IMG/VR virus record: IMGVR_UViG_3300028883_000032
Span: 62,001 to 126,000 of that record
Direction: 5' to 3' (one strand)
Length of the DNA stretch: 64,000 nt
Part shown: piece by piece, positions 1 to 64,000 of the stretch
Numbering within the stretch: position 1 is the first letter of the stretch
How the letters are laid out: the number at the start of each line of letters is the position of its first letter
Made by a program: the position numbers and the translations under genes
Notes under the pieces: generated by a model
Database searches by the model: none
What the model saw: only the letters and a program-made list of their open reading frames with translations
What the model was told of the DNA's origin: nothing

Positions 1-1
1 C

Positions 2-805
2 GTATTTCCAGCATTTGTACAACCAAAGCTAGATGGAGTTCGTTGCCTTTCTTTTTGCGATAAAAACAACAAAATAAAGTTGTTATCGAGGAAAGTAAAG
101 GACTACACAAGTATTGTTGGACGAAACGAATTCATCATCAATTCTCTTACTAAATTGATGTCACCGGGAGATGTGTTAGATGGTGAATTGTATGTCCATG
201 GGTGGAGTTTGCAACGCATAAACTCTGCCGTAAAAAAGTATCGAGATGATACGCTGTTGCTGCAATATTGGGTATACGACTTTCCCAGTATTGCCGATAC
301 TTTCGAAAGTCGGATAAATCGTTTAAAAGAAGTGTTTGGGAATACACGGCATCCTCAAATAGTATTGACGGAAACTGAACCAATCGATTCTGAACAAACG
401 ATGGTTGAGTACCATAAGCGCTTTGTAAATAGAGGTTTTGAGGGTGCTATAATTCGCAATTCAAGTGGGTTATACTCTTGGGGAAACAGGAGTAATGATC
501 TGCAAAAGTACAAGCATTTTAAAGACGACGAATTCAAAATTGTAGGGAGTTATAGTGAACAACAACAAACAAACGGAAAAGAATATACCTGCATCGTATT
601 CATCTGTGAAACCGATGATGGCACAACTTTTCACTGTCGCCCAAAAGGGACTCTCGAAGATCGCCAGCAAGCTTGGGGAAATCGAGAAAAGTTCATTGGA
701 AAGTATCTCACAGTCCGATACTTCACCCTCACAGATTCAGATCAAGGAAGCGGAAGAGGCGTTCCCCAGTTCCCTGTCGGAATCACCGTCAGAGATTATG
801 AATGA
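2..805 (+). CDS. ATP-dependent DNA ligase (5' end outside window)
   Basis: Frame open from base 2: VQPKLDGVRC (KxDG adenylation motif), LDGELY, YDFP, FEGAIIR, RSNDLQKYK, C-terminal OB fold (GKYLTVRYF...PQFPV). Confidence 0.92.
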   Translation, partial: VFPAFVQPKLDGVRCLSFCDKNNKIKLLSRKVKDYTSIVGRNEFIINSLTKLMSPGDVLDGELYVHGWSLQRINSAVKKYRDDTLLLQYWVYDFPSIADTFESRINRLKEVFGNTRHPQIVLTETEPIDSEQTMVEYHKRFVNRGFEGAIIRNSSGLYSWGNRSNDLQKYKHFKDDEFKIVGSYSEQQQTNGKEYTCIVFICETDDGTTFHCRPKGTLEDRQQAWGNREKFIGKYLTVRYFTLTDSDQGSGRGVPQFPVGITVRDYE

Positions 806-861
806 CAGTGAACCCGAAATTGGACTAATGCATGGAAGGCCTGTAAGTGATGATTTGATCG

Positions 862-1308
862 TTGCAAAGACCGAACGATATGTTAGTAAACATTGAGCCG
901 CATGACGCGGTAAAAGTGCAGGCTTTTCTTACTCTGGATATTTTGGGAATCCCCGTAAGTGACACGGGGATTCTCTATCCAGAAGTTTTAGATAAGTGGC
1001 CAAACCTAAAAGAAGTATGGGAGGGCCTGTTAAAAAGTCACCGACAGATAGATCTAACAGGGAAAGTACTGTTAGTAAATGGTTTAAACAATTCTACAAA
1101 ATTTAAGGTTGCCTTTATATTTACTCATAAAGGCAACAGCCCAAAGAAAGAGTGGTTAGAAAGCGCCCTAACCAAACTTCTTAAAAGGGCAGAAGAACTT
1201 GACATGGACATTCATATGCCTTATATTGAGGAAGCGCTGTGGTTTTTAAAGGGGTATGAATCTCCAATAAGTTTTGTCATGTACAAACCGGAGAACAAGG
1301 ATGAGTAA
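862..1308 (+). CDS. Macro-domain-like protein, degenerate (likely start 880)
   Basis: LESALTKLLKRAEELDMDIHMPYI resembles the macrodomain C-terminal helix/HMPRIG strand; the GCG loop is missing. Confidence 0.45.
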   Translation: MQRPNDMLVNIEPHDAVKVQAFLTLDILGIPVSDTGILYPEVLDKWPNLKEVWEGLLKSHRQIDLTGKVLLVNGLNNSTKFKVAFIFTHKGNSPKKEWLESALTKLLKRAEELDMDIHMPYIEEALWFLKGYESPISFVMYKPENKDE

Positions 1309-1720
1309 TTTCTTACTTATTAAGTACCGTCATGGAATTAATCATGGCGACGAATCAGTGGAACATGGAGTTGTGGGTATTCCCGCGGGAAGTCACATTT
1401 CTGGATCAAAGGCTTTTCAAGAAACAAGCCCACACAATAAGCTGTATGGCGCAATTTATGATGTAAACCAAAGAGCCATTGTCAGCTTGTTTACCAGTTT
1501 AGGAAACCCATATTTTACCGATGAGAGGGGAACTTTTAGACCCGATACTCGTGTACCTGGTGAAAATTGGGGAAGGCGGATTAATGTAATGATTCATAAA
1601 ACCAATAGAATCGTACCCCGCAATCAGTTTATAGAGTGGGGAGGAACCATTACAAAAGGTTCCGCAAATTACATGACGGAAGTTATGTGGAACAGGCTTC
1701 GCGACCACATGACGGCATAA
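1274..1720 (+). CDS. hypothetical protein
   Basis: ORF in the + strand operon, overlapping its neighbour. Confidence 0.6.
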   Translation: MSCTNRRTRMSNFLLIKYRHGINHGDESVEHGVVGIPAGSHISGSKAFQETSPHNKLYGAIYDVNQRAIVSLFTSLGNPYFTDERGTFRPDTRVPGENWGRRINVMIHKTNRIVPRNQFIEWGGTITKGSANYMTEVMWNRLRDHMTA

Positions 1721-1842
1721 TGCAGGCTTTTTATCGTCACCCTAGCTTTAACAAGTCTGCGGGGATTATTGATTTCCGCGGACTTGGTAAGCAGCGGGTA
1801 GGGCCTTACCAAATTTTAAACATGTTGTAAAATGGGAGAAGT

Positions 1843-2001
1843 ATGGTTATAGATGTAGAGAGATTAAAAAGAGAGATGGCGGAGGAAGCGAAACAACTTG
1901 AAAACTTTACTAGCCATTCTCTAGGCTACCCAGCATTTATTTTAAGACAGGCTTTAGAGTACATAACAATACTAGAGACAAAATTACAAAAGGACAGTTA
2001 G
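1843..2001 (+). CDS. small hypothetical protein (52 aa, not in ORF track)
   Basis: GGGAG SD then ATG; MVIDVERLKREMAEEAKQLENFTSHSLGYPAFILRQALEYITILETKLQKDS. Confidence 0.55.
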   Translation: MVIDVERLKREMAEEAKQLENFTSHSLGYPAFILRQALEYITILETKLQKDS

Positions 2002-2077
2002 AGTAACTTGGCCTATTACTGGCCTGTTGATTGGGCCATTCAGGAAGGTTGGCAGAGTGGTTTATTGCATCGGTCTT

Positions 2078-2744
2078 GAAAAACCACTTGATTTTTATAC
2101 CGCTGGTTGTTATATTATATAAACAACCAAGAGTATATTATGCACACTTGTAAACACTGCAAAAAAGAACTGGCTAACCCAAAACATCAGTACTGTTCTA
2201 ACCAATGTCAAGCTAATTATTTACGACAACGTAAAGTCGCCGCTTGGTTACGTGGGGAACATAATGGAATGAGGGGAAAAACTGGTACTGCTAAATGGAT
2301 TAAATGGTATTTGATTAATAAGTTTGGGGAAAAGTGTAGTAATTGTGGTTGGTCTGAAATAAACCCATTTACTGGCAACATACCTATTGAACTTAATCAT
2401 ATTGATGGGGATTTTACCAATAATAACGAAGCCAATTTAGAGCTTTTATGTCCCAACTGCCATTCACTAACTAACAGTTACAAGGGTGCAAACAAGAAAA
2501 AAGGCAGGCCTAGATCAAAGTATTACCGAGGTCTGTAAAATCGAGCAATACTAAAGAAATTTATTATTGCACTAGCCCTCAAATTCAGGGAAACCTCAGC
2601 ATGTAGAGATGGTGGTAATCCTGAGCTAAACCTATATGTAGGAAAGTGCAGAGACTTGACGGGGGCGGCCTAAGTTTAACAAATAAGGCAGAGAGAAAGT
2701 CCAGACCACAAACTAAACAGGCAGTGAAAACTGTAGATGGTAAG
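2078..2744 (+). mobile_element. Group I (IC3-like) self-splicing intron with homing endonuclease ORF
   Basis: Core elements AAATTCAGGGAAACC (2581), AATCCTGAGC (2617), GTGCAGAGACT (2646), GAGAGAAAGTCC (2691); P9 CAGT-GAAA-ACTG; follows a U and ends in G. Confidence 0.92.
2140..2538 (+). CDS. Intron-encoded HNH homing endonuclease with N-terminal zinc finger
   Basis: CKHC..YCSNQC, CSNC..ELNHIDGDFTNNNEANLELLCPNCHS (HNH motif). Confidence 0.9.
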   Translation: MHTCKHCKKELANPKHQYCSNQCQANYLRQRKVAAWLRGEHNGMRGKTGTAKWIKWYLINKFGEKCSNCGWSEINPFTGNIPIELNHIDGDFTNNNEANLELLCPNCHSLTNSYKGANKKKGRPRSKYYRGL

Positions 2745-2830
2745 GAAAACCGACGAGGCCTAAAAACCTCCCAGGGTTCGAATCCCTGACCTTCCTCCAC
2801 AAAACGACAAAATAAGAATCGGAGAGACAG

Positions 2831-3127
2831 ATGAAATTAGTAATTGGAAAAATTATTGACTATTCCGCCAAATTTTCTGATGGCAGCAGCATTAGCGGGC
2901 AGGTTATAGTACCCACTAATGATTCCTATCCAACGTATTACGAGAGAGTACTTGAGATTTTGAGAACCGGTAAATGCGGAGCAAAAATGGATGACATAAA
3001 CACATTACAAGTGGGTTACAGGAAATATACTGAATTTGCTATACACCCAAGTGTGTTTGATACACTGCCTTCTGCTTTACCAAAGACTAGAAAACATAAA
3101 GAATGTTCGGCTGATGGCCATGTTTAG
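2831..3127 (+). CDS. hypothetical protein
   Basis: GGAGAG SD, ORF in operon. Confidence 0.6.
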   Translation: MKLVIGKIIDYSAKFSDGSSISGQVIVPTNDSYPTYYERVLEILRTGKCGAKMDDINTLQVGYRKYTEFAIHPSVFDTLPSALPKTRKHKECSADGHV

Positions 3128-3797
3128 AAAATATGAAAAAACATTTAGATTGCCATCCGTTTTATTCGAGACTGGAAAGCGCGAATTATCTTCGGCTGAT
3201 CAGAAAAAACTACTTAATGGAAAAATTACTGTAGAAGAAAAAATTGATGGGGCTAATGTCGGAATAATAGGAACAAAGCCTGGAGAAGTATTTCGTACGC
3301 AAAAGCGGGGTTCTTTGGTGGGACCATCCGAACATGAGCAATTTAACAGATTTAAAGCTTGGACTGTGGGTCACGCAGATGACTTTAATAGTTTGCCAAA
3401 AGGAATTATAATTTATGGCGAATTTATGTGGGCGACACACCACATATTTTATAATAGCTTACCAGATTGGTTTATATGTTTTGATATCTGGGACAACTGT
3501 GAATATGTCTCACGTTTAGAGAAAGAAGAATGGTGCCAACAGTTAAATCTACAGTGTGTTCCCTTGATTTATGAAGGACCCGTTGCTTCAATAACCGAGT
3601 TGTTAGATTTGTTACCTGGAAAATCCGAATACAGCTCTGACCAAGAAAAAGAGGGCATAGTTGTAAAAAACTATAAAAAACAAATGCGTGCAAAACTTGT
3701 TAGGCCTAATTTCATAAAAGAGGTTAATGAAGATGGCACACATTGGATGACTAAATGGGATCCTAGAAAAGTTAATAAACTGCAAATGGGAGAATAA
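3114..3797 (+). CDS. RNA ligase (Rnl2-like nucleotidyltransferase)
   Basis: EEKIDGAN, YGEF, FDIW, EGIVVK, RAKLV motifs; no OB fold. Confidence 0.85.
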   Translation: MAMFRKYEKTFRLPSVLFETGKRELSSADQKKLLNGKITVEEKIDGANVGIIGTKPGEVFRTQKRGSLVGPSEHEQFNRFKAWTVGHADDFNSLPKGIIIYGEFMWATHHIFYNSLPDWFICFDIWDNCEYVSRLEKEEWCQQLNLQCVPLIYEGPVASITELLDLLPGKSEYSSDQEKEGIVVKNYKKQMRAKLVRPNFIKEVNEDGTHWMTKWDPRKVNKLQMGE

Positions 3798-4204
3798 TGA
3801 AAGTATTTTTGGGCGGTACCTGCGCCGGTAGTAAGTGGCGAGAAGAATTGATTCCTAAGCTAAAGTTGGACTACTTCAATCCAGTTGTTGATGATTGGGA
3901 TGAAATGGCATATATGCAAGAATTGTATGAGCGCGAACATTGTGATTTCGTGCTATACACAATAACTCCAGAAATGCAAGGGGTCTATTCTATCGCGGAA
4001 GTAGTTGACGATTCCAACAAAAGACCACATAAAACAATTCTTTGTATTTTGGGATCAAAGGAAGATTTTGACAATTCACACTTTAACTCATTGTATAAAG
4101 CTCTAACCAAAGTAGGTTTAATGGTTAGAAAAAATGGCGGTAAGTGCTTTGATTCTTTAACAAATGTGGCCCTATACTTAAATAGAATGAATAGGCAGCC
4201 ATAG
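3797..4204 (+). CDS. Nucleoside 2-deoxyribosyltransferase-like protein
   Basis: KVFLGGT..WRE..YFNPVVDDW..E.YEREHCD pattern. Confidence 0.75.
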   Translation: MKVFLGGTCAGSKWREELIPKLKLDYFNPVVDDWDEMAYMQELYEREHCDFVLYTITPEMQGVYSIAEVVDDSNKRPHKTILCILGSKEDFDNSHFNSLYKALTKVGLMVRKNGGKCFDSLTNVALYLNRMNRQP

Positions 4205-4218
4205 GGGTATAAGTAAGA

Positions 4219-4428
4219 ATGGTAAAATACAGGTTATGCCATCTGCAAAAAGGTCATGTGCATACAGTAAGTTACATCCCACAACCTTATGCAGTAGTTG
4301 GTAAAATATTATCTTTAAAGAAAGATCCCGGTTGGGAAGTGATGTCTGCAGGGAACCTTGTTAACCACGATGAAGTAATGGTCCAAAGAGATCTTTATCG
4401 GCATCACAGAGACATAACGGATGTTTAG
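4219..4428 (+). CDS. hypothetical protein
   Basis: 69 aa ORF filling the gap before tRNA-Cys. Confidence 0.6.
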   Translation: MVKYRLCHLQKGHVHTVSYIPQPYAVVGKILSLKKDPGWEVMSAGNLVNHDEVMVQRDLYRHHRDITDV

Positions 4429-4503
4429 GCTGGCGTAGCTAAGTTGGTTAAGGCGTCGGTCTGCAAAACCGTTCAATCGTGGGTTCGAATCCCACCGCTA
4501 GCT
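4429..4503 (+). tRNA. tRNA-Cys(GCA), CCA not encoded
   Basis: GCTGGCG/CGCTAGC acceptor, loop CT-GCA-AA, GTGGG-TTCGAAT-CCCAC T arm, U73 discriminator. Confidence 0.92.
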
Positions 4504-4524
4504 CTTTTAACAGGATAATAAAAA

Positions 4525-4809
4525 ATGGAACTTTTACATTTATCTGATGGTAAAACACTTGTTGTAAAACAAGTATTAAAACATGGTCCTCCTGAAGGAT
4601 TTGAGTATAATTTAGACTACCTAACACGTTCCGGCTACGAAGTTATTAAAATGCCTAATGGAATTGAAGTGATTGGAGAAATGGTAATAGATGCAAAATT
4701 TAAGGAACTTGATAATAGGAGATATTCACGGACGTTACGACTTAATGATGGACGTACTAAAACGTTGCCACTACGACCCTACGAAGGACCGTCTGATATG
4801 TCTTGGTGA
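4525..4809 (+). CDS. hypothetical protein (3' end overlaps phosphatase)
   Basis: AGGA SD; 119 nt overlap with next gene. Confidence 0.5.
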   Translation: MELLHLSDGKTLVVKQVLKHGPPEGFEYNLDYLTRSGYEVIKMPNGIEVIGEMVIDAKFKELDNRRYSRTLRLNDGRTKTLPLRPYEGPSDMSW

Positions 4810-5452
4810 CTTTGTAGATGGCTCCGAGAGAGTGAAAGATTGTTTAGAGTATCTATCGGAACAACCGAACATAGAACCAATATTTGGTAATCATGATAAA
4901 TGGTTCTTGGATTGGGTTCAAACGGGAGAAGACCCTGACCCGTGGTGGTTATATAACGGAGGTCCTGTAACTCTCAAAAGCTATAATTACTATGCAGGTA
5001 ATGCAAGATCAGAACAAGCGAAATATGAGTGCGCAATGCTTAGGTATTGTCCAGACTCCCGAATACCTAGAAAACATGTTGAATTTATTCGAAATGCCCG
5101 TTTATACTATGAAACAGATAATTGGGTTGCTATGCATGGAGGGTTTAGGCCCGAAGTGGGGTTCAAGAAAGAGAATCCTGAAAACATAATGTGGGACCGT
5201 GATCTATTTTATCAGCATTGGCAAAAATTGCCAAAAGATCACAAATTAGTAATCGTAGGCCATACGCCCACGATGGCTGTTACTGGAATTCCAGAACCTA
5301 TATTTAGATATAAGACATTTGGCAAAGACAAAAAGCTTATGTTAATAAATATAGACACTGGTGGAAAAATTGGGAGTGCTTTGTGTGTACTTAATCCAGA
5401 CACACTAGAATGGTGGACTAGTAAAAAAGAGACAAATCCGAAAAACTGGTAA
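4691..5452 (+). CDS. Calcineurin-like metallophosphoesterase (Ser/Thr phosphatase family)
   Basis: GDIHG, GDFVDG, GNHD, HGG, GHTP, DTG motifs. Confidence 0.92.
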   Translation: MQNLRNLIIGDIHGRYDLMMDVLKRCHYDPTKDRLICLGDFVDGSERVKDCLEYLSEQPNIEPIFGNHDKWFLDWVQTGEDPDPWWLYNGGPVTLKSYNYYAGNARSEQAKYECAMLRYCPDSRIPRKHVEFIRNARLYYETDNWVAMHGGFRPEVGFKKENPENIMWDRDLFYQHWQKLPKDHKLVIVGHTPTMAVTGIPEPIFRYKTFGKDKKLMLINIDTGGKIGSALCVLNPDTLEWWTSKKETNPKNW

Positions 5453-5464
5453 CCATAATTAGTA

Positions 5465-6268
5465 ATGGTCAATCGCTATTATACAGACATTAATGCTTAT
5501 GATTTGCTTGATCCCAAGCATGAAAGGATACTAGCAACTCGTGCATTACTTGGTGACGACGCTGCAAGAGATGAACTAATAACATCAAATTTAAGATTTG
5601 TTGTATCTGTAGCTAAACAATATGTTAACCAAGGAATACCGCTGGAAGACCTAATTTCCGAAGGAAATTTGGGGCTTATAACTGCGGTAGAAAAATATGA
5701 CCCGACTAAGAATTATAAGTTTATTACTTATGCTTCTTACTGGATTAGACAAAGTATAATGAAAGCGATAGCGGAGCAGAACCGCACAATTCGTATTCCT
5801 ACGAATAAAGTGGCCCAGCTCTCAAAAGTTCGACAAGCCGAAGATCAGTTAGAGATGCAACTTGAACGTAAGCCAACTTTGGAAGAAGTTCAAGAGCACT
5901 TAGGAGATGATTTCGACGTAGCCTCTGTGGTTGAATACCAAGACAGGCCATTGGGCCTTAATGGATCAACTAATGAAGAACAAGATCTCATCGAAATGAT
6001 ACCAGACCCCAATTCTGAAAATCCGGATGAGTCCCTTCGTGAAACCATGTTTAATGAAGAACTTGGCGAAATAATGAGGGATTGTACAGAAAGAGAAAAA
6101 GATATACTCTATCTGTACTACGGTTTAGGCACGGGTGATAAAATGACATTGGAACAAATTGGATACCTACACGGCATTTGTCGCGAGCGTGTTCGACAGA
6201 TAAAGGCTAAAACAATTGATTTCATAAAGTCACACCCAAATTTAGATACACTAAAGGAGTTTCTATAA
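5465..6268 (+). CDS. RNA polymerase sigma70-family factor lacking region 1.1
   Basis: NLRFVVSVAKQY, DLISEGNLGL, FITYASYWIRQ, RTIRIP, TLEQIG..RERVRQI. Confidence 0.95.
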   Translation: MVNRYYTDINAYDLLDPKHERILATRALLGDDAARDELITSNLRFVVSVAKQYVNQGIPLEDLISEGNLGLITAVEKYDPTKNYKFITYASYWIRQSIMKAIAEQNRTIRIPTNKVAQLSKVRQAEDQLEMQLERKPTLEEVQEHLGDDFDVASVVEYQDRPLGLNGSTNEEQDLIEMIPDPNSENPDESLRETMFNEELGEIMRDCTEREKDILYLYYGLGTGDKMTLEQIGYLHGICRERVRQIKAKTIDFIKSHPNLDTLKEFL

Positions 6269-6270
6269 CA

Positions 6271-6831
6271 ATGCGATATTTTCTGGCGGTGCTGTTAATA
6301 ATAGCATTTCCAGGGGTACTTCTAACCAACTCTTCTTCTGTCGAGGAAGAGTTGCGTTTTTTAAAAAATACACCTGACTTTGTAACAGAATCGTTAATAC
6401 CAGATCATATATTTGATTGTAGTGATGTTAGGGTAGTTGTAACAGCATATAACTCCCTAGAATCACAATGTGATGATACCCCGTTTATTACAGCAACGGG
6501 AGACTCAACAAAATGGGGCGGAATAGCTGTAAGCCGTCCACTATTAAAACGATGGCCTTATGGGTCTATTGTTATGATTGAAGGCTATAACCACCCTTTC
6601 GTCGTGTTTGACACGATGAACAAGAGATTTAGAGAGCCGCGGGTTGACATATGGCACGAGTCTTATGACTGGGCCATCTCCCAAGGGGTGCAAAGAAACA
6701 TTCGGGCAGTCAAAATTGGCCAAATCCCGAAAAACCAAATTAAGTATTTTGAGCCCTCAGCTTACAATACAAAAAACGTGGAATTATGTTACAACGATAG
6801 AAGACTTGAAAGAATGTATATTATTTTGTAG
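6271..6831 (+). CDS. 3D-domain (MltA-like) cell-wall hydrolase with signal peptide
   Basis: Hydrophobic N-terminus; VTAYNS..TPFITATG..IAVSR..DTMN..RVDIW. Confidence 0.85.
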   Translation: MRYFLAVLLIIAFPGVLLTNSSSVEEELRFLKNTPDFVTESLIPDHIFDCSDVRVVVTAYNSLESQCDDTPFITATGDSTKWGGIAVSRPLLKRWPYGSIVMIEGYNHPFVVFDTMNKRFREPRVDIWHESYDWAISQGVQRNIRAVKIGQIPKNQIKYFEPSAYNTKNVELCYNDRRLERMYIIL

Positions 6832-8584
6832 CAATGAATCCGCAATATCGTTTGACATTGAAACAAATTCACTGGACCCACGTTTAGGAGACATTTTGTC
6901 GATTCAAGTCGGTACTTATGATCGACAATATGTTATTAAAGTTCACAGTTTTACTAAAACCCAACTAAAACCCTTATTTAGAGTATTGGAAGATGAGGAT
7001 TACTTAATTTTAGGTCACAACTTAAAATTTGATTTCCAATGGATATATCACCATTATGGTGTAGTATTAAATAATGTTTATGACACTTATATTATTGAAG
7101 GCATACTTAACAAAGGAATGCACAACCACCGGTTAAACCTGAATGCCGTATTGGAGGTTTATGTACATGGGGTTGATCTTGACAAGGGAGAGCGCAAAAC
7201 CTTCGTAAACCGGTTACCATTCGAAGACTTTACTGAAAAGCAGATAGAGTATAGTGCCCTAGATGTTAAATTCCTATCAAAAATATATAAGGGTCAAATT
7301 AAATTAGCTCGTGAATATCAATGCGAGGCATTGGTGTGGTTGGAATGTGATGCTGTTATTCCAACGGCAATGATGGAATATAATGGGATTTATATAGATC
7401 AAAAGCATTGGCTTAGTTTGTCTAATGTGGCCCGCGAAGCGGCCGATAAAGCTAAAGAAGTATTGGACGAATATTTTAAAGATGTGAATTTGGGAAATCA
7501 GCTGAGCTTGTTTGATTACCCCATGATAAACTACGATTCTCCAGCACAAATGAAACGAGCTTTATCAGACTTACTTGAAAAAGACATAGAAAGTACTGGT
7601 AAAGAGGAACTTATGAAGTTGGACCATCCAGCAGCTAGGGCTCTTCTTGATTACAGAGAGCAGTCCAAATTAATAGCAGCGTTTGGTCCAGAGTACCTTC
7701 GTAAATATATACACCCGATTACAAATAGAATTCATTCTCAGATAGATCAACTAGGTGCAGATTCTGGAAGATTTTCTTGTCGCCGACCAAATTTAATGCA
7801 GATTCCTCACTTACAAATTTATAGGGAAGCCTTCTGCGTTGAAGATCCTATATTAAGGCGTATGATAGCAGCAGATTATTCTGGGTGTGAACTAAGGCTA
7901 ATTGCCGAATTAAGCGGTGAGGAAGAGTGGATATTTTGCCTCAAAAAGGGCTATGACATGCATAGCTATGTTGCCGCTTTGCTATTTGATCTTGACTATC
8001 ATAAAATAACAGAAAACAATAAAATAAAATCTGAATTTAAAGAGTTTCGTCTTAAGGCAAAAAGCATTAATTTCGGTGTAGCTTATGGCATGGGACCGGG
8101 ACGATTGGCAATAAGCTTAAAAATAAGCTTCGAAGAGGCGGCCGCACTGCTTGATAAATTCTGGGAGAAATTTCCAAAGATAAAACGACTTCTAGACAGA
8201 TTAGTAAGAGAGGGAATAAACAACGGATACGCACAATCTCCTCTAGACGGAAGACGGCGTTGGTTACTAGACTTCAATACTCGTGTTCCAAGAGAAAGAG
8301 CACACGCTGGCAATATTTGTAAAAACTTACCATTTCAAGGAGGTAACGCCAGCATTATTAAGCGTGCAATGTGTCTTATCCAAGATAAGTTTTTTGAACA
8401 TCCTGAATGGGAAGCAAAACTTTTATTGTGCGTACACGATGAAATTATTGCTACATGCAAAAAAGATAACAGTGAAACAGTAAAAGAAGTTATCGAGAAG
8501 TGCATGCTTGAAGCAGCATACTTGTTTGTAGACAAAGTACCGATGGAAGTAGATGTTGAATTAGGCAAGCATTGGATACACTAA
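6644..8584 (+). CDS. polA: Family A DNA polymerase with 3'-5' exonuclease (true start probably about 6750-6780)
   Basis: FDIET (Exo I), GHNLKFD, YSALDV, SGRFSCRRPNLMQIP, ADYSGCELR (motif A), KAKSINFGVAYG (B), VHDEI (C). Confidence 0.95.
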   Translation: MTYGTSLMTGPSPKGCKETFGQSKLAKSRKTKLSILSPQLTIQKTWNYVTTIEDLKECILFCSNESAISFDIETNSLDPRLGDILSIQVGTYDRQYVIKVHSFTKTQLKPLFRVLEDEDYLILGHNLKFDFQWIYHHYGVVLNNVYDTYIIEGILNKGMHNHRLNLNAVLEVYVHGVDLDKGERKTFVNRLPFEDFTEKQIEYSALDVKFLSKIYKGQIKLAREYQCEALVWLECDAVIPTAMMEYNGIYIDQKHWLSLSNVAREAADKAKEVLDEYFKDVNLGNQLSLFDYPMINYDSPAQMKRALSDLLEKDIESTGKEELMKLDHPAARALLDYREQSKLIAAFGPEYLRKYIHPITNRIHSQIDQLGADSGRFSCRRPNLMQIPHLQIYREAFCVEDPILRRMIAADYSGCELRLIAELSGEEEWIFCLKKGYDMHSYVAALLFDLDYHKITENNKIKSEFKEFRLKAKSINFGVAYGMGPGRLAISLKISFEEAAALLDKFWEKFPKIKRLLDRLVREGINNGYAQSPLDGRRRWLLDFNTRVPRERAHAGNICKNLPFQGGNASIIKRAMCLIQDKFFEHPEWEAKLLLCVHDEIIATCKKDNSETVKEVIEKCMLEAAYLFVDKVPMEVDVELGKHWIH

Positions 8585-8596
8585 CCAAGGATAATT

Positions 8597-9295
8597 ATGC
8601 CAAACAACGTACTAAATAAATTACGAATTGAGGGCCCAAAATTTCGAATTCAGGAAGTTTGGGATTTTTTACGTACCACGGACGACGACGGCGAAACTCA
8701 CCCAATTAGTTTCAATAAATTAGTCCCAATGCCAAAGTCTCTAAAATGTAAAGATGGAAGCTATGGGGATTTAGCCTATCGAGTATTATTTAAAGAATCC
8801 TTGCCGGGAGACATGTGGTTGGACGAGGATAATGAAGAAGAGGAAAAATTTTATTCCATGTCAAGGATGATAAGAAATGAGGCAACAATACTAGCACATC
8901 AATATCGAGAGAATATTTTAAAATACGGACATAAAACGTGGTATGGGTGGAGCATAACTAATTGGGGCACAAAGTGGGATGCCTATGACCAAATGTTAGA
9001 TGGCGATACGTTGATGTTTAATACGGCGTGGTCAGGAGTACCAAAAATAATAGAAAAGATATCTGAAAAATTTCCAGACTTAACACTTCACTACCAATTT
9101 GCGGATGAAGACATAGGATGTAATGTTGGAGATATGACTTTTTACGGAGGAAGATGTGTTGACGACACTTCACCGAAAAATCAAACAAAAGCTGCTTATG
9201 ACCTAGCTTTTGAACTAAGACCAGGGGCCAATAGCTATTACAGGCTTGTAAATGGTGAATGGAAATACGACGACGACTGGGAAATAAACCAATAA
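8597..9295 (+). CDS. DUF1281/YubB ferredoxin-like family protein
   Basis: MPNNV.N.L, SFNKLVPMP, WYGWSITNWGTKWDA, FNTAWS. Confidence 0.8.
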   Translation: MPNNVLNKLRIEGPKFRIQEVWDFLRTTDDDGETHPISFNKLVPMPKSLKCKDGSYGDLAYRVLFKESLPGDMWLDEDNEEEEKFYSMSRMIRNEATILAHQYRENILKYGHKTWYGWSITNWGTKWDAYDQMLDGDTLMFNTAWSGVPKIIEKISEKFPDLTLHYQFADEDIGCNVGDMTFYGGRCVDDTSPKNQTKAAYDLAFELRPGANSYYRLVNGEWKYDDDWEINQ

Positions 9296-9302
9296 ATCCG
9301 CA

Positions 9303-9944
9303 ATGCTATTAGATGCGTTAACAAAACTAGAATCTTGCAATTTACGTGACCTAACAAGATCATTAAGACATGATGGTCTGTGTAGAATATATGAGAGCTT
9401 ACCAGCATCGAAATGGGTTAACATTTTTAACCTAGATGGAGAAGTACAAAGCGGTTTATACAACGAAGTAAGATTGTACAATTTGAAAAGCAAGAGTTTT
9501 AAGCACGGAGAGTTCCTGCAATACCGCCTTTCTGCGACATTTTTAAAAAATAATTTAGATGAGGTGTTGTCTGAATGTATAATAAAAGCTCTTGAAGCCT
9601 GTTCATGTATATCAAAATTCAATTTAAATATAAAACACACTGTAAACAATGATGATTATGAAATGTTGGGGCATGAATTCCATAACCGGAATTTTCGAAC
9701 AGTTCTTACAAGTCCCGATCGACAACATTTAATAAATAGCTGGACTTATGATCTTGGGATGAAGGTATACACTAGTGGGAAACTACAGTTTGGCACCATG
9801 TACCTATTAACTCCAACCGCTATTAAGGCCTATTCTATTAATGGCCCACAAATTAACCGCGATAATGATAGATTTTGGGCAAATTACCACATGGGAGCAA
9901 ACGTGGATGCTTTGCAAGTTACTAAACTAAAATTTAACGAATAG
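9303..9944 (+). CDS. Divergent, shortened paralog of the major capsid protein
   Basis: Collinear with 26366-27343: RSLRHDGLCRI/RSVNHDQLVKV, NSWTYDLG/NGWTYTTIFG, GTMYLLTP/GTMYGFTP. Confidence 0.7.
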   Translation: MLLDALTKLESCNLRDLTRSLRHDGLCRIYESLPASKWVNIFNLDGEVQSGLYNEVRLYNLKSKSFKHGEFLQYRLSATFLKNNLDEVLSECIIKALEACSCISKFNLNIKHTVNNDDYEMLGHEFHNRNFRTVLTSPDRQHLINSWTYDLGMKVYTSGKLQFGTMYLLTPTAIKAYSINGPQINRDNDRFWANYHMGANVDALQVTKLKFNE

Positions 9945-9949
9945 AACTC

Positions 9950-10150
9950 ATGGAAAATAATATGCCATTACATAAAAAAGTAGACTGTGGGAAATGTCCA
10001 GTTTGTGGAAGCAAACTCAAAATAGAGGCGACTAGAGTCCCGGGAGTAAATGTAAGAATGGGAAGCCGATTTTTTGGTACATGGCGAGATCAAATATACT
10101 GCGAGCAATGCCAGATAATTTTTAGAGACAAACCAAGAACTAATAAGTGA
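9950..10150 (+). CDS. small zinc-ribbon protein
   Basis: CPVC..CEQC. Confidence 0.65.
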   Translation: MENNMPLHKKVDCGKCPVCGSKLKIEATRVPGVNVRMGSRFFGTWRDQIYCEQCQIIFRDKPRTNK

Positions 10151-10788
10151 ACGTAATGATCATTGGGCCAATGGCCAGCGGTAAAACATCCGCGGCGAAC
10201 CATCTTGTAGAAAAATTTGGGTTTAAGTGTATATCATTAGCTGGCCCAATAAAAGACATGGAAAGTAAAATAGACAATGCAGTAGGTATAGCTGATTTTA
10301 CTGACATAATATTTCCCCACTTCTCTGGAATTAGAGAATTCGGAGATTCCCACATCTCCAAAATGGTTAAGGTTCTACAAGAAGCGAAAGAAATAGAAAG
10401 AGAAGAGCCGAAACCACGTAAAAGGCTGCAATTCATCGGAACTGAAGGTGGGCGCCAAAGAATACACCCAGACATTTGGATAAAAATACTTCGTAATACC
10501 ATAAATAAATCTCCTTCAAACACCCAATGGGTTATTGATGATGTAAGATTTATAAATGAGTTTAATTCTCTTAATGACCTATTTCTACCCATAAAATTAA
10601 CAGTATCCAAAAAAGTCCAACTGCAGAGGTTGAGAAATTTATACCCTAACTTTGATGGTAGTGTATTACGACACTCGTCTGAACTGGATTTTTACAAAAT
10701 GGAAGTTGGACGAAAATACATCGTAAATGCAAATGTCCCCCTTGAACGAATGAATTTGGATATAGAAACAAAACTAGGATTAAAATGA
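10147..10788 (+). CDS. Deoxynucleoside monophosphate kinase
   Basis: GPMASGKT P-loop, RKRLQFIGTEGGR, IDDVRFINE. Confidence 0.88.
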   Translation: MNVMIIGPMASGKTSAANHLVEKFGFKCISLAGPIKDMESKIDNAVGIADFTDIIFPHFSGIREFGDSHISKMVKVLQEAKEIEREEPKPRKRLQFIGTEGGRQRIHPDIWIKILRNTINKSPSNTQWVIDDVRFINEFNSLNDLFLPIKLTVSKKVQLQRLRNLYPNFDGSVLRHSSELDFYKMEVGRKYIVNANVPLERMNLDIETKLGLK

Positions 10789-11492
10789 TACAATATTATA
10801 TAGACTGTGATGGGGTAACTTTTCATTATGTTGAACCTTTTTTGGATTTTATCAATGACTTGATGGGTAAAAAACTATACAGCGCCAAACAAATTACCCA
10901 ATATAATATCCCGTCATGCCTTGGAATGCCAGATAGAGAATTTTTTGCATATTTGAATAAATATGTGGAAAAGCAAAAATTTGCTTCCCAGCCTTTTATG
11001 GATGGGGCTATCGAGGGCATTTTTCATATTATTTCAAATACAAGAAAAACCGGCAGTGTAAACTATATTACTGTGAGACCTATTGGAGCTTACTTACAAA
11101 CTATAAAAAGCATAAGAGGTTTTTTCAAGACCCTTATTAAAAGGTTTTACAATGAGGATTTGGTACTTCCTGAAGATTTTTATAGACTGCTTTTGGGTAA
11201 CTATAATGGAACCCCAAAATGGAAAATAATAAAGGTGTTAAATGAGGGATCAAGCGCGTCTGTATTGATAGACGACAACCCAGAGTTTATCCATGAAGTT
11301 ATGGAACACTGCCCGGAAACTCTAACAATTTGGTTTAATCATAAAGGTTTTCTAAAAAACACCTGTCACGCTCATGTTAAAGTACAAAGCTGGGACGAGG
11401 TAATAGATATACTTGGAGACGACATTAAACCCGAAACAATCAATAAATTAAAGACTGCTTCGGGTTTCGGTGAACAGCTGTCTATTCTATAA
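10785..11492 (+). CDS. HAD-family 5'(3')-deoxyribonucleotidase-like protein
   Basis: IDCDGV, YITVR, LIDDNP. Confidence 0.75.
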   Translation: MIQYYIDCDGVTFHYVEPFLDFINDLMGKKLYSAKQITQYNIPSCLGMPDREFFAYLNKYVEKQKFASQPFMDGAIEGIFHIISNTRKTGSVNYITVRPIGAYLQTIKSIRGFFKTLIKRFYNEDLVLPEDFYRLLLGNYNGTPKWKIIKVLNEGSSASVLIDDNPEFIHEVMEHCPETLTIWFNHKGFLKNTCHAHVKVQSWDEVIDILGDDIKPETINKLKTASGFGEQLSIL

Positions 11493-11493
11493 A

Positions 11494-11520
11494 ATACCCC
11501 TCGTTGAGGGGTATTTTTTT
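11494..11520. terminator. Bidirectional intrinsic terminator between convergent modules
   Basis: ATACCCCTC-GTT-GAGGGGTAT flanked by A and T tracts. Confidence 0.85.
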
Positions 11521-12148
11521 AGCCTGAAATGACTCCCATACTACAAGCCAATAAACCTACATTCTCCACAAGAACAGTCCTATCAGATGCGAAGGATATG
11601 TTATGTTGATAAACATATGCATCTTCAAGATAAAAAGCTCCCATAAAGTTATATTCCCCATCAAACAGAGCAAACATTATGTCCGTTGGTTTGTTTAGGA
11701 ATTCCGAAGCCAAGTTAATGATGAATGTTTTATTCCCATCAAATGTAAATCCAAAATTCGGGTATTCGCCAAAATCTAGAGTTGTCTCGAGTTCATCGGG
11801 ACCTATAGGATAAAGAGAACCTATTAAGGAGTCCCCGTCAATTAACAACCTCCCCAAATTTGCATTTATTATTGTTCTTCCGGGAATTATATAAGACTGG
11901 TAAGAACCAAGTTCAAACAGTTGAATTAATTTCTTGTTCTGCTGTATTTGTGCTGTCTGGACGACACCAATGGCATTAAAGTCATTTATTGTAGGTGGAG
12001 TACCGATCCGTTCGCCATCTGCTGTGTGCTGTCTAGCACCGACAACTATTAACGTCGAATTTAATAAAGTTTTACCAGTTTTAATGTCAGGATTAACATG
12101 GCCACTAGAGCGGCCAACTAAGTCGCTCCAGTTGGCTACGGTAATCAT
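11519..12148 (-). CDS. Tail tube-like protein, paralog 2
   Basis: Paralog of 12167-12826 (AIGVVQ..QNK.L.QLFELGS..IPGRT..ANL.R..IDGDSL), downstream of sheath. Confidence 0.7.
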   Translation of the reverse strand: MITVANWSDLVGRSSGHVNPDIKTGKTLLNSTLIVVGARQHTADGERIGTPPTINDFNAIGVVQTAQIQQNKKLIQLFELGSYQSYIIPGRTIINANLGRLLIDGDSLIGSLYPIGPDELETTLDFGEYPNFGFTFDGNKTFIINLASEFLNKPTDIMFALFDGEYNFMGAFYLEDAYVYQHNISFASDRTVLVENVGLLACSMGVISG

Positions 12149-12166
12149 ATATTAGGCTCTGGTTTA

Positions 12167-12826
12167 TTATACAGATTGTACCGATTGTATAGAATTTGCC
12201 CTTAACGAACAACTTTCTAACACAACTGTTTGTTGCGAAGCCACGGAGATTTGGTGACTTTGTAGATACGCATCTTTCAAGTAAAAACCGCCCATTAATT
12301 CGTGGTCCCCATCATTAAACCAAAATGCTAAATCGATGGGATTATCAAAGAACTCTGACGCCAAGTTTATAAGGAAAGAATGTCCTTGAGGTGTATCAAA
12401 TCCAGGGTCTGAAGTCATTTGACCTGCAGTTCCAGCCGAAAATCCATTTTCATCAGTTGGGTACATTATGGCCATTAAACTATCACCATCAATCATAATA
12501 CGTGATAGGTTAGCTTGAACAACAGTTCGTCCAGGAACAAAGTATGATGCTCTTGACCCTAATTCGAATAATTGTGCTAGCTGTTTATTCTGAACTACGG
12601 AGGCATTTTGAATAACTCCGATGGCCATGAAACTTCCTGGACCATCGGTATTATCCCCCGGTACAGCCACTGACCCCACCCCGTTCTCAACTGTTACATT
12701 AACTTTACGGGCCGCAATAACAATAGTTTGAGCGGATGTAAATTGTTTGCCATTGGTTATTAAATCATCAACATGGACATCATTTTTTCCAATAACACTA
12801 GTTGTCCAATCATTTACTGTACGCAT
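12167..12826 (-). CDS. Tail tube protein
   Basis: Directly after sheath; beta-rich tube pattern (QLFELGS, YLQSHQISV). Confidence 0.75.
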   Translation of the reverse strand: MRTVNDWTTSVIGKNDVHVDDLITNGKQFTSAQTIVIAARKVNVTVENGVGSVAVPGDNTDGPGSFMAIGVIQNASVVQNKQLAQLFELGSRASYFVPGRTVVQANLSRIMIDGDSLMAIMYPTDENGFSAGTAGQMTSDPGFDTPQGHSFLINLASEFFDNPIDLAFWFNDGDHELMGGFYLKDAYLQSHQISVASQQTVVLESCSLRANSIQSVQSV

Positions 12827-12843
12827 ATTTATTTATCCTTTGG

Positions 12844-14427
12844 TTAGAAACCAACTGTAAAGCTGATTTTGTTAACAGGGAACTTTACCTCAACATCAAT
12901 ATTTGCGTATACGGTGTCATCTTCTGAGTAAAGTGTTACCAATGTAAATGAGTTGAGAACTCCTTCACGAACCAAATGCTTACCTACAGCAGTTATTGTT
13001 GTTGCCAATAGTTTCAAGAAGCTCGGACTAATAACGTTACGACCAATCAAACCGGATACAGAACTACGAAGGAATTTACCAGTATAATCCAGAGAAGCTC
13101 TAATTGAGTCCTCTTGACGCTTTGTGTCACTGCGATCTGTAGATAATTGGTGTCTTGTTACAATGGGAGCATTTTTAGTTACTTGGTACAGCCACCAAGT
13201 TCCCCCACCTGCCGCAGTATCTATCTGAGTTTCACTTAAGAAATCAGATGCATACTTAAGTCTTGCCGCACCGCTTAATGGTAAATTTGTGAGAGGCTGT
13301 TGTGGTGCAACTCCCGAACGGCGTCCAGCAGCCATTGCAGCGCCATAATAAGATGGTAATGGAATCAAAACATTGACAAAAAACTTATCACTGTCAATTA
13401 GTTGTTGGCGAACGGTTTCCGTAATTTCAGTATCTGCATATAAAATTGTACCGTCGCTAAGCGTAACACGTTCTTCCAATAAAGCGTTTAATGCCAACGA
13501 CCCATTAATATTATTTATATAGTTTGTTGTAAGTTGAGACACGTGCCATCTAACAGAAAAATATAAGGTGTCAGGGTATACCCAACGAGCACGTTCCTGT
13601 AAATTACTTATAGCCGCGGACTTTATATTTTGCATTGTCTTTGTTTTACCGCCTGAATCTACCAATGCTGCGGTTGTAGCGACATCGTCAGAATCTACCC
13701 ATGAGATGGTATTTCCGAAGAAAACTATACGCTCTTTCTTTGCCGCGGTTGCGCTCATGTTTACACAATGAGTTTGCCAAGTTCCACGTATAGTAGTATT
13801 AGTGGTGAGTGGTGCAAAGGCATAAGGTTCTGTTTGTAGTGCAAAAGCCTCCTGTGCCTCCTCGTGATCCGTGGCTGTTTGACCGTCAACACCATAGCCA
13901 TAGACTGCTTTACCAGCGTTATTTAGTGCCAGCCTTAATCCGAATGCTAGTGGGTTAAGAGGATCGATCTTACCACACCTGTTTGTCACATCATCCAAAC
14001 TTTCAAACAACACCACACTATTTACATTGGTGCGTAATTCACGCCAACCAATCAGTATTGATCCACCATCATAAGTACTTCCTAAAGAACCACTGATGGT
14101 TACATCGGTACCGTCTGGATTAACATAAAATTCTGTTGTATCCAAAGGTTTACGTGCGCCAAGAGTGCTAACAACGTCGACATAAACACTTTCTGTGTCC
14201 ACATTCGTACCATCACCAATAAGGCCCGAAAATGATACCGTAGTTCCAGTGGAATTATTGTAAGTATCTGGGTACGAATCCTTATATACAGAATCCGGAT
14301 TTTCTGTAATTTCGTGTACGTAGTAGCATTCACCAACAATCGCTGCTGGCAATAATGGAGTGTCAAGGTTAGGTGCCGCAGTCTTTTGAACGTAAGTTAC
14401 TTCGGAACCTGGTTTTGTGTAAGCCAT
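12844..14427 (-). CDS. Tail sheath protein
   Basis: MAY.KPG.EV N-terminus, HCVNMS...KERI, QPLTN, IVTRHQLSTD, VKFPVNKISFTV C-terminus. Confidence 0.88.
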   Translation of the reverse strand: MAYTKPGSEVTYVQKTAAPNLDTPLLPAAIVGECYYVHEITENPDSVYKDSYPDTYNNSTGTTVSFSGLIGDGTNVDTESVYVDVVSTLGARKPLDTTEFYVNPDGTDVTISGSLGSTYDGGSILIGWRELRTNVNSVVLFESLDDVTNRCGKIDPLNPLAFGLRLALNNAGKAVYGYGVDGQTATDHEEAQEAFALQTEPYAFAPLTTNTTIRGTWQTHCVNMSATAAKKERIVFFGNTISWVDSDDVATTAALVDSGGKTKTMQNIKSAAISNLQERARWVYPDTLYFSVRWHVSQLTTNYINNINGSLALNALLEERVTLSDGTILYADTEITETVRQQLIDSDKFFVNVLIPLPSYYGAAMAAGRRSGVAPQQPLTNLPLSGAARLKYASDFLSETQIDTAAGGGTWWLYQVTKNAPIVTRHQLSTDRSDTKRQEDSIRASLDYTGKFLRSSVSGLIGRNVISPSFLKLLATTITAVGKHLVREGVLNSFTLVTLYSEDDTVYANIDVEVKFPVNKISFTVGF

Positions 14428-14450
14428 GTCTTACTCCTATAAGTTAACTA

Positions 14451-15080
14451 TTAATAGTTTTGATATAAATTCGATTGGTGCGTTTTTGGTTTTAGGGTTT
14501 TTGATAGAGTACGAATACCTAAACTGCCTAAAGCCATACCACCGGCGGCAGCAGGTGCTAATCCCCACAAAGCGGCTTCGCTTAGAGCTTTTTTAGGAGA
14601 ATCTCCAGATGCTAAACTCATTCCTCCCCATGCAGCACCGCTTATAGCACTTGCTGAAGTTAGCGGACTTCGTAATAAACCAAGAGCCGATCTTTGACGT
14701 ACCATCTTGGTTTTCGGGTTTACTTTATATTTTAAACCTAAAGCTTCATTTTTAAACCAATTACCTACGCCTTTGTCTTGCATATATTTTAGGTGACCAG
14801 CAGTTTCTCCTGCCCATGCCCTTGGATTAAACATCCCTTTAAACCCAATACCCTCACTCACCGCACCTTTTAATTTTACACCGGTATCTTTATATCCCCA
14901 AATACCTATACTTGGTGAGCGGCGTTTAAGTTGGTTACTAACACCTAAAAAATTATGTCGTTCGTATCCAGATGCCAATCTATTTATAATAGACCCAGAT
15001 TGTTTGCCGCGTACTAAAAATCTCCCCAAACTTTGTACAAGGCCCGCCTCTTTTTCTATACTAAAATAAGGTTTTTGCAT
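14451..15080 (-). CDS. Basic Gly/Ala-rich putative virion protein
   Basis: EKEAG near N-terminus; C-terminal glycine-zipper hydrophobic helices. Confidence 0.55.
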   Translation of the reverse strand: MQKPYFSIEKEAGLVQSLGRFLVRGKQSGSIINRLASGYERHNFLGVSNQLKRRSPSIGIWGYKDTGVKLKGAVSEGIGFKGMFNPRAWAGETAGHLKYMQDKGVGNWFKNEALGLKYKVNPKTKMVRQRSALGLLRSPLTSASAISGAAWGGMSLASGDSPKKALSEAALWGLAPAAAGGMALGSLGIRTLSKTLKPKTHQSNLYQNY

Positions 15081-16141
15081 TAATCAAAACTCGCTTCATT
15101 AGTAGTAGTTAGATCAAAAATAACATCGGCCAACACGTAGTATCCGTATATACCTCCCGGCAGAGCAAATTCAGTTTCTATACCATCAACGTCTAAAGTT
15201 GCAATAGTTTCATCTAGAGTTGTTGCATTAGTATAAGTAACTGACCAAGTTACCGTACCATTGGGAACGTACCCTCTTGTTTTGAAGCTGGCACTTTGTC
15301 CGGGTTTTGGCTCTGTACCGTCATCTGGGCCTGTGGTACTTACTAAACCACTAACCATAAAATATTCTGGAACCGGGGCAGTAGTAAATTCTAATAGTCC
15401 TGATGAATTTACTTCGTAGTCCTCGGTCTCTACAAGCGTTACCGTAAATTCTTGTTCGGTTCCAGTATCCACCCAACCACCAACTGTGTTCTGCCCTTCA
15501 ATATAGGACCACACGTTGTTTATATCCTGATCTTCAGGAAGGTGGTTAGCTGTATAACTTACAACTATTTTATTTTGTTTTGGCATTTTTTCGAGGCCAA
15601 TTTGCATCGAAAAATCTACCTGAATGGGTACTGCGACAAAAACTTCGCGTTCTCTATTGTGCAGTCGTGTTTCTTCGCCTACATTGATATTATGTATTTG
15701 ATGAACACCTGCTCTCCTAAACTCCTCTTTGAAAGAAGTAAGAGCATTTGATACTATATTAGCTAGTTCTTCTGCTTCTAATCCGTTTTGGGATATACAT
15801 GTAAGAGTAACAGAAGTTCTAATTAAATCAGTATAAGTTTTGTTATTAGTCTCCATGTTAAATGAAGCAAGCTGATTAATACAGGTCTGCATTAGTTGCA
15901 TTGGGCCACGTGATAATATAATGGCCGGTCTTGGGTCCATGTGACCAGTATTATACGAAAACTTATCTAATATAATTAGCGGGGTATTTGTAAAGTCCGA
16001 TCTCCAATAAAATCTTGGCTCTATTGATTCATAAGTACTAAACCAAGATTGCATAAAAGATAGAAATATCTTCTTTGCCTTTAATGAATAATTGCCTATT
16101 ACGCCTGCAAAGTAAGCAGGATTTTTGTTTATGGTGCTCAT
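15080..16141 (-). CDS. Putative tail terminator/completion protein with C-terminal Ig-like extension
   Basis: RPAIILSRG..YTDLIRTSVTLTCIS.NGLEAEELANIV; position next to sheath. Confidence 0.55.
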   Translation of the reverse strand: MSTINKNPAYFAGVIGNYSLKAKKIFLSFMQSWFSTYESIEPRFYWRSDFTNTPLIILDKFSYNTGHMDPRPAIILSRGPMQLMQTCINQLASFNMETNNKTYTDLIRTSVTLTCISQNGLEAEELANIVSNALTSFKEEFRRAGVHQIHNINVGEETRLHNREREVFVAVPIQVDFSMQIGLEKMPKQNKIVVSYTANHLPEDQDINNVWSYIEGQNTVGGWVDTGTEQEFTVTLVETEDYEVNSSGLLEFTTAPVPEYFMVSGLVSTTGPDDGTEPKPGQSASFKTRGYVPNGTVTWSVTYTNATTLDETIATLDVDGIETEFALPGGIYGYYVLADVIFDLTTTNEASFD

Positions 16142-16329
16142 AAAGCTTTCTCAATGGGAACTGTTTCTCCATTCAAACTCTTTGGTACTAGATTTAAATA
16201 ATCGTCAACGAATGAAGTCACCTCCTCCACAGGAGCATTTGGGTATTCTTCGATAAGCTTATTCTTCGCACCTATCCTTAAATTAATTTCTGTGCCAAAA
16301 ATGTTGATATTAAATTCTTTTATACGCAT
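16138..16329 (-). CDS. hypothetical protein
   Basis: First ORF after - strand promoter at 16343-16371. Confidence 0.6.
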   Translation of the reverse strand: MRIKEFNINIFGTEINLRIGAKNKLIEEYPNAPVEEVTSFVDDYLNLVPKSLNGETVPIEKAL

Positions 16330-16342
16330 GGCAATCTATATC

Positions 16343-16371
16343 AATATAAACTTATTTTCAAGGTTTGTCAA
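16343..16371 (-). promoter_or_regulatory. sigma70-like promoter TTGACA-N17-TATATT (copies also at 26282-26310, 29303-29330, 36507-36535, 48602-48631, 55680-55708)
   Basis: Six intergenic copies of CTTGACW with a 16-18 nt spacer and TATATT/TATACT, all upstream of - strand genes. Confidence 0.8.
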
Positions 16372-16378
16372 GTATTAC

Positions 16379-16388
16379 GGAATAAGAA
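16379..16388 (+). promoter_or_regulatory. Conserved GGHATAAGAW box, putative phage-specific promoter (also 17130, 39993-40002 on -, 40391, 40687, 41312, 41499, 42033, 43887, 44034, 48643, 49629, 54017, 56279)
   Basis: At least 14 copies found by eye, nearly all intergenic and each at the 5' end of an accessory gene or RNA island. Confidence 0.75.
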
Positions 16389-16391
16389 AGT

Positions 16392-16760
16392 ATGGTTAAC
16401 TTACTCGGGAGACGTAACATGTTTGCAAAGCTTGAAAGAGCACTCGGCATCAGTATTCATACTGATGATCTGCTTGAAATGGTGAAGCTCATTGAAGATG
16501 TTATCAACGATTCGGGTTACAAAACCAATTACGTTTTGTGCCTTATCAAGATTGGACGATACGTTGATACGCCATACGCCAACATTCTGGCAGCTTTTCA
16601 ATCAGTGCTTGGTGCATCAGATGCAGAGTTGATGGCTTTCGGCGATCTGCAAGCTCAACTGACGAAGCACGTCAAGACTGTCGTCTTAGACGACGTCTAC
16701 CTATGCAAGTACTGCAATTATGGTCTTGAACACCCATTCCCGTTACATAATCAAAATTAA
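16392..16760 (+). CDS. hypothetical island protein (likely start 16419)
   Basis: GGGAG SD; followed by terminator ACGGGCTTAAGCCCGT-TTTT. Confidence 0.7.
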   Translation: MVNLLGRRNMFAKLERALGISIHTDDLLEMVKLIEDVINDSGYKTNYVLCLIKIGRYVDTPYANILAAFQSVLGASDAELMAFGDLQAQLTKHVKTVVLDDVYLCKYCNYGLEHPFPLHNQN

Positions 16761-16783
16761 GATTACGGGCTTAAGCCCGTTTT

Positions 16784-17116
16784 TTAGTAGTCCTGTTTAC
16801 CGTTATTGTCACGTTCTGGGATATCTTTAATTGATCCCTTGCCATGACGTTTTTCATGGTCTTTAGCCATCTTCTTTGCAATACGCGGATGTGTTGCAAA
16901 CATATAACGTTGCTGGGCTTTTGACTCAAATCCAAGCTTTTTCAAAGATGTTTTTTTCTTCTTTTTAGAATGGGATAATCCGCATTCTCCATGTTTTTTA
17001 AAGTATTCCACCTGTTGTAACCTCTTTATTGCGTGTGATCTGTGTTCATATGGTCCGCCAAGATTTTTACCCAAGCGGGAAACAACATAGTAACCATCTT
17101 TTCTTTTAACTATCAT
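16784..17116 (-). CDS. Small basic two-module virion-type protein
   Basis: MIVKRKDGYYVVS..GKNLGGPY..AIKRLQQVEYFK plus FESKAQQRYMFATHPRIAK, both motifs familiar from phage small proteins. Confidence 0.7.
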   Translation of the reverse strand: MIVKRKDGYYVVSRLGKNLGGPYEHRSHAIKRLQQVEYFKKHGECGLSHSKKKKKTSLKKLGFESKAQQRYMFATHPRIAKKMAKDHEKRHGKGSIKDIPERDNNGKQDY

Positions 17117-17167
17117 AAAGCACCTTTATGGCATAAGATTGTGTAACCTAACTTTAGGAGAAGAATT

Positions 17168-17254
17168 ATGCCTCGTGGAGACGGAACGGGTCCTGACGGA
17201 AAAGGACCACGGACGGGCAGAGGTACGGGAACGTGCCCCCCAGTAAAAAAATAA
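17168..17254 (+). CDS. DUF5320-like micro-protein (28 aa, not in ORF track)
   Basis: AGGAG SD; MPRGDGTGPDGKGPRTGRGTGTCPPVKK matches the MPxGDGTGP..GP.TGRG.G.C pattern. Confidence 0.8.
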   Translation: MPRGDGTGPDGKGPRTGRGTGTCPPVKK

Positions 17255-17263
17255 CGGTATGAC

Positions 17264-17486
17264 AGGTCCACGTGTGTTAAGTCTCAGAAGGCAGAGCTGC
17301 CCTATCCTAGGAATTGGGGTGGAGCCGTGTGCACGGGATCCGGCTTTCGAGCCTTCGCGACCCCTACGAGTAGCGAAGGACAAGGCTCGCATCAAAACGC
17401 AGTGCAAATCCACGGACACTACAGTGGACTTATCGCCCCACGTTGGGGCAACCGCCAAACAAGGTACTTCGGTGCCTTGTTTTTTT
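17264..17486 (+). ncRNA. Structured ncRNA candidate, possibly 6S-like, with terminator
   Basis: GC-rich and ORF-poor; closing stem AGGTCCAC/GTGGACTT, inner stems CGAGCC/GGCTCG and CCTTCGC/GCGAAGG, cUUCGg terminator. Confidence 0.55.
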
Positions 17487-17946
17487 ACAGCAATGTCAAT
17501 AAAATATACAGCATGAAAGCAAATATAAAACCAATACTTACTGCCCCATTAAAGTCCCAATTCAACCAATCTGCAAAACTAAACCCATTTGAATACAGTA
17601 GTTCCTGTTTCCATGCAGGCTGCTTATTACCATATATATACCAAGGTTTCCAACCATCAAATACTTCCCACAGACCTCCTATTACCCAAGATGTCAAACA
17701 TGCTACTATTGGCATTAAAGCAGTTTGCCAATTAAATAAAAACCAGAATGCAGCGACTAAAACTAAAGCAATAAATAAACTGCCGAGTAGGTGCCATTTT
17801 CCATATTTTCCAATATTGGTCTCTTTAATAAAATTCCACTTAAACCCAAACCTGTTAGTACGCACAGCGTCTGGACCTTCGGGAAGACCATCTGTTGGAT
17901 ACCCAAAAAAATCTCTTGTTTTTTTAGTAAAATACAAATCCATCAT
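17485..17946 (-). CDS. Membrane protein
   Basis: Three hydrophobic segments. Confidence 0.65.
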   Translation of the reverse strand: MMDLYFTKKTRDFFGYPTDGLPEGPDAVRTNRFGFKWNFIKETNIGKYGKWHLLGSLFIALVLVAAFWFLFNWQTALMPIVACLTSWVIGGLWEVFDGWKPWYIYGNKQPAWKQELLYSNGFSFADWLNWDFNGAVSIGFIFAFMLYILLTLL

Positions 17947-18632
17947 CGCCCTATTTGCCTCAGAATGTGATGTATAGTTTCCGGTAGCTCTCCAAATTCA
18001 TGTTCTACCGCTTTATATGCAACATTTTTATCACTGTATCGTGGCATGCCTAGTCCCCACCTATATGCCTCTTTACGTTCAGAATCTAGTTTTCTATACA
18101 AATTAGCCACATCTTGTGCCTCTTCAAGAGTAGGACGTTTTTCAGCTTGTTCTACTTGTCTCCCCATTTCCCTAGTTAATAAATCTAAATATGGTTTATT
18201 TAACTCGTTAATACGCTCCTCAAATCCGACTGGGCGGTCGTCTGGCTTTTTTATCCATTTGTCATTGATGACATCATATCCCGCCATTAAAGCTTCTGTA
18301 TTTGCTCTGTCAATTTCCGGTAAAACAAAATAATTCACTGGATGCTTAGTCGTACCAAGCATATTTTTACCAGAGCGATTAAATGCCTTAGCTATTGCAC
18401 TATAATAGTCTACAGCATTTTTGTCACTAAGCTCAACCTGTACATCAATATCGCTCGTATCACTATAATAGTATCCCAAAATGGAGCCTATAACGGTGAT
18501 GCCTCTAATAAACTTTGGCGGTATTACACCGTATAAATCTTCTATTAACTCTACCCTTACGGATGGCCTTAATTTGTCATTAATAAAAACAGCGGGCGAA
18601 AGTACACTTTTCTTTTTATCAAAAATACTCAT
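17943..18632 (-). CDS. Pol-beta-superfamily nucleotidyltransferase
   Basis: IGSILGYYYSDTSDIDVQV (GS..DxD), HPVNYFV. Confidence 0.8.
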   Translation of the reverse strand: MSIFDKKKSVLSPAVFINDKLRPSVRVELIEDLYGVIPPKFIRGITVIGSILGYYYSDTSDIDVQVELSDKNAVDYYSAIAKAFNRSGKNMLGTTKHPVNYFVLPEIDRANTEALMAGYDVINDKWIKKPDDRPVGFEERINELNKPYLDLLTREMGRQVEQAEKRPTLEEAQDVANLYRKLDSERKEAYRWGLGMPRYSDKNVAYKAVEHEFGELPETIHHILRQIGR

Positions 18633-19981
18633 TAGCGTAGGGCTTCCAATACTTGGTTTATTTCATCTTGTTTACGTCTGCTCATGGACATTAAATACTG
18701 TCCAGAACTTACAGGGGCGTGCCCACTAAAAAACGATTTTGGTAAAGTAGAAACGTATGTTTTTACTTTTACTGTTTTTGACGGATCGTCTCCGCGACGT
18801 ATGCCGCGGGCGGCGGCTTGATCAAGGCGACTTTTATTCCAATGAGGTTCTACCAACTGAACCAAACTAGTCTTTGGTAAGTTCAGGCCTTCAGAACCGG
18901 CACCGCTATATAAGAATGCTTTAACCTTACCTGAGTTGTATTGCTTAATTTGATCTAACCTGTTTGGGCCGGACATTTCCCCTGTAAGTACAGAATGCTT
19001 TATACCCAAAGCCTTCAATCTTCTTGATAGCGGCTCTATTCCGGCTCCAATGTAGTTCGAATAAGCCAATACTTTGCCGCCTCTTGCTAATTCCTCTGTC
19101 ATGTCTTTAACAACTTTATCCAGTTTAGTTGATTCCGCTTTAGCGGGATTTTTTACGTATGGAGCTGTTGTATTACTTACCTGTCGTAACCCAGACATGA
19201 AAGCATTTAGACTAGGTCTCTCCTGCTTTGAAGGTGGTAAATTCTTCTCAATTTTATAACGCACACTACGAGGAATCTGTTTGTTTAAGTATTTGTATAG
19301 TTTTGCTTGTCTTGGACCCATCTCAACACTAACTATTTCGCGGGAACTGTGCGGTATCAAGCCTTTAAATTGCTGTGTTTTTGCCACGTGAACATACGGT
19401 TTAACAACGTTTTTTAAATATGCTCTATTTTTAAGTTGTTTAACATCCCCGGGTTTTACTCCAGTAATTCTTGCAAAAAACGGAACGCTCACCTTTTTGT
19501 CTTCAAAAAACATTTTGTTAAAGCGTTCTTTGTCCATAGGAACTAAAGGCTTATTGGCGGCCAAGTTAACTTGGGTCGCCAAATCTGAAGCTTCGTTGTA
19601 CATGGGCGTTGCGGACAGTAGCAATGCCTTACGGTATTTTTGTCTTTGTTTTAATATATTTGAAAATGCTTTTGTTTCGGGGTTACGTATATATTGAGAC
19701 TCATCTATAACTAGTGCATCTCCACCAGGCAACTTATTTCCTCTAGAGATGGCTGCAAAGGTTGATGTGGTACGAGAGGATTTAGTCCCAAAAGCTTTTT
19801 GCTCTTCTTGCTCAAAATTTTTCTTTAGCGAAGCCGTGCCAACAACGCTAGTCTTCCTACCTCTAGTAGCATTTAACGCTAAGCGGGTTTTACCAGAACC
19901 GGTTGGATGTACCACTAATAGGCCGGTCGGGGACTGGCGGTATTTCTTTAGTGCCTGTTCTTGTGGTGGTAACATTACCAC
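18632..19981 (-). CDS. SF2 (SNF2-like) helicase
   Basis: HPTGSGKT, VIDESQ, LSATP, GSEGLNL, QAAARGIRRG. Confidence 0.9.
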   Translation of the reverse strand: MVMLPPQEQALKKYRQSPTGLLVVHPTGSGKTRLALNATRGRKTSVVGTASLKKNFEQEEQKAFGTKSSRTTSTFAAISRGNKLPGGDALVIDESQYIRNPETKAFSNILKQRQKYRKALLLSATPMYNEASDLATQVNLAANKPLVPMDKERFNKMFFEDKKVSVPFFARITGVKPGDVKQLKNRAYLKNVVKPYVHVAKTQQFKGLIPHSSREIVSVEMGPRQAKLYKYLNKQIPRSVRYKIEKNLPPSKQERPSLNAFMSGLRQVSNTTAPYVKNPAKAESTKLDKVVKDMTEELARGGKVLAYSNYIGAGIEPLSRRLKALGIKHSVLTGEMSGPNRLDQIKQYNSGKVKAFLYSGAGSEGLNLPKTSLVQLVEPHWNKSRLDQAAARGIRRGDDPSKTVKVKTYVSTLPKSFFSGHAPVSSGQYLMSMSRRKQDEINQVLEALR

Positions 19982-21357
19982 ATCTCCCTGAAGCCCAAAA
20001 AGACTGGCATTCTAAATTTTTCGGTAGCAGGATAAAAGTCCTGATAAGACACTTTTATTAACTTACCTATGTACTGACCCGGATTATTAAAAAAGTCTCG
20101 TCTGAGGTCATCTGTGAGCCCTGAGCCTATACGTATGTTAGCGGGACCATCTTTTTTTAGACTAGCAATTATTCCGCCAACGGCTACTCCGTCATATTTA
20201 GAATTTTTGGCAGCAGGATAAAAGCCCCTTATATAAACTTCAGTGTCCTTGGCCATCTTCATCTTTGATGGTACTGGTGAATCTAAATCAAATTCAACAA
20301 TTCCTTCTGAAGTAAGGGGGTATCGTCCAGACTTAACATCTGATAACAACATTTGTTTGTCGCTCCAAGTTTGTGCCATTGGGGCTAGCTTAAGACCTGG
20401 AGTCAAATCTACTACTTCTTTTAAAAGGGGGAACTTGTCTCTATACGGCAAGTTTGCGACATTACGACCACGATAGGTATCAATGTCATAAATGATGTGA
20501 TCCAATCCGCCTTTTTCAGCTTGCAATTCGCGGGATTTCATTGTACTGGCATTAAGCATGCCTGACGTCTCATTGGACGCTAGCACCTTTCCAGTATTGT
20601 CTTTTGCAAACAATTCTCCACGCAATACCGTCTCATTACCAACTTCAGGCGGAGCAATATTACGATATAGCGATGTTTTAAACGTGTGGTCTATTAATGC
20701 GTTGTTGTCTTTGCGACTTACCCTATATGAATAAGTCTCTATGGGCTTATCTTTACGAAGTACAAACAAAGCGTGCGCACCATCAATTTTTGGAGACCAT
20801 ATTTTTGAGTCATCCATATAGTCCAATTTTGATAGTTCCTTCTCTTTGTACTTCGGCTTATAGGCAGGAACAGAGCGAGATAAGCGAGTAGGCGTGTGAT
20901 TGACCAACAACCAATTTTTCCCATCAAAAGCTTTGATCAGTGTATAACGCCCAGGAGTAGTGCTTTTATGTACAACAAACGACAACTTACCTGGCTCTGC
21001 CTTAACAACCTCTACCTTATCTCTAGCCTCCAAACTAACATTACCCTTACCATACCCACTCTCTATTTTACCTTCAAAATTCATGTAGTCAAGTGTGTGA
21101 GTAGGCTGATGGATAGCTAGAACTTTTTCCCCAGGTTTTGGTAGGTGTTGTATAACCCACGAATGAGCATGGCCTGTTTCCGGATCACCCAGCCGTAGAT
21201 CTTTATGTGGACCGGCAACTTCCGCCTCATGACTATGAACCGCAAATTCCCAAATAACAGGATCCTTTACTTTGGGAATATTTTGGAACTTATTTCTATC
21301 GGGAATGCCGGGAATTGTCTCACCATTTTTGATTAACAACAGTTCACGTAAATTCAT
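19975..21357 (-). CDS. LigD-type 3'-phosphoesterase fused to ATP-dependent DNA ligase
   Basis: PE motifs VHSH, PHKDLRL, HTLDY.NFEG; ligase PKIDG, RGELF, YDI, EGIV, OB fold IGSGL. Confidence 0.88.
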   Translation of the reverse strand: MNLRELLLIKNGETIPGIPDRNKFQNIPKVKDPVIWEFAVHSHEAEVAGPHKDLRLGDPETGHAHSWVIQHLPKPGEKVLAIHQPTHTLDYMNFEGKIESGYGKGNVSLEARDKVEVVKAEPGKLSFVVHKSTTPGRYTLIKAFDGKNWLLVNHTPTRLSRSVPAYKPKYKEKELSKLDYMDDSKIWSPKIDGAHALFVLRKDKPIETYSYRVSRKDNNALIDHTFKTSLYRNIAPPEVGNETVLRGELFAKDNTGKVLASNETSGMLNASTMKSRELQAEKGGLDHIIYDIDTYRGRNVANLPYRDKFPLLKEVVDLTPGLKLAPMAQTWSDKQMLLSDVKSGRYPLTSEGIVEFDLDSPVPSKMKMAKDTEVYIRGFYPAAKNSKYDGVAVGGIIASLKKDGPANIRIGSGLTDDLRRDFFNNPGQYIGKLIKVSYQDFYPATEKFRMPVFLGFREMW

Positions 21358-21359
21358 TA

Positions 21360-22160
21360 TTATCTCACGTACTCCACTAAATCGGGGACACTGAGACGGT
21401 ACCTTATGTCACCTTTGGGAATTATCTCCATACGAGAATTATTAATTACTGTCACTAATCCTTTTTGGGTAGGTCTTACTTCAAGTATTTCGTATCTTTT
21501 GTTATCATAACTAACAACCACATCCCCCGGTTCTACGTCTGGCCATGGTGGAGAGGTTAGAATTGCATCCGTAATTTGCCACTCTCCCCATTGCAACTGA
21601 GCTTGTCTCTTTGGAGTTGGGTTAATCATGCAAGTTCTTATTATGGGAGTATAATAGCCCCCCTGATAGCCCGTATCGTAACAAGTACTGCAATTGGCAG
21701 TCTGATGCCGTCCTATGGTTACATCATAATCTGGACATCTTGTTCCACTAGTTTTTTTCTTAAAAATAGCACAAGGTCTACCAGTTAGTCTAAAAGCAAT
21801 ATCTTCGGTTCTAATAATAGCGTCACTATAAATATCTCCATAAGATGCCTGCTTTACAGGATTGCAGATATCTCCAGTATTAGACCCGTCGGTAAATGAC
21901 AGGGCGTAATAAAGTTCCTGCCACTGGTCGTACTCATAACCAGAGATAGTGGTATCTGTCCACCCATAATCATCAGCTGAGATTACTCCAGAAGACACTA
22001 AATCAAACTCATCTATAATTCCAGAATGGGCCGCCCAAAATCCCCTGTAGATGTTTACAGTGTAAACACTGGAATCCTCATCAGTATTTTCCAGTGTCCA
22101 ATGTAAATTCATCACTCCTGGTTCATAGGATCTTATCAGTAACTCATCTAGTGCTATCAT
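21360..22160 (-). CDS. Putative neck/head-closure protein
   Basis: KKKTSGTRCP..CSTCYDTGYQGGYY, PDVEPGDVVV; position in head-tail block. Confidence 0.6.
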   Translation of the reverse strand: MIALDELLIRSYEPGVMNLHWTLENTDEDSSVYTVNIYRGFWAAHSGIIDEFDLVSSGVISADDYGWTDTTISGYEYDQWQELYYALSFTDGSNTGDICNPVKQASYGDIYSDAIIRTEDIAFRLTGRPCAIFKKKTSGTRCPDYDVTIGRHQTANCSTCYDTGYQGGYYTPIIRTCMINPTPKRQAQLQWGEWQITDAILTSPPWPDVEPGDVVVSYDNKRYEILEVRPTQKGLVTVINNSRMEIIPKGDIRYRLSVPDLVEYVR

Positions 22161-22163
22161 TTT

Positions 22164-22622
22164 TTACCAAGATGCATCATAATATTCGGAACTTACACTA
22201 CCGTAACAATCGCTAATGTTCTGTTTTTTCTTCAAACCAGTTACTCTGTCTACCCACGATTTTTCAATAAGATTAAACCAGTTTAGGTAGTTTTTCCATT
22301 TATCATAAGCCTGTATTTGTACTCCTCCTGTGTCATTGTAGCTGACTGCATTACGGGCACTCCAAATGCCATGGCCTATTAATACTTGTTTTAAGGTCCC
22401 GTATTTTAAAGCAGAATATGATGGGAAGTCGTCGATTGTCCACGATGTTTCTATGTGTGGAAGAACAGCGTTATTTGCTTCGTCAACCGCATCTAGCATT
22501 GATTGGTAAATATAGGAATCCGAGCTTTCTTGAATTTTTTCAAGAAAATTTCTATCTACTGTATCCTCTACCCAAGTTCTTATGTTATCTATATAAGACT
22601 GTTCTGTTGTTGAATATGCCAT
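22164..22622 (-). CDS. Putative head-tail adaptor
   Basis: Helical protein with SYNDTGGVQI motif upstream of neck gene. Confidence 0.55.
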   Translation of the reverse strand: MAYSTTEQSYIDNIRTWVEDTVDRNFLEKIQESSDSYIYQSMLDAVDEANNAVLPHIETSWTIDDFPSYSALKYGTLKQVLIGHGIWSARNAVSYNDTGGVQIQAYDKWKNYLNWFNLIEKSWVDRVTGLKKKQNISDCYGSVSSEYYDASW

Positions 22623-22704
22623 ATTAGTAAACCCACGTTACAGTTACTGTTATAGACCCGCCACTTCCGGCCCAATCAAGTGTTATTAATGCATCACATA
22701 CTTA

Positions 22705-24528
22705 TTAATATCTTCGAATTACAATGTCCGACACCATACTATTTTCACGAAAGTTCAAGGTAAAATAACTACTTGCTGTTATATCCGCGTCTGTAATTGG
22801 ATTGGTAGCTAATCCAAACAAAACCCAACCATTCCATCCGTATTCACCGCCCTTAACATAAACATAAATATCATTAGATAAATCTCTAATAAATTTAAAT
22901 CTGTACCAAATACCATCGCTTGCTAAAAGATCATCGCCGGAAGACAGAACGGTTCTTGTTCCTGCTACTGTTTTTCTAAAAGAAAAAGTCTCTGGTGCGG
23001 CGCTAAGATATAAAACCAAATAGTATCCGGTACCATAATTTTGGTTTTCTATGTCCGTTTTATCTGACAAAATATAGCATTCATGTGCTATATTTTCATT
23101 GGAGCAATTTACGGAAAATTCCCATTCACCATATGCAACATCGCAAGGTATAGACATGTTACCATCACTACTAAATTTCATGGCATTTTTTCTAACACCA
23201 TTTATTTCTGTTTCAACTATTTTAACAGATGCGGCACCATCTGAAATCCAATTTGGTATTTGTTTTGTTACGCCGTCGGCCCCATAGTCAAAAGTTTCTC
23301 TTATAACAACAGAGTCTGAATGTAGCTCCGTCAACTTCATTTTAGTAACTGTCATAAACCTTGAAGAAGGATCGTCTTCCAAGATGCACTTAGGATACAC
23401 CGTTTGCGTTGATTTTGCTATAGCCACTTTTGATAGTGACTGAGGAGAAGAAAAGTCAGTATTTCGAAATATATAATTAATACCAAACACATTAGAACTC
23501 ATGTTTGATTGTATAACATCGAAGAAACCCAATCCATCCTTGTTTTCACTGTCTCCATTAAAAGCGGCCAACTCTATCAAGTATGGTTTTCCTGCCTTTA
23601 CATTAACCCCATTGGTAAACCAAACCGGGGCATTCACATCTTCATCATCCTCCAAACGTAATTGTCCATTTTGAAACTCGAAGACATCGGGGTCTCCATC
23701 TGTTGACCATTCGCTGACATCCAAATGATCTTTCATGTCAAATAAGACAAGACCCCTTCCAAATCCAGTTACAGGTATGACAATATTTCCGATAGTCTTA
23801 GCTTTTGAATATTCCGAATATGTTTGTGATACAAGATCAGTCATTTTTCCATCAGTTAACCCGTTTACCCCAAAACGGTACAATCTAACCCTACTAAACA
23901 ACCCACCGATTCCGCCCACCCCTCCTCCAGCGGTATAGGAACCTATTTTCAAAGGAAATGCATTATCAACACTCCCTATAACAGAACCATAAGCGGCACT
24001 GTATAGGGGTGAAGGAGATACTCCATCTTTATAAAGCGTAACTTTCGTCACTGAAGAACCATCATCCTTATCTACAAATATTAATAAATGAACCAACTTT
24101 GATACATTTTTACTTAACTCTGGTGCAATTGAAAGTTCACCTCCCGTGGTTCCATCACAAATTTCAAATCTTACGGTATCATTTGACCCTCTGTAAATAA
24201 ACATCCATCCGGGTTTGGTTGCCAAATAATCTTCTATTTTTCCTATAAGACTATTTCTTCCTGAATCTACATTTATTAGATTTACCCATAATTCTATAGC
24301 GAAATCTTCTAATCCAAAATTTAGTCTATTTTGATTTGCGTCTAATAAACTCAGATAAGGTGTAGTAGAACGATCTACTCTTCCTGCTCCTCTTAAAATA
24401 CCATTTTTAACTCCCAACTGCATAGAATTGTTATTTGTAAAGGGAACAGTTTGAATACCGGACTGGTCGTAAAGAGAATACCCTTGCCAATCAAGAACAA
24501 TATTTTTTTTGAAATCTGGGCTTAACAT
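22705..24528 (-). CDS. LamG/concanavalin-like lectin domain tail fibre or receptor-binding protein
   Basis: DFAIELWVN, HLLIFVD, LYKDG, LKIGS..GLFSRVRLY; further beta-sandwich domains. Confidence 0.7.
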   Translation of the reverse strand: MLSPDFKKNIVLDWQGYSLYDQSGIQTVPFTNNNSMQLGVKNGILRGAGRVDRSTTPYLSLLDANQNRLNFGLEDFAIELWVNLINVDSGRNSLIGKIEDYLATKPGWMFIYRGSNDTVRFEICDGTTGGELSIAPELSKNVSKLVHLLIFVDKDDGSSVTKVTLYKDGVSPSPLYSAAYGSVIGSVDNAFPLKIGSYTAGGGVGGIGGLFSRVRLYRFGVNGLTDGKMTDLVSQTYSEYSKAKTIGNIVIPVTGFGRGLVLFDMKDHLDVSEWSTDGDPDVFEFQNGQLRLEDDEDVNAPVWFTNGVNVKAGKPYLIELAAFNGDSENKDGLGFFDVIQSNMSSNVFGINYIFRNTDFSSPQSLSKVAIAKSTQTVYPKCILEDDPSSRFMTVTKMKLTELHSDSVVIRETFDYGADGVTKQIPNWISDGAASVKIVETEINGVRKNAMKFSSDGNMSIPCDVAYGEWEFSVNCSNENIAHECYILSDKTDIENQNYGTGYYLVLYLSAAPETFSFRKTVAGTRTVLSSGDDLLASDGIWYRFKFIRDLSNDIYVYVKGGEYGWNGWVLFGLATNPITDADITASSYFTLNFRENSMVSDIVIRRY

Positions 24529-24529
24529 A

Positions 24530-24745
24530 TTATATTGTTTCTTCTACTATATATAAAGGAACACAAATATTATATAGAGCTTCTATCTTATAATGTTCAT
24601 TTGTAGAAACTGGTCCAAAAATATAAACGTGTTCTATGTGACGCGCTAAATCTGAAGCATTTGAAAACTCTTCTTTAACAGACTCGGCGTATTCTAATAT
24701 TTCTTGTAATTTTTCTTCAGTCATAATTTTATCCTGAATATTCAT
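24530..24745 (-). CDS. hypothetical protein
   Basis: ORF in late operon. Confidence 0.55.
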   Translation of the reverse strand: MNIQDKIMTEEKLQEILEYAESVKEEFSNASDLARHIEHVYIFGPVSTNEHYKIEALYNICVPLYIVEETI

Positions 24746-25286
24746 GTAGACCGACGTAAAAAGTTAGTGTTTTAGCATCTTGTCCTGGGCACATGCAACG
24801 AGCCCATACTTTTGTTCCCGCGTCTTGCCTTTCCGTCTGAATAACTACCGGACCAGAATCAATTAAATTTGACGCCGGCGTAAACACACAATCAGTATAA
24901 TCTCCAGCAGTTAAAGCTGTAGCTCCATCGGCTCCAAAAGCTACTTGAAAAAAGTAGGACGAATTTTGGCTTGCCGCCGCAAATTCCAGTCGATGCAAAT
25001 CAAATTTGGTATTACCTGCATCTGCGGGCGTATCGTCTGCCCCAAGTATTTGGAGCCAATCCCCCCAAGTATCATCCCCTGAAGTAACTGTGAAAACTCC
25101 TGCCCCATCTGCGTCGCCTATTTCTACAGCAACGTGATCTTCGCCATCTGGAGTACCTGCTAGTTCAAACCAACGTTCATTGGAATGAAGATGACGTTCA
25201 ATTTCAGCAACCGCATGTCCTATGGTGCCATCCGTGGCACTAAGTCCTGTGGATACCGATACATCTGGATTATAATTTCCGTGCAT
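24729..25286 (-). CDS. Putative virion structural protein
   Basis: EIERHLHS.ERWF..LYVGLHEY pattern, acidic beta-rich. Confidence 0.5.
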   Translation of the reverse strand: MHGNYNPDVSVSTGLSATDGTIGHAVAEIERHLHSNERWFELAGTPDGEDHVAVEIGDADGAGVFTVTSGDDTWGDWLQILGADDTPADAGNTKFDLHRLEFAAASQNSSYFFQVAFGADGATALTAGDYTDCVFTPASNLIDSGPVVIQTERQDAGTKVWARCMCPGQDAKTLTFYVGLHEYSG

Positions 25287-26248
25287 TATAGTGCCTTTCT
25301 ACGACCTTTTACAATAACAGTATTTGTTGCCCCGTCATTAACAATTACCGCTCTAACATATTTGAAAATTACATTTTCAAGATCAATAGCAAAAGTTATT
25401 GTACCATTTGTAACCGTAACCGAAGAGGCATCAGAGGCAGCATTGCAGTCATAAAATTGTATTGCCACCCAATCTCTATTGGTGGCCGTGGAGTCTTCGT
25501 CATTAGATGCTTCAATTGTCAATGTAACTGTCCCATCCGCATCAATAAATTTTCCTGTAAAAGAAAGATCTTTGTAGCCATCCATGTCATACCCACTGGT
25601 ACTTGGGTAGTAGTGTGTATCGGCCCCTAAGTTTGTTGTGTCTAATGTGTTTAATAATTGATACTGTTCATTTAATGGACTTATATCCTCAGAATAGATA
25701 GCATCATTTGTTGAATCGTATGCCTTTGTGGGACCATTGACACCTACTTCATATGAGTCACCAGATGCAAATGGAGATGCTCCTGTTATACTAACTGTGC
25801 CACCGGAATAGGATAGTGTAATACCGGCATATCCATTAAAATACACATTACTAGATGTCCCGGCAGTATCAACAACCCTTACATATACTAACTGTGAGTC
25901 GTCTGAAATTGCAATGGGCAGGCCAGTCAACGTAATGGTGGAACTTGTCCCAAACGCAGCTGTAAAATCACTGGGACTTTTGTATTCCGCTATTAACTGA
26001 CCTTTACGATTTGCGTCCGAAACAGCAAGGGCATTGTCTGAATAAGCAATTGTTGAACCATCAGCTACTTTCACCTGTGCATCTGAGGTGGGGTCTGTTA
26101 GTATTGCTGGAAGAGCATTTTCAGAATCTAAATTAATGGATACATCTTCTACAGTAACCGGCAATGGGTTTTCTGGAGATACGGTTACACGCACTTGTTC
26201 CTCTGCACCGGTCGGTTTAAAATGGATATATGTGCTACTACTTGACAT
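25286..26248 (-). CDS. Putative virion structural/decoration protein
   Basis: VSPENPLPV motif, Thr/Asp/Ser-rich beta sandwich. Confidence 0.5.
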   Translation of the reverse strand: MSSSSTYIHFKPTGAEEQVRVTVSPENPLPVTVEDVSINLDSENALPAILTDPTSDAQVKVADGSTIAYSDNALAVSDANRKGQLIAEYKSPSDFTAAFGTSSTITLTGLPIAISDDSQLVYVRVVDTAGTSSNVYFNGYAGITLSYSGGTVSITGASPFASGDSYEVGVNGPTKAYDSTNDAIYSEDISPLNEQYQLLNTLDTTNLGADTHYYPSTSGYDMDGYKDLSFTGKFIDADGTVTLTIEASNDEDSTATNRDWVAIQFYDCNAASDASSVTVTNGTITFAIDLENVIFKYVRAVIVNDGATNTVIVKGRRKAL

Positions 26249-26317
26249 ATTTCCCCCAATTTTTATGGATTATCATATCTTAATATACTTAAAAAACTCT
26301 TTAAAGTCAAGTAAAAA

Positions 26318-26342
26318 AGCCTCCCAAAATATTTAGGAGGCT
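26318..26342 (-). terminator. Terminator after major capsid gene
   Basis: AGCCTCCTAAATATTTTGGGAGGCT-TTTTT on - strand. Confidence 0.8.
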
Positions 26343-26365
26343 GACTTTACAAAAAGCAAAGCTAA

Positions 26366-27343
26366 TTAGTTAGTCCAGTATACCTTTGCCATTGAATAGG
26401 CGTTACCAATACCCATGCCGATAATCTCATAAAGACTCCAGCTGATAAGGTTACGTTTCTTTTCAATCCAGAACTTAACATCACCCAATATATAGGCGTG
26501 ACCCATATATTGTTTTGGTGTAAAGCCGTACATTGTGCCAGGAGGTACAAGTTCGCCTTTATTGGTAACAATAAGATCTTTACCAAAGATTGTGGTGTAG
26601 GTCCAGCCGTTTACTGTGGTGTTTTCTGCGATTGCGTTACCGCGATCATCAGCACGCCACAAAAGGATCTTGTTGTAATCTTCACGATTCATGAGGATTA
26701 CGGAGCAATCATAACGTCTAGCATCAAAATCATGCTCGTAAATTGTTGATCCAGCTGAATTCTTTAAACTCGTACTACCAACGGTACTTGAATTCTCAAG
26801 CAAGTTGAATAGACGTACAAACAACATCGGATCAAGCTCATTATTATTTGTATTGTAGGCTGTAGAATTTTCGTACTTACCTGACAATGCAACGGCATCT
26901 TCGACGCGACTAATGAATCCTTGGTCTTCAATTGCATGAAGATCTTTTAGAGAGTTATTTTCGATGATCTCTGTTAGAGGCATCTCATAAGCTAAAAGCT
27001 CTTCTTCTACTTTCTGGTATTCTCTTGAGCTGATTCCGTAAAATGCAATTTCATAACGTTCACCCATGATGTACTCAGAATCTGGTGCACCACGGAAGTT
27101 AATTTCCATCGCTACTGAATTGGGCTCGAGATCCACGACCTTAACCAGCTGGTCGTGATTTACAGAGCGTTGACATTCTGCCTTTGTAATAGGCTGAGGC
27201 ATCATAATTTTGCGTGAGAAAGAAACTTCACGCATGCGCTGACGAATGTATGAGCTTGTGCTCATCGCAAGCTTGGCGCGATCCTCTGGAGAATCCAACG
27301 ACTCAACAAACAGTTCATTAAGAATTTCAGGACTTGTTGCCAT
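26366..27343 (-). CDS. Major capsid protein (HK97-like fold inferred)
   Basis: Follows protease, scaffolds and decoration gene, ends at a strong terminator; C-terminal P-domain pattern GKDLIVT..GTMYGF..YEIIGMGIGN. Confidence 0.75.
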   Translation of the reverse strand: MATSPEILNELFVESLDSPEDRAKLAMSTSSYIRQRMREVSFSRKIMMPQPITKAECQRSVNHDQLVKVVDLEPNSVAMEINFRGAPDSEYIMGERYEIAFYGISSREYQKVEEELLAYEMPLTEIIENNSLKDLHAIEDQGFISRVEDAVALSGKYENSTAYNTNNNELDPMLFVRLFNLLENSSTVGSTSLKNSAGSTIYEHDFDARRYDCSVILMNREDYNKILLWRADDRGNAIAENTTVNGWTYTTIFGKDLIVTNKGELVPPGTMYGFTPKQYMGHAYILGDVKFWIEKKRNLISWSLYEIIGMGIGNAYSMAKVYWTN

Positions 27344-27354
27344 TTTTTATCTCC

Positions 27355-27807
27355 TTAGACCTTTTCGATGCCGATTACGGTGAATGTTGTCCCCAAGTAT
27401 GTAATACTGTGAGGTGACTTATAACAAACTGCCTTAACCTGACCCGGGGTTTCAGAACCTGAAGCCGCGGTAAGCAGTCCGTCATCTCCTGTTACTAAAC
27501 TTGTGCCAAGAGTGATTGATGCTCCTGTGTTGTATTTATCTGTAAGAGCTTTAAAGTAACCTTTAAGAATGGTGACTTTACCCGTCTCAGAGACATCAGG
27601 AGTGTAGCCAGCATCTGATCCTGTGCGGTCGCCCGCTTCAGACCAAACCGGCCATGTTAATACGTTGGCACCAGTTGTTAAAATTGCCTTCTCTTGAGCA
27701 TTTAGTGTTACCCAGCTTCCTTCATAGCCGGAGACAGACACGTCGCCAGTCTGCATCGTAACATCTTGGCGATTTGCAAGCTCGAGATTGCTTAACAACT
27801 TAAACAT
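27355..27807 (-). CDS. Putative capsid decoration/cement protein
   Basis: Immediately upstream of MCP; GKVTIL.G.FKALTD..LVTGDDGLL pattern. Confidence 0.55.
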   Translation of the reverse strand: MFKLLSNLELANRQDVTMQTGDVSVSGYEGSWVTLNAQEKAILTTGANVLTWPVWSEAGDRTGSDAGYTPDVSETGKVTILKGYFKALTDKYNTGASITLGTSLVTGDDGLLTAASGSETPGQVKAVCYKSPHSITYLGTTFTVIGIEKV

Positions 27808-27819
27808 GTGGTATCCTCC

Positions 27820-28272
27820 TTAAGAAAGACTATTTTCGATTATTGCCTCTAGGGCATGAGCTGGATCAACTGAATCCAACCCGTATAGTGATTTTTCCGA
27901 AAGTATGCCTAGAGAAAATTCTCCAACTTTCGATAATTCTAGTGCTTTATCTAGAACCCTTAATTCCTCTTCAGATTTCTTTGCAAACGTTGCAGCTTTT
28001 TTAAACATTGTTTCAGCAGTAATCAATCCAGCGTCTGCCATTTTCATGACTATGCGCTCTGCCAAATCTCTGTTTTGTGCAATCTTTACAATTTCTCTGT
28101 ATTCCTCTGAAATTGATTTTATAGCTTCGGCCACTTTATTAAGCCAACAATCCCCGTTTGATCTGGATTCAATTAATTCAGCTAGTTTGTCAATATCAGT
28201 TGCTTCAAGAGTTTCTTCGGAGGCCGTCTTTGGGTTCTCAAGCTCCTTCATCAGGGCTTGAAGGTTCATCAT
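27820..28272 (-). CDS. Putative scaffold protein, K-x-A rich
   Basis: Helical; KTA, KLA, KVA, KIA, KMA, KKA. Confidence 0.55.
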   Translation of the reverse strand: MMNLQALMKELENPKTASEETLEATDIDKLAELIESRSNGDCWLNKVAEAIKSISEEYREIVKIAQNRDLAERIVMKMADAGLITAETMFKKAATFAKKSEEELRVLDKALELSKVGEFSLGILSEKSLYGLDSVDPAHALEAIIENSLS

Positions 28273-28325
28273 TGCCTCCAGTTAAGTATAATAAGGGGCC
28301 CCGGCAGGGCCAAGGCCCCTAAAAG

Positions 28326-28652
28326 TTACTCAGCCTGTTCAGCAGCTTGTAGTAATTCTACAAAACGATCAAAATGGCCCTGGGCTACGATTTTACCGTA
28401 ATCATAGGCTTCTGCTATTTTTTCCTCATTTTCCTCGGCTTCAATTGCCTTGTTAATGAGTACTTCTGCTACCTTGACAACATCTTCTTCGGTATATTCT
28501 TCGATACCATCGTTACGAATCAATGCTTCCGCTTGTTTTGCAAACTCGGAAATGACTTCAAGACGTGCTTGGTCAAGTTCTGCTGTTTTTGTTTCTTCTT
28601 CTACTTCAGCAGGTTTAGCTTGCTTTGCCATAAATTGTTCAAATAGACCCAT
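28326..28652 (-). CDS. Putative scaffold protein, K-x-A rich
   Basis: Acidic helical; KQA, KPA, KTA, KQA, KVA, KIA. Confidence 0.55.
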   Translation of the reverse strand: MGLFEQFMAKQAKPAEVEEETKTAELDQARLEVISEFAKQAEALIRNDGIEEYTEEDVVKVAEVLINKAIEAEENEEKIAEAYDYGKIVAQGHFDRFVELLQAAEQAE

Positions 28653-29251
28653 TATTCATCATCTCCTTGAGTTTCGGCAGGGAAATACTTGTCATAAAGA
28701 TCTGCGACAATTTTCTGTGCTCCGGTTTTCATACCAGATTCTGCCTGTAATTTAGCTTCTGCCGGTACCGGTGTAGTTGGTTGGCGGCCCGTTGCACCAC
28801 CTATAATTCCAGCCGGACCCGCTACATAGCCATTAGGCCCCGCAGCACGTTCACCATTTGTGAGCTGTGCAATCAGGCCTGCGATTGTACTTGGAAGTTC
28901 TTCACGAGATAACTGTACAGGATCTCCAGTATGAGCCTGTGCATCTGGTTCTTTACCTACGACACCAACTGCTTCTTTTGCTAATTCAGCTTGCTTATCA
29001 AACACACCTTGCATGTATATTTGACCCATAGCATACTGAATCTCAGCCATCTTCATTAGATCGACTTCCTCAGTTGGGGATTCCGCAGGAGTATTTTTTA
29101 CTTCGGCTTCCTTTACCGGTTCCTCTTTTTCTGGTTCGAGTGCCGGTTTTGGGTCTTCCTTACCGGTCGATGCAGCGAGCTTTTCAGCTAACTTATCGAC
29201 TGATGTTGATTCGCCTTCTAAATCCTGCAAGAATTCGCGCAATTTGAGCAT
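28652..29251 (-). CDS. Putative scaffold protein, K-x-A rich
   Basis: Acidic, low complexity; KLA x2, KEA x2, KMA, KQA. Confidence 0.55.
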   Translation of the reverse strand: MLKLREFLQDLEGESTSVDKLAEKLAASTGKEDPKPALEPEKEEPVKEAEVKNTPAESPTEEVDLMKMAEIQYAMGQIYMQGVFDKQAELAKEAVGVVGKEPDAQAHTGDPVQLSREELPSTIAGLIAQLTNGERAAGPNGYVAGPAGIIGGATGRQPTTPVPAEAKLQAESGMKTGAQKIVADLYDKYFPAETQGDDE

Positions 29252-29348
29252 GCTCTTGCCTCCTAATAAGTTTTCTAATTATCGGTTTTCACCTACTAAA
29301 TAAGTATAATACTATTTTTGTATTTGTCAAGTCTTTTTTTAAACTTTT

Positions 29349-30152
29349 TTACTTACCAAGAATTCTTTCTAAAGCACTAACCATCTGTGCCCTACGAGAC
29401 AGTTCCTGCGGAGAAGTAGATACGTCCACTATACTAGCGGGTATGTTTTTTTCCATACTTCCTATTTTTTTAAGCATGTATGCCGTTTTATCAGCAGGAA
29501 TACGAACAAAACTAATGTCAAAGAATTTTGGTTTGGTATTAATTGCTCTGGCTCTTCTACCGTCAGGGAGTATTGAATTAATACTGCTTCGTTTAAGATG
29601 TTTACAGTAGTCTTTTGTAGTTTTGGCTTTATTGTTACAAATAGAACAAATATCGTAAGGTACTTTGCACCCCATACTAAATGGGGGATATTCGTTATTT
29701 AATATTTTAACTAAAAGATCTTCTGGTAGTTTTTTCCCATCTATATCCAATACCAACTCCACACGATGCATGTGTGGGTTATAGTATGAAAATATTGGTT
29801 TTCCATAATATGGGTCGTCTGGTTTATTTTTATGGTGCCTAAATACCTTGGCACTTGTTTCAAATGTTTTATGATACGCTTGTAAAGCTGATTCTGGAAA
29901 CCCATCCCCATTGCGATTAGAACCATAATATTCATCAGCGCCTAGGGCGTTAACAATAATATAAATATGGTCTTCGGCCTCTTTAAGTTGCGATAAAAAC
30001 TCCTCTAAAGGAGTCATAACCCCAGCAGTTTTCACAAACTGGCTCGGATGAAATCTTCTAATATTTACTCCGCCGTTCTCATCATGAAAAGGAATAGAGA
30101 AATATTTTTCCATGCCATCTGGAGTGTCTACTATATGTGTGAATTCGCCCAT
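29349..30152 (-). CDS. Prohead maturation protease (HK97/assemblin-like) with Zn-finger
   Basis: NRNGDGF, KVFRHH (His), FSMGC (Ser), CSIC..CKH; upstream of scaffolds and MCP. Confidence 0.75.
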   Translation of the reverse strand: MGEFTHIVDTPDGMEKYFSIPFHDENGGVNIRRFHPSQFVKTAGVMTPLEEFLSQLKEAEDHIYIIVNALGADEYYGSNRNGDGFPESALQAYHKTFETSAKVFRHHKNKPDDPYYGKPIFSYYNPHMHRVELVLDIDGKKLPEDLLVKILNNEYPPFSMGCKVPYDICSICNNKAKTTKDYCKHLKRSSINSILPDGRRARAINTKPKFFDISFVRIPADKTAYMLKKIGSMEKNIPASIVDVSTSPQELSRRAQMVSALERILGK

Positions 30153-30153
30153 T

Positions 30154-30780
30154 TTACATTTTAGGAAAGAAGGGTTCCATATTCGGTGCTTGCATGTCTA
30201 AAGTTGTAGGATCATAAAATCTAGCACCTGAAATAAGACTTGCTCCTGCAATCCCAGGACGTTTACGGGGTTTCGCACCCTCGATTTTATCTTGAGTGTT
30301 TGCTAGAGCTTCATAAGTTACAATCGGTGGTCCACCGGCGTCGTGTAGTTGTAGATTATGTTTCACAGTGCTTGCTGCCGATAAATCGTTTTTAGCCACA
30401 TCGGGAGAAAAATGCCGTACCATATTATAATACATCTTAACCAAGTCGCGATCATATTCTCCAAGCGACGGCTGAATGGCCACCATTCTATCTATTTTAC
30501 GGTCAAGCATTGCTTTATCGGCTGCAGATGCTAACGCACTTGATGTTGCATCAAACGCCTTGTCCATTCTATTAGCGGCTACCCCTGCCAATCCAAGGGC
30601 AATTGCCCCAGGAACAACGGTTCTACTCAACCCCTTTAGGGACGACTCAACAGTTGGAGAAGGTCTGCCTTTAACTTTTTTTAGAGTTTCTAACAGTTTT
30701 CCGATACCTTCAGCTGCCTGTCCAATATTTTGTCCAAAACTCATAGGACCCGCTAATTTTGTAATGTTATATTTCCTCAT
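30154..30780 (-). CDS. Putative head-associated protein
   Basis: TKLAG N-terminus, GAIALGLAGVAA helix. Confidence 0.5.
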   Translation of the reverse strand: MRKYNITKLAGPMSFGQNIGQAAEGIGKLLETLKKVKGRPSPTVESSLKGLSRTVVPGAIALGLAGVAANRMDKAFDATSSALASAADKAMLDRKIDRMVAIQPSLGEYDRDLVKMYYNMVRHFSPDVAKNDLSAASTVKHNLQLHDAGGPPIVTYEALANTQDKIEGAKPRKRPGIAGASLISGARFYDPTTLDMQAPNMEPFFPKM

Positions 30781-30782
30781 TT

Positions 30783-31775
30783 TTACCCCATAGGATTATA
30801 TTTTTTTGGTAATCCATTCAACGGACTCATTTTTGCAGCTTGGATGGCTTTTCCCTCTTCATACCCTCTTTCTCCAGCAGACTTAGATGCAAGAGCAACT
30901 ACACCCATTCCAGCAAGTGCAGAAAGTAATGCAGCTGTTGCCTTACTTTTAAACTCGGCAGTTTTTTCAGAAGGATATTTTTCATCAAGCTCTGAAAAAT
31001 CAGGGCCTTTAATGTAGGCCTCTCTATACTCATGGGCTGTTTTAACAGCGTCATCTAATGCTTGGACAAGTCCCGATTCTCCATTAATTGGGGGCAGTTT
31101 ATCCCAAGATGATCCAACAGGAATACGTAACTCGCTAGCTCTCTTAACCATTTCGGTTGCAATGCCATCAGCTATGCTTACCAGTGACTCATCTTCATAA
31201 GTGGATTCCGCAAACTTTACCAAAATTTGAGCAAGTACCGCCGGTTCAGGTTGTGCCGGATTTAAAGCTGCTGTTTTAAAAGCTTGAAACAGCGAATCTT
31301 GCTTATGCTGGAAGTCTCTATCAATTTCCGCCATTTTAACTTCAAAAGCATCTCCTATCCCCTTTGTTGCATAGATAATGTCACGCTTTTCTTTCTCTGA
31401 CATTTCAGGGAAATCAAATCCAACATCCTCTAAAACAGCTTTTTTGGGAAATAGCTCACTTGGTCTCATCATGTAGTCGTCTACACCAAGCAGGGTTTCG
31501 GACGCCTCTTTAGTATGGTTAACCATTCCCTCTACAATTTTCTTCGCATCGGCCACATCAAATTCGATATATTTGTCATCTGTTGATGCGTGTTTCTGAA
31601 GGAATACACGAGAATTGGCCTCTTCGACTACGCGACTAATTTGGTTATAATTGAGATTTTTTAATGAGGCGATTTTGGAGATAGTGCCATTCATTGGAAT
31701 ATCTCTCGCAAGGAAAGCATCTGCTGCCTCCATTCCCCAACTTTTGTAATCGAATTCTGAATACTTATTAAGCAT
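30783..31775 (-). CDS. Putative inner-head/core protein, K-x-A rich
   Basis: KIA, KHA, KEA, KMA, KTA x3, KFA, KRA; C-terminal hydrophobic helix. Confidence 0.5.
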   Translation of the reverse strand: MLNKYSEFDYKSWGMEAADAFLARDIPMNGTISKIASLKNLNYNQISRVVEEANSRVFLQKHASTDDKYIEFDVADAKKIVEGMVNHTKEASETLLGVDDYMMRPSELFPKKAVLEDVGFDFPEMSEKEKRDIIYATKGIGDAFEVKMAEIDRDFQHKQDSLFQAFKTAALNPAQPEPAVLAQILVKFAESTYEDESLVSIADGIATEMVKRASELRIPVGSSWDKLPPINGESGLVQALDDAVKTAHEYREAYIKGPDFSELDEKYPSEKTAEFKSKATAALLSALAGMGVVALASKSAGERGYEEGKAIQAAKMSPLNGLPKKYNPMG

Positions 31776-31789
31776 CCCAAACTCCTCTA

Positions 31790-33403
31790 TTATGAAATAT
31801 AACTTACTGGGGTTTCACACATTTCGCAAATAGCTGTAGCAAAAATAAGTGAATGTACTGTGTCATCTGGATCAGAATTAGTATATTGTAGTTTATTATG
31901 ATCTTCATCATAGTCTGCTACAATAGCCATTAAATCATCAGCAAATGGTGTTTTAAACTGATCGTAGTGTGGAAAAACATATTGTTTAGTTTTTACTCTA
32001 TGATAAAAATTAGAAATCGCCTTGTTACGATTTACCATCCAATGCATGGCCTTACCTTGCCACTTATAATCCTCTTTTAAAGTGGCAGAATGTAGATATT
32101 CTGTTACTGCGTAACGGCCAAGACGCCTGCGTAATTCTGCGTTGGAGGCTTCCCCCATGCCACGATCTGCCCCTATTCGTTCAACTTCCCACGCTTTGGC
32201 TATTTTTGGTATTTCGTCATGAATGTATTCAAAATTGGCGTATTTGCCTTCAAACCTACGTATATATTTAACAACAAACCTGTCGTATTCATCTCGTTGT
32301 ATGACACTAACCACGGTATAGCTGTTATCGCTGTTGGCGGGACCCCAGTCGATTCCCATGTAACTTGGTCTGGGTTTGTGTTTTAAAGTTATGGCTCCAG
32401 GTTGTCGGTAGTCTGGCATAATATACCCAGGATCACAAGCTGCCTTAATTTGTTCAGGGGTGATAAGAACAACACCATCATCGTACTCAAGACCAAGTAT
32501 TTCGTTATAAAAGGTTGCTCTTGACTCTGTTTCGTATTTATAAACAATGTCTTGCTCCCAATCAATCCATGGTGCCCCATAGAATTGCAGCTGAGATATC
32601 CTAAACCCTTCAACAAGATTTGCTCGAGATCGAGCAGACTGATTAGTGCTTATCCATGACCCAATTCGTGGATTAAGAATCTTCCCACAATACTTACATA
32701 TTAACGCGTGAAGTCCTATATTCTTTTCTGTTAGAATATTATGTTTTCCACAGTGTCCACACTCCACAGCCCACTCATTCATGGTGGAAGAAAACCACCA
32801 TTTCGCCAAGGTACCACGTTTTCTTTTAGGCGTGCCTGTATAATAATTCCATTTATACAAAGAACGGTGCATAGCTTGATTAATAATTTCTATGCTGTCT
32901 TGCAGAAGATCCTGAGCCTCATCGTAACAAATCATATCAGCAGAAAGGCCACGAAGTCTGTCAGGACTTTGTAACGCATAGCGCAAGTATATTTTTGCGC
33001 CATTTACAAGAGTTTTGTTAAATACGTTATTTTGTAAATTTCTATTCCACCAATACTTCTTTATAAGGGGAGACTCTTCAAGTATAGGCGTAAAGCGATC
33101 GTACGAAAATATTTTTGTTTGGTCGACTGACGGAGAAACATACACTGTACGAAATCCCATCGGTCTGGCATCTTTGCCGCCTCGTTCCCTTGGCAACAAG
33201 GCGCTATTAGCAAATATAATATTTGCTAGAGTTGTGCTTTTTACAACCTGTCGTGCTGTTTTTAATACTATGACATTCGCTGGGTCTATATTATATATAG
33301 GCCGCATATGTGGATAGGCATCCAAACTATACGGCATTCCATTCAAATAAACATACGATTCAACAAATTCACTTTTTGTAAAATTAAGCGGTGCGTTCTT
33401 CAT
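31790..33403 (-). CDS. Terminase large subunit (GpA-like ATPase plus RNase H-like nuclease)
   Basis: KTARQVVKST (Walker A variant), RGLSADMICYDEAQD (Walker B), YMGIDWG, IGADRGMG, PDDTVHSL. Confidence 0.9.
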   Translation of the reverse strand: MKNAPLNFTKSEFVESYVYLNGMPYSLDAYPHMRPIYNIDPANVIVLKTARQVVKSTTLANIIFANSALLPRERGGKDARPMGFRTVYVSPSVDQTKIFSYDRFTPILEESPLIKKYWWNRNLQNNVFNKTLVNGAKIYLRYALQSPDRLRGLSADMICYDEAQDLLQDSIEIINQAMHRSLYKWNYYTGTPKRKRGTLAKWWFSSTMNEWAVECGHCGKHNILTEKNIGLHALICKYCGKILNPRIGSWISTNQSARSRANLVEGFRISQLQFYGAPWIDWEQDIVYKYETESRATFYNEILGLEYDDGVVLITPEQIKAACDPGYIMPDYRQPGAITLKHKPRPSYMGIDWGPANSDNSYTVVSVIQRDEYDRFVVKYIRRFEGKYANFEYIHDEIPKIAKAWEVERIGADRGMGEASNAELRRRLGRYAVTEYLHSATLKEDYKWQGKAMHWMVNRNKAISNFYHRVKTKQYVFPHYDQFKTPFADDLMAIVADYDEDHNKLQYTNSDPDDTVHSLIFATAICEMCETPVSYIS

Positions 33404-34361
33404 CGCTCTTATCTTTTTTCTTAGCCTTAATAACAGCCTCTATTTCATCTAAGCCCATTCCAGAAACATCCTCCATAGTCCCACCACCCATTTCATTTGG
33501 GTCCGGGAGTTCAACTCCCAGCTCTTCCGCGCTTTTTATTGTTATCGAAGGATTAATGGTCTTAAGATTTATTTTTAGATCCGCATAAAGGTCTGTAGAA
33601 TCAGAATCGCTGTTTTCCATATCACGAATACGGTCATATGCTTTTAGCATAAGATCGCCCCACTTCTTCGATTGGTCAGGGTTGTATCTAGAATTTTCAT
33701 CAAAGTTGTAGAAAGACGTACGAAACAGTGATTCCAGCATAGACCCAAATGATCTGTCTGGAGTAAGGCCTAAATTATAGACAACAAAATCCTTGTCTTT
33801 TTTTAAGGCCATGGTATAAAGACGTTTCAAATCTTTGTTTTCTTCATGCTGTCTATAAATTTCTAACTCTTCATAACTCCAACTGAACACATTAAAAAAG
33901 TATTTAAAAAACAACATGAATATTTCGGTATCCCAAGCAGTGCCTTGTCGTCCATTTGCATAAAGCTCTATGTCGGCTTCATCAATACCAGCCATTGCCA
34001 TGGTTTGTAATTCTCTGCGAAGCCTTGGGTCATTCAGAGCTTTAAATACATCTCTATACACGTCTATCGGAAAATCATCTACCGTGAATAAGTTAGTATC
34101 AAATAGATATGCAAACATGTCCTTTACTTGTAATTCGTTAAGGATGTCAACATCTATTCTAAAATTATTTGGATCTTGGTTAAAATGCTCTGGATACAAA
34201 CGTGACAGTTGGCCACGTATTTGAGAGTAGGCATCACCTTGTATCAACGGTAAGGAGTATTCTTTTAGTCTGTCATTAACAGTCTTTTGTGACAGAAGAC
34301 GAAGAACAAGGACCTCACAAAACCGCCTATGCGGGATTAGGTAAATTGGGTTTACTGCCAT
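33384..34361 (-). CDS. hypothetical protein, possible terminase small subunit
   Basis: Overlaps TerL start; helical with acidic tail; positional inference only. Confidence 0.35.
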   Translation of the reverse strand: MAVNPIYLIPHRRFCEVLVLRLLSQKTVNDRLKEYSLPLIQGDAYSQIRGQLSRLYPEHFNQDPNNFRIDVDILNELQVKDMFAYLFDTNLFTVDDFPIDVYRDVFKALNDPRLRRELQTMAMAGIDEADIELYANGRQGTAWDTEIFMLFFKYFFNVFSWSYEELEIYRQHEENKDLKRLYTMALKKDKDFVVYNLGLTPDRSFGSMLESLFRTSFYNFDENSRYNPDQSKKWGDLMLKAYDRIRDMENSDSDSTDLYADLKINLKTINPSITIKSAEELGVELPDPNEMGGGTMEDVSGMGLDEIEAVIKAKKKDKSDEERTA

Positions 34362-34710
34362 CCTTTTTTTCCTTGCGTGTCAGATACATGGCCACCGGTG
34401 CCGAAGTGGCGCCGATGCCAATTAAAGCTAAATTGTTTATGTTTTTCATACTACGTAGTATTGGTTTCCAGTCTTCGGGATGAAGGCGTTTAAATTCGTC
34501 CAGTATGTCTTTTGGGATTAATTTGTGTCCCGCCAAGGACGTCGCTAACCCAACTGTACCTCCAGCCGCAGACACCGCCGAAGTATTCGGCGATTCCGAA
34601 TGCCCAGCAACCCAGCCAACTAGCGGCGCTCCCATTAACCCGTATGGGGCATATCTTGTGGACGCCTTTGCTAGTCTTGCAAATGATTTAAACTGTTCTG
34701 GGCTGCGCAT
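34327..34710 (-). CDS. Glycine-zipper putative virion protein
   Basis: GLMGAPLVGWVAG, AAGGTVGLAT, LALIGIGAT. Confidence 0.55.
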   Translation of the reverse strand: MRSPEQFKSFARLAKASTRYAPYGLMGAPLVGWVAGHSESPNTSAVSAAGGTVGLATSLAGHKLIPKDILDEFKRLHPEDWKPILRSMKNINNLALIGIGATSAPVAMYLTRKEKKDGSKPNLPNPA

Positions 34711-34713
34711 AGT

Positions 34714-35013
34714 TTAGTATCTTGGTGCATTTGGAATCATGTACGGTATCTTAGTGCTGGCTTTTTGTTTGTTTGGTAATAAAAAACTCAAAGCACCACC
34801 AACGGCCGCACCCGTCATTGTATCTTGCTGTAACAAATGAGCAGAGATGGCGCCCAGCATCGCGAATACCCCAGCACGCAACATTTTCTTAAACAAAGAG
34901 GGGTCCTTCGCTTTAAGTTCCTGAAGAAGCTGTCTCTGCTGTCCTTGAAGTTCCAGGTACTGGAGTGATTCCTGGTCTGTTATTGGCTGAACACTCAGTG
35001 GGTTTTGATTCAT
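34714..35013 (-). CDS. Glycine-zipper putative virion protein
   Basis: AGVFAMLGAISA, GAAVGGALSFLL. Confidence 0.55.
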   Translation of the reverse strand: MNQNPLSVQPITDQESLQYLELQGQQRQLLQELKAKDPSLFKKMLRAGVFAMLGAISAHLLQQDTMTGAAVGGALSFLLPNKQKASTKIPYMIPNAPRY

Positions 35014-35054
35014 TATATTTCCTACAACAATTACAAACGTTATATACTACTACT

Positions 35055-35846
35055 TTATTTTCCGGCTGTCCAAGAATTGTCTTCGGGGGTGTAAATGGCT
35101 CGAACGGACTCAGACAGTGTTCTATTCCGCATACTGGACAAACTATTTTCATATTTCTCCAACAGTAGTGACACCTCTTTTCTACGCTGGTTATCGGCGT
35201 GTGTCAGTTGAACCACCTTTACATAAGGTTCAGTATCTAAAAGGTTTGACCAATATTTCAAACCGTTTGTTACAGCTAACTGTGTTGGTAAATCACTTTG
35301 AGAACAATCCCCGGTTAAAGCAATTTGAGTATCATGCCCAAGACGAGTTAAAACCATTTTTACTTGAGGTATTGTAGCATTTTGTGCCTCGTCTAGGATA
35401 ACGTACGCATTTGTAAGCGAACGTCCCCTCATATATGCTATCGGGGATACTTCTAATTTAAAGCTGTCTCGTAATTCTCTTATTTTATCGTGTGTTAGAA
35501 GTATTTTTAGAGAATCATAAATTGGTCTCAAATACGGATCTATTTTATCTTCTAACGAACCGGGAAGAAATCCAAGACTTTCTCCTGCCTCGACAATTGG
35601 CCGAGTAATAACTATTCTATCGACGGAACCGTCGTATAAAGATTTTATTGCCGCATATGTGGCTAAGAGCGTTTTGCCCGTTCCAGCGGGACCGGTGCCA
35701 AACACTATTGGGAAATCAGGATTTAAAAGATCGTTTAAGTACTTATTTTGATTTTTTGTTTTGGGTTTAATTTGTTTCAAACAACTGCTTGCTACTATTG
35801 AGGAATTAGTACGCTCTCTGCGACGGCTAGGTATTTTCTGAGCCAT
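35055..35846 (-). CDS. phoH: PhoH-family ATPase
   Basis: GTGPAGTGKT, TRPIVEAGESLGFLPG, AYMRGRSL, ILDEAQN, TGDCSQSDL. Confidence 0.95.
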   Translation of the reverse strand: MAQKIPSRRRERTNSSIVASSCLKQIKPKTKNQNKYLNDLLNPDFPIVFGTGPAGTGKTLLATYAAIKSLYDGSVDRIVITRPIVEAGESLGFLPGSLEDKIDPYLRPIYDSLKILLTHDKIRELRDSFKLEVSPIAYMRGRSLTNAYVILDEAQNATIPQVKMVLTRLGHDTQIALTGDCSQSDLPTQLAVTNGLKYWSNLLDTEPYVKVVQLTHADNQRRKEVSLLLEKYENSLSSMRNRTLSESVRAIYTPEDNSWTAGK

Positions 35847-35854
35847 ATAGTGCT

Positions 35855-36475
35855 TTATGAAGTTCTCCTGGATTTGGAGTCAAATAATAAACTACCACCT
35901 AAACCAACTGCACTCGTTCCGAATATTGACGACGACAATGGGTTTTGCTCTATATATTTACCAACACGCTGTTTTATCCCACCGGGAGCTGCTCCTCTTT
36001 GTAAGTGTCTTCCCGCATTTTGGACTTTGCCAAGAATGCCTGGATGGCTTGTGGTTTTAACTGCTTTTCTCGCCGTTACTAAACCTTTAGCGATAACGCC
36101 GGCCGTTGCCAAACCAGAGGCCGCACCAACTACATTATTTATAGCAGAAGCGCCTCGATTGAGTTTTGATCCTAGGTTCTTAATGGCGTCTTTTGTACCC
36201 ATATCTACAAAATCAGGTCTGGGAGGAGGGGTGTGTTGGCCATAGCTACCATGCCATTTAACTCTTGCACCATAATCACTAATAGTTGAAAATGGGTTGT
36301 TTGCTTTTGCATGTATTGCTACATTTTTTGGCGCAGACTTGGCAGCTGTCCAAGCTCCTACCGCTTTATTTTTACCGCCTGTAACAATGTCTTTGCCAAT
36401 TTGAGTAAGGCCTACACCAAAATCACTGGTTATGGCTTTTCTCAAAGATTTTATAAATGCAGTCTTTTGCTCCAT
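35855..36475 (-). CDS. Basic Gly/Ala-rich putative virion protein
   Basis: QKTA N-terminus; GAASGLATAGVIA; GTSAVGLGGSLL. Confidence 0.55.
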   Translation of the reverse strand: MEQKTAFIKSLRKAITSDFGVGLTQIGKDIVTGGKNKAVGAWTAAKSAPKNVAIHAKANNPFSTISDYGARVKWHGSYGQHTPPPRPDFVDMGTKDAIKNLGSKLNRGASAINNVVGAASGLATAGVIAKGLVTARKAVKTTSHPGILGKVQNAGRHLQRGAAPGGIKQRVGKYIEQNPLSSSIFGTSAVGLGGSLLFDSKSRRTS

Positions 36476-36521
36476 TGCATCCTCTTTTATATAGAAGTTC
36501 TATTGTAATATACTTATTTTA

Positions 36522-37262
36522 CTAGGCAATGTCAAGTCTTAACTTAACTTCGTTTTTTATTACATCATTTACAGGAAAACCCCTTAGTCGATCTTCAACC
36601 CAATTTTTGAATGGGGTTTGTGCATATTGTCCTTGGGCCCTACCAGCACTATACCAATCCGCAATCGCTTCAAGGTTTGTATTTATATCCGTTGGTGAGG
36701 GGTGGTGGTGAGGATTACGTGATTTGTGCTGCGAAGTAGCTTGCCTAAAATCCGATACAACTTCAGGAGTTTTCTGCCCGAACCAATACCTACGATATGG
36801 TCCCCATTCTGAAGGAGTTAGTTTTGATAAATCATGCTTTAAAAGTTGTAGTCTAGGCACATCCAACTCCCGCCCAGCGCGGTATACATAATATTTGTGT
36901 TTAGTCAGGTACTTCGCATTGTTCCAGTTTTGTGAAAACCAATCCTTTAGGCCAGCCTCTTTTTTAATTCCCCCGGACCCCCTTGTATGGTTGGAGAAGT
37001 TGAAATTTTTGGGTTGCACGCGCAGCGTCGCGGACTTTTCTTCAAAAAATGGAGAAGTGTAAGTATGCTTCGTAATGGTTGGAGCAGTGGAATCCAAGGT
37101 ATCTAGAATACCACGAAAGAAGGGTTCGTTGGACGACGCTGTGCTAGTAGCGGGAACACTATCCGCGGAGCGGATCATGTTGCCTACATGGTCCCTCGAC
37201 TTGGTTGGGTCAAAAGAACCTTGCATAAAATACCCTACATCTTTAACGACTTTCTGAGACAC
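36522..37262 (-). CDS. DUF5662-like HD-domain protein with N-terminal leader
   Basis: TKHKYYV..LLKHDLSK..EWGPY..HKSRNPHH..ADW; domain follows KKEAG. Confidence 0.7.
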   Translation of the reverse strand: MSQKVVKDVGYFMQGSFDPTKSRDHVGNMIRSADSVPATSTASSNEPFFRGILDTLDSTAPTITKHTYTSPFFEEKSATLRVQPKNFNFSNHTRGSGGIKKEAGLKDWFSQNWNNAKYLTKHKYYVYRAGRELDVPRLQLLKHDLSKLTPSEWGPYRRYWFGQKTPEVVSDFRQATSQHKSRNPHHHPSPTDINTNLEAIADWYSAGRAQGQYAQTPFKNWVEDRLRGFPVNDVIKNEVKLRLDIA

Positions 37263-37276
37263 TGTTGTTGTTCTTT

Positions 37277-37855
37277 CTAAGATTGGAAGATTGATCTAGC
37301 GAACGATTTAGTACCAACTCTCCGAGCCATACGATACAAACCTGATTTTGGATGTTTGGACATGAATTTAGCAGCGGTAGTACCCGCGAAGCCTAGTGCC
37401 GATAAACCTAATCCCCACTTACCCCACCTTTTTGCCCCGCTTAAAATAGAATTCCACTTGTTATTCATAAAGCTCTTTGCGCCAAAGTAACCTCCGGCAG
37501 CAAGACCAGCGCCTCCTACCAGTGCTCCTCCAAGAGCCTTACCAAAACCACTTCCTGCCGTAGAACTAACATTTGGGGTAGGTGTGGGAGATCCCACAGA
37601 CGCGCCGACAGTATTATAGTTAAACTCCGCTACTTTTGGCGGATTGGGAATTTGGTATTTCCGTTTAAATGCAAGTGTTTTGGCAACATTTGGATCCTGA
37701 AAAAAGGCGGGAACATTAACGTCGCCACCTCCGGGATTTTTAGGAGATTCCTCTATTATGGGTTGTGGTTCCAACTCAACAACTTTGGATTCAACTGGAA
37801 GTATGTCTGGATCTATTTCTGATAGTTTAAAAAAAGAAGTCATTACATAGCCCAC
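37277..37855 (-). CDS. Glycine-zipper putative virion protein
   Basis: KVAE then GGALVGGAGLAAGG and WGLGLSALGFAG. Confidence 0.55.
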   Translation of the reverse strand: MGYVMTSFFKLSEIDPDILPVESKVVELEPQPIIEESPKNPGGGDVNVPAFFQDPNVAKTLAFKRKYQIPNPPKVAEFNYNTVGASVGSPTPTPNVSSTAGSGFGKALGGALVGGAGLAAGGYFGAKSFMNNKWNSILSGAKRWGKWGLGLSALGFAGTTAAKFMSKHPKSGLYRMARRVGTKSFARSIFQS

Positions 37856-38778
37856 CGTTTGTTTAGTTCCGGCATGAACATATTGTCTTTTGGCTTACCT
37901 AGCGATTTGCTGGGCACTCCCCAAAAATTTGAAAATGATTGTACCTTGGGAGTTCTTAACGGTTTCTGAAAAAACGCCTTGGATACTGTCAAGAATCCGG
38001 ATGTTTTTGATAAGCCTTGTTGGAAAGAGGTTAAACCGACCGTTGTGAGAGCAGTACCCAAAATAGCTTTACGTAAATTACCGCTGTGCATAGTATTCTT
38101 CAAACCTGCTTGTGCAGCTTGTAGGCCTTTAACGGTATTTTCATTAGTTTTACCAAGACCATACCCAAGTGCAGCCCCCGCTAAGTCCTTACCAACAGCT
38201 TTGGTTTTATAGGTCTTTAGAACCGGGGATAGTGAATTCGTTTTAGCTGATTCAATAATACTTGATTTTAAATTTTTTGGTATTAATGCATTAATAATGT
38301 TATTATGAATACTTGTTGAAGTATGTTTTACATCCCTTTTGGATCGTCTTAAAGTTTTTTCTAATTTCTTTGATAGAGATTTTAGGGCCTCGTCCTCTTT
38401 CGGGGCACTTAAAGCCCTATTAACAGTATTTACTCCTGTGGCGGCACCGACGAGACCGGCTCCAATTAATGCCGGATTTCGGTCCTCAGCAGTTTTCGTT
38501 GGATAAACTTTGACAGTACGGCTTAATGCTTTATCTATGGCTTTCCATTGAGCGGGCAAAGACTTACCTGCTCTCATCAACGTTGTTGCTGCACCAACAG
38601 CAAAAAGCGCGTTGTTTAGTTGGTGCAATTTACCTGCACGGCGCATAAGCTTTGTTGCAGACTCTGTCTGTTTTGCAAGCTGCTTATTTGTGTAAGCTTG
38701 GTTAGCAACCAGTCCCCCGCCTAAAGCGGCCATGGTGGCTAGCGCTGTAGTACTGCGATTGTTTTTACGCTCTGGCAT
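37843..38778 (-). CDS. Modular glycine-zipper putative virion protein
   Basis: Hydrophobic/basic modules separated by TKTAE and SKTSG. Confidence 0.55.
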   Translation of the reverse strand: MPERKNNRSTTALATMAALGGGLVANQAYTNKQLAKQTESATKLMRRAGKLHQLNNALFAVGAATTLMRAGKSLPAQWKAIDKALSRTVKVYPTKTAEDRNPALIGAGLVGAATGVNTVNRALSAPKEDEALKSLSKKLEKTLRRSKRDVKHTSTSIHNNIINALIPKNLKSSIIESAKTNSLSPVLKTYKTKAVGKDLAGAALGYGLGKTNENTVKGLQAAQAGLKNTMHSGNLRKAILGTALTTVGLTSFQQGLSKTSGFLTVSKAFFQKPLRTPKVQSFSNFWGVPSKSLGKPKDNMFMPELNKRWAM

Positions 38779-39796
38779 TTACTTTCCCATGAAAAATAGG
38801 TGGAGTTGATATGGAATGCAAGACAGCTCTACCAAGATTAGCCTTATCTATCTTCTTGTCTTTTGTAAGTATCTTTTCTCCTCTATCGAGGCCAATATCC
38901 CAATAATCTGTATATGTCATTGTTTTACGGTCTTTAGATATGGTACGGTAATAATCGCCTAAAGTTGAATGAGTTCCTAGGTGGCCACCGCTTCCCCTTG
39001 ATCCTGGGCCTATACGGCGACTAACGTTTGGTGTAAATACACCTTTATAGGAGTCTTTTTGTAGTTGATTGTGTTGATCTGTTCCCGGTTTGAAAGAGTA
39101 AGTGCCATCTTTGTTTTTCTGAATAAGCTTGTCAATAGTAGCTTTTGGCGCTACCGACTCTCTTGGCTTTAGCCCAAACATGCGCCGAGAAGCAAATTCT
39201 CTCACAGCCGCATCTTCATCAAGATGTTGTAAACTAGGTGCCCAATTTGGCTTATCCTTAATTACTGCTTCAACTGCACGCTTAAACCCCAAATCCTTGA
39301 TACTCTGCAACTTAAAGGTGGCATCATAGCCATAAGGTGATATTAAATTAGTTGTCACGCGACCTACAGCTTTTGGGCCCAATGTTCCTACAACTGCTCC
39401 GGTTACAGTACCTGTAATGGCGGCATCTCGTACGCGGCGTCTGTTAACTTTTTTTAGATCGCCAGTCAATGATTCAACACGCTTATCAGCAACATATTGG
39501 TCTATATTTGGTATGCGCTTCCCAAAAAATTTTACATCTTTTGGCCGATTAGCCTTTATATATTTTATCTGGCGCTTTATACCTTTAGCTTTGTTTGCAG
39601 TTAGAGCCAGAGAAGCTCCAGCCCCAAGAACACCTGGAACGGCATACTGGGCAGCACGGTGTGTAGCATTACGGGCTTTAATAGATGTAAGCATACTTTT
39701 CGCAGAGCGTGTTTCATCGCCTACGAGCTTAAGTTTACCTACTAAATCAGACGGTAGTATCATTCTAGTGTACTTTCTTTTGGGGTAAAAAAGCAA
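38765..39796 (-). CDS. Glycine-zipper protein with globular C-terminal domain
   Basis: GVLGAGASLA, GTVTGAVVG, then ISPYGY..HSTLGDY..YTDYWD..IFHGKV. Confidence 0.6.
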   Translation of the reverse strand: MLFYPKRKYTRMILPSDLVGKLKLVGDETRSAKSMLTSIKARNATHRAAQYAVPGVLGAGASLALTANKAKGIKRQIKYIKANRPKDVKFFGKRIPNIDQYVADKRVESLTGDLKKVNRRRVRDAAITGTVTGAVVGTLGPKAVGRVTTNLISPYGYDATFKLQSIKDLGFKRAVEAVIKDKPNWAPSLQHLDEDAAVREFASRRMFGLKPRESVAPKATIDKLIQKNKDGTYSFKPGTDQHNQLQKDSYKGVFTPNVSRRIGPGSRGSGGHLGTHSTLGDYYRTISKDRKTMTYTDYWDIGLDRGEKILTKDKKIDKANLGRAVLHSISTPPIFHGKVNARA

Positions 39797-39799
39797 GCA

Positions 39800-39964
39800 T
39801 CATTTAGAGATGCTTACTATCACCAAAGCCCCTGCTAGGGTTATAGTGACTATGGGCCAAGCGACACAAAACAAGTATACATTGACTTGCTGGTATGTCA
39901 TACCTGTGTGTTTTGAAACCCAATTCAAAGCATCAACACAGTTGTTAAAAGCTTTGTCTACCAT
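39800..39964 (-). CDS. Small membrane protein (54 aa, not in ORF track)
   Basis: GGAATAAGAT box and GGGAG SD; MVDKAFNNCVDALNWVSKHTGMTYQQVNVYLFCVAWPIVTITLAGALVIVSISK. Confidence 0.7.
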   Translation of the reverse strand: MVDKAFNNCVDALNWVSKHTGMTYQQVNVYLFCVAWPIVTITLAGALVIVSISK

Positions 39965-40131
39965 GATAGCATCTCCCGAGTTAGGTTATACTATCTTATT
40001 CCCTTATTCAACTTTAGTATTATTTCTTTTCCTTTTTACCCGAAGAGCGTTGAATGGTATTTTTTGTTTCATTAAAAACTCTTGTTCCTCGGGATTGGTC
40101 TATCGGTTTTGGCATAGATTCCTTCCCTGTT

Positions 40132-40395
40132 CTAAATATACGCACAGAGCGGGTCCATTGTCCAGTATTTTCTATCCTGCGGGTTATACTGTGTAAATAA
40201 AGAGAATGGTTTAGCTGCGGTCTTTTTAAACCCCCAACGCCTTAATGATTTAACTGGCGCACTTGTTGGTATTTCAGTGAGGGGCAGCCTCATGGCTTCC
40301 CTCATGTGATTTCCAGCAGATTCCCAATCACCGGCTGTTCTTGCCGCCTTGGCTTTTGTTATAAGTTCAGTAAACTTGGGGTTGAGATTTGGCAT
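40132..40395 (-). CDS. hypothetical protein
   Basis: ORF with KKTAA motif. Confidence 0.5.
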   Translation of the reverse strand: MPNLNPKFTELITKAKAARTAGDWESAGNHMREAMRLPLTEIPTSAPVKSLRRWGFKKTAAKPFSLFTQYNPQDRKYWTMDPLCAYI

Positions 40396-40432
40396 AAGAA
40401 GGTAATCCTTACAAACTTACCCGGGAGGTAAG

Positions 40433-40693
40433 ATGTTCATGTTAATTGTTATAAACCTGATTGCCGTTTTTGGCTTAGTCGGGGGCTTACTGTTGCTGGT
40501 AAAGCATGAAGGAGAAGCTGTGGGCATTAAACAATGCCTTTCTGAATTAAATAATAAGTATACTGCTTTGGCGCGATTAAACGAAATCGCTCGTAAGCGG
40601 AAAACTATTAACGGTGTTATCTGGTTAAGCGGCGGCGTCTACCTATTCTTTCTCTATCATTTCATATTGGTTGTGCATAATTATCTGGCATAA
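40433..40693 (+). CDS. Small island membrane protein
   Basis: GGCATAAGAA box at 40391, GGGAGG SD, two TM segments. Confidence 0.75.
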   Translation: MFMLIVINLIAVFGLVGGLLLLVKHEGEAVGIKQCLSELNNKYTALARLNEIARKRKTINGVIWLSGGVYLFFLYHFILVVHNYLA

Positions 40694-40701
40694 GAATATA
40701 T

Positions 40702-40897
40702 GGTGATCTCGGACCTAGTCTTATGCACCGATCGCGCCTCGTGCCTGTTTTCCTTGGACGGGCCCAGGTAAAAAGTCACCCCGTGTATAACCGCATGGTT
40801 AGCCAAATCGGTGTAAGACAATGATCCGTGTTACCACACTTTTGGCGCTCTCGACGTTTTGGCTACGGCCAATCTGTCGGTTGCGTCAAATTTTTTT
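40702..40897 (+). ncRNA. Structured ncRNA candidate
   Basis: 13-bp WC stem 40718-40732/40807-40819, outer GGTGA/TTACC, 3' hairpin with UACG tetraloop and T7. Confidence 0.55.
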
Positions 40898-41273
40898 AGC
40901 CCCTAGGAGACTGAAAATAAGGAGTACGCGACATAGTATTTGCGGCTGCTTGTATTGCCTCTGCTTGTGCCATTGCTTCACGGTGCTGACGCATGGTTTC
41001 CTGATGCTTCTGTAAAGCAGTTGCATGGCGAGCATCCTTACGAGCTAATTGGCGAGTTATCTCATTAATAGCCTTATATTTAGATAGGGCAGGGGCCATA
41101 CCCAATGTTGGTATTCCCGTCATTATTGGGTGTCTTAATGGAAGACGTTTGTTGTATTGCTGTGTAATCATCTGGCGCACAACAGGCTCATCTTCATCAC
41201 CAAAATACGTGCCAATATTATCTTCAACATCGGACATGTTGAGAGTACGCGCTTCTTTGAAAAATGGGATCAT
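40896..41273 (-). CDS. Putative virion protein
   Basis: FFKEART N-terminus, GIPTLGMAPAL. Confidence 0.55.
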   Translation of the reverse strand: MIPFFKEARTLNMSDVEDNIGTYFGDEDEPVVRQMITQQYNKRLPLRHPIMTGIPTLGMAPALSKYKAINEITRQLARKDARHATALQKHQETMRQHREAMAQAEAIQAAANTMSRTPYFQSPRG

Positions 41274-41329
41274 TAGTCCTTCCTTATTTACATATTTGCG
41301 GGGTTAAATTTGGAATAAGATAGTAACAT

Positions 41330-41498
41330 TAAGGCCTATGTCCTGTGAGCACAGGATGAAATCTCTAAAGACGGATTTAATCTCCGTCGGTGGCGCCCCA
41401 ACCAAATGAGTCAACCAAACGGATTGAACATTTGGACATCGGGAGGATAGAGGGCCGAGATTATTTGCTCCGGGTGTAGCGCCAGCACCTGTTTTTTT
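41330..41498 (+). ncRNA. Multi-hairpin ncRNA candidate
   Basis: After GGAATAAGAT; hairpins TCCTGTG/CACAGGA, GACGGA/TCCGTC, CCAAATG/CATTTGG; T tract; only very short ORFs. Confidence 0.4.
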
Positions 41499-41543
41499 GG
41501 TATAAGAAATTACATGTTCACATTTAACGTTAAAGGGAAAACT

Positions 41544-41990
41544 ATGTCTCAACAAGTTAAAATTGCTTTATTTAGTTTGGTACCATTGACCCTTCTTACT
41601 GCTATTATTGTGTTTACAAGTATTAGCAACCTGTGGCTGTGGTATGTCATTTTGTCTCTGGCATCAGTGGCCTATTTTGTTTACAATTACAAGAACGATA
41701 TGGTATCTCAAATTATATTGCCAAAAATTAGTAACAGCACACGATGGATATTCAGTTCGGTTCAAACAATTAGCATGCTATTTATAATGGCATCATCTCC
41801 ATTTAGCTGGTTGCTGCTATTAGGTCTTTTCATTTTTATGTGGACTTTAGTGCTGTCTGCAACCACTATATACCTACACGCTTTGACGGAACTCTACAAA
41901 CTGTCTCAAAACCCTGAATCCCAAGCGGAAGAGCTTGAAAAGTTTGTGGAAGCCTTCCGGCTCGATTTCCTTTTAAAAAGGAATTTTTAG
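41544..41990 (+). CDS. Island multi-pass membrane protein
   Basis: GGTATAAGAA box at 41499; four hydrophobic segments. Confidence 0.75.
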   Translation: MSQQVKIALFSLVPLTLLTAIIVFTSISNLWLWYVILSLASVAYFVYNYKNDMVSQIILPKISNSTRWIFSSVQTISMLFIMASSPFSWLLLLGLFIFMWTLVLSATTIYLHALTELYKLSQNPESQAEELEKFVEAFRLDFLLKRNF

Positions 41991-42088
41991 TATCATGGGC
42001 CGGGTAACTGGCCTATTTTTTAGCCTAAAAATGGTATAAGATAATATAGGATGTTACTATATCCTTGCGGGCCATTTCCCTAGTCGGC

Positions 42089-42209
42089 TTACCCAGTTGA
42101 CTGTTCGCGAGAGCAGCGATGCGCGCTGCGAAGCATCCAAAGGTGCTAAAAAGCACGGACTTGTGCACAAGTCCATGGGTAAACAACCGTTGATGCTACG
42201 GTTGTTTTT
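42089..42209 (+). ncRNA. Multi-way-junction ncRNA candidate
   Basis: Closing TTACCCA/TGGGTAA, GCGA tetraloop hairpin, GTGCT-AAAA-AGCAC, 18-bp palindrome GGACTTGTGCACAAGTCC, terminator. Confidence 0.55.
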
Positions 42210-42651
42210 AGTCCAAATAAACATGAGCTGGGTCACCATTTTTATCCCAAACTTTGGGATCCTTCATTAATTGACTTATCAGTTTCGGAGCACCTTTGAC
42301 ACGTGCACGTATGAAAGCACTACCGTCGCCATCAACACTCAGTTTTAATTCCCTTGACGACCCTGAAGAACAACACCAATTGATGTGCCCTAAATGTTTT
42401 AACAGATTAATAATATTACCCTTACCACCGATTATTTCTACGGTGATCTTTGTATCCGTTTGATTAAACCCAAATTTTTTTAACACTTTGCCTACGTCGG
42501 CCCAAGTTGTAGCAGTAGTATCCACAGGCTTAAAAGCTCTAGCTATATCATTTGGACTAGTAGTTAACTTTCCTAAAATGTAACCATGTGTTTTTAACTT
42601 CTGCGAAGTTGTCATTTTAGGTATTGCTTCTATTAATCTGTCTGGTGACAT
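42208..42651 (-). CDS. hypothetical protein
   Basis: ORF in - strand operon. Confidence 0.6.
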   Translation of the reverse strand: MSPDRLIEAIPKMTTSQKLKTHGYILGKLTTSPNDIARAFKPVDTTATTWADVGKVLKKFGFNQTDTKITVEIIGGKGNIINLLKHLGHINWCCSSGSSRELKLSVDGDGSAFIRARVKGAPKLISQLMKDPKVWDKNGDPAHVYLD

Positions 42652-42659
42652 CTTTTATC

Positions 42660-43109
42660 TTACTGTGAGTTTGATTTTAGGCCTATTGTTGCTAAAGCAC
42701 CAAGTCCTAATACAGGAGCAATAGTGTTTAATTGTCCTCTGGCGGCAATCATTTTTTTTATGCCTGCCAAGCGTTTTGTGGATGCCAAGTCACCTACAAA
42801 AGCTCCAGCTATACCCCCACCCATAAGCCCGTGTAATGGCGGTTCATTACGTATTAAGCTGGTATTTCCTCCAATAACAGCTCCTAATCCGGCGCCTACT
42901 GATCTTCTATTATTTACTACTTTTAGATCAGACCGTATTTCTTTTGCAAGTTGATTAGATCTTAATGCCGCTCCGGTCGCCCCTGCTGCTAGTCCTAGAC
43001 CGGTACCTGTCATAATTCTATCTTTCTTCTTTAATATCTTCCCCAAACGCTTTGTCTCCCCTTCAGAGGGATCGGCGTAGGCACCTACTTTAAAAAATGG
43101 TACTTTCAT
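42660..43109 (-). CDS. Glycine-zipper putative virion protein
   Basis: GTGLGLAAGATG, GAGLGAVIGG, GGGIAGAFVG, VLGLGALATIG. Confidence 0.6.
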   Translation of the reverse strand: MKVPFFKVGAYADPSEGETKRLGKILKKKDRIMTGTGLGLAAGATGAALRSNQLAKEIRSDLKVVNNRRSVGAGLGAVIGGNTSLIRNEPPLHGLMGGGIAGAFVGDLASTKRLAGIKKMIAARGQLNTIAPVLGLGALATIGLKSNSQ

Positions 43110-43287
43110 GTTTACACACCGTTGTATAAAATTATATAAGACCTTTTCAAAAATATAAAAAAATTATAAAATTTCGATGGGTCCCTAGGGCAGCTCTTAA
43201 AGGTACGTTCCTACTATGTGGTAAGATACGGTTAGAGATACCGGTATGGGTTTCTGACAAGTTGTTGGTTTGCAGTAAGCATGCTTT

Positions 43288-43488
43288 TTAAAAAAAAGTT
43301 GGTTTGTGTCTTTCGTCCTTAAGATTAACACTTTCCACATAAGGAGGAACCTCAATCTTAACGCCTGTACTACCAAACCCCAAACTACTTAATTTTATTG
43401 GGGTTAGGGAATCATTGGCATTCACAACAGCACCTAATGTATACGCATTATATGCATCATAATCTCTAATACTATTGTTTACGTACAT
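43288..43488 (-). CDS. hypothetical protein
   Basis: Follows previous gene; ends at a T8 run. Confidence 0.45.
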   Translation of the reverse strand: MYVNNSIRDYDAYNAYTLGAVVNANDSLTPIKLSSLGFGSTGVKIEVPPYVESVNLKDERHKPTFF

Positions 43489-43490
43489 GT

Positions 43491-43868
43491 TTACCTCGGT
43501 CTGTAGTAACTACTACGCTGATAGCGTCTATTGGCAGCAAAGCCCAATGCACCCATACCACCTACACCAATACCTACACCTAACCCAATCTTTCCCCAAT
43601 TACTTGGTTTGGGCATAGATGTGGCCCCTTTGGCAGCATTTTGTACATCATTCACTGTTGTTACGAATTTCTTACCAAGTCTGCCTGCACGATCAATGGC
43701 CCCTTCTGGATTACGCCACAATCCACCTATTGCATTACGTAGTTTAAGGCCAGCAGCCTCTCCGCTGCCTATTCCACCGAATAAAGTCTTAAAAAAGCCC
43801 CCTACGTGTTCACCTGCTGCTGCGGGCATTTTTAAAGCTGTTTTTTCAAATCCTGCTTCTTTTAACAT
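43491..43868 (-). CDS. Glycine-zipper putative virion protein (start at MLKEAG)
   Basis: GGAG SD; KEAG, EKTA; C-terminal GLGVGIGVGGMGALG plus basic tail. Confidence 0.6.
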   Translation of the reverse strand: MLKEAGFEKTALKMPAAAGEHVGGFFKTLFGGIGSGEAAGLKLRNAIGGLWRNPEGAIDRAGRLGKKFVTTVNDVQNAAKGATSMPKPSNWGKIGLGVGIGVGGMGALGFAANRRYQRSSYYRPR

Positions 43869-43896
43869 GTTGTTTTCTCCATATATGGCATAAGAA

Positions 43897-44010
43897 TGTG
43901 TTAAGTTGCCGAGTACAAATTCCCGAGTAACCGGCATATTCCTGAAAATACTCTCACCAACTCCTTTTGGGGTTGGATTGTGTTCTTCTCCTGGAATATG
44001 TCGGTTTTTA
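43897..44010 (+). ncRNA. Short hairpin RNA candidate
   Basis: After GGCATAAGAA; 12-bp stem 43931-43942/43993-44004 enclosing CCAACTCC-TTTT-GGGGTTGG; T tract. Confidence 0.35.
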
Positions 44011-44068
44011 GCCCAATTTGCGGGTGTTTTAGGGGAATAAGATAGTGTGAGAGTAGTTTAATACCATT

Positions 44069-44485
44069 ATGTACAAGGAGAAGAACATGAGTTTGTTTCG
44101 GAAGACCGCGCCCCCGCCTTCAAGGTGGGAAAAAGTAAGAGTCGGAACAATTGACACCGTGAAGACCCATGGCCCGGGTGCCGCAATCGGAGCGGCAACC
44201 ACACTAGGACTGGTATTGGCTGTAAAATTCAAGAACCGGATCAAGGGTACTCCCTACAATCTACCCGAAAACCGTCTCGAATTGTTCCCGGAGGGTAAAA
44301 TCCGAGACCTCGTGGAGTATTGCGCGAGGCCGGATGTTCAGGACTGGCCAGATGAAGTCTGGCTCCGGTTGAGCGACGGTCACGCCAACTTCAATAAAAT
44401 GAAGGGGATCTGTCGCGATCTCTTCGGTGATCGTACCGTGGATTCATACCTGGAAGCTCAAAAAACCGCGGAAGTTCCGAAGTAG
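44069..44485 (+). CDS. Island protein with one hydrophobic helix (likely start 44087)
   Basis: GGAATAAGAT box, AAGGAG SD, downstream terminator about 44500-44537. Confidence 0.75.
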   Translation: MYKEKNMSLFRKTAPPPSRWEKVRVGTIDTVKTHGPGAAIGAATTLGLVLAVKFKNRIKGTPYNLPENRLELFPEGKIRDLVEYCARPDVQDWPDEVWLRLSDGHANFNKMKGICRDLFGDRTVDSYLEAQKTAEVPK

Positions 44486-44669
44486 TTGTGTGTCGAGCAA
44501 AAGTGGGTTAGTGCTTATGTGCTAACCTGCTTTTTTAGCCCAACCCACAACTTTTTTTGCCACTCTATAGGAACCACGATTCAACCACATAACTTTGCTT
44601 GCGACCCCAGGGAATAATGCAGCTCTCAACTACTTATTATTCAGGAATTTGCTTGTCAATGAACTATGG

Positions 44670-45293
44670 CTACAGTAATTTTGTCTTTAAATTATTGATA
44701 ATGCTTCGTAATTTATCCATTCTATGAGCTTTTGCAATCCGCTCTGCTTTTGTAGGTCCTAAAGCTAATGCCGCGAGCATTCCCACAAAAGCACCTTTTT
44801 CAGGTTTTCCACCATCATCTTTAAGATAGTATCCAGTGAGAGCACCCGCGCCTGCCCCAATTCCCAGCCGTTGAGCTAAACTAGCAAATTTAGTAGGAAA
44901 TTTACCTAAATCTTCTAACCCTTTTTTACCAACAGTAGACGGTAACGAGGGCTTACCAACAACTTTCGCTCCTTGTCTAGATATTGCCGCAGCATGTGCT
45001 ATTCCTCCCCCAGGAGGCGTTAACCATGCTACTGCGGCATTTTCTACAGCATTTAGTGGCCAAGCATGACGTGTGCCGTATACGTATCTAGCCCTCTCAC
45101 CTAAATTACTACTAGCTGCAGCTGTTAGTATGTTACTTTTTGATCTAACAGCACTAACCATCTCCTTAATAGGCATGGCAGTAGCTAAATTAGGAGTATC
45201 CTTTAGAATTTTAGTGATTCTCGACGTTGAAAACCCCAATTTAGTTAAATTAGGCATCAAGGACCTCAATATAATAGTTCTTTTTATTATCAT
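44670..45293 (-). CDS. Glycine-zipper putative virion protein
   Basis: TKFAS then LGIGAGAGALTG, GAFVGMLAALALG. Confidence 0.55.
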   Translation of the reverse strand: MIIKRTIILRSLMPNLTKLGFSTSRITKILKDTPNLATAMPIKEMVSAVRSKSNILTAAASSNLGERARYVYGTRHAWPLNAVENAAVAWLTPPGGGIAHAAAISRQGAKVVGKPSLPSTVGKKGLEDLGKFPTKFASLAQRLGIGAGAGALTGYYLKDDGGKPEKGAFVGMLAALALGPTKAERIAKAHRMDKLRSIINNLKTKLL

Positions 45294-45663
45294 GACGAAG
45301 TAAATACTTTGATTTACCTATATCAAACCTAATTCCTTTGTCATCTATGCTCGGAATATTGGCATTCCCTTTGGATAATAGCTTTTTTCTTTGAAACCCT
45401 GTGCGTGAGACAAACTCTCCACTAAAATCCATATCACTACGTAGATGATCTTTGGTGCGACGTGCTTTTGTGGGTCCACCTCTAAAAGGAACAGTCTTAG
45501 TAGACCATGAGTATGCTAATGACTCATTAGGCGGAGACAACATCAAGTCATAATGAATGCCATTACGTGTTTTATGGGCATGCAACGAGTACTTCCACTC
45601 TTTATTGGTAAGATTGGATACTATCGGTGTATACTTCTTATCAAACATGAATGCATTATCCAT
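45250..45663 (-). CDS. Stand-alone LigD-type 3'-phosphoesterase domain, partly degenerate
   Basis: LHAH, IHYDLML, AYSWS, KDH, MDFSG. Confidence 0.7.
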   Translation of the reverse strand: MDNAFMFDKKYTPIVSNLTNKEWKYSLHAHKTRNGIHYDLMLSPPNESLAYSWSTKTVPFRGGPTKARRTKDHLRSDMDFSGEFVSRTGFQRKKLLSKGNANIPSIDDKGIRFDIGKSKYLLRHDNKKNYYIEVLDA

Positions 45664-45677
45664 TACACACCTTTAAT

Positions 45678-45893
45678 CTATTTATAGCCTCTGGTAAAAA
45701 CTTTAGCTTCAATAGCAAAACTTGGTTCATCCATGTCACCTATGTCTTCACCAACATGGTTATCACAATGGTGATTAGAGCAGTAACAATGGTAATCACA
45801 ATACTCTAAGGTAGGAGAATTGTTAACTACTATTAAAGAACCACATACACGACACAAAAGCTTACTTTTGGGCCAAAACCAAGAACTAGTCAT
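45678..45893 (-). CDS. small Cys/His-rich protein
   Basis: CRVC..HCYCSNHHC. Confidence 0.6.
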   Translation of the reverse strand: MTSSWFWPKSKLLCRVCGSLIVVNNSPTLEYCDYHCYCSNHHCDNHVGEDIGDMDEPSFAIEAKVFTRGYK

Positions 45894-45895
45894 TA

Positions 45896-46096
45896 CTATG
45901 CCCCTCCCATCATATAGGGGTCCTGGTGCTTCCAGAATAACCCATAGTCACCTTCACACTCATTGAATATGAAGTCTTCATCTTTATCAGCGTCTTTACT
46001 CAATGATTCCTCAGTATACACTCTATTATTTACACTTGGAACACCGGCTTTAATCACAATGCCATGATAACGGTATAAATCTTCTGCCATATTCAT
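45896..46096 (-). CDS. hypothetical protein
   Basis: AGVPSVNNRVYTEESL motif. Confidence 0.55.
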   Translation of the reverse strand: MNMAEDLYRYHGIVIKAGVPSVNNRVYTEESLSKDADKDEDFIFNECEGDYGLFWKHQDPYMMGGA

Positions 46097-46569
46097 TATC
46101 TATCCAATAGGTCCACAGTGTTATTAAATATAGATTCCAATGTATCACCAAACCCAAAACGCTCTTTATTTATTTTTATACTTTTTCGTAAGTTGCCATC
46201 GTTGTGACGCATTGTTGCGGCTTTCCAATCACAAAACATTTCAACGATGTCTATCAAATTCATGTCTTTTATACCATTTTCAAAATGCTCTGGGTGGTGT
46301 CTGTTGTTAGCATAATGATGGTCAAGAGCAGATTGCATATCTTTCAAATAACCTTTATACTCATCACTACCATATGTGCAATCTTTTAATTTCGGAGTAT
46401 ATTCATTAAACGTTGCTAATTCGGGATCTTGTAATTTACTCGAATCGTGCCAAGGCCCACGTTCACTTATTAAGTGAACAATTTCCCTCATAAATTTATT
46501 TACATTACGTATATGTTCCTGTGTTTCAGGCTTGCTATCGTAATCATTTACAGTATCTGCTGTGTTCAA
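46096..46569 (-). CDS. DUF5662-like HD-domain protein
   Basis: TQEHI..WHDSSKL..HHYANNRHHPEHF..EMFCDW. Confidence 0.85.
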   Translation of the reverse strand: MNTADTVNDYDSKPETQEHIRNVNKFMREIVHLISERGPWHDSSKLQDPELATFNEYTPKLKDCTYGSDEYKGYLKDMQSALDHHYANNRHHPEHFENGIKDMNLIDIVEMFCDWKAATMRHNDGNLRKSIKINKERFGFGDTLESIFNNTVDLLDR

Positions 46570-46729
46570 AGTATTCTACTGGTTCATTTTTATCGCGGCA
46601 GCTTAATATTTGAAATGTATTATTATAAAGCCTAAATACTTTATTTTTAACTATTTTAGTTATAGCGTCCGCAATTTTATCACATTCTTTGTCTGATACA
46701 TCGTATAAATCTAATGTCATTCTACACAC
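46544..46729 (-). CDS. hypothetical protein
   Basis: Short ORF linking neighbours. Confidence 0.45.
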   Translation of the reverse strand: MCRMTLDLYDVSDKECDKIADAITKIVKNKVFRLYNNTFQILSCRDKNEPVEYFEHSRYCK

Positions 46730-46735
46730 AGTTTA

Positions 46736-48562
46736 CTACGCTACAGTAGCGTTGGTTTTTCTTACATTTTTTGCACCATGCAACATTGCAATAACTTTGC
46801 TTAATGCACTTATTGCTTCACTAATAGGAGTTGGATCCATATCACGCATTCCCATGCGTACAGAGAGTAATAGGCGTGCCAACTCATTGGCGCATTCTTC
46901 AAATGATGGAAGAAGATCAATAAACTCTTTTATAGTATTTTTGTTCAGAAAATTTAAAGACAGTATTGCGTCTATTGAGTCTGGTGATGGCATCCACGCG
47001 GCTAATTTTACCCAGTAGTCTGTTCCAACCCAATTTTCGTCAAGAGCATCGGCTTCTACCAGTTTTTCAGCTAATTTTTCCAATTTGGGAGGCAAATACA
47101 GGTCATTTTCAACAATCATAACCCTACCATCACGTAAATTAGACATTTTTTCTATCATTTCACCGTCTGCACCACATTGTAGCATAGCCCAAACGGTCTC
47201 TTTCCAAGAATGGTTGCCTTCTCCTAAATTATACCTCTCTGCATATTTTTCAAGGACTGGACTATCCCAATGATACTGATTCTTGCCAAATGCACTAATT
47301 TTGTGTGCTCCAAGGCTTGCACTTTTATAAATTACTTGGTCTTGGTCTAATTTATTGCCCAATTTTACGAAAATTGCATTTCCAGGAACATAATACGCAT
47401 TTTTTTCCGTCTCATGGGGCTCAATGGCATCAAATTCCTTACGAATTACCTCAAATTCAGTATTAAATGGGATGTCATTGGCAGCAACCTTCATTGAATT
47501 GCCTGTTGTAACGACATTTCGCACTTCAAAGGGCTCAGATACACCTAAGTATGATCCACTCTTAGTTTGAATCACAAATAATCCTGTATCCCCCGATTTT
47601 GGCATCACTCCAAGCTCTGCAACTTTTTCATTGGGCTCTTTAGGAACAGAAACCCCAGAAATGTGCATATAATCGCCATTTTCTGTAATAAATAGACTGT
47701 CACCAGTATTTATTGGGAGTGCAATGCCCAACTTATCCATATTTGGATAAACTTCTGCGGTCTTTTCCCTTGGAGCAGTTTTATAAGATGGTAGTTTTAT
47801 TGCTTCTTCTTCTGGAATAGATATTGTTACCGGATCATCCCATTGTGAACAACCAAGAGTGAGTTCCCAATCAAAATTACCTACCTTTTCTACAAAATAG
47901 ATATCCCGCTCTATGTGCTCTGACAATTTTTCATGGGCATCTATATCTTCAACTGCGTGAGCCTTTGCAATTTTGCCAATGGCCTCGGTTGCATCTTCAT
48001 TAGATTCATAAGCCCAACGGGCATTATTGTCTTCCCGTAATACTTGAGCTATGCGCTTTTTATCACTAGTATGGATGCAATCAGCCTCCGCTAACCTATC
48101 AATGCGTTGGCCGGTTTTTACACCATATTCATCTGGTACACCAGCTGCATAGGCCAGGGATCTATCGATTTTTCCATAATTTGCAAAATCTTTGGGGCGA
48201 GGATCAAGTTGCATAAAAGCTGTTGTTCCGCCCATTGTCATATTTATAACTTCCTCATTGAACGGTACAGTTATGCCATCTTGGCGTATAGCAACATCAT
48301 ACGGAGCAATAACACCGCCCTTGATCAACACTGGAACAGAAAAAGGGCCAGCCGTTATTGATCCTACTGCATACCCTTTTTTCGGATCGCGCTCTTTAAA
48401 TCTGATGTTGATATCCTTGCCCATAAATTGGGGAAACTGGTCGTAAAAATATTCAATAGACTGTTTAGCCCACTCGGAAGGATTGTTACTTACCTTTTTT
48501 GATGCAACTTTAATACGAGACTCAAATAAATTATATTTAGCCCCATTAAATAGGTTATCCAT
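46736..48562 (-). CDS. Large putative head/core protein, K-x-A rich
   Basis: Own promoter (48602-48631), GAGG SD; about ten K-x-A sites in linker-like segments. Confidence 0.55.
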   Translation of the reverse strand: MDNLFNGAKYNLFESRIKVASKKVSNNPSEWAKQSIEYFYDQFPQFMGKDINIRFKERDPKKGYAVGSITAGPFSVPVLIKGGVIAPYDVAIRQDGITVPFNEEVINMTMGGTTAFMQLDPRPKDFANYGKIDRSLAYAAGVPDEYGVKTGQRIDRLAEADCIHTSDKKRIAQVLREDNNARWAYESNEDATEAIGKIAKAHAVEDIDAHEKLSEHIERDIYFVEKVGNFDWELTLGCSQWDDPVTISIPEEEAIKLPSYKTAPREKTAEVYPNMDKLGIALPINTGDSLFITENGDYMHISGVSVPKEPNEKVAELGVMPKSGDTGLFVIQTKSGSYLGVSEPFEVRNVVTTGNSMKVAANDIPFNTEFEVIRKEFDAIEPHETEKNAYYVPGNAIFVKLGNKLDQDQVIYKSASLGAHKISAFGKNQYHWDSPVLEKYAERYNLGEGNHSWKETVWAMLQCGADGEMIEKMSNLRDGRVMIVENDLYLPPKLEKLAEKLVEADALDENWVGTDYWVKLAAWMPSPDSIDAILSLNFLNKNTIKEFIDLLPSFEECANELARLLLSVRMGMRDMDPTPISEAISALSKVIAMLHGAKNVRKTNATVA

Positions 48563-48682
48563 TGAGGTACCTCTTTTTAGTTATAAATCCGGATTCAATA
48601 CAATATAACACATTTATCCACCATTTGTCAAGTCTAATATTTGGAATAAGAATGTAACATTAACAATACTAGGGGGAACATC

Positions 48683-48922
48683 ATGCTAGTGAAGATCGGT
48701 AGTTTTAACTACCATGTTAAATCTGGCTGCTCCATAAGAAGTGGTTTAGACATCGCATCTTCCTGCGGTTTCTCGCTTGTTGGTGACGGGTTTGAGTTGA
48801 TTCGAGACGGTAAAAAAGTGCAGGTCTCAAGCGGAGAGGACAACCTACATGACGGAGACATGATAAATATATTCAACACTTTCGAGCGACTGTTGGAGTC
48901 CACAATATCTTACTATGAGTAA
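48683..48922 (+). CDS. Possible ubiquitin-like (beta-grasp) small protein
   Basis: GGAATAAGAA box; FELIRDGKKV..LHDGDMINIF pattern; no C-terminal GG. Confidence 0.35.
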   Translation: MLVKIGSFNYHVKSGCSIRSGLDIASSCGFSLVGDGFELIRDGKKVQVSSGEDNLHDGDMINIFNTFERLLESTISYYE

Positions 48923-49595
48923 ATTGGGGGATACCATGTTTTCGGCAAAGTGTATGCAGTGTGGGAGGTGCTGTAAAGGGTACGTTGTACCAGCTGGCGA
49001 AATACCCATCAATGTAAATAACAAAAGAAGTAGGTACAGCAATGGTTTTTGGTTGGAGGGGATAGGGAAAGCGTGTCCTCATTTAGACGAGAACAATCAA
49101 TGCCTACTCCATAACAACCATAAACCTAGCATATGTAAAAACTTCGCATGTCAAATGCCGCAGAATCCCTATATTGTAACAAAAACTATATTACTAGTTG
49201 GAGATGGGGCGATCCGACTGGCGGAAGACCATCAAATAAAATACGGTATTGAGTCACTGCTTAGCTATCCACACGTAGTTACTACGTTGAATAGCAAACA
49301 GGTGGGGAGAAGGCATCTATACCAATATATGGAAGAGGAATGCAGTACTGTGAGTTTAATAGTATGTTCTTTGGCTAATAGAATAAGACAGATAGCAAGG
49401 AGGCTGCTCATACTGGAATCTTATGGGCAACCTATATACTTAGTAGGAAAAAGTGATGTCTCTTCCTACCACGTGTTCAAAACACCGGTACATGTCATAG
49501 AAAAGTGGAGAGACATATTCCTTACTCCTTCGGTACTAAATACTCCTGGAGATTACTGCCACGACCCAGACAGGTACAGAGATATCTATAAATAA
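48915..49595 (+). CDS. YkgJ-like CxxCxxCC metal-cluster domain fused to unknown domain
   Basis: CMQCGRCC, CPHLDENNQCLLH..KPSICKNFAC. Confidence 0.75.
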   Translation: MSKLGDTMFSAKCMQCGRCCKGYVVPAGEIPINVNNKRSRYSNGFWLEGIGKACPHLDENNQCLLHNNHKPSICKNFACQMPQNPYIVTKTILLVGDGAIRLAEDHQIKYGIESLLSYPHVVTTLNSKQVGRRHLYQYMEEECSTVSLIVCSLANRIRQIARRLLILESYGQPIYLVGKSDVSSYHVFKTPVHVIEKWRDIFLTPSVLNTPGDYCHDPDRYRDIYK

Positions 49596-49672
49596 AGCCC
49601 AAATGGGGCTTTATTTTTACTCCAAAATGGCATAAGAATAAGAGAGTATACTACTACCAAAAGGAGAGGGAC

Positions 49673-50398
49673 ATGACAACCTACGACCGCGACTTGAAAA
49701 AAGCTGTAGCCAGTAGTAAAGAAGCCATCGCCCACATTATGAAGCTCAATGGCCTAAAGACACTCGATGAATTAGCACTACAGTTGGGGATAAGCAAAAG
49801 CTATGCTTACACGCTTTCAAAAGGTATTTTGATGCTGAGCATTCCGCTTATCGACCGAATCGATTCAAGTCTTACTGTGGATGACACCGCGATCAACCTA
49901 TTGTTATCTGTTCAAACTTTTAAGGAGTCATATAATGGGCGACAGAGTGTGAAAAACCAAAAAGGTGGTTCCGGAGTTGTAGCAGATAGTCCGATATCAA
50001 ACATACTTGATGCCTTAAAACGCATCAACAAATGGACCTGGGCAGAACTTGCAAAGAAAGCAAAGGTATCCAGTGTAACCATTGATAGGTGGGTTAAAAT
50101 GGGCCCACCCCCGTCTCTAAAAAAAGAGGCCTTAATACCATTGATAACCTATTGCACTTCCAACCACCATCTTCGAGAATATGGCGAACGCCTCGAACAA
50201 GCTTTTCTTGATTTTAAAGGATTGCCTAAAATTGAAGAAGAAGTGCGGCCTATGGTGGGATTACCAGAAATCACGGTTGGTATTACAAACTGCAAACCCG
50301 TGGAGTCTGTAATCGGTGAGGTGACCATTATGGGGAAGAAATACAAAGTAGTAGAAATTAAAACGTATGAATTGAGAGGAGGGGACGATGGGAACTAA
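49673..50398 (+). CDS. Tandem XRE-like HTH transcription regulator
   Basis: TLDELALQLGISKSYAY and TWAELAKKAKVSSVTIDRW. Confidence 0.8.
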   Translation: MTTYDRDLKKAVASSKEAIAHIMKLNGLKTLDELALQLGISKSYAYTLSKGILMLSIPLIDRIDSSLTVDDTAINLLLSVQTFKESYNGRQSVKNQKGGSGVVADSPISNILDALKRINKWTWAELAKKAKVSSVTIDRWVKMGPPPSLKKEALIPLITYCTSNHHLREYGERLEQAFLDFKGLPKIEEEVRPMVGLPEITVGITNCKPVESVIGEVTIMGKKYKVVEIKTYELRGGDDGN

Positions 50399-50903
50399 CA
50401 TTATATTTCTTGACTTCGATGGAGTCATGGGATACTGTGACGTGGAGGAAATGGAATACACTCCACCATGGTGCAGCAGACGAGTTCGTCCCATATTTAA
50501 TACCGGGGCAGTTGAGGCAATACGTGTGTTATGTGAAAGTCTTAAAGACATACGATTTGTCTTAAGCACCACATGGAGACTGGAGATACGCCCCGGTTAC
50601 GAGCCACATTTTATGCGGTGGTACTGCAACTTCCCACAAGAACTATCTGTACGTTTCGTGGGAAGTACACCCAACTTCCTAGACCAATCCCGAGACGAAG
50701 AAATATCCTCTTGGTTAACACATACAACATTCAATGTATCGTCGTGGGTATGTATCAACCACGCTACGTTGAATACTACCCACCTGTACAAAATACCGGG
50801 GGAAGGCCGGTATTTATGTGTAGACGATACCCCAAAGATACTTGAAATGTTGAAACTTGATCCACAGATCAAGTTTGGAGTTTTTGGGAACATAAAACAA
50901 TAG
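50388..50903 (+). CDS. HAD-family protein (Swiss-Army-knife RNA-repair-like, HAD_SAK_2)
   Basis: IIFLDFDGV, LSTTWR, GSTP..RDEEISSWL; motif IV degenerate. Confidence 0.7.
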   Translation: MGTNIIFLDFDGVMGYCDVEEMEYTPPWCSRRVRPIFNTGAVEAIRVLCESLKDIRFVLSTTWRLEIRPGYEPHFMRWYCNFPQELSVRFVGSTPNFLDQSRDEEISSWLTHTTFNVSSWVCINHATLNTTHLYKIPGEGRYLCVDDTPKILEMLKLDPQIKFGVFGNIKQ

Positions 50904-50923
50904 CCCACTAATGTGGGCTTTTT

Positions 50924-51385
50924 TTAACCGTAAAATGTCATGTATAAACAGTATCTTTTGTTGGAGTTGTATGCCTTTCCTGCATTTACCAGCCGTCTAA
51001 CAAATTTGGGTAAATCCTTTGAAACACGCCTTGCCTTACTTGCTGGCCTAATTTTTTCTTCACCTGCTACTCCTCGGTTTTCAGCACGAATTAACCTTGT
51101 ACCACAAAGTCTGTCATCAACACTATCGTCACATAGTGACACATTAGCCCTTGGGTGCGGGCTATCTTTGTGATATTTCTCCAACGCATCTGTTATATGC
51201 GTGGGCGTTTTAGGTTGTATTGTTTTCCCCAAAGTATCTCCCTCCATGCCTAAATCCTTAATAAAATCTTCAACAGAGTCATATGTAATATGATGCATCC
51301 CCTTGACTCCTGGGACACGATTCATAAACTCATCAAGATTTTCTTGAACACACCCCACCGCAATTTTACTTACTTTTTCACTCAT
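50924..51385 (-). CDS. hypothetical protein
   Basis: SKIAV N-terminus; - strand operon. Confidence 0.6.
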   Translation of the reverse strand: MSEKVSKIAVGCVQENLDEFMNRVPGVKGMHHITYDSVEDFIKDLGMEGDTLGKTIQPKTPTHITDALEKYHKDSPHPRANVSLCDDSVDDRLCGTRLIRAENRGVAGEEKIRPASKARRVSKDLPKFVRRLVNAGKAYNSNKRYCLYMTFYG

Positions 51386-51394
51386 GATATTATA

Positions 51395-51724
51395 TTACTC
51401 CGTAAATTGTCCAACTAATCCATAACCTTCTCGCAAAAAGTTACGCAACCCTTCTGTATCAGTATCTCCTCCGAGTTTGGACTTTAGTGCGTAGGCGATG
51501 GATACAATTGCCACACTTACTGCTTGTTTTATCATGTCCTCCCTATCACTAGGGTCTATATCCCAACGATCGGGAACTTTGAATTTCTTTTTAGTTACTG
51601 TTGAATCGACCCAATTGCCATTACGATACACTTTTGTATCTTCAGTTGATGTTTGCATTAATGTATTTCTAGCATAATCAAAAGCTGCGTCAATAATAGG
51701 ATTCATGGATGTGGCTTGTGACAT
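51395..51724 (-). CDS. hypothetical protein
   Basis: ORF in baseplate block. Confidence 0.6.
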   Translation of the reverse strand: MSQATSMNPIIDAAFDYARNTLMQTSTEDTKVYRNGNWVDSTVTKKKFKVPDRWDIDPSDREDMIKQAVSVAIVSIAYALKSKLGGDTDTEGLRNFLREGYGLVGQFTE

Positions 51725-52182
51725 TATAAAATGCCTCCTGTTGAATTAGTAACAACAATAGGCGCAGCGGGTATTGGTGGCAATGGTGGGCCACTCGGGG
51801 TATTTGGGCCGGTTAAAATGCTTGCCGATACTTGTGCACCTGTTATGTTAATTGTTAAATTATCAAGTATGTACTGTATAGTTAGTTCAGCCTGTTTGGC
51901 ACACGCAGATTTGGTAGCCAACATACACGCCTCGGCGATAGCTCTTGGCATTGACTGATCAGTAAAATTGGCTGGCACATCAATGGCGCCTGTAGGTGTG
52001 TACACAGGATCTACACCAGATTGAGTTGCCGGTTGATTTTGGCCTGTGCTAAAATTGTATCTAGAAAATGTGCGATCTTCCCTGCTCCATCTTTCGGACA
52101 AGGCAGCATTAAACGCGGATTTCCATTCGGCTTCTACTTCTGACGCCACGTTGGCACCATGCTGTTCGGGGACTAAAGGCAT
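51724..52182 (-). CDS. Putative baseplate/spike-associated protein
   Basis: Proline-rich C-terminus; near spike gene. Confidence 0.4.
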   Translation of the reverse strand: MPLVPEQHGANVASEVEAEWKSAFNAALSERWSREDRTFSRYNFSTGQNQPATQSGVDPVYTPTGAIDVPANFTDQSMPRAIAEACMLATKSACAKQAELTIQYILDNLTINITGAQVSASILTGPNTPSGPPLPPIPAAPIVVTNSTGGIL

Positions 52183-52556
52183 TAGTATTCTTCTCTTTCA
52201 TTAAAATCCTCACGTATGCACATAGGTATGTCGTTATATTTTACACTATATGCCATGTTATTGTGTTGCTGTACTTCCCATAGCAACGAAAAGATATCAA
52301 TTTCCTCTTCATCTGGGAATTCACGCTGTAGAGCGTTTGTTAATTTCCAATAAGACACGTATGGTGCCTCTTCCAGACACAATTCAATATATCTCTCCAA
52401 ATAGTTCAATATAGCATCATGCCGTGCATCATACTTTCGATATTCAATATTATCCTTAACCACCCTGAACCTCATTCGCATACGCCCTAATAGCATCCAT
52501 ATAAGGGTCATTCCACCCGCTCTTACCACCAAATATTTCTTGCTGAAAACTAGCAT
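52182..52556 (-). CDS. hypothetical protein
   Basis: ORF; true start probably internal. Confidence 0.5.
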   Translation of the reverse strand: MLVFSKKYLVVRAGGMTLIWMLLGRMRMRFRVVKDNIEYRKYDARHDAILNYLERYIELCLEEAPYVSYWKLTNALQREFPDEEEIDIFSLLWEVQQHNNMAYSVKYNDIPMCIREDFNEREEY

Positions 52557-52704
52557 CTACCGCATCTATGAACTTATAGTCTGGATAATCTCCATTATCA
52601 TAAAACTCTACAAGACTCATAACTCTACCAACTAATCCTGGGTATTTGTGTTCGGCATCTTCTAGTATCTTAAATACTCGATCTTTTACTTCTTTAGATA
52701 TCAC
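52456..52704 (-). CDS. hypothetical protein
   Basis: Directly follows spike gene. Confidence 0.55.
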   Translation of the reverse strand: MISKEVKDRVFKILEDAEHKYPGLVGRVMSLVEFYDNGDYPDYKFIDAVDASFQQEIFGGKSGWNDPYMDAIRAYANEVQGG

Positions 52705-53673
52705 TTATTCACCTTTGGTTGTTACTGTGTGCCAATTCTCGGAGCCACGAGTTGTTAAGGCATTTGGCACAATTGGTAACAATGGCGCCCCTGTAGGTGC
52801 CCCATTATTTCCATTACTATGGGTATGATTGGCAACCCATTGGTCGTGGTAATTCTTTGTTAGTAGTTCTTGTTCGAATCCCTTACCACCTAGATTAATA
52901 TTCATAGCATCGTTATTTACTGTAAGTGTGGTATTTCCTGTTTCGGCCATGTCTAGAATTGCTGCACCGGCATTCACATCTACATTTAAGGATTTGGCAG
53001 TTGTGATTGAGATTGAACCGTCGTGAGATACGTTAATTACTGTTTTACCGTCATTTATATCAACTCTAGTAGCAAAGTCTTCCCCTAGTATTTCAGTTTT
53101 TATTTGGTTGGGACCGTTTTCATCACGCATGGTTGCCTGTAGATAGTTACCAAGAGTTCCGTCATTACCAAGACGTACTTCAGTTTTATATGTCCCCTTC
53201 TTTTCACCGGACTTTGCACTGCGTTGTTCAAAAAATAACATTCTACCTTGTTCAACAGAACTTTCCGAAGTACCGCTGTCAACAGAATGCTGTGACGCTG
53301 AATCTGCTAGTCTCAATGAAACTCTGTCTCCGTAGTAGTCGCCATTGACCCCATCATCCGCGTCTATGGCCTTTGACATTGACCCAACTATCTCCATTGG
53401 GCTTGCCCAACCACGTGTGACCAAGAAAGACCAAAATGATTTATTTCCTTCTCTTTGCCAAGACCACTTAAAGTGTCCACCGCCTCTAAATGTAGCTAAA
53501 AAATCTAAAAGTTTTACTTTTACGGATTGAGTTACTTTATTTACAATAAAATCAGTCCATTGATTATACATCCACCTATGTAGCCCTATCGCACGATGCA
53601 ATATTTCGGTGCCATCTGTCATGGCTACATGCTTGTCACCTGGCCCGAGGTCTGGTTTTTTAAAATTAGACAT
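52705..53673 (-). CDS. Baseplate central spike (gpV/gp138-like)
   Basis: LGPGDK..DGTEIL OB-like start, beta-helix repeats, apex HTH(S)NGN..GAPTG (HxH metal site). Confidence 0.65.
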   Translation of the reverse strand: MSNFKKPDLGPGDKHVAMTDGTEILHRAIGLHRWMYNQWTDFIVNKVTQSVKVKLLDFLATFRGGGHFKWSWQREGNKSFWSFLVTRGWASPMEIVGSMSKAIDADDGVNGDYYGDRVSLRLADSASQHSVDSGTSESSVEQGRMLFFEQRSAKSGEKKGTYKTEVRLGNDGTLGNYLQATMRDENGPNQIKTEILGEDFATRVDINDGKTVINVSHDGSISITTAKSLNVDVNAGAAILDMAETGNTTLTVNNDAMNINLGGKGFEQELLTKNYHDQWVANHTHSNGNNGAPTGAPLLPIVPNALTTRGSENWHTVTTKGE

Positions 53674-53999
53674 TACAGATACACTCCAGATGTAGATATT
53701 AGACTAATGAATCCCAGTATGTATGCGTGTTGTATTATATTGTGTGGCCCAACTTCAAACGCCACTAAACACGGAGTTTCACGGGGAACAACCACTGTCT
53801 CTCCGCCGACAGTACTTAACCAAGGTTCTGGTCTAACAAGTCTGGCTTCAATACCCTTATCCCTCGGACCAAATGCAGCAAGTTCATCCTCGTTTATTGG
53901 TTTGATCCAGTAACGACTGGTTTCAGGTTCAGAAGAAGCCACTTTCCACACTTTAATGGGGTATTTAAATTCTACTTGCCCATCTTCATAACTAAACAT
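53673..53999 (-). CDS. Putative baseplate OB-fold protein
   Basis: VVPRE.TPCLVAFE..AYILGF pattern. Confidence 0.4.
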   Translation of the reverse strand: MFSYEDGQVEFKYPIKVWKVASSEPETSRYWIKPINEDELAAFGPRDKGIEARLVRPEPWLSTVGGETVVVPRETPCLVAFEVGPHNIIQHAYILGFISLISTSGVYL

Positions 54000-54063
54000 T
54001 ATTTGCTCTCCATTTTGGAATAAGAATATAGCAGCATATCATACAACCCCAGGAGGTAGAGAC

Positions 54064-54588
54064 ATGGTATTGGCATTGCTTATTATTGGCGCCCTGCTCC
54101 TTCTGGGAGCGGGTATTGGTTTCAGTAAAGAGTTTCATAGATACGTGTCAACTATGATACTCCTAGGTGTCATGTTGGCCTCTGTGTATCTGGCCATTCT
54201 TGGTACCATTGCGTATCAAAAAGAGTCCCTGCTATCCATGAATGACAATACCGTGGAGGCCATCAAAGTAATAATAAATACCATACCACAAGACGCATAC
54301 ATTGATAGTTCTTTTGTTATTCATGTAGCTGAAGACTATCCTGATAATATCGCCGAGGCACTTCAAGCCGCGGTTCTTGAGTACAAAACTCGAGAAAAAA
54401 TACTTGATAAAATGGAATCACCAGTACCAATAATATTCCCTTGGATACTACCCTCAAGAAATAGTGCCTCTATAATTATACATAAAGGTGATGCTGATTT
54501 CAATGCTAACTCACCATCTATTCCCCCAACTCCACTAGAAAACGTAACACAAGATACATGTGGCAAGTTAGATCAAAGTTTCCGGTGA
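54064..54588 (+). CDS. Island membrane protein (two N-terminal TM helices)
   Basis: GGAATAAGAA box at 54017, AGGAGG SD. Confidence 0.75.
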   Translation: MVLALLIIGALLLLGAGIGFSKEFHRYVSTMILLGVMLASVYLAILGTIAYQKESLLSMNDNTVEAIKVIINTIPQDAYIDSSFVIHVAEDYPDNIAEALQAAVLEYKTREKILDKMESPVPIIFPWILPSRNSASIIIHKGDADFNANSPSIPPTPLENVTQDTCGKLDQSFR

Positions 54589-55150
54589 CTTCTGCCCCAA
54601 CCCTCTAGGGTTGGGGATAGGCCTCGGAGGTCCTCCCAGAAGCGTGTACCCCGATCCTTGGATTGGTCTCGCCAATTTAAGAGGCGGAAGATCGCCCAGA
54701 CACTGGGAAATGGGGTTAGAATCCCCGCTTGCCTCACCATCGGGAAGTAGCTCAGGTCCGTAAGAGCACCACCCAACGGGGGTGGAGGTCCTTGGTTCAA
54801 ATCCAAGCTTCCCGGCAATACCACCATCGTGGGTGAAAAGCCCACTACAACCAGCAGTATGGCACCGTGTGGAACTTAGTGAAGCAGGGTGTCATTAACA
54901 TACTAGTGTCGATGACGTGCCGATAAGCATGCAATGGTAGACCCCCTACCGTCTGTCATTGTGTGGAATAACGGTGACATCCTAATACCAGTTATAAAGC
55001 CAGCTGGGGCAACACTAGTAACGACTCCCAGACCACAATGGCCTTAATACTGATGCCGGACCAGATTCGGTGGTTGATCATCGAGGTCGCGCTACCACAG
55101 TTTAAGCCTCCCGGACGTGAGTCGACCGGGTGTGGGGTAGGAAAACTCCC
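54589..55150 (+). ncRNA. Large ornate structured RNA candidate with tRNA-like modules
   Basis: GC-rich, no credible ORF, more than 12 helices, crossing long-range pairings, complementary loops TACTAGTGT (54901) and ACACTAGTA (55012). Confidence 0.65.
54741..54815 (+). tRNA. Atypical tRNA-Pro-like element with aberrant anticodon loop CAACGGG
   Basis: CGGGAAG/CTTCCCG acceptor, GCTC/GAGC D stem, CCACC/GGTGG stem, CTTGG-TTCAAAT-CCAAG; lacks U33, D-loop GG and adjacent CCA. Confidence 0.6.
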
Positions 55151-55156
55151 ATGTTT

Positions 55157-55191
55157 CGCCCTCTTCGCACATTGTGCGGAAAGGGCGTTTT
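55157..55191 (+). terminator. Intrinsic terminator ending RNA island
   Basis: CGCCCT..TTCGCAC-ATT-GTGCGGAA..AGGGCG-TTTT. Confidence 0.75.
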
Positions 55192-55501
55192 ATTTAGCCC
55201 TAATTTTCCTTACTTCTTCTCGTACACGGTAGAATGTTAGTAGTTCTTCGTATTGTTCTGCGTCTACCCCGAGGAACTCTATAAGATTTTCTTGTGTTTC
55301 TGCCCACTCCAAGAGTTTTTGGGGAGTAATCTCGTCTCCACTAGGAGTACAGATGGGTATGGTTACAATGTCATCCCTGTCCCTATCTCTATACATCTTT
55401 AGAGCTTGTTCGACTACCCAACTTTTGGTTTGATAGTTGTCAGTAACCGAGTCTAACCAGTCACTTAAGCTATCACTTAATGTTATTGTGTGTCTAGCCA
55501 T
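55190..55501 (-). CDS. Ribbon-helix-helix DNA-binding protein
   Basis: MARHTITLSDSLSDWLDSV..TKSWVVEQAL. Confidence 0.7.
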   Translation of the reverse strand: MARHTITLSDSLSDWLDSVTDNYQTKSWVVEQALKMYRDRDRDDIVTIPICTPSGDEITPQKLLEWAETQENLIEFLGVDAEQYEELLTFYRVREEVRKIRAK

Positions 55502-55628
55502 GACTCGCACAGAAGGAAGTAATCCATTTTTCTATCAAAGCAGACATACTATACCCGTGTTCTTTACATACTGCCCTGAATGTTGCCATGATCTCTTTTG
55601 ATACAGAGAAGTTAACTCGTATTTTCAT
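55494..55628 (-). CDS. Ribbon-helix-helix micro-protein (44 aa, not in ORF track)
   Basis: GAGG SD; MKIRVNFSVSKEIMATFRAVCKEHGYSMSALIEKWITSFCASHG. Confidence 0.75.
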   Translation of the reverse strand: MKIRVNFSVSKEIMATFRAVCKEHGYSMSALIEKWITSFCASHG

Positions 55629-56004
55629 TTTTTCCTCAAAAGTTTTGTTGGGTAGTGCTAACGTGCACACCCATGTTTAAATATACACAATAATATGTCA
55701 TAAGTCAAGTATGAACCCCTGTTTACTTTCCAGGATAACAGATGAATGCTAATAAATTTGAAGTACGTATTTTTCCCCCGAAAAGAAATTGGGGAGGGAA
55801 AACCATATCATTACGGCCATACGGAACTATACCCCCAAATTCGTACTATGGTACAAAGCCATACCAGACTGCGATAATGCAAAGAGGGTTAACCTCAAAA
55901 CGAAGAGCTTGGAAAAAAAGAAAGGCCTCTTCCGGGAAAAATACTACCTTTCCCGTAAACAAGCTTCGAGGCTCTATATCCCGCATCAGTAAAGGGGCTC
56001 AGCG

Positions 56005-56395
<391 letters not shown>

Positions 56396-56400
56396 AACAA

Positions 56401-56661
56401 ATGGATAATAAATTCGACACTGGTAAAGATGTGTGGATGTCTCCTGATAGTAGATTTTGTGGTACATCAGATACTAATCCGCCCGCTTTTACACATGGAA
56501 CAGTCGCGAGGCTTACAGGTCGTAAGCTCCCAATACGAGTTAGGTGGGACAACGGGTTAGAGAATAGTTACCAAGAATCTGACCTCCTCACTCCCGATGA
56601 TGTAGACACACTATATCAATTTTGGTCCAATTGCACCACTGAAACCAAAGGCAACAAATAA
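56401..56661 (+). CDS. Early hypothetical protein
   Basis: AAGGTG SD; GTVARL..PIRVRWDNG.ENSY SH3-like pattern. Confidence 0.7.
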   Translation: MDNKFDTGKDVWMSPDSRFCGTSDTNPPAFTHGTVARLTGRKLPIRVRWDNGLENSYQESDLLTPDDVDTLYQFWSNCTTETKGNK

Positions 56662-56751
56662 TGAGATTTGACAACAAAATCACACGAGCTGACCTGAAGG
56701 AGCTGCACCAACTTCACGAAGCCCTGCGGCTGAAGAGAAAGGAATAGGGAA

Positions 56752-57105
56752 ATGGGTAACCACGGAGAACCTTGGAGAGTGTTCACTGGAGATGGATTTC
56801 CTCCAGATGTCATTCGCACATCTTGTAGAAACAGTGATGAAGTCGAAATTATAGCCAAAATAGAGGCACACCCTCCGAGGTTCTGGGGAGGAATGCCTGG
56901 AGCTGAAGTAAACGCTAATCGTATCGTCTCTTGTGTCAACGCACTTGAAGGGCTCAACCCAGAGGCGGTGAAAGAAGCTCTCAAGTATGCTGTGGCCTTA
57001 ATGGGGCAATGGGACTCAGTAATGGAATACATTGCCATAACAGGAGAAGAGCCACACGGCTTGAAAAAGCTACGCGAAGCAGTAGCAAACCTGAAGGAGG
57101 AGTGA
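56752..57105 (+). CDS. Early protein, paralog A
   Basis: ANRIVSCVNALEG..ANLKEE shared with 57453-57875. Confidence 0.75.
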   Translation: MGNHGEPWRVFTGDGFPPDVIRTSCRNSDEVEIIAKIEAHPPRFWGGMPGAEVNANRIVSCVNALEGLNPEAVKEALKYAVALMGQWDSVMEYIAITGEEPHGLKKLREAVANLKEE

Positions 57106-57106
57106 G

Positions 57107-57490
57107 ATGAACGTTCTTGGACCATTTGAAACACTGAACCACCCCAAAGATGCAATAAGGGGAAGTGACACGCTGGTAGCTGGAAAAGAGTATTGGGTTG
57201 TTAAATCAGGCAGCGGATACTCGATACAATTTACCTTTCGCGGTATGGCAGAAGGTAGGTATGGGGGCCTTATTATTGATGGTGAAGATTTGTATGCAGC
57301 GGACTGCGGTCTTGAGCCATATGACAATAACCAGTGGAACACAGTAAACTTTACTCTCGACAGGGAGCCAACATCGGAAGAGATGCGGCGCAACTACGAA
57401 GAGTGGCAAAAAGAGGTAGCAAAACAGGAGTCCCCCTTGTATAAGGAGGTGTATGATGGCAGGAAAGTACGGCGAGCCTTGGAAAATTGA
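57107..57490 (+). CDS. Early hypothetical protein
   Basis: AGGAGG SD. Confidence 0.7.
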   Translation: MNVLGPFETLNHPKDAIRGSDTLVAGKEYWVVKSGSGYSIQFTFRGMAEGRYGGLIIDGEDLYAADCGLEPYDNNQWNTVNFTLDREPTSEEMRRNYEEWQKEVAKQESPLYKEVYDGRKVRRALEN

Positions 57491-57875
57491 TTACGAGGCT
57501 ATTCCTTGGAGCAAGCGACAGAAAAGCCCGTTTGACGACGAGGGGGCGGGAATAAGCGATTGCAATAACGAAGAGGTTGTTGTAGGTGGCTCTCAAGACG
57601 AACAGGGAGGGGCTATTGGAGTTCTTGATAACACAAGAGCAAACCGTATTGTCTCTTGCGTCAACGCACTGGAGGGGTTCGATCCCGAAGCGGTGGCGGA
57701 GGTGGTTTCATTGTTGGCATGGGGAAGAACTCACGTAGGCGGTTTAATAAGCAATCTCAAGATTCAACCGACAGACGCTGTTTCGGACGCGCTTACTGTT
57801 CGACAAGAACTTCCCCTGCTTGAAAGATGGATGCGCTTGTCAGAGACAGCCCTCGCAAACCTGAAGGAGGTGTAA
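57453..57875 (+). CDS. Early protein, paralog B
   Basis: GEPW..ANRIVSCVNALEG..ANLKEV. Confidence 0.75.
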   Translation: MMAGKYGEPWKIDYEAIPWSKRQKSPFDDEGAGISDCNNEEVVVGGSQDEQGGAIGVLDNTRANRIVSCVNALEGFDPEAVAEVVSLLAWGRTHVGGLISNLKIQPTDAVSDALTVRQELPLLERWMRLSETALANLKEV

Positions 57876-57876
57876 G

Positions 57877-58284
57877 ATGTGCAACTTTGCGGAGATCCCC
57901 GATATACTTCCCGGCGATCACACGATCTACAAGGTGGTGCTGAAAAATCCAAGGCTTGGTACATACCTTTCCCTCCTTGCGGGGACTATTCTTGAGGTCG
58001 GGGCTGTGCCACATGGGGAGCGCAAGCATTATGTACATGCAACACCAAAATATCTTTTCAGTAAACACAATGTTGGTCGAGTGTCTGGTTTTGTCGAGCT
58101 TCAAGTAGCAAAGCGCGGACTTGCAGTATGGAAGCATATGATGAAAGGGAATTTATATGATGTAATAATTGTTAAGGTTGTAATCCGAAATGATGTTATT
58201 GAGGGATCAGTCGGTTTGGTTGAGATACGAACCAAAGCCGGACGCGAAATTGTGTCCATAGAAGAGCTACCAGAGGAGGGGTAA
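57877..58284 (+). CDS. Early hypothetical protein
   Basis: AGGAGG SD. Confidence 0.7.
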   Translation: MCNFAEIPDILPGDHTIYKVVLKNPRLGTYLSLLAGTILEVGAVPHGERKHYVHATPKYLFSKHNVGRVSGFVELQVAKRGLAVWKHMMKGNLYDVIIVKVVIRNDVIEGSVGLVEIRTKAGREIVSIEELPEEG

Positions 58285-58285
58285 G

Positions 58286-58618
58286 ATGGCTACTCGTGAG
58301 AGATGGCTCGAATTGCAGGATAAAGTGATAGCGGCGTGTGAGCGAAACAAGGAGCTGGATTGCCCGTTTTGCAGCGAGGCGCAAAAGATGTTATCCAAGC
58401 AAAAGGACAAAGGCCAAAACGAATGCAACTTTTGTATTTACGCTATTTATGCGAAGAAAATCGGTTATACGTTTCTGTCTTGTGCCGAAATAGGCCCAAG
58501 ACACTACACCCCGGAACGCGCCACATGGCACAAGCGTTCCCTTCGTCGGCGCATCTTGAATATGCCCGACGATCACCCGTTGTTTCACAACAAACCTTTT
58601 ATTTTGCAGGAGGAATAA
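58286..58618 (+). CDS. Early Cys-rich protein
   Basis: CPFC..CNFC..C. Confidence 0.7.
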   Translation: MATRERWLELQDKVIAACERNKELDCPFCSEAQKMLSKQKDKGQNECNFCIYAIYAKKIGYTFLSCAEIGPRHYTPERATWHKRSLRRRILNMPDDHPLFHNKPFILQEE

Positions 58619-58619
58619 A

Positions 58620-58790
58620 ATGAGTATTTTTTCGGGATTAATTAAGGCTGTGACATTTCCGTTAACTACCCTTGATGTAGTAGCTGACGTTGCCACAGGT
58701 GGTGATGGTTCAGAGAAGAGCAGACTCGATGGTCCGTTTTTAGGAACTGCGGTTGCAAAAGCATTAAAAGATTTAGCAGAGGATAAATAA
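58620..58790 (+). CDS. Small early protein (56 aa, not in ORF track)
   Basis: AGGAGG SD; MSIFSGLIKAVTFPLTTLDVVADVATGGDG... Confidence 0.7.
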   Translation: MSIFSGLIKAVTFPLTTLDVVADVATGGDGSEKSRLDGPFLGTAVAKALKDLAEDK

Positions 58791-58832
58791 ACAGCGATGC
58801 AACAACCTTCCGCACCTGCGGAAAAAGGAGGG

Positions 58833-59102
58833 ATGATGCCAAGAAGAAACGTATGGATTATGACTTGGGTACCGACTCCCAACAACCTGAAAATAGAGGG
58901 TTTGTATCGGAAGTTAAAAGATGCCCTGTTGTCGGCCAAGGAGTTTGTTGTCACACAGGGAGAAGAGTGGTGCTTTGAGCACAATTTACGCGTAGCAAAC
59001 TTACAGTTTAGGGGTTTTGAGGCTTGTGGTGGTTCGATTGTTCATCCGATCATAGGACAATCCTATACAGAGCAGATAAACGATGCTCTCCAATATTGCT
59101 GA
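58833..59102 (+). CDS. Early hypothetical protein flanked by direct repeats
   Basis: Start after AGGAGG within the repeat. Confidence 0.55.
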   Translation: MMPRRNVWIMTWVPTPNNLKIEGLYRKLKDALLSAKEFVVTQGEEWCFEHNLRVANLQFRGFEACGGSIVHPIIGQSYTEQINDALQYC

Positions 59103-59341
59103 TTTTCCGCACCTGCGGAAAAAGGAGGAGTGATGAGCACAGTAAAACAAGATGTTGCGTACCTGCGTAAGGTTGCGGGACGATGTGATGGGGTGAGCTT
59201 TATTCCGGGATACCCGGACAACTTAAATCAGGTGCAACACATAGGCGAGATCTACACTTTCAGTGTGGAAAGATATACAACAACCTTGCTGACGTTCCTG
59301 ACAATACGCTACGCGCCGCCATTGACGCGGAAAAAGGAGGG

Positions 59342-59533
59342 GTGATGATACAGCGATACGATCCGTTTATTGATTCAAGCCATCCGGCTGTGTTTTTCGT
59401 TGATCATAAGGAATGCGATGACGGAGAGTGGGTCAGGTACGACGATGTAACCGAACTCGAAGCAGAGCTTGCCGAGTTGCAGAAACGGATTGCTTCATAC
59501 TTTGACAGGATTGACGCGGCAAAGGAGGAGTGA
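59342..59533 (+). CDS. Early hypothetical protein
   Basis: IQRYDP..GEWVRYDD..ELEAEL pattern. Confidence 0.7.
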   Translation: MMIQRYDPFIDSSHPAVFFVDHKECDDGEWVRYDDVTELEAELAELQKRIASYFDRIDAAKEE

Positions 59534-59724
59534 TGCGTAAGTTCTTATCTATCCATGCACTTGTAGTTCGTTTCTTACCATTTGTTGTCTTATATGGGTT
59601 AATTGGTTACATATTATGGGATTTAGGTGGTATTGGTTTAACTATTTTTATGGGGTTTGTGGTGTTTGGATTAGTCCTCCGGTATTTAGTGGGCCGCGAC
59701 GAAGAAACAGATTGGGAGGGGTGA
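59530..59724 (+). CDS. Small membrane protein
   Basis: Two hydrophobic segments. Confidence 0.65.
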   Translation: MMRKFLSIHALVVRFLPFVVLYGLIGYILWDLGGIGLTIFMGFVVFGLVLRYLVGRDEETDWEG

Positions 59725-60254
59725 TGCGTGTACGCTATATGGGTGTTATCGACGAACAGGTAAAGTGGGGTGGGAATGACGATCCCAGAAAACACCTGGT
59801 CGAAGGAAATGAATATATTGTAACCAAGCAAGACATTCGTACTTGGCATACAAAAATTGAACTTGAAGGGTTTCCCGGATTGGTGTTCAATGATACCAGT
59901 TTTACCTATCTAATGAAGACCAAAGAGCAGTGGTTATCTATGCCGCGCAGGGAGTTGGACGCGGCGATTTATGAGCTATTGACAGGGAAGAAGGCTTATC
60001 GTAGTTGGTATAACAAGATAGTAACCAACCTATATGGCCCAGAAATTCCCTATTACAGCACCGATCTCGACGATGCTGAAAAGTTGTTGGGTGATCAAGA
60101 TACGATGACTGTTATCTATTTAGACAAGTATTCCCGCGAATACTTGGTACATAAATTCAATCCTGAAGCAACGGTTCGTCACTTTGATCTCCGTCTTGCC
60201 ATCTGTCTTGCGTTCCTTGAGGCACACGGGGAGGTGGAACAAGATAAAACGTAG
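59724..60254 (+). CDS. Early hypothetical protein (start MRVRY; ABA-sandwich-like C-terminal part)
   Basis: ELDAAIYE..PYYSTDLDDAEKLL..LAICLAFL pattern. Confidence 0.6.
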   Translation: MRVRYMGVIDEQVKWGGNDDPRKHLVEGNEYIVTKQDIRTWHTKIELEGFPGLVFNDTSFTYLMKTKEQWLSMPRRELDAAIYELLTGKKAYRSWYNKIVTNLYGPEIPYYSTDLDDAEKLLGDQDTMTVIYLDKYSREYLVHKFNPEATVRHFDLRLAICLAFLEAHGEVEQDKT

Positions 60255-60283
60255 GTTTAACCAATTTACGAGGGCCCATAAAT

Positions 60284-60550
60284 ATGTTATTTACCAAGGC
60301 GGAACTCCCAATCGCGAAATCTTTTCACGAACGCATTGAGGAATTGCGCAAGATGATGTATTCCTCGGTATCCCCGGAATCCAGGGTTGGAGAAATGCTG
60401 ATTTACTGGATAACCGACAAATCGATAGAAAACGAATACATATATTCTCCCTTTAATGGTGAATTTGCAGAGGAAGAAATCAATGTGTTTAAATCATTAG
60501 GATTTAAAGTAAGAACTAATGGTAGTCAAGTCATAATCTCATTGGAGTAG
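60284..60550 (+). CDS. Paralog-array protein 1
   Basis: FKSLGFKV..VIISL. Confidence 0.7.
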   Translation: MLFTKAELPIAKSFHERIEELRKMMYSSVSPESRVGEMLIYWITDKSIENEYIYSPFNGEFAEEEINVFKSLGFKVRTNGSQVIISLE

Positions 60551-60552
60551 GA

Positions 60553-60828
60553 ATGATGGAATGTGTATCTCCGGCTGAAATGGCCATTTTATATAACTTA
60601 ACTTCAAAAGTCGATGAAATGGTCAAAAGAACTTATGGTACAGTAATTGAAAGTAAGGTAAAACAAGTATTTGGGCATTGGAGAGATAGGGGATTTATCC
60701 CATCCACAGAAATATTTGTAAACAGTGCCCACTTACATGAAATCACGGACTTCTTAAGAAAGTTGGGTTATAGTGTGGAACCGAACGAGTCACGCGGTTC
60801 AATAAGAATTTCATGGAATAAGACTTAG
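60553..60828 (+). CDS. Paralog-array protein 2
   Basis: LRKLGYSV..IRISW. Confidence 0.7.
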   Translation: MMECVSPAEMAILYNLTSKVDEMVKRTYGTVIESKVKQVFGHWRDRGFIPSTEIFVNSAHLHEITDFLRKLGYSVEPNESRGSIRISWNKT

Positions 60829-60886
60829 TACAATTTCCCTGCCCATAAGCTGTGGGGAGGAGTTGTTTTTACAACAAAAATGAGGT

Positions 60887-61201
60887 TTGAAGTTGAGAGA
60901 TATTTACTTTTACCAACTAGGCTCTAAATTATGGGGACCTCCACGGCGGAGTGTTAACCAACAGTGTGGTAAATATCCTGTTTGTTTGTGGGTTCATGTT
61001 CCCGATGGTTGGGGGGATGAATCGTCGTGGGAAGAAAGGGACTTGAACTTTCCCGAAGAAATAAAATTGTTCTGCCAAATGGGTTTAATTATGAAGTTCA
61101 AACCATGGTTGCACTTTTCTACTTACATTAAAAACAACACTCGTAGACGAAGAAGGCATTGTAATGAAAGAGCTCGCTATACCACACATCACTCCAAGTG
61201 A
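60887..61201 (+). CDS. hypothetical protein
   Basis: TTG start with GAGG SD. Confidence 0.55.
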   Translation: MKLRDIYFYQLGSKLWGPPRRSVNQQCGKYPVCLWVHVPDGWGDESSWEERDLNFPEEIKLFCQMGLIMKFKPWLHFSTYIKNNTRRRRRHCNERARYTTHHSK

Positions 61202-61505
61202 AATAATGGCTGTACGTAAAATAGGCTATCTAACAAAACACCAGCTTGAGATACATTCAGAATATACTTGTGAAACACCGGGATGGGAATTACATAATAC
61301 AGGGATGTGGTTGTGTCGTGCCTATAATCAGATTTTAAAAATGGGTATGGACCCATACTCCCCTGTTCCCGTAACCAGACAGCCTCACAGGGATTTAAAG
61401 TCAACAATAAAAGAAGCAATGGAGGAGCTTGGGTTTACAGTAGACGACGAATGCACCACAATTTGGATACCACGGGAGAGAAAAGATGAATTGGGACCAT
61501 ATTAA
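61164..61505 (+). CDS. Paralog-array protein 3
   Basis: ITPSE..MEELGFTV..IWI. Confidence 0.65.
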   Translation: MKELAIPHITPSEIMAVRKIGYLTKHQLEIHSEYTCETPGWELHNTGMWLCRAYNQILKMGMDPYSPVPVTRQPHRDLKSTIKEAMEELGFTVDDECTTIWIPRERKDELGPY

Positions 61506-61556
61506 CCTGACCTCAGCTGTGGATACAAAAAGATAAACTAACGATTGTGAGAGCCA

Positions 61557-62027
61557 ATGATTAATATACCAACTAACTCTTTAAAAGAATTTGCCCATGC
61601 TGAAGTTATAATCAATCGTTTTTCTGACCACATAGTTTCCACGGAGTACAGAGATCATACCCATCGTGGGCCGATGAGAAATTTAGACGTAGACGCTGTG
61701 AATCCAGAATATATAGTATCCCGTGGTATAGCTTGGGTTATTAGAAACCTCAAAAGTAAAATACGGGAAGCAGTACAATTGGATAAATTTATCATAGGTT
61801 CTAACGTCACAATGCGATTTCAAGTGTATTCCAGGCAAGATCGTTCTATTATTTTTTGGCGAGCCGGAGAGGAATTCATGGAAATGTTGAAAAACGGATA
61901 TGGCTTAAAGGTTGTGAGTATGGTGGAAAACCCACCAGGAATGGTAAAACACAGGATTCCAGACGAGAGGGAATTAATAAATGACACCATCGAATATTGG
62001 TACTTTGACATAACATTTGAGTTTTAA
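61557..62027 (+). CDS. Paralog-array protein 4
   Basis: IPTN..LKNGYGLKV..FDITF. Confidence 0.65.
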   Translation: MINIPTNSLKEFAHAEVIINRFSDHIVSTEYRDHTHRGPMRNLDVDAVNPEYIVSRGIAWVIRNLKSKIREAVQLDKFIIGSNVTMRFQVYSRQDRSIIFWRAGEEFMEMLKNGYGLKVVSMVENPPGMVKHRIPDERELINDTIEYWYFDITFEF

Positions 62028-62664
62028 AATGTATACAATTCCAACAGCACAAGAAGTGGTATTAGCAATTAGAACACGTAAATTTGTCTCATACAATGAG
62101 AGTGAACTACCCGATATTTGCTTAGACCTATTAGAGTCCCTTACAGAGGGTAAATTTTACATTATCAAAAATGCAGGAAGTTTCGATGTTCCCGAAATAG
62201 AGGACTTGGGGTTTGAAGTTTTCGTGTATCCTGATGGTAACGCTCATATATCGTGTAGAAATCCTCTTCCCGCTAAGAACAGTAATGCTCTTATCACAGC
62301 TACCCAACTCCATCTTTATGGTAAGATAATTGGAATACCAAGGGATGTATCAGCCAATCATTCCTATATTTCAGATGATACTAGAGAATATGGGATAAGC
62401 GACGAATATTGGCTATATGCCCACGCTTTTTCATCATACATGAGTGAAATTAGAAGTGTGTCAATTCACGGAAGTAAGGAATCTGAGGACATTCTAGAGA
62501 ACACAGATCCAGCAAAATTTATATTGGAAGGACAGCGAGGAGAAGAATTCACTGCGGCTGAAACACTAGAAGGGATATTGCCGGGATTGGGTTATACTTA
62601 TGAATTTAACAGAAATCCCGCTTATATTACATTATGTATACGATACCATCAAAGACAGAGCTAG
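62017..62664 (+). CDS. Paralog-array protein 5 (two repeats)
   Basis: IPTAQE..EDLGFEV..HISC..PGLGYTY..ITLCI. Confidence 0.65.
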   Translation: MSFKMYTIPTAQEVVLAIRTRKFVSYNESELPDICLDLLESLTEGKFYIIKNAGSFDVPEIEDLGFEVFVYPDGNAHISCRNPLPAKNSNALITATQLHLYGKIIGIPRDVSANHSYISDDTREYGISDEYWLYAHAFSSYMSEIRSVSIHGSKESEDILENTDPAKFILEGQRGEEFTAAETLEGILPGLGYTYEFNRNPAYITLCIRYHQRQS

Positions 62665-62984
62665 ATTTAATACACGACATGTGGGATAGAATTGTAGGAA
62701 ATAAAGCGGAACATTCCCTTTATAAGCAAAGCATTCGACTTAGAAGCGAAAGAGCCCCAACTCAACAGGAATTAGACGCCGAATACCACCATTTATTAAA
62801 TAATATTATTTCCAAGTATTTAAGCACGGATTATGCGGAGGTGTCCGTCGCCCAACATAAAAATCTTAATGCCACACCATTAGGGAGCAGCTTTAATAAG
62901 GTAGTGCAGACACTCACTGAATCTGGATTTAAGGTAACCGTTATTGAAGAATCCGACAGAATGCGGATAAAGATTAGGAGATGA
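62634..62984 (+). CDS. Paralog-array protein 6
   Basis: IPSKTE..LTESGFKV..MRIKI. Confidence 0.7.
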   Translation: MYTIPSKTELDLIHDMWDRIVGNKAEHSLYKQSIRLRSERAPTQQELDAEYHHLLNNIISKYLSTDYAEVSVAQHKNLNATPLGSSFNKVVQTLTESGFKVTVIEESDRMRIKIRR

Positions 62985-62985
62985 C

Positions 62986-63414
62986 ATGGCAACAAAAAAG
63001 GCAAGTAGTGGTTTAATTCCTACAATGGAAGAGGCTGCCAAAAAGTACGAGATAAACCATCGTATAGTGTTGGAGCAATTTGAAATTTCTTACTTCAACA
63101 GAGTTTACCAAGTAGCCAATGAATTTGTAGAGGAAGTTGTTAAAAAAATAACAGAAGAAATAATGTCTGGAAAATCCACCAGTATTAAAATTACTGCGAG
63201 CGATTTGGGTGAAGCGATAAGGGAAGTCCCGGACGAATATAATAACATCGCCGGTGAGTTAAAAGCAGAAGCCCGAAGAAGAGTTGTTACACCATTTCTT
63301 GAAGCAGGATGGGTTGTAGAACTCGAAGACAGGGATTGGAATCCAGATTTTACTTTAGCCATACTAGAAAAAAGTGCAGAGATACATAAAAGTGGGGACG
63401 AAGGTAGTTCTTAG
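62986..63414 (+). CDS. Paralog-array protein 7
   Basis: IPTMEE..FLEAGWVV..FTLAI. Confidence 0.7.
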   Translation: MATKKASSGLIPTMEEAAKKYEINHRIVLEQFEISYFNRVYQVANEFVEEVVKKITEEIMSGKSTSIKITASDLGEAIREVPDEYNNIAGELKAEARRRVVTPFLEAGWVVELEDRDWNPDFTLAILEKSAEIHKSGDEGSS

Positions 63415-63643
63415 GTATAAACGGCCCAAGAGTTTACATAAGTTTGAGCCGGGAATTTACACAATAAAAGCTTTCTATACAGCTAGAGGGGATAGAAGGC
63501 GTTGTAAAAATGTCCGTTACCTAAAACTTCAACACCCCGCAACACAAGAAACATTTTGGGCTCCCCATTGGTGTATTTTCATGGGTAGAAATACAGGATT
63601 ATCCATACTCGATGACGCTTTAGCATTTAGGGGGCTGCCTTGA
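63374..63643 (+). CDS. hypothetical basic protein
   Basis: ORF overlapping previous gene end. Confidence 0.5.
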   Translation: MQRYIKVGTKVVLRYKRPKSLHKFEPGIYTIKAFYTARGDRRRCKNVRYLKLQHPATQETFWAPHWCIFMGRNTGLSILDDALAFRGLP

Positions 63644-63935
63644 GACCAAATGGGGTTGAATTTATAACTCTAGACTCGTCGGCCGGACCAAGGTCGGCGA
63701 GTCCGGAGTTTTGTAATTCACTAAGTCTTTTTAACCCATAATTTGTTTCGTCGGAATACAAGGATGCAAAAGATTCCCCCACATTACCGCAGGATTCCAG
63801 TATCCTATAAAATTGTTTTTGTTTCTTATTTAATTTAATGTCTTTCCATAGTTTAAACCTCGCGTCCCATACTCCTTTTATATCTTTAAACTTGTTTCTC
63901 GTACATAGTATTATTTTCATGTACCTATTTTCCAA
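63627..63935 (-). CDS. hypothetical protein, possible winged helix
   Basis: LKRLSELQNSGLAD pattern. Confidence 0.5.
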   Translation of the reverse strand: MENRYMKIILCTRNKFKDIKGVWDARFKLWKDIKLNKKQKQFYRILESCGNVGESFASLYSDETNYGLKRLSELQNSGLADLGPADESRVINSTPFGLKAAP

Positions 63936-64000
63936 ACCATGTTTAATAGCAAAAGTAATTTTTATACTACTACCATGCTTTGTAGTATAGAATGGGCCGC

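What the first reader, a model, noticed from the sequence alone, without database searches (positions are those of the whole stretch)
2043..2799. Phage tRNA-Ser(UGA) split in the anticodon by a mobile IC3 group I intron carrying an HNH endonuclease
Seen: a complete tRNA-Ser is restored by joining 2077 to 2745; the intron has trnL-type P/Q/R/S elements and an intact HNH ORF. GAGGTC (2528-2533), in the last codons of the HNH gene, can pair with the exon end GGTCTT with the required U-G pair, which would place the ORF in the P1 loop. Established: cyanobacterial and plastid tRNA-Leu(UAA) IC3 introns also sit between positions 34 and 35, and the Synechocystis tRNA-fMet intron encodes I-Ssp6803I. 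Inference: a Ser(UGA) insertion site with an HNH homing enzyme in a phage is unusual; the enzyme may also cut intronless tRNA genes of the host or competing phages.
Basis: partly seen in the sequence, partly recalled or inferred. Interest (0 to 1): 0.75.

Follow-up and report, generated by a model that had tools for sequence, protein, structure and literature searches.

The report
Phage tRNA-Ser intron carrying HNH endonuclease
The only tRNA-Ser(UGA) gene of an uncultivated 207-kb marine-sediment phage is split in its anticodon by an apparently self-splicing group I intron that carries a nuclease gene, whose closest relatives sit as stand-alone genes beside uninterrupted tRNA-Ser genes in other phages.

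Summary
Joining 2077 to 2745 gives a 90-nt tRNA-Ser(UGA). The 667-nt insert (2078-2744) ends in a complete group I ribozyme core and holds an intact 132-aa HNH gene (2140-2538).

One detail changes. That hexamer is only the conserved Arg-Gly-Leu codons. The ORF still lies in the P1 loop.

The context is the main result:
- The ribozyme belongs to a large class of anticodon-loop introns found in bacteria and in many uncultivated phages.
- A Gammaproteobacteria chromosome carries an ORF-less intron at the same tRNA-Ser(UGA) site.
- The HNH belongs to a family of over 500 unnamed proteins tied to phage tRNA arrays.
- Its own clade is otherwise free-standing and abuts intact tRNA-Ser(UGA) genes.
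- A sister group at tRNA-Thr(UGU) shows both other layouts: free-standing beside an ORF-less intron, and inside the intron.

Most likely this is a mobile intron formed when a tRNA-Ser-specific free-standing HNH cassette entered a resident intron. Splicing, cleavage and homing are inferred, not shown. No RNA data were available. No published report of group I introns in phage tRNA genes was found.

The parts
2043..2077 (+). 5' exon of tRNA-Ser(UGA): acceptor 5' strand, D arm, anticodon stem 5' strand, and C32-U33-U34
   Evidence: The 5' half matches annotated phage tRNA-Ser genes.
2078..2744 (+). Group I intron, 667 nt, inserted between U34 and G35
2078..2139 (+). Left part of the P1 loop, which is also the leader of the HNH cassette. 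It begins GAAAAACC, repeating the start of the 3' exon (GAAAACC), and is loosely similar to the leaders of free-standing homologs.
2088..2116 (+). Sigma-70-like -35/-10 pair (TTGATT, 17 nt, TATATT). It is no more than chance would give in this region.
   Evidence: 3 sites found against 2.8 expected
2104..2129 (+). Hairpin just ahead of the ORF, overlapping the likely ribosome-binding site (AAGAG)
   Evidence: -13 kcal/mol, z = -3.0
2140..2538 (+). HNH endonuclease gene, 132 aa. It has an N-terminal four-Cys ribbon, an HNH core with a CxxC...CxxC zinc site, and a C-terminal GRPRSKYYRGL tail.
2528..2533 (+). It is most likely only the codons for Arg-Gly-Leu.
2543..2545 (+). Internal guide sequence GAG. 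P1 is C2075-U2076-U2077 paired with G2545-A2544-G2543, giving a U.G wobble at the splice site.
2546..2569 (+). P2 hairpin: 9 pairs and one mismatch, with a GAAA loop at 2556-2559
2575..2580 (+). P3 5' strand (GCCCUC), pairing with 2661-2666 (GGGGGC)
   Evidence: Compensatory changes against L235.
2585..2624 (+). P4 (2585-2590 / 2619-2624) enclosing P5
2625..2647 (+). P6
2651..2657 (+). P7 5' strand with bulged A2652. It pairs with 2697-2702 and forms the guanosine-binding helix.
   Evidence: the last pair covaries UA/AU/GC/CG
2661..2666 (+). P3 3' strand
2667..2690 (+). P8
2697..2702 (+). P7 3' strand
2705..2741 (+). P9.0 (2705-2709 / 2736-2741) enclosing P9 (2721-2725 / 2730-2734, GAAA loop)
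2744..2744 (+). Terminal G of the intron (omega-G), in the family-wide ending GGTAAG
2745..2799 (+). 3' exon: G35-A36, the rest of the anticodon arm, variable arm, T arm, acceptor 3' strand, U73 and CCA
   Evidence: Matches an annotated phage tRNA-Ser.

Best explanation
The phage's only tRNA-Ser(UGA) gene is interrupted between U34 and G35 by a compact group I intron of the bacterial tRNA-anticodon-loop type. The precursor is expected to fold so that C32-U33-U34 pairs with GAG 2543-2545 to form P1. Guanosine-initiated self-splicing would then release a 90-nt tRNA.

The roughly 465-nt P1 loop holds a separate cassette: a leader, a hairpin and a 132-aa HNH endonuclease gene. The enzyme most likely recognises and cuts DNA of intronless tRNA-Ser(UGA) genes around the anticodon arm, in co-infecting phages and possibly in hosts. 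Repair from the intron-bearing copy would spread the intron and the ORF together. The resident gene is protected because the intron splits the target.

The element most likely arose when a free-standing, tRNA-Ser-associated HNH cassette recombined into an ORF-less tRNA-Ser(UGA) intron like the one in a Gammaproteobacteria chromosome.

Shown here: tRNA restoration, ribozyme homology and covariation, the HNH fold, and the link between HNH clade and tRNA identity. Inferred: splicing, target specificity, homing, and the direction of evolution.
For: tRNA and boundaries.

Ribozyme:
- Rfam E 2.6e-11; own model 92.6 bits.
- RNAalifold on nine introns including this one gives 46 pairs, 34 with compensatory changes, covering P2-P6, P8, P9.0 and P9.
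- Across 91 family members, 97.6% of cells pair against 79% when shuffled and about 30% when slid, and 15 of 19 pairs show compensatory changes.
- The single-sequence centroid fold reproduces P2, P3, P4, P6, P8, P9.0 and P9.

Guide sequence: GAG sits 43 nt before P4, as in relatives. The bacterial same-site intron L235 shares AAUCGAGC and the ending GUAGAUGGUAAG|GAAAACC.

Need for splicing: no second tRNA-Ser(UGA) exists in the genome.

HNH: intact; PHROG HNH 2e-17; 507 homologs; model pLDDT 82.6; most of the 50 listed Foldseek PDB hits, including the top eight, are HNH nucleases, the main exception being DotN/IcmJ.

Target link:
- The window's HNH lies in a well-supported clade (99/93) of 12.
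- Ten of the other 11 members are free-standing and lie next to a tRNA with a UGA anticodon: 0-7 nt after the HNH stop codon in eight, just downstream in L009, and 67 nt upstream in L004.
- The eleventh, L058, lies beside tRNA-Ser(GCU) on the opposite strand.
- The nearest homologs, at 70-71% identity, show the same layout.

Targets exist: the exact 20-nt intronless junction occurs in 17 viral contigs. An intronless tRNA-Ser(UGA) is present in the same sample.

Capture model:
- tRNA-Thr(UGU) relatives show an ORF-less intron with a free-standing HNH downstream in 14 loci, and the HNH inside the intron in 6 loci. Five of the six in-intron HNHs nest beside a free-standing one; the sixth (L061) groups elsewhere.
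- In L005 and L056 a tRNA 5'-half remnant is joined to the HNH leader at the same GGTCTT point.
Against: - There is no RNA evidence: no RNA run could be listed.
- The Rfam score is just under the gathering score (49.2 against 50).
- P1 would have only 3 pairs and must form across about 465 nt. A possible loop-closing helix (2090-2095 / 2537-2542) is no better than chance (356 of 2000 shuffles).
- Pfam HNH models score below their cut-offs.
- No second copy of this exact intron-plus-HNH element was found, so presence/absence among close relatives could not be tested.
- The tree does not settle the direction of evolution: the window's HNH is sister to, not nested in, the free-standing tRNA-Ser clade.
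Confidence: 0.78

Rival explanations
1. One reading: GAGGUC 2528-2533, inside the last HNH codons, is the guide sequence and forms a 6-bp P1 with G29-U34 of the exon.
For: The pairing is possible and includes the U.G wobble at the splice site. The Rfam alignment begins at 2523.
Against: - Family members use a 3-nt guide followed by C or U and then directly by P2.
- The bacterial same-site intron aligns at AAUCGAGC.
- GAGGTC also occurs in a free-standing homolog without any intron, and other homologs use different codons for the same Arg-Gly-Leu.
- Three of the six pairs would be wobbles, and the pairing would have to unwind the anticodon stem.
Confidence: 0.1
2. A dead element: the tRNA gene was inactivated by the insertion, and the ribozyme, the ORF, or both no longer work.
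For: No RNA data are available. The large P1-loop insert could hinder folding. The Rfam score is marginally under the gathering score.
Against: - Every helix of the consensus core is intact in this copy.
- The exons give a flawless tRNA.
- The ORF is full length with all residues invariant in the 22-sequence alignment.
- It is the genome's only tRNA-Ser(UGA).
- The genome's second tRNA intron is equally intact.
Confidence: 0.1
3. The HNH is not primarily a homing enzyme for this intron site. It acts on tRNA arrays more generally, for example promoting recombination or amplification of tRNA loci as reported for T4/T6 SegB, or cutting several tRNA genes. Its place in the intron would then be incidental.
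For: - The family sits in tRNA arrays next to many different tRNAs.
- T4 SegB cuts several tRNA genes through the T-arm motif (PMC2330249).
- A 2026 paper (PMC13096335) reports SegB-driven segmental amplification of anti-defence loci; only its abstract was seen.
Against: - HNH clades track tRNA identity: a Ser(UGA) clade and a Thr(UGU)/intron clade.
- In the Thr group the same enzyme lineage sits beside or inside an intron at that tRNA's anticodon. This is the pattern expected of site-specific homing.
Confidence: 0.15
4. The reverse history: the intron-borne HNH is ancestral, and the free-standing copies beside intact tRNA-Ser genes arose when the ribozyme and 3' exon were replaced by a whole tRNA gene.
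For: - Remnant 5' halves upstream of free-standing copies end at the intron insertion point.
- The window's HNH branches near the base of the Ser clade.
Against: - The sequence after GGTCTT, in the remnants and in the window alike, continues like the rest of the anticodon loop (GAAAA). The ORF-less intron L235 starts differently. This suggests the cassette first entered an intronless gene.
- Ten of the 11 other clade members, and both nearest homologs, are intron-free beside a UGA-anticodon tRNA.
Confidence: 0.25

Closest known systems
Bacterial and plastid tRNA group I introns: cyanobacterial tRNA-Leu(UAA), Azoarcus tRNA-Ile(CAU), Agrobacterium tRNA-Arg(CCU). Subgroup IC3 by established knowledge.
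   Same: Inserted in the anticodon loop; for tRNA-Leu(UAA), also between positions 34 and 35. The core is compact at about 200-230 nt, P1 is very short, L2 and L9 are GAAA loops, and there is no P5abc. The Azoarcus intron is 205 nt and lies in the anticodon loop (PMC13168695).
   Different: The host gene is a phage tRNA-Ser(UGA). The P1 loop carries a 450-nt ORF cassette. A formal IC3 classification was not run.
Synechocystis PCC 6803 tRNA-fMet intron encoding I-Ssp6803I (Bonocora & Shub 2001, cited in PMC3984707)
   Same: [quoted passage not shown]
   Different: I-Ssp6803I is not an HNH enzyme; by my own knowledge it belongs to the PD-(D/E)XK class. That intron is in a cyanobacterial chromosome, not a phage, and in a different tRNA.
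Collaborative homing and the proposed route to mobile introns: the cyanophage psbA intron with free-standing F-CphI, and the T3/T7-like phages (Zeng, Bonocora & Shub 2009; summarised in PMC3984707)
   Same: A free-standing endonuclease and an ORF-less intron converge on one site, and recombination then places the ORF inside the intron. All three layouts are seen here at tRNA genes.
   Different: The targets are tRNA genes rather than protein-coding genes. The enzyme family is different. Nothing here has been tested experimentally.
Free-standing homing endonucleases in phage tRNA clusters: T4 SegB (GIY-YIG) and T5 F-TflI/II/IV (PMC2330249)
   Same: Endonuclease genes embedded in phage tRNA arrays. 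SegB cuts inside tRNA genes and drives inheritance of the region.
   Different: SegB is a GIY-YIG enzyme that recognises the T-arm motif shared by many tRNAs, and no intron is involved. Here the enzyme is an HNH family whose clades follow single tRNA identities.
HNH endonucleases of phage group I introns (for example I-HmuI of SPO1 and I-TevIII, from my own knowledge; I-PfoP3I, PMC3428280)
   Same: An HNH enzyme encoded inside a phage group I intron.
   Different: Those introns interrupt protein-coding genes. This 132-aa protein has no close solved relative by sequence.

Membership tests
Group I intron (Rfam RF00028) | Conserved catalytic core: P3-P8 with the P7 guanosine-binding helix, and P4-P6 | tested here: met
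   Rfam gives 49.2 bits, E 2.6e-11, which is 0.8 bit under the gathering score. The own family model gives 92.6 bits. All helices are present in this copy, with covariation across the family.
Group I intron (Rfam RF00028) | A U before the 5' splice site paired to a G of the guide sequence, and a G as the last intron base | tested here: met
   U2077 can pair with G2543, and G2744 is the terminal G. Of the six boundary pairs that give the same product, this is the only one that meets both rules.
Group I intron (Rfam RF00028) | Guanosine-dependent self-splicing | not testable with these tools
   No RNA run could be listed. The DNA contigs of the source run show only the intron-bearing form.
tRNA anticodon-loop introns (IC3 type) | Inserted in the anticodon loop of a tRNA gene, with a short P1 made from loop bases | tested here: met
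   The intron lies between U34 and G35, and P1 is CUU/GAG. Most of the resolved phage tRNA introns, and the most frequent bacterial ones, share this layout.
tRNA anticodon-loop introns (IC3 type) | Compact core with P2 and P9 capped by GNRA loops and no P5abc extension | tested here: met
   L2 is GAAA at 2556-2559 and L9 is GAAA at 2726-2729. The core from guide sequence to end is 202 nt.
tRNA anticodon-loop introns (IC3 type) | Formal assignment to subgroup IC3 by a subgroup-specific model | not tested
   No subgroup models were available. The assignment rests on architecture and on the type of host gene.
HNH endonuclease | A beta-beta-alpha metal finger with catalytic His, Asn and His, plus a four-Cys zinc site | tested here: met
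   H87, N99, H108, C66, C69, C104 and C107 are invariant in 22 homologs. PHROG HNH families score 2e-17 to 1e-14. Most of the 50 listed structure matches, including the top eight, are HNH nucleases. Pfam HNH and HNH_3 score only 16 bits, below their cut-offs.
Homing endonuclease of a mobile intron | Cuts the intronless allele at or near the intron insertion site | not testable with these tools
   Only indirect support: the clade-wide association with tRNA-Ser(UGA) genes.
Homing endonuclease of a mobile intron | Presence/absence polymorphism of ORF and intron among related genomes | tested here: inconclusive
   An ORF-less same-site intron exists in a bacterium, intronless alleles exist in 17 viral contigs, and free-standing homologs exist. 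No close relative of this phage carries the locus.
I-Ssp6803I-type tRNA-intron endonuclease | Sequence or fold relation to I-Ssp6803I | tested here: not met
   The protein is an HNH enzyme. I-Ssp6803I does not appear among the PDB sequence hits at E up to 1 or among the 50 listed structure hits.

The most novel reading that the evidence does not exclude
This locus is one visible end of an undescribed, widespread system. A family of small HNH homing endonucleases is specialised on phage tRNA genes, and its clades are keyed to single tRNA identities: Ser(UGA), Thr(UGU) and others. These enzymes have entered anticodon-loop group I introns at least twice: at tRNA-Ser(UGA) in this window and at tRNA-Thr(UGU).

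If so, phages do carry tRNA introns, contrary to the published generalisation. tRNA genes would then offer a natural series of all the stages by which a ribozyme and a nuclease gene become a mobile intron.
Probability: 0.55. Interest if true: 0.75.

Novelty: new variant of a known kind. Interest (0 to 1): 0.62.

Why it matters
1. A 2014 review states that all phage group I introns known then lie in protein-coding genes despite the many phage tRNA genes (PMC3984707). I found no later report to the contrary. This locus, a second one in the same genome, and dozens in viral and metagenomic contigs show that the rule does not hold.

2. The same HNH lineage occurs in three layouts: free-standing beside an intact tRNA, free-standing beside an ORF-less intron, and inside the intron. 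Together they form a comparative series for testing the 'collaborative homing then capture' route to mobile introns.

3. The enzymes are small (about 132 aa) and probably recognise tRNA anticodon-arm DNA. That makes them easy to assay and possibly useful.

4. Standard tRNA finders miss or mis-name these genes. Default ARAGORN and Rfam missed both in this genome, and intron-mode ARAGORN called the second one 'SeC'. Phage tRNA repertoires and codon-usage inferences are therefore undercounted.

Tried and rejected
- ARAGORN's intron-mode anticodon calls were wrong for several loci. L037 was called 'Ser' but is Lys(UUU). The genome's second intron host was called 'SeC' but is Leu(UAG). I replaced these calls with an enumeration of U|...G| boundaries that restore a 5-bp anticodon stem and a tRNA.
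I used a model of the 3' half instead.
- A helix that might close the ORF-bearing P1 loop (2090-2095 / 2537-2542) is no better than shuffles: 356 of 2000 for this intron, and 74, 912 and 864 of 2000 for the three other introns with P1-loop inserts. It is not claimed.
- The sigma-70-like promoter at 2088-2116 is not above chance.
- Local alignment of the tRNA 5' half against the region upstream of free-standing HNH genes was not significant by score. The remnant is convincing by eye only in L056 and L005. A semi-global rerun was mis-set and gave no usable statistics.
- A search for near relatives of the phage through the neighbouring RNA ligase found four large contigs, but none has this intron or HNH at the syntenic place.
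- No RNA runs could be listed. The source DNA run shows a single form of the locus.
- No informative match to a solved structure by sequence.
- The antisense ORF of the second intron has no Pfam family.
- L035 has five intron-core hits that are not in tRNA genes.
Full report
**1. Where the window lies.** The window is bases 62001-126000 of a 206,856-bp virus record rated complete by CheckV. It is contig Ga0272443_10000067. The only public run that holds it is a marine sediment metagenome. Its large terminase (window 31790-33403, minus strand) is at most 28.5% identical to that of any isolated phage. This is therefore an uncultivated jumbo-size phage of unknown host, with 39.6% G+C.

**2. The observation.** Default ARAGORN and Rfam at gathering score see nothing at 2043-2799.
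- With introns allowed, ARAGORN reports tRNA-Ser(tga) at genome 64043-64799 with a 667-nt intron.
- Joining 2043-2077 to 2745-2799 gives a 90-nt class II tRNA with perfect acceptor, anticodon and T stems, anticodon UGA, U73 and CCA.
- The genome's other serine tRNA (GCU) also ends U73-CCA.
- Both halves match annotated phage tRNA-Ser genes.
- The intron and the 3' exon both begin GAAAA, so six boundary pairs give the same product. Only 2077|2078 and 2744|2745 satisfy the group I rules (U before the 5' site, G at the intron's end), and they match the family alignment.
- There is no second tRNA-Ser(UGA) in the genome.

**3. The ribozyme.** Rfam Intron_gpI matches 2523-2721 at 49.2 bits, E 2.6e-11, just under the gathering score of 50.

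A pattern taken from the conserved P7/P3' and P7'/J9.0 strands, which are shared with a second intron of the same genome, retrieved two sets of loci:
- 24 viral contigs;

I enumerated splice boundaries that restore a tRNA. This places 16 of the 24 viral loci, plus the two introns of this genome, in tRNA anticodon loops. All but one of the 16 lie after C32-U33-U34. The host tRNAs are:

| tRNA | Loci |
|---|---|
| Leu(UAA) | L031, L033, L044, L053 |
| Arg(UCU) | L032, L043, L049, L052 |
| Lys(UUU) | L037, L040, L042, L050, L054 |
| Thr(UGU) | L039 |
| Ile(UAU) | L046 |
| Lys(CUU), intron after position 35 | L034 |
| Leu(UAG) | second intron of this genome |
| Ser(UGA) | this window only |

In bacteria the same tally, taking the shortest solution where several fit, gives Arg(UCU) 31, Asn(GUU) 25 (ambiguous with Lys(UUU)), Lys(UUU) 12, Leu(UAA) 10 and Arg(CCU) 7.

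Evidence for the fold:
- RNAalifold on nine introns including this one predicts 46 pairs, 34 with compensatory changes, for P2, P3, P4, P5, P6, P8, P9.0 and P9.
- P7 added by hand is invariant except for its last pair, which covaries.
- On 91 matches to a model of the 3' half, 97.6% of cells pair against 79% for shuffles and about 30% for slid partners, and 15 of 19 pairs show double changes. That alignment was fitted to the model, so it leans towards the structure.
- The single-sequence centroid fold of 2539-2750 reproduces P2, P3, P4, P6, P8, P9.0 and P9.

Window coordinates of each helix are given under 'parts'.

**4. Which guide sequence.** Where nothing is inserted in P1, the intron runs in this order: splice site, 8-13 nt, GAG, then C or U, P2 with a GAAA loop, and P4 about 42-43 nt after the GAG.
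- In the window the GAG with this spacing (43 nt) is 2543-2545, four bases after the stop codon.
- The bacterial same-site intron (L235) aligns there with AAUCGAGC.
- GAGGTC is what the codons for the family's conserved C-terminal Arg-Gly-Leu happen to spell. Free-standing homologs use AGG GGT TTA, CGA GGT TTA or AGA GGT TTA. One (L057) uses AGA GGT CTA, which spells the same hexamer with no intron present.

I therefore assign P1 as C32-U33-U34 paired with GAG 2543-2545. This is a 3-pair P1 of the kind known from tRNA introns. Either way the ORF lies in the P1 loop.

The P1 loop tolerates inserts elsewhere in the family: a 60-nt hairpin in L053, an HNH-like ORF in L031, and an antisense ORF in this genome's tRNA-Leu(UAG) intron.

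**5. The ORF.** ORF 2140-2538 encodes 132 aa.
- PHROG HNH families match at 2e-17 to 1e-14.
- Pfam HNH models score below their cut-offs.
- NCBIfam gives only weak hits to the HNH parts of IscB and ZorE.
- The protein database holds 507 homologs of 100-230 aa. The few source names among the 120 best listed are generic ('hypothetical protein') or doubtful automatic labels.
- A metagenome scan found at least 581 loci.
- Invariant residues are four N-terminal Cys, the His/Asn/His of the HNH motif, two CxxC pairs, and a C-terminal GRPR...YYRG tail.
- An AlphaFold model (pLDDT 82.6) matches mainly HNH nucleases in the PDB: ScoMcrA, PacI, EcoKMcrA, Cap5, Cas9 HNH and the GVE2 HNH. The main exception is DotN/IcmJ. 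E-values are modest, from 4e-3 upward.
- No informative sequence match to a solved structure was found.
- A hairpin at 2104-2129 (z = -3.0) overlaps the likely ribosome-binding site.
- A sigma-70-like site at 2088-2116 is not above chance.

**6. Where the relatives sit.** Of 85 other loci that carry a homolog, 30 have a tRNA gene starting from 14 nt before to 26 nt after the HNH stop codon, on the same strand.

In a maximum-likelihood tree the window's protein falls in a well-supported clade (99/93) of 12.

| Locus or loci | Layout beside the free-standing HNH |
|---|---|
| L005, L006, L007, L008, L056, L057, L059, L065 | intact tRNA-Ser(UGA) 0-7 nt downstream |
| L004 | intact tRNA-Ser(UGA) 67 nt upstream |
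| L009 | a tRNA-like gene with a UGA anticodon loop just downstream |
| L058 | tRNA-Ser(GCU) on the opposite strand |

- None of these has an intron.
- The two nearest homologs (70-71% identity) show the same layout.
- In L056 and L005 a copy of the tRNA's 5' half, ending at GGTCTT, precedes the HNH leader. The window's exon-intron junction lies at the same point, and the next bases (TGAAAAAA, against GAAAAACC in the window) look like the rest of the anticodon loop.
- The full tRNA that follows the HNH in L005 and L056 has a variant anticodon stem. That could make it resistant to cleavage; this is inference.

**7. A parallel series at tRNA-Thr(UGU).** The ribozyme model finds an intron in 21 of the 89 HNH loci searched. 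For the loci whose boundaries could be solved, the host is tRNA-Thr(UGU) with the intron after U36 and guide sequence GCA. L115 is the exception, with a tRNA-Met(CAU) solution.
- In 14 loci, several from human-gut assemblies, the intron is ORF-less (223-239 nt) and the HNH gene stands about 125 nt beyond the intron's end.
- In 6 loci the HNH lies inside the intron, and its 3' end runs into the P5'/P4'/P6 strands.
- Five of the six in-intron proteins form a group whose sister is a free-standing one (L078), inside the Thr/intron clade. The sixth (L061) groups elsewhere in that clade.

This is the layout predicted by the collaborative-homing route to mobile introns (PMC3984707).

**8. The same site in a bacterium.** L235 is a 3.33-Mb contig of a Gammaproteobacteria MAG. 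It carries a chromosomal tRNA-Ser(UGA) with an ORF-less 227-nt intron between positions 34 and 35. The two sequences are clearly homologous through P4, P7 and P9, with compensatory changes in P2 and P3.

**9. Targets.** The exact 20-nt intronless junction occurs in tRNA-Ser(UGA) genes of 17 viral contigs, none of which has the HNH. In the source run a low-depth contig carries an intronless tRNA-Ser(UGA) whose 5' half matches 36 of 40 bases.

**10. Interpretation.** The evidence supports a functional, probably mobile group I intron.

I favour capture of a free-standing, tRNA-Ser-specific cassette by a resident ORF-less intron. The reason is that the intron's first bases repeat exon sequence, as they do at the left edge of the free-standing cassettes. 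The tree does not decide the direction, and the reverse history keeps about a quarter of the weight.

Splicing, cleavage specificity and homing are untested. No RNA run could be listed, and the source DNA shows one form only.

**11. Literature.**
- The 2014 review says that all phage introns observed to that date are in protein-coding genes despite the many phage tRNA genes.
- Seven full-text searches and the follow-up reads found no report of a group I intron in a phage tRNA gene.
- Free-standing endonucleases in phage tRNA clusters are known: T4 SegB and T5 F-TflI/II/IV.
- The library is incomplete, so 'not found' does not mean 'not published'.

Noticed in passing
L001:980-1782 (genome 8824-9626, outside the window): A second tRNA intron in the same phage. 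tRNA-Leu(UAG), which ARAGORN mis-called 'SeC(tca)', is split after U34 by an 803-nt intron (Rfam 71 bits). Its P1 loop holds an ORF of about 177 aa on the opposite strand with no Pfam family.
   Followed up: partly
L003 (genome 146154-146467, outside the window): A third, weak Rfam group I match (21 bits, E 3e-4). My tRNA-intron model does not find it. It may be an intron of another type in a protein-coding gene.
   Followed up: no
genome 4202-4275, 162777-162851 and 150804-151167 (outside the window): The phage encodes a tRNA with anticodon CUA (amber-suppressor type, called 'Pyl'), a tRNA with a four-base anticodon call (ataa), and a tmRNA with tag GETPVLKAA. Altogether it has about 30 tRNA genes.
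   Followed up: no
window 3036-3797 and 4691-5452, with tRNA-Cys at 4429-4504: An RNA ligase homolog (PHROG 548, 2e-21) and a NinI-like metallophosphatase (1e-48) flank tRNA genes just downstream of the intron. This may be a tRNA-repair module of the kind phages use against anticodon nucleases.
   Followed up: no
L005, L006, L007, L056, L057, L059, L292 and about 20 further loci: In the free-standing members the HNH stop codon lies from 14 nt inside to 26 nt before the first base of a tRNA gene on the same strand. Processing of the tRNA's 5' end would therefore also define the 3' end of the HNH message.
   Followed up: partly
L259:2639-2727; also L292:1399-1482: These are class II, serine-like tRNAs with a long variable arm but anticodon UGU (threonine). 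One is at the place syntenic with the window's tRNA-Ser in a related large phage.
   Followed up: no
L035 (IMGVR_UViG_3300045971_000676), five sites between 3922 and 10119: There are five matches to the intron-core model within 6 kb of one viral contig. None restores a tRNA, and ARAGORN finds no tRNA genes in the locus. The same ribozyme class may also interrupt other genes.
   Followed up: partly
L066:1885-1911 and L113:1849-1875: Where the HNH sits inside the tRNA-Thr intron, its last codons are the ribozyme's own P5'/P4'/P6 strands (GGCAAUCCCGAGCUAGG). The usual GRPRSKYYRGL tail is missing.
   Followed up: no
window 2043-2082, in the source run: A 228-nt, low-depth contig from the same sample carries an intronless tRNA-Ser(UGA) whose 5' half matches 36 of 40 bases. 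It is a potential target living in the same community.
   Followed up: partly

What the first reader, a model, noticed from the sequence alone, without database searches (positions are those of the whole stretch)
9303..9944. Second, shortened major-capsid-protein gene placed in the replication operon
Seen: end-to-end collinear similarity to the MCP at 26366-27343: RSLRHDGLCRIYESLPAS vs RSVNHDQLVKVVDLEPNS; LYNLKS..FLQYRLSATFLKNN vs FYGISS..LLAYEMPLTEIIENN; NSWTYDLG..GTMYLLTP..AYSING vs NGWTY..FG..GTMYGFTP..AYILG; similar terminal strands. It lacks the N-arm (including the KLA site) and part of the central region, and lies on the opposite strand between polA and the dNMP kinase. Inference: an early-expressed capsid mimic. 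It could be a decoy for capsid-sensing immunity (CapRel- and Lit-type systems detect MCPs), a dominant-negative against satellites or competitors, or a repurposed HK97 fold.
Basis: partly seen in the sequence, partly recalled or inferred. Interest (0 to 1): 0.75.

Follow-up and report, generated by a model that had tools for sequence, protein, structure and literature searches.

The report
Capsid-gene-derived orphan gene beside polA
A 213-codon orphan gene in the DNA-replication operon of an uncultured 207-kb marine-sediment phage carries a real but very diverged piece of a major-capsid-protein gene. It cannot be shown to keep the capsid fold, and nothing indicates what it does.

Summary
The ORF at 9303-9944 (+) and the capsid gene (MCP) at 26366-27343 (-) exist as described, and the quoted motifs are there.

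**What holds up**
- Residues about 13-85 of ORF213, perhaps to about 120, are homologous to the MCP family. The family HMM gives 17 bits, E 2e-4 over all 1365 genome ORFs, and 0 of 20,000 shuffles reach that score.
- Four disjoint sub-family HMMs all find it.
- Ten related genomes show no second hit.

**What does not hold up**
- The C-terminal half matches only the resident MCP (Z 3.3). It is at chance level against the family profile.
- AlphaFold2 fails, with pLDDT 32 alone and 45 with an MCP alignment. The HK97 fold is therefore unproven.

**What else is known**
- ORF213 has no homologue in two protein collections, 5.8 billion clusters (word-indexed search) and 1.84 billion representatives (exhaustive search).
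- Its frame is open against odds of about 5e-8.
- It lies in a three-gene, 1.56-kb insertion between polA and the dNMP kinase. The one syntenic relative lacks this insertion.
- Its capsid-like piece resembles distant family members more than the resident MCP, so it is not a recent in-genome copy.
- A second capsid-derived orphan lies outside the window.

The homology is supported. The decoy or mimic function has no evidence. Interest is moderate.

The parts
9303..9944 (+). ORF213: an orphan protein-coding gene of 213 aa, derived in part from a capsid gene.
   Evidence: - It is the only open frame of the six here; the others carry 4-27 stops. The chance of 213 open codons at this composition is about 5e-8.
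- The codon-usage score is 0.137 in frame, against <= 0.036 in the other five frames. That is the 19th percentile of genes in this genome.
- It matches only itself among 5.8 billion protein clusters (word-indexed search) and 1.84 billion representatives (exhaustive search).
- An independent Logan contig of the same run covers 7500-12000 with 0 differences.
9339..9557 (+). Codons 13-85: the stretch with demonstrable homology to MCP residues about 54-130. By inference this is the E-loop hairpin and the start of the spine helix of the P-domain.
   Evidence: - hhalign gives E 9.5e-5.
- The family HMM gives 17 bits, E 2.2e-4 over 1365 ORFs, and 0 of 20,000 shuffles reach it.
- Sub-family HMMs reach 19.5 bits.
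- tblastn finds 36% identity to the MCP of related genome G005 over residues 14-81.
- Family-conserved R, H, D, L, P, G, G and E residues are retained.
- The mapping to the E-loop and spine helix is inferred from general knowledge of the HK97 fold. A long helix at residues 78-103 is predicted in both AlphaFold2 runs.
9729..9815 (+). Codons 143-171: a collinear match to residues 243-276 of the resident MCP only (the NxWTY ... GTMY..TP motifs). Homology is plausible but unproven.
   Evidence: - Smith-Waterman gives 45, Z 3.3, with 8 of 1000 shuffles reaching it.
- The resident MCP ranks first of 120 family members for this segment; the others sit near background at about 31.
- The best local alignment falls at the collinear place in 107 of 120 MCPs.
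- The family HMM gives E 37, and conserved-column matches are at the shuffle level.
26366..27343 (-). The resident HK97-fold major capsid protein, 325 aa.
   Evidence: - PHROG 2522 'major head protein', E 1.5e-9.
- NCBIfam NF042927 'HK97-fold major capsid protein', E 8.4e-9, below the curated cut-off.
- A profile of 41 homologues matches PDB 6wkk_A 'Gp27 major capsid protein' at E 1.3e-15 over nearly the full length.
- 166 homologues were found, many on 130-215 kb contigs.
8585..10146 (+). A three-gene insertion between polA and the dNMP kinase, specific to this lineage. It holds the Api92-like gene, ORF213 and a zinc-ribbon gene.
   Evidence: In G001, the only relative with this region syntenic (MCP 51% identical), the last polA ORF is followed after 12 nt by the dNMP kinase. 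None of the three genes is present there.
8597..9295 (+). Upstream neighbour: an Api92-like (DUF1281_C) protein of unknown function.
   Evidence: - Pfam PF18406, E 1.9e-14.
- PHROG 12644, E 8e-31.
- Scattered homologues occur in diverse phages.
9950..10150 (+). Downstream neighbour: a 66-aa zinc-ribbon protein with four cysteines.
   Evidence: There are only weak Pfam matches below the curated cut-offs: DUF2089 zinc ribbon at 4e-4 and Lar_restr_allev at 9e-4.
6644..8584 (+). Family A DNA polymerase (polA), upstream in the same operon.
   Evidence: PHROG 17, E 3.7e-102.
10147..10788 (+). dNMP kinase, downstream in the same operon.
   Evidence: - PHROG 139, E 1.7e-27.
- Pfam DNMK, 5e-6.

Best explanation
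ORF213 is a real gene specific to this lineage. Its first 40-55% descends from a major-capsid-protein gene of this phage family.

**Shown.**
- Codons about 13-85, perhaps to about 120, are homologous to MCP residues about 54-130.
- The gene has no N-arm. About 100 residues of the MCP centre have no counterpart.
- It is an orphan.
- It lies in a 1.56-kb three-gene insertion in the polA to dNMP-kinase operon, separated from its neighbours by gaps of 5 and 7 nt.
- Its capsid-like piece scores better against distant MCP subclades than against the resident MCP.

**Inferred.**
- It arose from an old or horizontally captured MCP fragment, not from a recent in-genome duplication. It has since diverged beyond nucleotide similarity while selection kept the frame open.
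- What survives corresponds to the E-loop and spine helix (P-domain) part of the HK97 fold.
- Without the N-arm and most of the A-domain it cannot be a shell-forming subunit.
- It is made with the replication genes.

**Most likely mode of action (low confidence, about 0.2-0.25).** It is a non-structural binding module. Through the retained E-loop and P-domain surface it contacts HK97-type capsid subunits, or factors that recognise them, and so modulates or blocks capsid assembly in trans. The satellite protein Ccm, a capsid-protein homologue, acts on its helper's capsid in this way.
For: - **Homology.** See, with negative controls in ten related genomes against the own genome.
- **Real gene.** The frame is open against p of about 5e-8 while the other frames are full of stops. 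Codon usage is frame-specific. The gene is tightly packed with its neighbours, and no terminator-like site lies on the + strand between 6926 and 11492. A second assembler gives the same sequence.
- **Insertion.** G001 has polA directly followed by the dNMP kinase.
- **Not a recent copy.** There is no DNA similarity to the MCP gene. HMM bits rise from 8.5 for the own clade to 19.5 for the most distant subset. The N-segment Smith-Waterman score rises with distance from the resident MCP, Spearman 0.42.
- **A recurring process.** A second MCP-derived orphan in the same genome shows that capsid-gene pieces repeatedly became new ORFs here. It is L086:4328-4900, with hhalign probability 90% and E 1.5e-6 to MCP 172-283.
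- **Precedent.** A capsid homologue acting in trans is known: SaPIbov5 Ccm (PMC8569155).
Against: - The fold is not confirmed. pLDDT is 32 and 45, and Foldseek's best E is 0.67.
- The C-terminal half is at chance level against the family.
- The scores are modest at 17-19.5 bits. In an all-against-all search of the genome's genes, the ORF213-MCP pair ranks only 18th, at E 0.0025.
- No start-proximal Shine-Dalgarno motif is visible.
- There are no orthologues, so selection cannot be measured.
- There is no expression data.
- Only one syntenic comparator exists.
- The proposed binding function rests on analogy alone.
Confidence: 0.6

Rival explanations
1. One reading: an early-expressed capsid mimic that acts as a decoy or inhibitor for host immunity that senses major capsid proteins (CapRel-, Lit-, Avs- or Thoeris-type sensors).
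For: - The gene is MCP-derived.
- It sits in the replication operon rather than the structural module.
- It lies in a variable accessory insertion.
- Many defence systems are triggered by MCPs (PMC13728456; 10.64898/2026.01.04.697583).
Against: - Identity to the resident MCP is only 20-25%, and the piece is nearer to other subclades. That makes poor mimicry of the protein a sensor would see.
- No folded HK97 model was obtained.
- It is a singleton with no family, whereas useful anti-defence genes usually spread.
- In the two sources read on MCP-triggered defence, 'decoy' never refers to a phage-encoded MCP decoy.
- The host and its defences are unknown, since the source is a marine-sediment metagenome.
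Confidence: 0.1
2. A decaying relic. A captured or duplicated MCP fragment is carried along in the operon and has no function of its own.
For: - It is an orphan with no orthologues.
- Codon-usage score is lowish, at the 19th percentile.
- No Shine-Dalgarno motif is visible.
- AlphaFold2 cannot fold it.
- A second MCP-like orphan suggests frequent fragment capture.
Against: - Divergence is so deep that no DNA similarity remains, yet 213 codons stay open in a 35% G+C stretch where the chance is about 5e-8.
- Several family-invariant residues are kept.
- The spacing to both neighbours is exact and operon-like.
Confidence: 0.12
3. Chance resemblance. ORF213 is an unrelated orphan, and the motifs were picked out by eye.
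For: - Pairwise E is only 0.003, and 0.3 when all window ORFs are the database.
- The C-half is at chance against the family.
- Structure gives no support.
- Protein-language-model features point elsewhere, to Rep-like clusters.
Against: - The HMM gives E 2e-4 to 4e-5 genome-wide, and 0 of 20,000 shuffles reach the score.
- The result replicates with four disjoint MCP subsets.
- The MCPs of other phages are hit independently.
- There is no second hit in ten control genomes.
Confidence: 0.07
4. A minor structural protein: a specialised vertex or accessory capsid subunit, like T4 gp24 relative to gp23.
For: - It is homologous to an MCP.
- Paralogous vertex proteins are established in T4-like phages (from my own knowledge).
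Against: - It lacks the N-arm and about 100 central residues.
- It lies 16 kb from the MCP, on the other strand, inside the replication operon.
- It is absent from ten related genomes with the same capsid gene.
Confidence: 0.04
5. A rolling-circle-type replication initiator (Rep_trans, RepD-like or Phage_CRI), as the protein-language-model look-alikes suggest.
For: - Atlas feature hits score 0.89-0.93 to clusters carrying these Pfam families, for both the whole protein and residues 8-105.
- The gene lies in a replication operon.
Against: - The tool's own calibration says such scores arise in 4-10% of shuffled proteins. It also says consistency within a family arises in a third of them.
- Pfam and NCBIfam scans up to E 10 find nothing.
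- phmmer against PDB sequences finds nothing.
Confidence: 0.03

Closest known systems
HK97-fold major capsid proteins of this phage group (resident MCP at 26366-27343; PDB 6wkk_A 'Gp27 major capsid protein')
   Same: There is demonstrable sequence homology over MCP residues about 54-130. Family-conserved residues are retained (R..HD.L...P...G...G..E), and a long helix is predicted where the spine helix should be.
   Different: - It is 213 aa against about 300-325 aa.
- It has no N-arm, and about 100 central residues are absent.
- The C-terminal half is not recognisable by the family profile.
- It lies outside the structural module.
- No confident HK97 model was obtained.
SaPIbov5 Ccm, a satellite-encoded homologue of the helper phage capsid protein that redirects capsid assembly (PMC8569155)
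   Same: It is a capsid-protein homologue encoded outside the helper's capsid module. Ccm acts in trans on capsid assembly, which is the model for the mechanism proposed here.
   Different: - Ccm is encoded by a satellite, not by the phage.
- From my own knowledge, Ccm is a complete capsid-protein homologue that co-assembles into shells.
- ORF213 is truncated, sits in the phage's own replication operon, and has no shown activity.
T4 gp24, the vertex paralogue of MCP gp23 (from my own knowledge)
   Same: It is an intragenomic relative of the major capsid protein.
   Different: - gp24 is full length, adjacent to gp23, expressed late and a virion component.
- None of these holds or could be shown for ORF213.
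The second MCP paralogue of rudiviruses, which is not incorporated into virions (stated in 10.1101/2023.08.24.554615)
   Same: It is a capsid-protein paralogue that is apparently non-structural.
   Different: It belongs to another virus realm and another fold (an alpha-helix bundle). It is a full-length paralogue.
Encapsulin shell proteins, an HK97 fold repurposed outside virions (PMC13669383)
   Same: It would be an HK97-derived protein with a non-capsid role.
   Different: Encapsulins keep the whole fold and assemble shells next to cargo genes. ORF213 lacks the parts needed for shell formation and has no cargo-like neighbour.

Membership tests
HK97-fold major capsid protein (this phage group; PHROG 2522, NCBIfam NF042927) | Significant match to the family profile | tested here: inconclusive
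   - The custom family HMM gives 17-19.5 bits, E 2e-4 to 4e-5 within the genome. It covers only profile positions 56-162 of 309.
- The curated libraries (Pfam, PHROGs, NCBIfam) give no MCP hit for ORF213.
HK97-fold major capsid protein (this phage group; PHROG 2522, NCBIfam NF042927) | Full domain set: N-arm, E-loop, P-domain and complete A-domain | tested here: not met
   - The ORF starts at the equivalent of MCP residue about 47, and no upstream extension is possible because a stop lies 5 codons before the ATG.
- About 100 central residues are missing in the alignment.
- The N-arm, middle and C-terminal sub-HMMs do not hit it.
HK97-fold major capsid protein (this phage group; PHROG 2522, NCBIfam NF042927) | HK97 fold in a structural model | tested here: inconclusive
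   - AlphaFold2 from the single sequence gives pLDDT 32.6.
- With 59 MCP rows it gives pLDDT 45.4 and pTM 0.38.
- Foldseek against PDB gives a best E of 0.67 with TM 0.15-0.2. The weak hits are mostly HK97 capsids, but this is circular because of the alignment used.
HK97-fold major capsid protein (this phage group; PHROG 2522, NCBIfam NF042927) | Encoded in the head-morphogenesis module | tested here: not met
   It lies between polA and the dNMP kinase on the + strand. The structural genes run on the - strand from 11519 onward.
HK97-fold major capsid protein (this phage group; PHROG 2522, NCBIfam NF042927) | Component of the virion shell | not testable with these tools
   The phage is uncultured and comes from a marine-sediment metagenome.
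Vertex-type MCP paralogue (T4 gp24-like) | Full-length paralogue adjacent to the MCP gene and conserved among relatives | tested here: not met
   - It is truncated.
- It lies 16 kb away on the other strand.
- It is absent from ten related genomes.
Capsid-assembly-redirecting MCP homologue (SaPIbov5 Ccm type) | Encoded by a satellite, and co-assembles with the helper's capsid protein | tested here: not met
   - It is encoded in the replication operon of a 207-kb phage genome rated 100% complete by CheckV, not in a satellite.
- Co-assembly cannot be tested here.
Decoy or inhibitor of capsid-sensing immunity (no defined family) | Binds an MCP sensor without activating it, and is expressed before the MCP | not testable with these tools
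   - The host and its defence systems are unknown.
- No RNA run was listed.
- PADLOC is silent, but it covers defence genes rather than anti-defence genes.
Rolling-circle Rep (Rep_trans, RepD-like_N, Phage_CRI) | Match to the family HMM | tested here: not met
   - A Pfam scan up to E 10 finds no family.
- The only support is language-model look-alikes at 0.89-0.93, within the range that shuffled proteins reach.

The most novel reading that the evidence does not exclude
This phage repeatedly turns pieces of capsid genes into new non-structural proteins: ORF213 from the E-loop and P-domain part, and the 190-aa orphan at genome 164327-164899 from the A-domain part. These proteins would be expressed apart from the capsid module and would bind HK97 capsid subunits or their sensors. 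They would sabotage rival phages or satellites, or blunt capsid-triggered immunity. That would be a new class of capsid-derived weapons or decoys.
Probability: 0.1. Interest if true: 0.8.

Novelty: new variant of a known kind. Interest (0 to 1): 0.4.

Why it matters
If the homology stands, this is a clear case of an orphan gene whose origin can still be traced. A fragment of a structural gene was moved into an early operon and kept open by selection. That bears on how the huge pool of phage orphan genes arises. If the product binds capsid subunits or capsid sensors, it would be a phage-encoded counterpart of satellite proteins such as Ccm, or the first capsid-derived anti-sensor. As it stands it is a single gene in a single uncultured genome with no functional evidence, so its present value is as a lead.

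Tried and rejected
- **Homologue searches for ORF213.** The word-indexed search of 5.8 billion clusters and the exhaustive phmmer search of 1.84 billion representatives found only ORF213 itself. tblastn against 50,697 phage records found nothing below E 2. phmmer against PDB sequences found nothing up to E 10.
- **Structure.** AlphaFold2 from the single sequence gave pLDDT 32. With an MCP-based alignment it gave pLDDT 45. Foldseek against PDB was not significant and is circular given that alignment. The ESM Atlas model has pLDDT 0.30, so its structural matches are meaningless.
- **Rep-like lead from language-model features.** No HMM supports it, so I rejected it.
- **Family-level test of the C-terminal half.** The C-terminal sub-HMM, an HMM restricted to the resident MCP's own clade and a count of conserved columns against shuffles all gave no signal.
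- **Synteny through neighbours.** Single-protein scans of IMG/VR with the Api92-like protein and the dNMP kinase found nothing. An alignment-based scan found only G001 as a usable relative. Four of the five large relatives searched for these two genes lack both.
- **DNA-level similarity between ORF213 and the MCP gene.** None.
- **Repeats flanking the insertion.** Only short matches of chance size.
- **Promoter and terminator scan.** Counts equal the shuffled expectation.
- **Expression.** No RNA run was listed.
- **ORF213 against the second MCP-like orphan.** No direct similarity, E 13.
- **PDB 6wkk.** No paper mentioning the code was found. My recollection that it is Bacillus phage G is unverified.

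Full report
**Setting.** The window is bases 62001-126000 of a 206,856-bp IMG/VR virus record rated 100% complete by CheckV. It was assembled from a marine-sediment metagenome. An independent Logan contig of the same run covers 7500-12000 without a single difference, at depth 48.5. The region is therefore not an assembly chimera. The + strand from 80 to 11492 carries these genes:
- DNA ligase;
- an HNH endonuclease;
- RNA ligase;
- a phosphatase;
- a sigma factor;
- polA (6644-8584);
- an Api92-like protein (8597-9295);
- ORF213 (9303-9944);
- a 66-aa zinc-ribbon protein (9950-10150);
- a dNMP kinase (10147-10788);
- one more gene.

The - strand from 11519 onward carries tail-tube-like, sheath and head genes, including the MCP at 26366-27343.

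**The capsid gene.** The 325-aa protein is a genuine HK97-type major capsid protein.
- It matches PHROG 2522 'major head protein' at 1.5e-9.
- It matches NCBIfam 'HK97-fold major capsid protein' at 8.4e-9, below the curated cut-off.
- A profile of 41 of its 166 homologues matches the solved capsid protein 6wkk_A at E 1.3e-15 over almost its full length.

Its relatives sit on uncultured contigs of 130-215 kb.

**Is the resemblance real?** The coordinates and all quoted motifs are correct. For the N-terminal part the answer is yes.
- Pairwise BLASTP alone is weak: E 0.003, 20% identity, 30% gaps. E is 0.3 when all window ORFs are the database.
- The Smith-Waterman score of residues 1-100 is 6.3 sd above shuffles, with 0 of 1000 reaching it.
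- hhalign of the MCP profile against ORF213 gives E 9.5e-5. It aligns MCP 54-125 with ORF213 13-79.
- The family HMM, searched with all filters off against all 1365 ORFs of at least 50 aa in the genome, ranks ORF213 directly after the MCP, at E 2.2e-4 and 17 bits.
- None of 20,000 shuffled ORF213 sequences reaches 17 bits; the best reaches 14.8.
- HMMs built from four disjoint subsets of the family all rank ORF213 among the top two non-self hits, at 8.5, 13.8, 17.1 and 19.5 bits. The best E is 3.6e-5.
- A six-frame search of related phage genomes with ORF213 hits their capsid genes, with 36% identity over residues 14-81 in G005.
- As a negative control, the same profile search at E <= 1 finds exactly one locus in each of ten related 155-215 kb genomes, but two in this genome.

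In an all-against-all phmmer search of 314 genes, the ORF213-MCP pair ranks 18th of 26 pairs, at E 0.0025. The pairwise signal alone would be borderline. The profile evidence is what carries the case.

**The C-terminal half.** This part is equivocal.
- Residues 143-171 align collinearly with residues 243-276 of the resident MCP. The score is 45, Z 3.3, with 8 of 1000 shuffles reaching it.
- The resident MCP is the best of 120 family members for this segment.
- The best local alignment falls at the collinear place in 107 of 120 MCPs.
- Against that, a family HMM restricted to the C-terminal third gives E 37.
- An HMM of the resident MCP's own clade does not pick it up either.
- After MAFFT placement ORF213 matches 6 of 28 conserved columns, the same as shuffled controls at 6.3 +/- 1.9.

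I rate homology of this half as plausible (about 0.5) but not shown.

**Is it a gene?**
- The frame is open for 213 codons in a 35% G+C stretch where the chance of that is about 5e-8. The other five frames carry 4-27 stops.
- Codon usage is frame-specific and within the range of this genome's genes, at the 19th percentile.
- The gene is separated from its neighbours by 7 and 5 nt. The next two genes overlap by 4 nt.
- No terminator-like site lies on the + strand between 6926 and 11492.
- No nucleotide similarity to the MCP gene remains. The divergence is therefore old, and the open frame implies selection.
- Against: no obvious ribosome-binding motif, no orthologue anywhere, and no RNA run listed.

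**Origin.** In G001 the order sigma factor, polA, dNMP kinase and next gene is conserved. G001 is the only relative in which this region is syntenic, and its MCP is 51% identical. There polA is followed after 12 nt by the kinase. The Api92-like gene, ORF213 and the zinc-ribbon gene are therefore a 1.56-kb insertion in this lineage.

The capsid-like piece of ORF213 scores higher against distant subclades than against the resident MCP or its close relatives. That argues against a recent in-genome duplication. It fits an old paralogue or a fragment captured from another member of the family.

A second orphan, outside the window at genome 164327-164899 (190 aa), matches the A-domain part of the MCP.
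- hhalign gives probability 90% and E 1.5e-6 for MCP 172-283.
- PHROG 544 'major head protein' matches at 0.0028.
- It has no other homologue.

It has no direct similarity to ORF213. Capsid-gene fragments have thus become new ORFs at least twice in this genome.

**Structure.**
- AlphaFold2 fails on the single sequence, with pLDDT 32.6.
- It reaches only pLDDT 45.4 and pTM 0.38 when given 59 MCP rows as the alignment.
- Foldseek then finds nothing below E 0.67. The weak hits are mostly HK97 capsids, but that is expected from the alignment supplied and is not independent evidence.
- Both runs predict a long helix at residues 78-103, where the spine helix of the HK97 P-domain would fall.
- The assignment of residues 13-77 to the E-loop region is my inference from general knowledge of the fold.
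- Language-model look-alikes point to rolling-circle Rep families at scores that shuffled proteins also reach. No HMM supports this.

**What it most likely is and does.**
- Shown: a gene derived in part from a capsid gene, truncated, found only in this genome, and sitting in an accessory insertion of the replication operon.
- Inferred: it cannot build a shell, because it has no N-arm and most of the A-domain is gone. It is co-transcribed with replication genes.
- My best guess for function is a binding module that uses the retained E-loop and P-domain surface to contact HK97 capsid subunits or proteins that recognise them. The satellite capsid homologue Ccm acts on its helper's capsid in this way (PMC8569155). 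I hold this with low confidence.
- The decoy reading is possible but unsupported. Similarity to the resident MCP is only 20-25%, the protein is a singleton, and the host and its defences are unknown. MCP-triggered defence systems do exist (PMC13728456; 10.64898/2026.01.04.697583). In neither of those two sources does 'decoy' refer to a phage-encoded MCP decoy.
- A functionless relic is disfavoured by the preserved frame. A vertex protein is disfavoured by the truncation, the location and the absence from relatives.

**Verdict.** The functional part is untested speculation. This is a new variant of a known kind (capsid-protein paralogues and derivatives). It is of moderate interest, mainly as a traceable origin of an orphan gene and as a lead for capsid-binding accessory proteins.

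Noticed in passing
Outside the window: genome 164327-164899 (+), which is L086:4328-4900: A second orphan ORF (190 aa) derives from a capsid gene, matching the A-domain part of the MCP. hhalign gives probability 90.3% and E 1.5e-6 for MCP 172-283. PHROG 544 'major head protein' matches at E 0.0028. It is a top-two non-self hit of four disjoint MCP sub-family HMMs. It has no other homologue among 5.8 billion clusters. It lies just after a glycosyltransferase gene.
   Followed up: partly
window 11519-12148 and 12167-12826 (-): Two tandem paralogous genes (phmmer E 2.5e-46) lie next to the tail sheath gene at 12844-14427. From their position they are presumably tail-tube proteins. The relative G001 has a single copy that matches both.
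   Followed up: partly
L085:8438-10807 (relative G001): In G001 the polA homologue is split into two ORFs by an intervening HNH-endonuclease-like ORF. That ORF is homologous to window 2107-2538. In the window polA is intact and the HNH gene lies 4 kb upstream.
   Followed up: no
window 5465-6268 (+): A phage-encoded RNA polymerase sigma factor (PHROG 351, E 5e-62) lies just upstream of polA and is conserved in G001. It may direct a phage-specific promoter class, which the sigma-70 consensus scan would not see.
   Followed up: no
window 9950-10150 (+): A 66-aa four-cysteine zinc-ribbon protein lies in the same insertion. It has a weak match, below the cut-off, to the restriction-alleviation protein Lar (E 9e-4).
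   Followed up: no
window 8597-9295 (+): An Api92-like (DUF1281_C) protein of unknown function has scattered homologues in very different phages: Prochlorococcus, Vibrio, Xanthomonas, Pseudomonas and Microbacterium phages, and gut phage contigs. That pattern fits a mobile accessory gene.
   Followed up: partly
window 4429-4504 and 54741-54816 (+): Two tRNA genes: Cys (GCA) and Arg (ACG).
   Followed up: no
window 6644-6831: The polA ORF as listed, from a TTG at 6644, overlaps the preceding gene (6271-6831) by 188 nt. The true polA start is probably further downstream.
   Followed up: no

What the first reader, a model, noticed from the sequence alone, without database searches (positions are those of the whole stretch)
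14451..48562. K-x-A motif marks a large putative substrate set for the prohead protease
Seen: K-x-A (often K-x-A-E, sometimes K-x-G/S) occurs six times each in the three scaffolds (108-199 aa), about nine times in 30783-31775 and about ten times in 46736-48562. It also appears once near the N-terminus of MCP (AKLA-M), around the protease domain itself (VKTA, KKIG) and at N-termini or module boundaries of about 12 small proteins (EKEAG, TKLAG, QKTA, KKEAG, TKTAE, LKEAG-FEKTA, FKEAR, TKFAS). Established: T4 gp21 (I/L-x-E) and phiKZ gp175 (S/A/G-x-E) process many head proteins; herpes assemblin cuts after Ala. Inference: 29349-30152 cleaves after K-x-A, a different specificity, and the motif predicts which genes encode head cargo.
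Basis: inference. Interest (0 to 1): 0.7.

Follow-up and report, generated by a model that had tools for sequence, protein, structure and literature searches.

The report
Phage head protease's likely K-x-A cut sites
A short Lys-x-Ala motif is strongly over-represented in the head-assembly proteins of this 207-kb phage and dozens of uncultured relatives, at the places where a capsid-maturation protease normally cuts. It is therefore probably that protease's recognition site, a specificity not described for phage head proteases, but it does not identify single-site 'cargo' proteins.

Summary
K-x-A occurs 7, 6 and 7 times in the three scaffold-like proteins, 11 times in 30783-31775 and 11 times in 46736-48562. 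Composition predicts 1.2-4.1 per protein.

It is specific. The reverse motif A-x-K and other K/A/E-rich proteins show no excess.

It is conserved. In 54 related metagenomic loci, K-x-A is the single most enriched of 1600 residue-pair types in 28 loci and in the top four in 43.

All 33 distinct major-capsid homologues carry K-x-A at residues 22-29, followed by a variable residue. In 37 of the 38 protease homologues that could be scored, a site lies just before the catalytic domain. All 33 scorable ones have K-x-[A/G/S] after it.

The protease 29349-30152 has the T4 gp21 / herpesvirus assemblin fold (Z 10.0). His107 and Ser159 (in FSMG) are invariant.

Best reading (about 0.7): the protease recognises [M/F/L/I]-[E/V]-K-[T/V/I]-A and cuts after Ala.

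Not supported: using single K-x-A sites to call about 12 small proteins head cargo. After the core proteins are removed, N-terminal sites are no commoner in this region (7/37) than elsewhere (51/256). No cleavage has been shown experimentally.

The parts
29349..30152 (-). Prohead (capsid maturation) serine protease, 267 aa, with the assemblin / T4 gp21 fold. His107 and Ser159 (FSMG) are invariant. A CxxC...CxH insertion comprises C169, C172, C183 and H185.
   Evidence: PHROG 18299 'head maturation protease', E = 3e-8. AlphaFold2 model with pLDDT 83. VIA-align Z = 10.0 to T4 gp21 (5jbl), 9.6 to VZV protease and 9.2 to PRV protease. Invariant columns. hhalign pairs S159 with T4 S140.
30024..30032 (-). 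K41-T-A43, the predicted N-terminal self-cleavage site of the protease. It lies in a flexible linker between an N-terminal beta-hairpin piece and the catalytic domain.
   Evidence: Residues 42-44 have pLDDT < 50. K41 and A43 are at least 90% conserved. 37 of 38 homologues have K-x-A 8-60 aa upstream of the GSNxNGD motif. The flank-matrix score is 5.1, the second highest in the genome.
29460..29468 (-). K229-I-G231, the C-terminal boundary site of the protease domain. Most homologues have K-[VLI]-A-S here.
   Evidence: Consensus LxKVAS. 33 of 33 homologues have K-x-[AGS] within 32 aa after FDISFV. A disordered stretch, 234-246, lies three residues downstream of the site.
28652..29251 (-). Scaffold-like protein 1 (199 aa). 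It has 7 K-x-A sites in its first 95 residues and its own promoter-like site and ribosome-binding site.
   Evidence: 7 against 2.1 expected, p = 0.001. Sites listed. Promoter-like site TTGACA-16-TATACT at 29330-29303, matching 11 of 12 positions.
28326..28652 (-). Scaffold-like protein 2 (108 aa) with 6 K-x-A sites spaced 9-21 residues apart.
   Evidence: 6 against 1.2 expected, p < 0.0005. The sites are conserved as islands in six homologues, e.g. 'edvvKLAe' and 'eeKIAe'.
27820..28272 (-). Scaffold-like protein 3 (150 aa) with 7 K-x-A sites in residues 15-94 and a conserved site-free C-terminal tail.
   Evidence: 7 against 1.7 expected, p < 0.0005. Homologues.
26366..27343 (-). Major capsid protein (325 aa, HK97-type, related to phage G gp27).
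   Evidence: PHROG 2522, E = 1.5e-9. PDB 6wkk phage G gp27, E = 3e-6.
27266..27274 (-). K24-L-A26, the predicted propeptide cleavage site of the capsid protein. The predicted mature N-terminus is M27-S-T-S-S-Y-I-R.
   Evidence: 33 of 33 non-identical homologues have K-x-A at residues 22-29. The next residue varies (M, D, S, A, E, Q, N, G).
30783..31775 (-). 330-aa protein with 11 K-x-A sites, probably a core/scaffold or internal head protein cut into pieces of 20-35 aa.
   Evidence: 11 against 3.7 expected, p = 0.0005. The homologue at the same position upstream of the protease is the most consistently enriched ORF in the related loci. Aligned K-x-A islands.
30154..30780 (-). 208-aa protein with a single N-terminal K8-L-A10-G site (window coordinates 30751-30759), giving a predicted short propeptide.
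   Evidence: An N-terminal K-x-A-G is present in nearly all of 21 non-redundant homologues, e.g. 'flKEAgw', 'KTAgf', 'KQAgw'.
46736..48562 (-). 608-aa conserved protein with 11 K-x-A sites, six of them in columns conserved across the family. It may be a multi-domain precursor. It is weakly similar to the Arash virion protein gp218.
   Evidence: 11 against 4.1 expected, p = 0.0015. Conserved K-x-A columns near residues 18, about 261, 413, 439, about 496 and 519 in 15 sequences that are 19-23% identical to the window protein. 9 of 11 sites fall in pLDDT < 50 segments of a poor model. BLASTP to Arash gp218 gives E = 0.007.
27355..27807 (-). 150-aa protein between the scaffolds and the capsid gene, with no K-x-A. 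It sits where phage G has its capsid-decoration gene.
   Evidence: 0 sites. Homologues have few or none. In phage G, gp26 'capsid decoration' precedes the capsid gene gp27. The function here is inferred from position only.
31790..33403 (-). Large terminase subunit. Context only; not a predicted substrate.
   Evidence: Pfam GpA_ATPase, E = 1.6e-10. PHROG 675, E = 2e-60.

Best explanation
The 267-aa product of 29349-30152 is an assemblin-fold serine protease. Ser159 in FSMG is the nucleophile and His107 the general base. It is built into the procapsid.

Its substrate recognition motif is K-x-A, with Lys at P3 and Ala at P1. The fuller preference is [M/F/L/I](P5)-[E/V](P4)-K-[T/V/Q/I](P2)-A | [S/E/A](P1'). 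It most likely cuts the bond after Ala.

Inferred steps:
1. It frees itself from its N-terminal piece at K41-T-A43, and from its C-terminal tail near K229-I-G231.
2. It removes a 26-residue propeptide from the capsid protein after K24-L-A26.
3. It removes a 10-residue propeptide from 30154-30780.
4. It chops the three scaffold-like proteins and 30783-31775 into peptides of roughly 10-35 residues that can leave the shell.
5. It cuts 46736-48562, and a 373-aa protein outside the window, at several conserved linker sites.

Shown here: the fold and the conserved Ser and His; the enrichment; and its conservation in position across a large clade.

Inferred: that the motif is a cleavage site at all, which bond is cut, and the fate of each substrate.
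For: 1. Enrichment and specificity. Six proteins hold 54 K-x-A against 15.8 expected. A-x-K, R-x-A and other K/A/E-rich proteins show no excess.

2. Conservation across the clade.
- Arash (53% G+C) and Vibrio phage D181 show the same enrichment in the syntenic genes.
- In 54 IMG/VR loci with distinct protease sequences, K-x-A ranks first of 1600 pair types in 28 and in the top four in 43.

3. The sites sit where prohead proteases cut.
- Capsid-protein N-terminus: 33 of 33 homologues.
- Upstream of the protease domain: 37 of 38.
- Downstream of the protease domain: 33 of 33.
- In the window protease the upstream site lies in a low-pLDDT linker, and the downstream one sits three residues before a low-pLDDT stretch.
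- N-terminus of the 30154-30780 family.
- Six conserved columns in the 46736-48562 family, whose members are 19-23% identical to the window protein.

4. A logo from 685 sites carries information only from P6 to P2'. P5 is hydrophobic, P2 is beta-branched, and Pro is excluded at P2 and P1'. This is the footprint of an extended peptide in a protease groove.

5. The residue after Ala varies (Glu in only 20 of the 54 sites in the genome's six enriched proteins; eight different residues in the capsid proteins). Ala is therefore a better P1 than Glu.

6. Mature capsid domains are somewhat depleted of the motif (27 against 46.6 expected).

7. The protease fold matches T4 gp21 and the herpesvirus proteases. 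In those enzymes P3 and P1 are the recognised positions: T4 I/L-x-E, SPN3US A-x-E, and phiKZ and 201phi2-1 S/A-x-E sites such as SQE, SVE, AVE and STE. Herpesvirus enzymes cut Ala|Ser (established knowledge, recalled rather than tested).

8. Phage G gp19, a 31%-identical homologue, has the same flanking sites: LVKTAA before its domain, and EKVAS and LKIAS after it.
Against: - No experimental cleavage data exist for this phage or any relative found. The Arash virion proteome paper gives no peptide-level data.
- The complex prediction of the protease with capsid residues 1-50 gave no answer. That is neither support nor refutation.
- Scaffold sites recur at helix-compatible spacings (14-21 residues). 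A repeated binding motif would look similar.
- Some conserved K-x-A, such as ADKTA inside the last strand of the protease domain, are clearly structural and probably not cut.
- The window protease's own C-terminal site has Gly, not Ala.
- Phage G's capsid protein lacks a clear K-x-A at the equivalent place.
- No subclade with a switched motif was found, so there is no co-variation between enzyme and motif.
Confidence: 0.7

Rival explanations
1. K-x-A is a docking or targeting motif, for example a short helical patch by which scaffold and internal proteins bind the inner capsid surface, the portal or each other. It is not a scissile site. Any proteolysis happens elsewhere or not at all.
For: - Sites in the scaffolds recur every 14-21 residues, often as phi-K-phi-A-E in probably helical, acidic proteins.
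- T4 internal proteins are known to use a capsid-targeting sequence.
- No cleavage is demonstrated.
Against: - A binding motif would not be expected on both flanks of the protease's own catalytic domain in disordered linkers.
- Nor at residue 8-10 of a small protein followed by Gly.
- Nor in low-confidence inter-domain segments of the 608-aa protein.
- The i/i+2 pattern, with a hydrophobic P5 and a beta-branched P2, fits an extended strand better than a helix face. The helix-type spacings K-x-x-A and K-x-x-x-A are only weakly raised (ratio about 1.4, against 3.4 for K-x-A).
Confidence: 0.14
2. The motif is the protease's recognition site, but the cut is at another bond, for example after Lys (K|x-A, as in the final HK97 cut after Lys, recalled from memory) or just before the motif.
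For: - Only K and A are fixed. Sequence statistics cannot say which bond is hydrolysed.
- Information extends to P5 upstream and only to P2' downstream of Ala. This would also fit a cut after Lys with recognition from P3 to P4'.
Against: - All characterised enzymes of this fold read P3 and P1 with a free P2.
- Small P1 residues (Ala, with Gly or Ser as variants) and a preferred Ser at P1' mirror the herpesvirus Ala|Ser sites.
- Tandem overlapping sites such as K-Q-A-K-P-A fit cuts after each Ala.
Confidence: 0.1
3. The excess of K-x-A is a by-product of composition or of helical, Lys/Ala/Glu-rich sequence and has no function.
For: The enriched proteins are rich in K, A and E. Genome-wide the excess is only 320 against about 270.
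Against: - Within-protein shuffles keep composition and still give p <= 0.0015 for each protein.
- The reverse motif and other K/A/E-rich proteins show no excess.
- The same motif is top-ranked in relatives of very different base composition, and it is conserved column by column.
Confidence: 0.02
4. The sites are cut, but by a different enzyme (a host protease or another phage protease), not by 29349-30152.
For: Enzyme and sites are linked only by gene neighbourhood and by analogy.
Against: - The motif travels with this protease family across hosts as different as Salmonella, Vibrio and, partly, the Bacillus-group host of phage G.
- It flanks the protease domain itself.
- No second head protease was seen in the window.
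Confidence: 0.04

Closest known systems
T4 gp21 prohead protease (MEROPS S77) and its substrates gp22, gp67, gp68, gp23, the internal proteins and Alt
   Same: - Same fold (Z = 10.0).
- The catalytic Ser aligns, and His lies within two alignment columns.
- The gene sits among scaffold and capsid genes.
- One three-residue motif with a free middle position marks many substrates. Scaffolds carry many copies, and the shell and internal proteins carry N-terminal propeptide sites.
   Different: - T4 cuts after Glu in I/L-x-E. Here the fixed residues are Lys and Ala, and the residue after Ala is variable.
- No Pfam S77 match.
- This protease carries a Cys/His-rich insertion and an N-terminal beta-hairpin piece.
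phiKZ gp175 / SPN3US gp245 (MEROPS S80) giant-phage prohead proteases
   Same: - They process many head proteins, including the capsid protein and abundant internal proteins.
- Propeptides hold multiple motif copies.
- The enzyme autoprocesses at its C-terminus.
- The phage is also large, and its relative Arash carries RNA polymerase subunits in virion preparations.
   Different: - Those enzymes need Glu at P1 and a small residue at P3 (A-x-E in SPN3US, S/A-x-E sites in phiKZ and 201phi2-1).
- Their catalytic triad is His-Ser-Asp. Here the third residue is unresolved.
- No detectable sequence similarity was found.
Herpesvirus assemblin (MEROPS S21)
   Same: - Same fold (Z = 9.6 for VZV, 9.2 for PRV).
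- Predicted P1 = Ala with Ser favoured at P1', like the herpesvirus Ala|Ser maturation and release sites (recalled knowledge).
- Sites flank the protease domain and free it from a scaffold-like extension. In Arash, D181 and many metagenomic relatives the protease is fused to such an extension.
   Different: - Herpes sites have V/L/I at P3 (recalled). Here P3 is invariably Lys.
- Herpes has two sites per precursor. Here there are dozens spread over at least six proteins.
- Only about 10% sequence identity.
Bacillus phage G gp19 and cluster C mycobacteriophage protease fusions (e.g. Cali gp93)
   Same: - True sequence homologues (31% and 27% identity).
- Phage G gp19 has K-x-A sites before and after its domain, and 8 sites against 2.4 expected.
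   Different: - The enrichment is weaker in their neighbouring proteins.
- The phage G capsid protein has no clear K-x-A at the equivalent place.
- Cali sites match the flank preferences poorly.
- I found no published specificity for them (the 2020 phage G capsid paper is not held).

Membership tests
Assemblin-fold prohead serine proteases (T4 gp21 / phiKZ gp175 / herpesvirus assemblin) | Seven-stranded beta-barrel 'assemblin' fold | tested here: met
   AlphaFold2 model with pLDDT 83. The top 33 VIA-align matches are all T4 gp21 or herpesvirus proteases, with Z up to 10.0, and unrelated MCE-domain folds follow at Z about 5.
Assemblin-fold prohead serine proteases (T4 gp21 / phiKZ gp175 / herpesvirus assemblin) | Conserved catalytic Ser and His in the family's order and spacing | tested here: met
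   H107 and S159 are invariant in 24 homologues. hhalign pairs S159 with T4 S140 and puts H106/H107 one to two residues from T4 H85. The hhalign score itself is weak (E = 0.072).
Assemblin-fold prohead serine proteases (T4 gp21 / phiKZ gp175 / herpesvirus assemblin) | Third catalytic residue (Asp in the T4/phiKZ type, His in herpesviruses) about 25 residues after the Ser | tested here: inconclusive
   H185 (S159+26) is conserved in at least 90% of homologues, and D167 is invariant. H185 could instead be a zinc ligand together with C169, C172 and C183. No coordinates were available to decide.
Assemblin-fold prohead serine proteases (T4 gp21 / phiKZ gp175 / herpesvirus assemblin) | Recognised by a curated sequence family (Pfam S77/S78/S21 and the like) | tested here: not met
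   No Pfam family at E <= 0.01. The only hits are PHROG 2774 (unknown function, 6e-13) and PHROG 18299 (head maturation protease, 3e-8).
Assemblin-fold prohead serine proteases (T4 gp21 / phiKZ gp175 / herpesvirus assemblin) | Gene placed in the head-assembly module next to scaffold and capsid genes | tested here: met
   Gene order is terminase, 330-aa protein, 208-aa protein, protease, three scaffold-like genes, 150-aa protein, capsid protein. The order is the same in Arash, D181 and the IMG/VR loci.
Assemblin-fold prohead serine proteases (T4 gp21 / phiKZ gp175 / herpesvirus assemblin) | Demonstrated proteolysis of head proteins | not testable with these tools
   This needs virion N-terminomics or a recombinant enzyme assay.
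T4/phiKZ-type specificity (cut after Glu, x-x-E) | Glu invariant at P1 of the shared motif | tested here: not met
   Glu follows Ala in only 20 of the 54 sites in the genome's six enriched proteins. The residue after the capsid-protein site is M, D, S, A, E, Q, N or G across 33 homologues.
Herpesvirus-type specificity (cut Ala|Ser) | Ala at P1 and Ser preferred at P1' | tested here: inconclusive
   Ala is fixed, and Ser is the most favoured following residue (+1.8 bits) in 685 sites. The scissile bond itself is not observed.

The most novel reading that the evidence does not exclude
A large, mostly uncultured clade of 180-500-kb myophages (this phage, Salmonella phage Arash, Vibrio phages D69/D148/D181, probably phage G) shares a prohead protease with herpesvirus-like Ala-P1 specificity plus an obligatory Lys at P3. 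It may also have a herpes-like Ser-His-His triad. K-x-A then maps a whole processed head proteome, including a 608-aa polyprotein-like precursor cut at six conserved sites. This would be the closest functional counterpart of herpesvirus assemblin yet seen in phages, and a specificity that host protease-sensing defences would have to match.
Probability: 0.35. Interest if true: 0.7.

Novelty: new variant of a known kind. Interest (0 to 1): 0.55.

Why it matters
Prohead proteases decide which proteins stay in a phage head and in what form. So far only Glu-specific motifs (T4, phiKZ, SPN3US) are used to read processed head proteomes from sequence.

A well-supported K-x-A rule would have several uses:
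- It would allow annotation of scaffold, core and propeptide regions in a clade where about 80% of genes are unannotated.
- It would give exact, cheap mass-spectrometry predictions.
- It would add a data point on how specificity evolved in the fold shared by phages and herpesviruses.
- Bacterial CBASS enzymes were recently reported to sense phage prohead proteases through loops that carry the protease's motif. A new specificity therefore also predicts what a matching host sensor loop should look like.

Tried and rejected
- Complex prediction of the protease (residues 44-236) with capsid-protein residues 1-50: score 0.27, below the mark of 0.32, so no verdict.
- Pfam on ten head proteins: only the terminase matched.
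- PHROGs on 30 further proteins: mostly nothing.
- Structure of the 608-aa protein: pLDDT 55, too poor for a fold search. It shows no significant similarity to the phage G portal or to any PDB sequence.
- Search for a subclade with a switched motif, which would show enzyme-motif co-variation: none found. There is only a possible K-x-S variant in locus L067.
- A programmed frameshift joining the protease and the first scaffold, as in the fused relatives: rejected. The 97-nt gap holds stop codons in all three frames, a promoter-like site and a ribosome-binding site.
- Homologues of 14451-15080, to test its N-terminal EKEAG: none among 5.8 billion proteins. Most other small proteins have no homologue in the fetched loci.
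- Literature: no paper on K-x-A, on this phage or on cleavage in Arash, phage G or cluster C phages. Two relevant papers are not held.
- DNA-level search of the phage collection: no match.

Full report
SETTING

The window is bases 62001-126000 of a single 206,856-bp phage contig, about 40% G+C. The finding's span lies on the minus strand. It is not a pure head module. In transcription order it holds:
- the 608-aa protein (46736-48562);
- many small unannotated ORFs;
- PhoH (35055-35846);
- the large terminase (31790-33403: Pfam GpA_ATPase, PHROG 675);
- a 330-aa protein, a 208-aa protein and the protease (29349-30152);
- three scaffold-like genes and a 150-aa protein;
- the major capsid protein (26366-27343, PHROG 2522);
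- then unannotated genes, a DNA ligase, a helicase and a tail sheath.

The only relatives among 50,697 deposited phages are Salmonella phage Arash and Vibrio phages D69, D148 and D181. More distant protease homologues occur in Bacillus phage G (gp19) and in cluster C mycobacteriophages. There is no DNA-level match.

Yes.
- K-x-A occurs 7, 6 and 7 times in the three scaffold-like proteins, 11 times in 30783-31775 and 11 times in 46736-48562. Composition predicts 1.2-4.1. Each has p <= 0.0015 in 2000 within-protein shuffles.
- A sixth protein of the same kind lies outside the window (genome 169143-170264; 12 against 3.0). It sits two genes from a 627-aa ORF that I take, from its N-terminal sequence only, to be the portal.
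- Among all residue pairs with gaps of 0-3, K-x-A is the clear outlier (z = 7.5 in the three scaffolds, 10.7 in the six proteins).
- The reverse motif A-x-K (17 against 15.8), R-x-A (5 against 5.8) and the 25 other proteins richest in Lys, Ala and Glu (27 against 36.6) show nothing.
- Genome-wide the excess is small (320 against about 270). A single K-x-A therefore carries little information.

IS IT CONSERVED?

Strongly.
- Arash (53% G+C) and D181 show the same enrichment in the syntenic genes. These are the protein two genes upstream of the protease (10 and 11 sites), the protease fusion itself (7 and 8), the next gene (8 and 10) and a distant ~285-aa protein (8 and 10).
- A scan of IMG/VR returned 70 loci encoding protease homologues that are 32-52% identical.
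- I counted all 1600 gapped residue pairs over the same-strand ORFs of each locus, without choosing proteins. K-x-A ranked first in 28 of 54 loci with distinct proteases and in the top four in 43.

Position-specific conservation is the strongest evidence:
- All 33 non-identical capsid homologues carry K-x-A at residues 22-29, just before the conserved N-arm. K and A are fixed, and the next residue is M, D, S, A, E, Q, N or G.
- Of the protease homologues in which the catalytic-domain landmarks could be located, 37 of 38 have K-x-A 8-60 residues before the catalytic core (typically [L/F/M]-[E/V]-K-T-A-[S/A]). All 33 scorable ones have K-x-[A/G/S] within 32 residues after the last core motif, with consensus L-x-K-V-A-S.
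- In the 208-aa family an N-terminal K-x-A-G is nearly universal.
- In the 608-aa family, whose members are 19-23% identical to the window protein, six K-x-A columns are conserved in 13-15 of 15 sequences.
- Mature capsid domains hold fewer sites than expected (27 against 46.6). These sequences are related, so the P value overstates the case.

WHAT IS THE ENZYME?

- The AlphaFold2 model (pLDDT 83) matches T4 gp21 (Z = 10.0), VZV protease (9.6) and PRV protease (9.2). The first 33 matches are all such proteases.
- hhalign against T4 gp21 is weak overall (E = 0.072). It nevertheless pairs S159 with the T4 catalytic Ser140, and puts the His pair one to two residues from T4 His85.
- The third catalytic residue is open. 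H185 lies 26 residues after the Ser, the spacing seen for the Asp of SPN3US gp245 and, from memory, for the second His of HCMV protease. It also belongs to a C169-x2-C172...C183-x-H185 cluster that looks like a zinc site.
- In the model, K41-T-A43 lies in a low-confidence linker between an N-terminal beta-hairpin piece and the catalytic domain. K229-I-G231 ends the last strand, three residues before a disordered stretch at 234-246.

WHAT DOES THE MOTIF DO?

A logo from 685 unique sites in 68 enriched metagenomic ORFs carries information only from P6 to P2':
- P5: M/F/L/I.
- P4: E/V.
- P3: K.
- P2: T/V/Q/I, with G, D and P disfavoured.
- P1: A.
- P1': S/E/A, with P, D, V and L disfavoured.

This compact, asymmetric footprint, with alternating recognised positions, is what an extended peptide in a protease groove gives. 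It parallels the P3/P1 logic of every characterised enzyme of this fold:
- T4 I/L-x-E;
- SPN3US A-x-E, with V at P4 and S at P1';
- phiKZ and 201phi2-1 S/A-x-E sites;
- herpesvirus V/L/I-x-A|S (recalled).

The residue after Ala is free, so a cut after Glu is excluded as the general rule. A cut after Ala is the most economical reading.

Gaps between consecutive sites have a median of 25 residues across the enriched metagenomic ORFs (quartiles 17-36). In this phage's scaffolds they are mostly 9-21. Cleavage at every site would therefore reduce these proteins to small peptides, as T4 does with gp22, gp67 and gp68.

I put about 0.7 on 'protease recognition motif'. Within that, I put most of the weight on the Ala|x bond.

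WHAT IS NOT SUPPORTED

- After removing the eight core proteins, K-x-A within the first 40 residues is found in 7 of 37 ORFs of the region, against 51 of 256 elsewhere.
- A flank-scoring matrix trained on the metagenomic sites does find more good sites in the genome than shuffles do (34 against 12.9 at score >= 2). They are almost all in the six enriched proteins and the protease.
- The best outsider is the N-terminal EKEAG of 14451-15080 (score 3.9). The same list also holds a site in the tail sheath, which a head protease should never meet.
- 14451-15080 has no homologue at all, and most other small ORFs have none in the fetched loci. Conservation cannot rescue them.
- They may be cargo, but the motif does not show it.

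RIVALS

- A repeated docking motif remains possible (about 0.14). It explains the scaffold repeats, but not the sites flanking the protease domain, the N-terminal K-x-A-G of the 208-aa family, or the inter-domain sites of the 608-aa family.
- A cut at another bond of the same motif: about 0.1.
- A different protease: about 0.04.
- A compositional artefact is excluded by the controls.

LIMITS

- No experiment bears on cleavage. The Arash proteome paper lists only protein-level tables, and its supplement holds annotation only.
- The model of the 608-aa protein is poor, so its 'polyprotein' reading rests on conserved sites alone.
- Related loci share ancestry, so counts across them are not independent events.

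VERDICT

It extends to a whole clade.

The core interpretation, a prohead protease with K-x-A specificity, is the best-supported explanation. It is a new specificity variant of a well-known kind of enzyme. The claim that the motif alone delineates head cargo is not supported.

Noticed in passing
window 29580-29650 (protease residues 169-185): The protease carries a conserved C169-x2-C172 ... C183-x-H185 cluster inside the assemblin fold. C169 is invariant and the others are at least 90% conserved. This suggests a zinc-binding insertion not known to me in T4 gp21 or the herpesvirus proteases. Alternatively H185 (Ser159+26) is the third catalytic residue.
   Followed up: partly
window 29252-29348; L002:15918-17393; L003:19896-21311: In Arash (491 aa), D181 (471 aa) and most metagenomic relatives (440-1330 aa) the protease is fused to a long C-terminal extension. 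Here it is a stand-alone 267-aa protein. It is followed by a 97-nt spacer holding the best sigma-70-like site of the region (TTGACA-16-TATACT, 29330-29303, minus strand) and an AGGAGG ribosome-binding site ahead of the first scaffold gene. There is no frameshift link.
   Followed up: yes
genome 166410-170264 (window-relative 104410-108264, outside the window; L076:6410-10264): There is a second K-x-A-rich protein (373 aa, 12 sites against 3.0 expected). It lies two genes downstream of a 627-aa ORF that is probably the portal. An amidase/endolysin and a spanin-like gene follow directly. So the head-protein genes are split between at least two genome regions.
   Followed up: partly
genome 60338-61462 (just upstream of the window): A 374-aa protein repeats SG(K/S)GCPKCAG(K/T)FMDR three times, 62 residues apart (zinc-ribbon-like repeats). 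This produces a spurious K-x-A enrichment (4 against 1.1) that has nothing to do with the head module.
   Followed up: no
L067:7319-8512: In one metagenomic relative the protein at the position of the 330-aa family is enriched for K-x-S (9 against 1.7) rather than K-x-A. This hints that Ser can replace Ala at the fixed position in some lineages.
   Followed up: no
window 28294-28320 and 26318-26342 (minus strand): There are two strong terminator-like hairpins. One has a 12-bp stem with 9 G-C pairs and lies between the second and third scaffold genes. The other has an 11-bp stem and lies right after the capsid gene. Terminator-like sites are about three times more frequent in 26000-32000 than in shuffles (14 against 4.7).
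   Followed up: no
L074:11803-12705 (phage G gp19): The phage G protease homologue has 8 K-x-A (2.4 expected). They include LVKTAA before its catalytic domain, and EKVAS and LKIAS after it, which match the flank preferences learned from the metagenomic clade. Phage G's capsid protein gp27 has R-V-A / A-L-A instead of K-x-A at the equivalent N-terminal place.
   Followed up: partly
window 33384-34361 (minus strand): A 325-aa ORF overlaps the terminase start by 20 nt. It is conserved in 10 non-redundant related loci directly upstream of the large terminase. By position only, it may be the small terminase subunit or another packaging factor.
   Followed up: no
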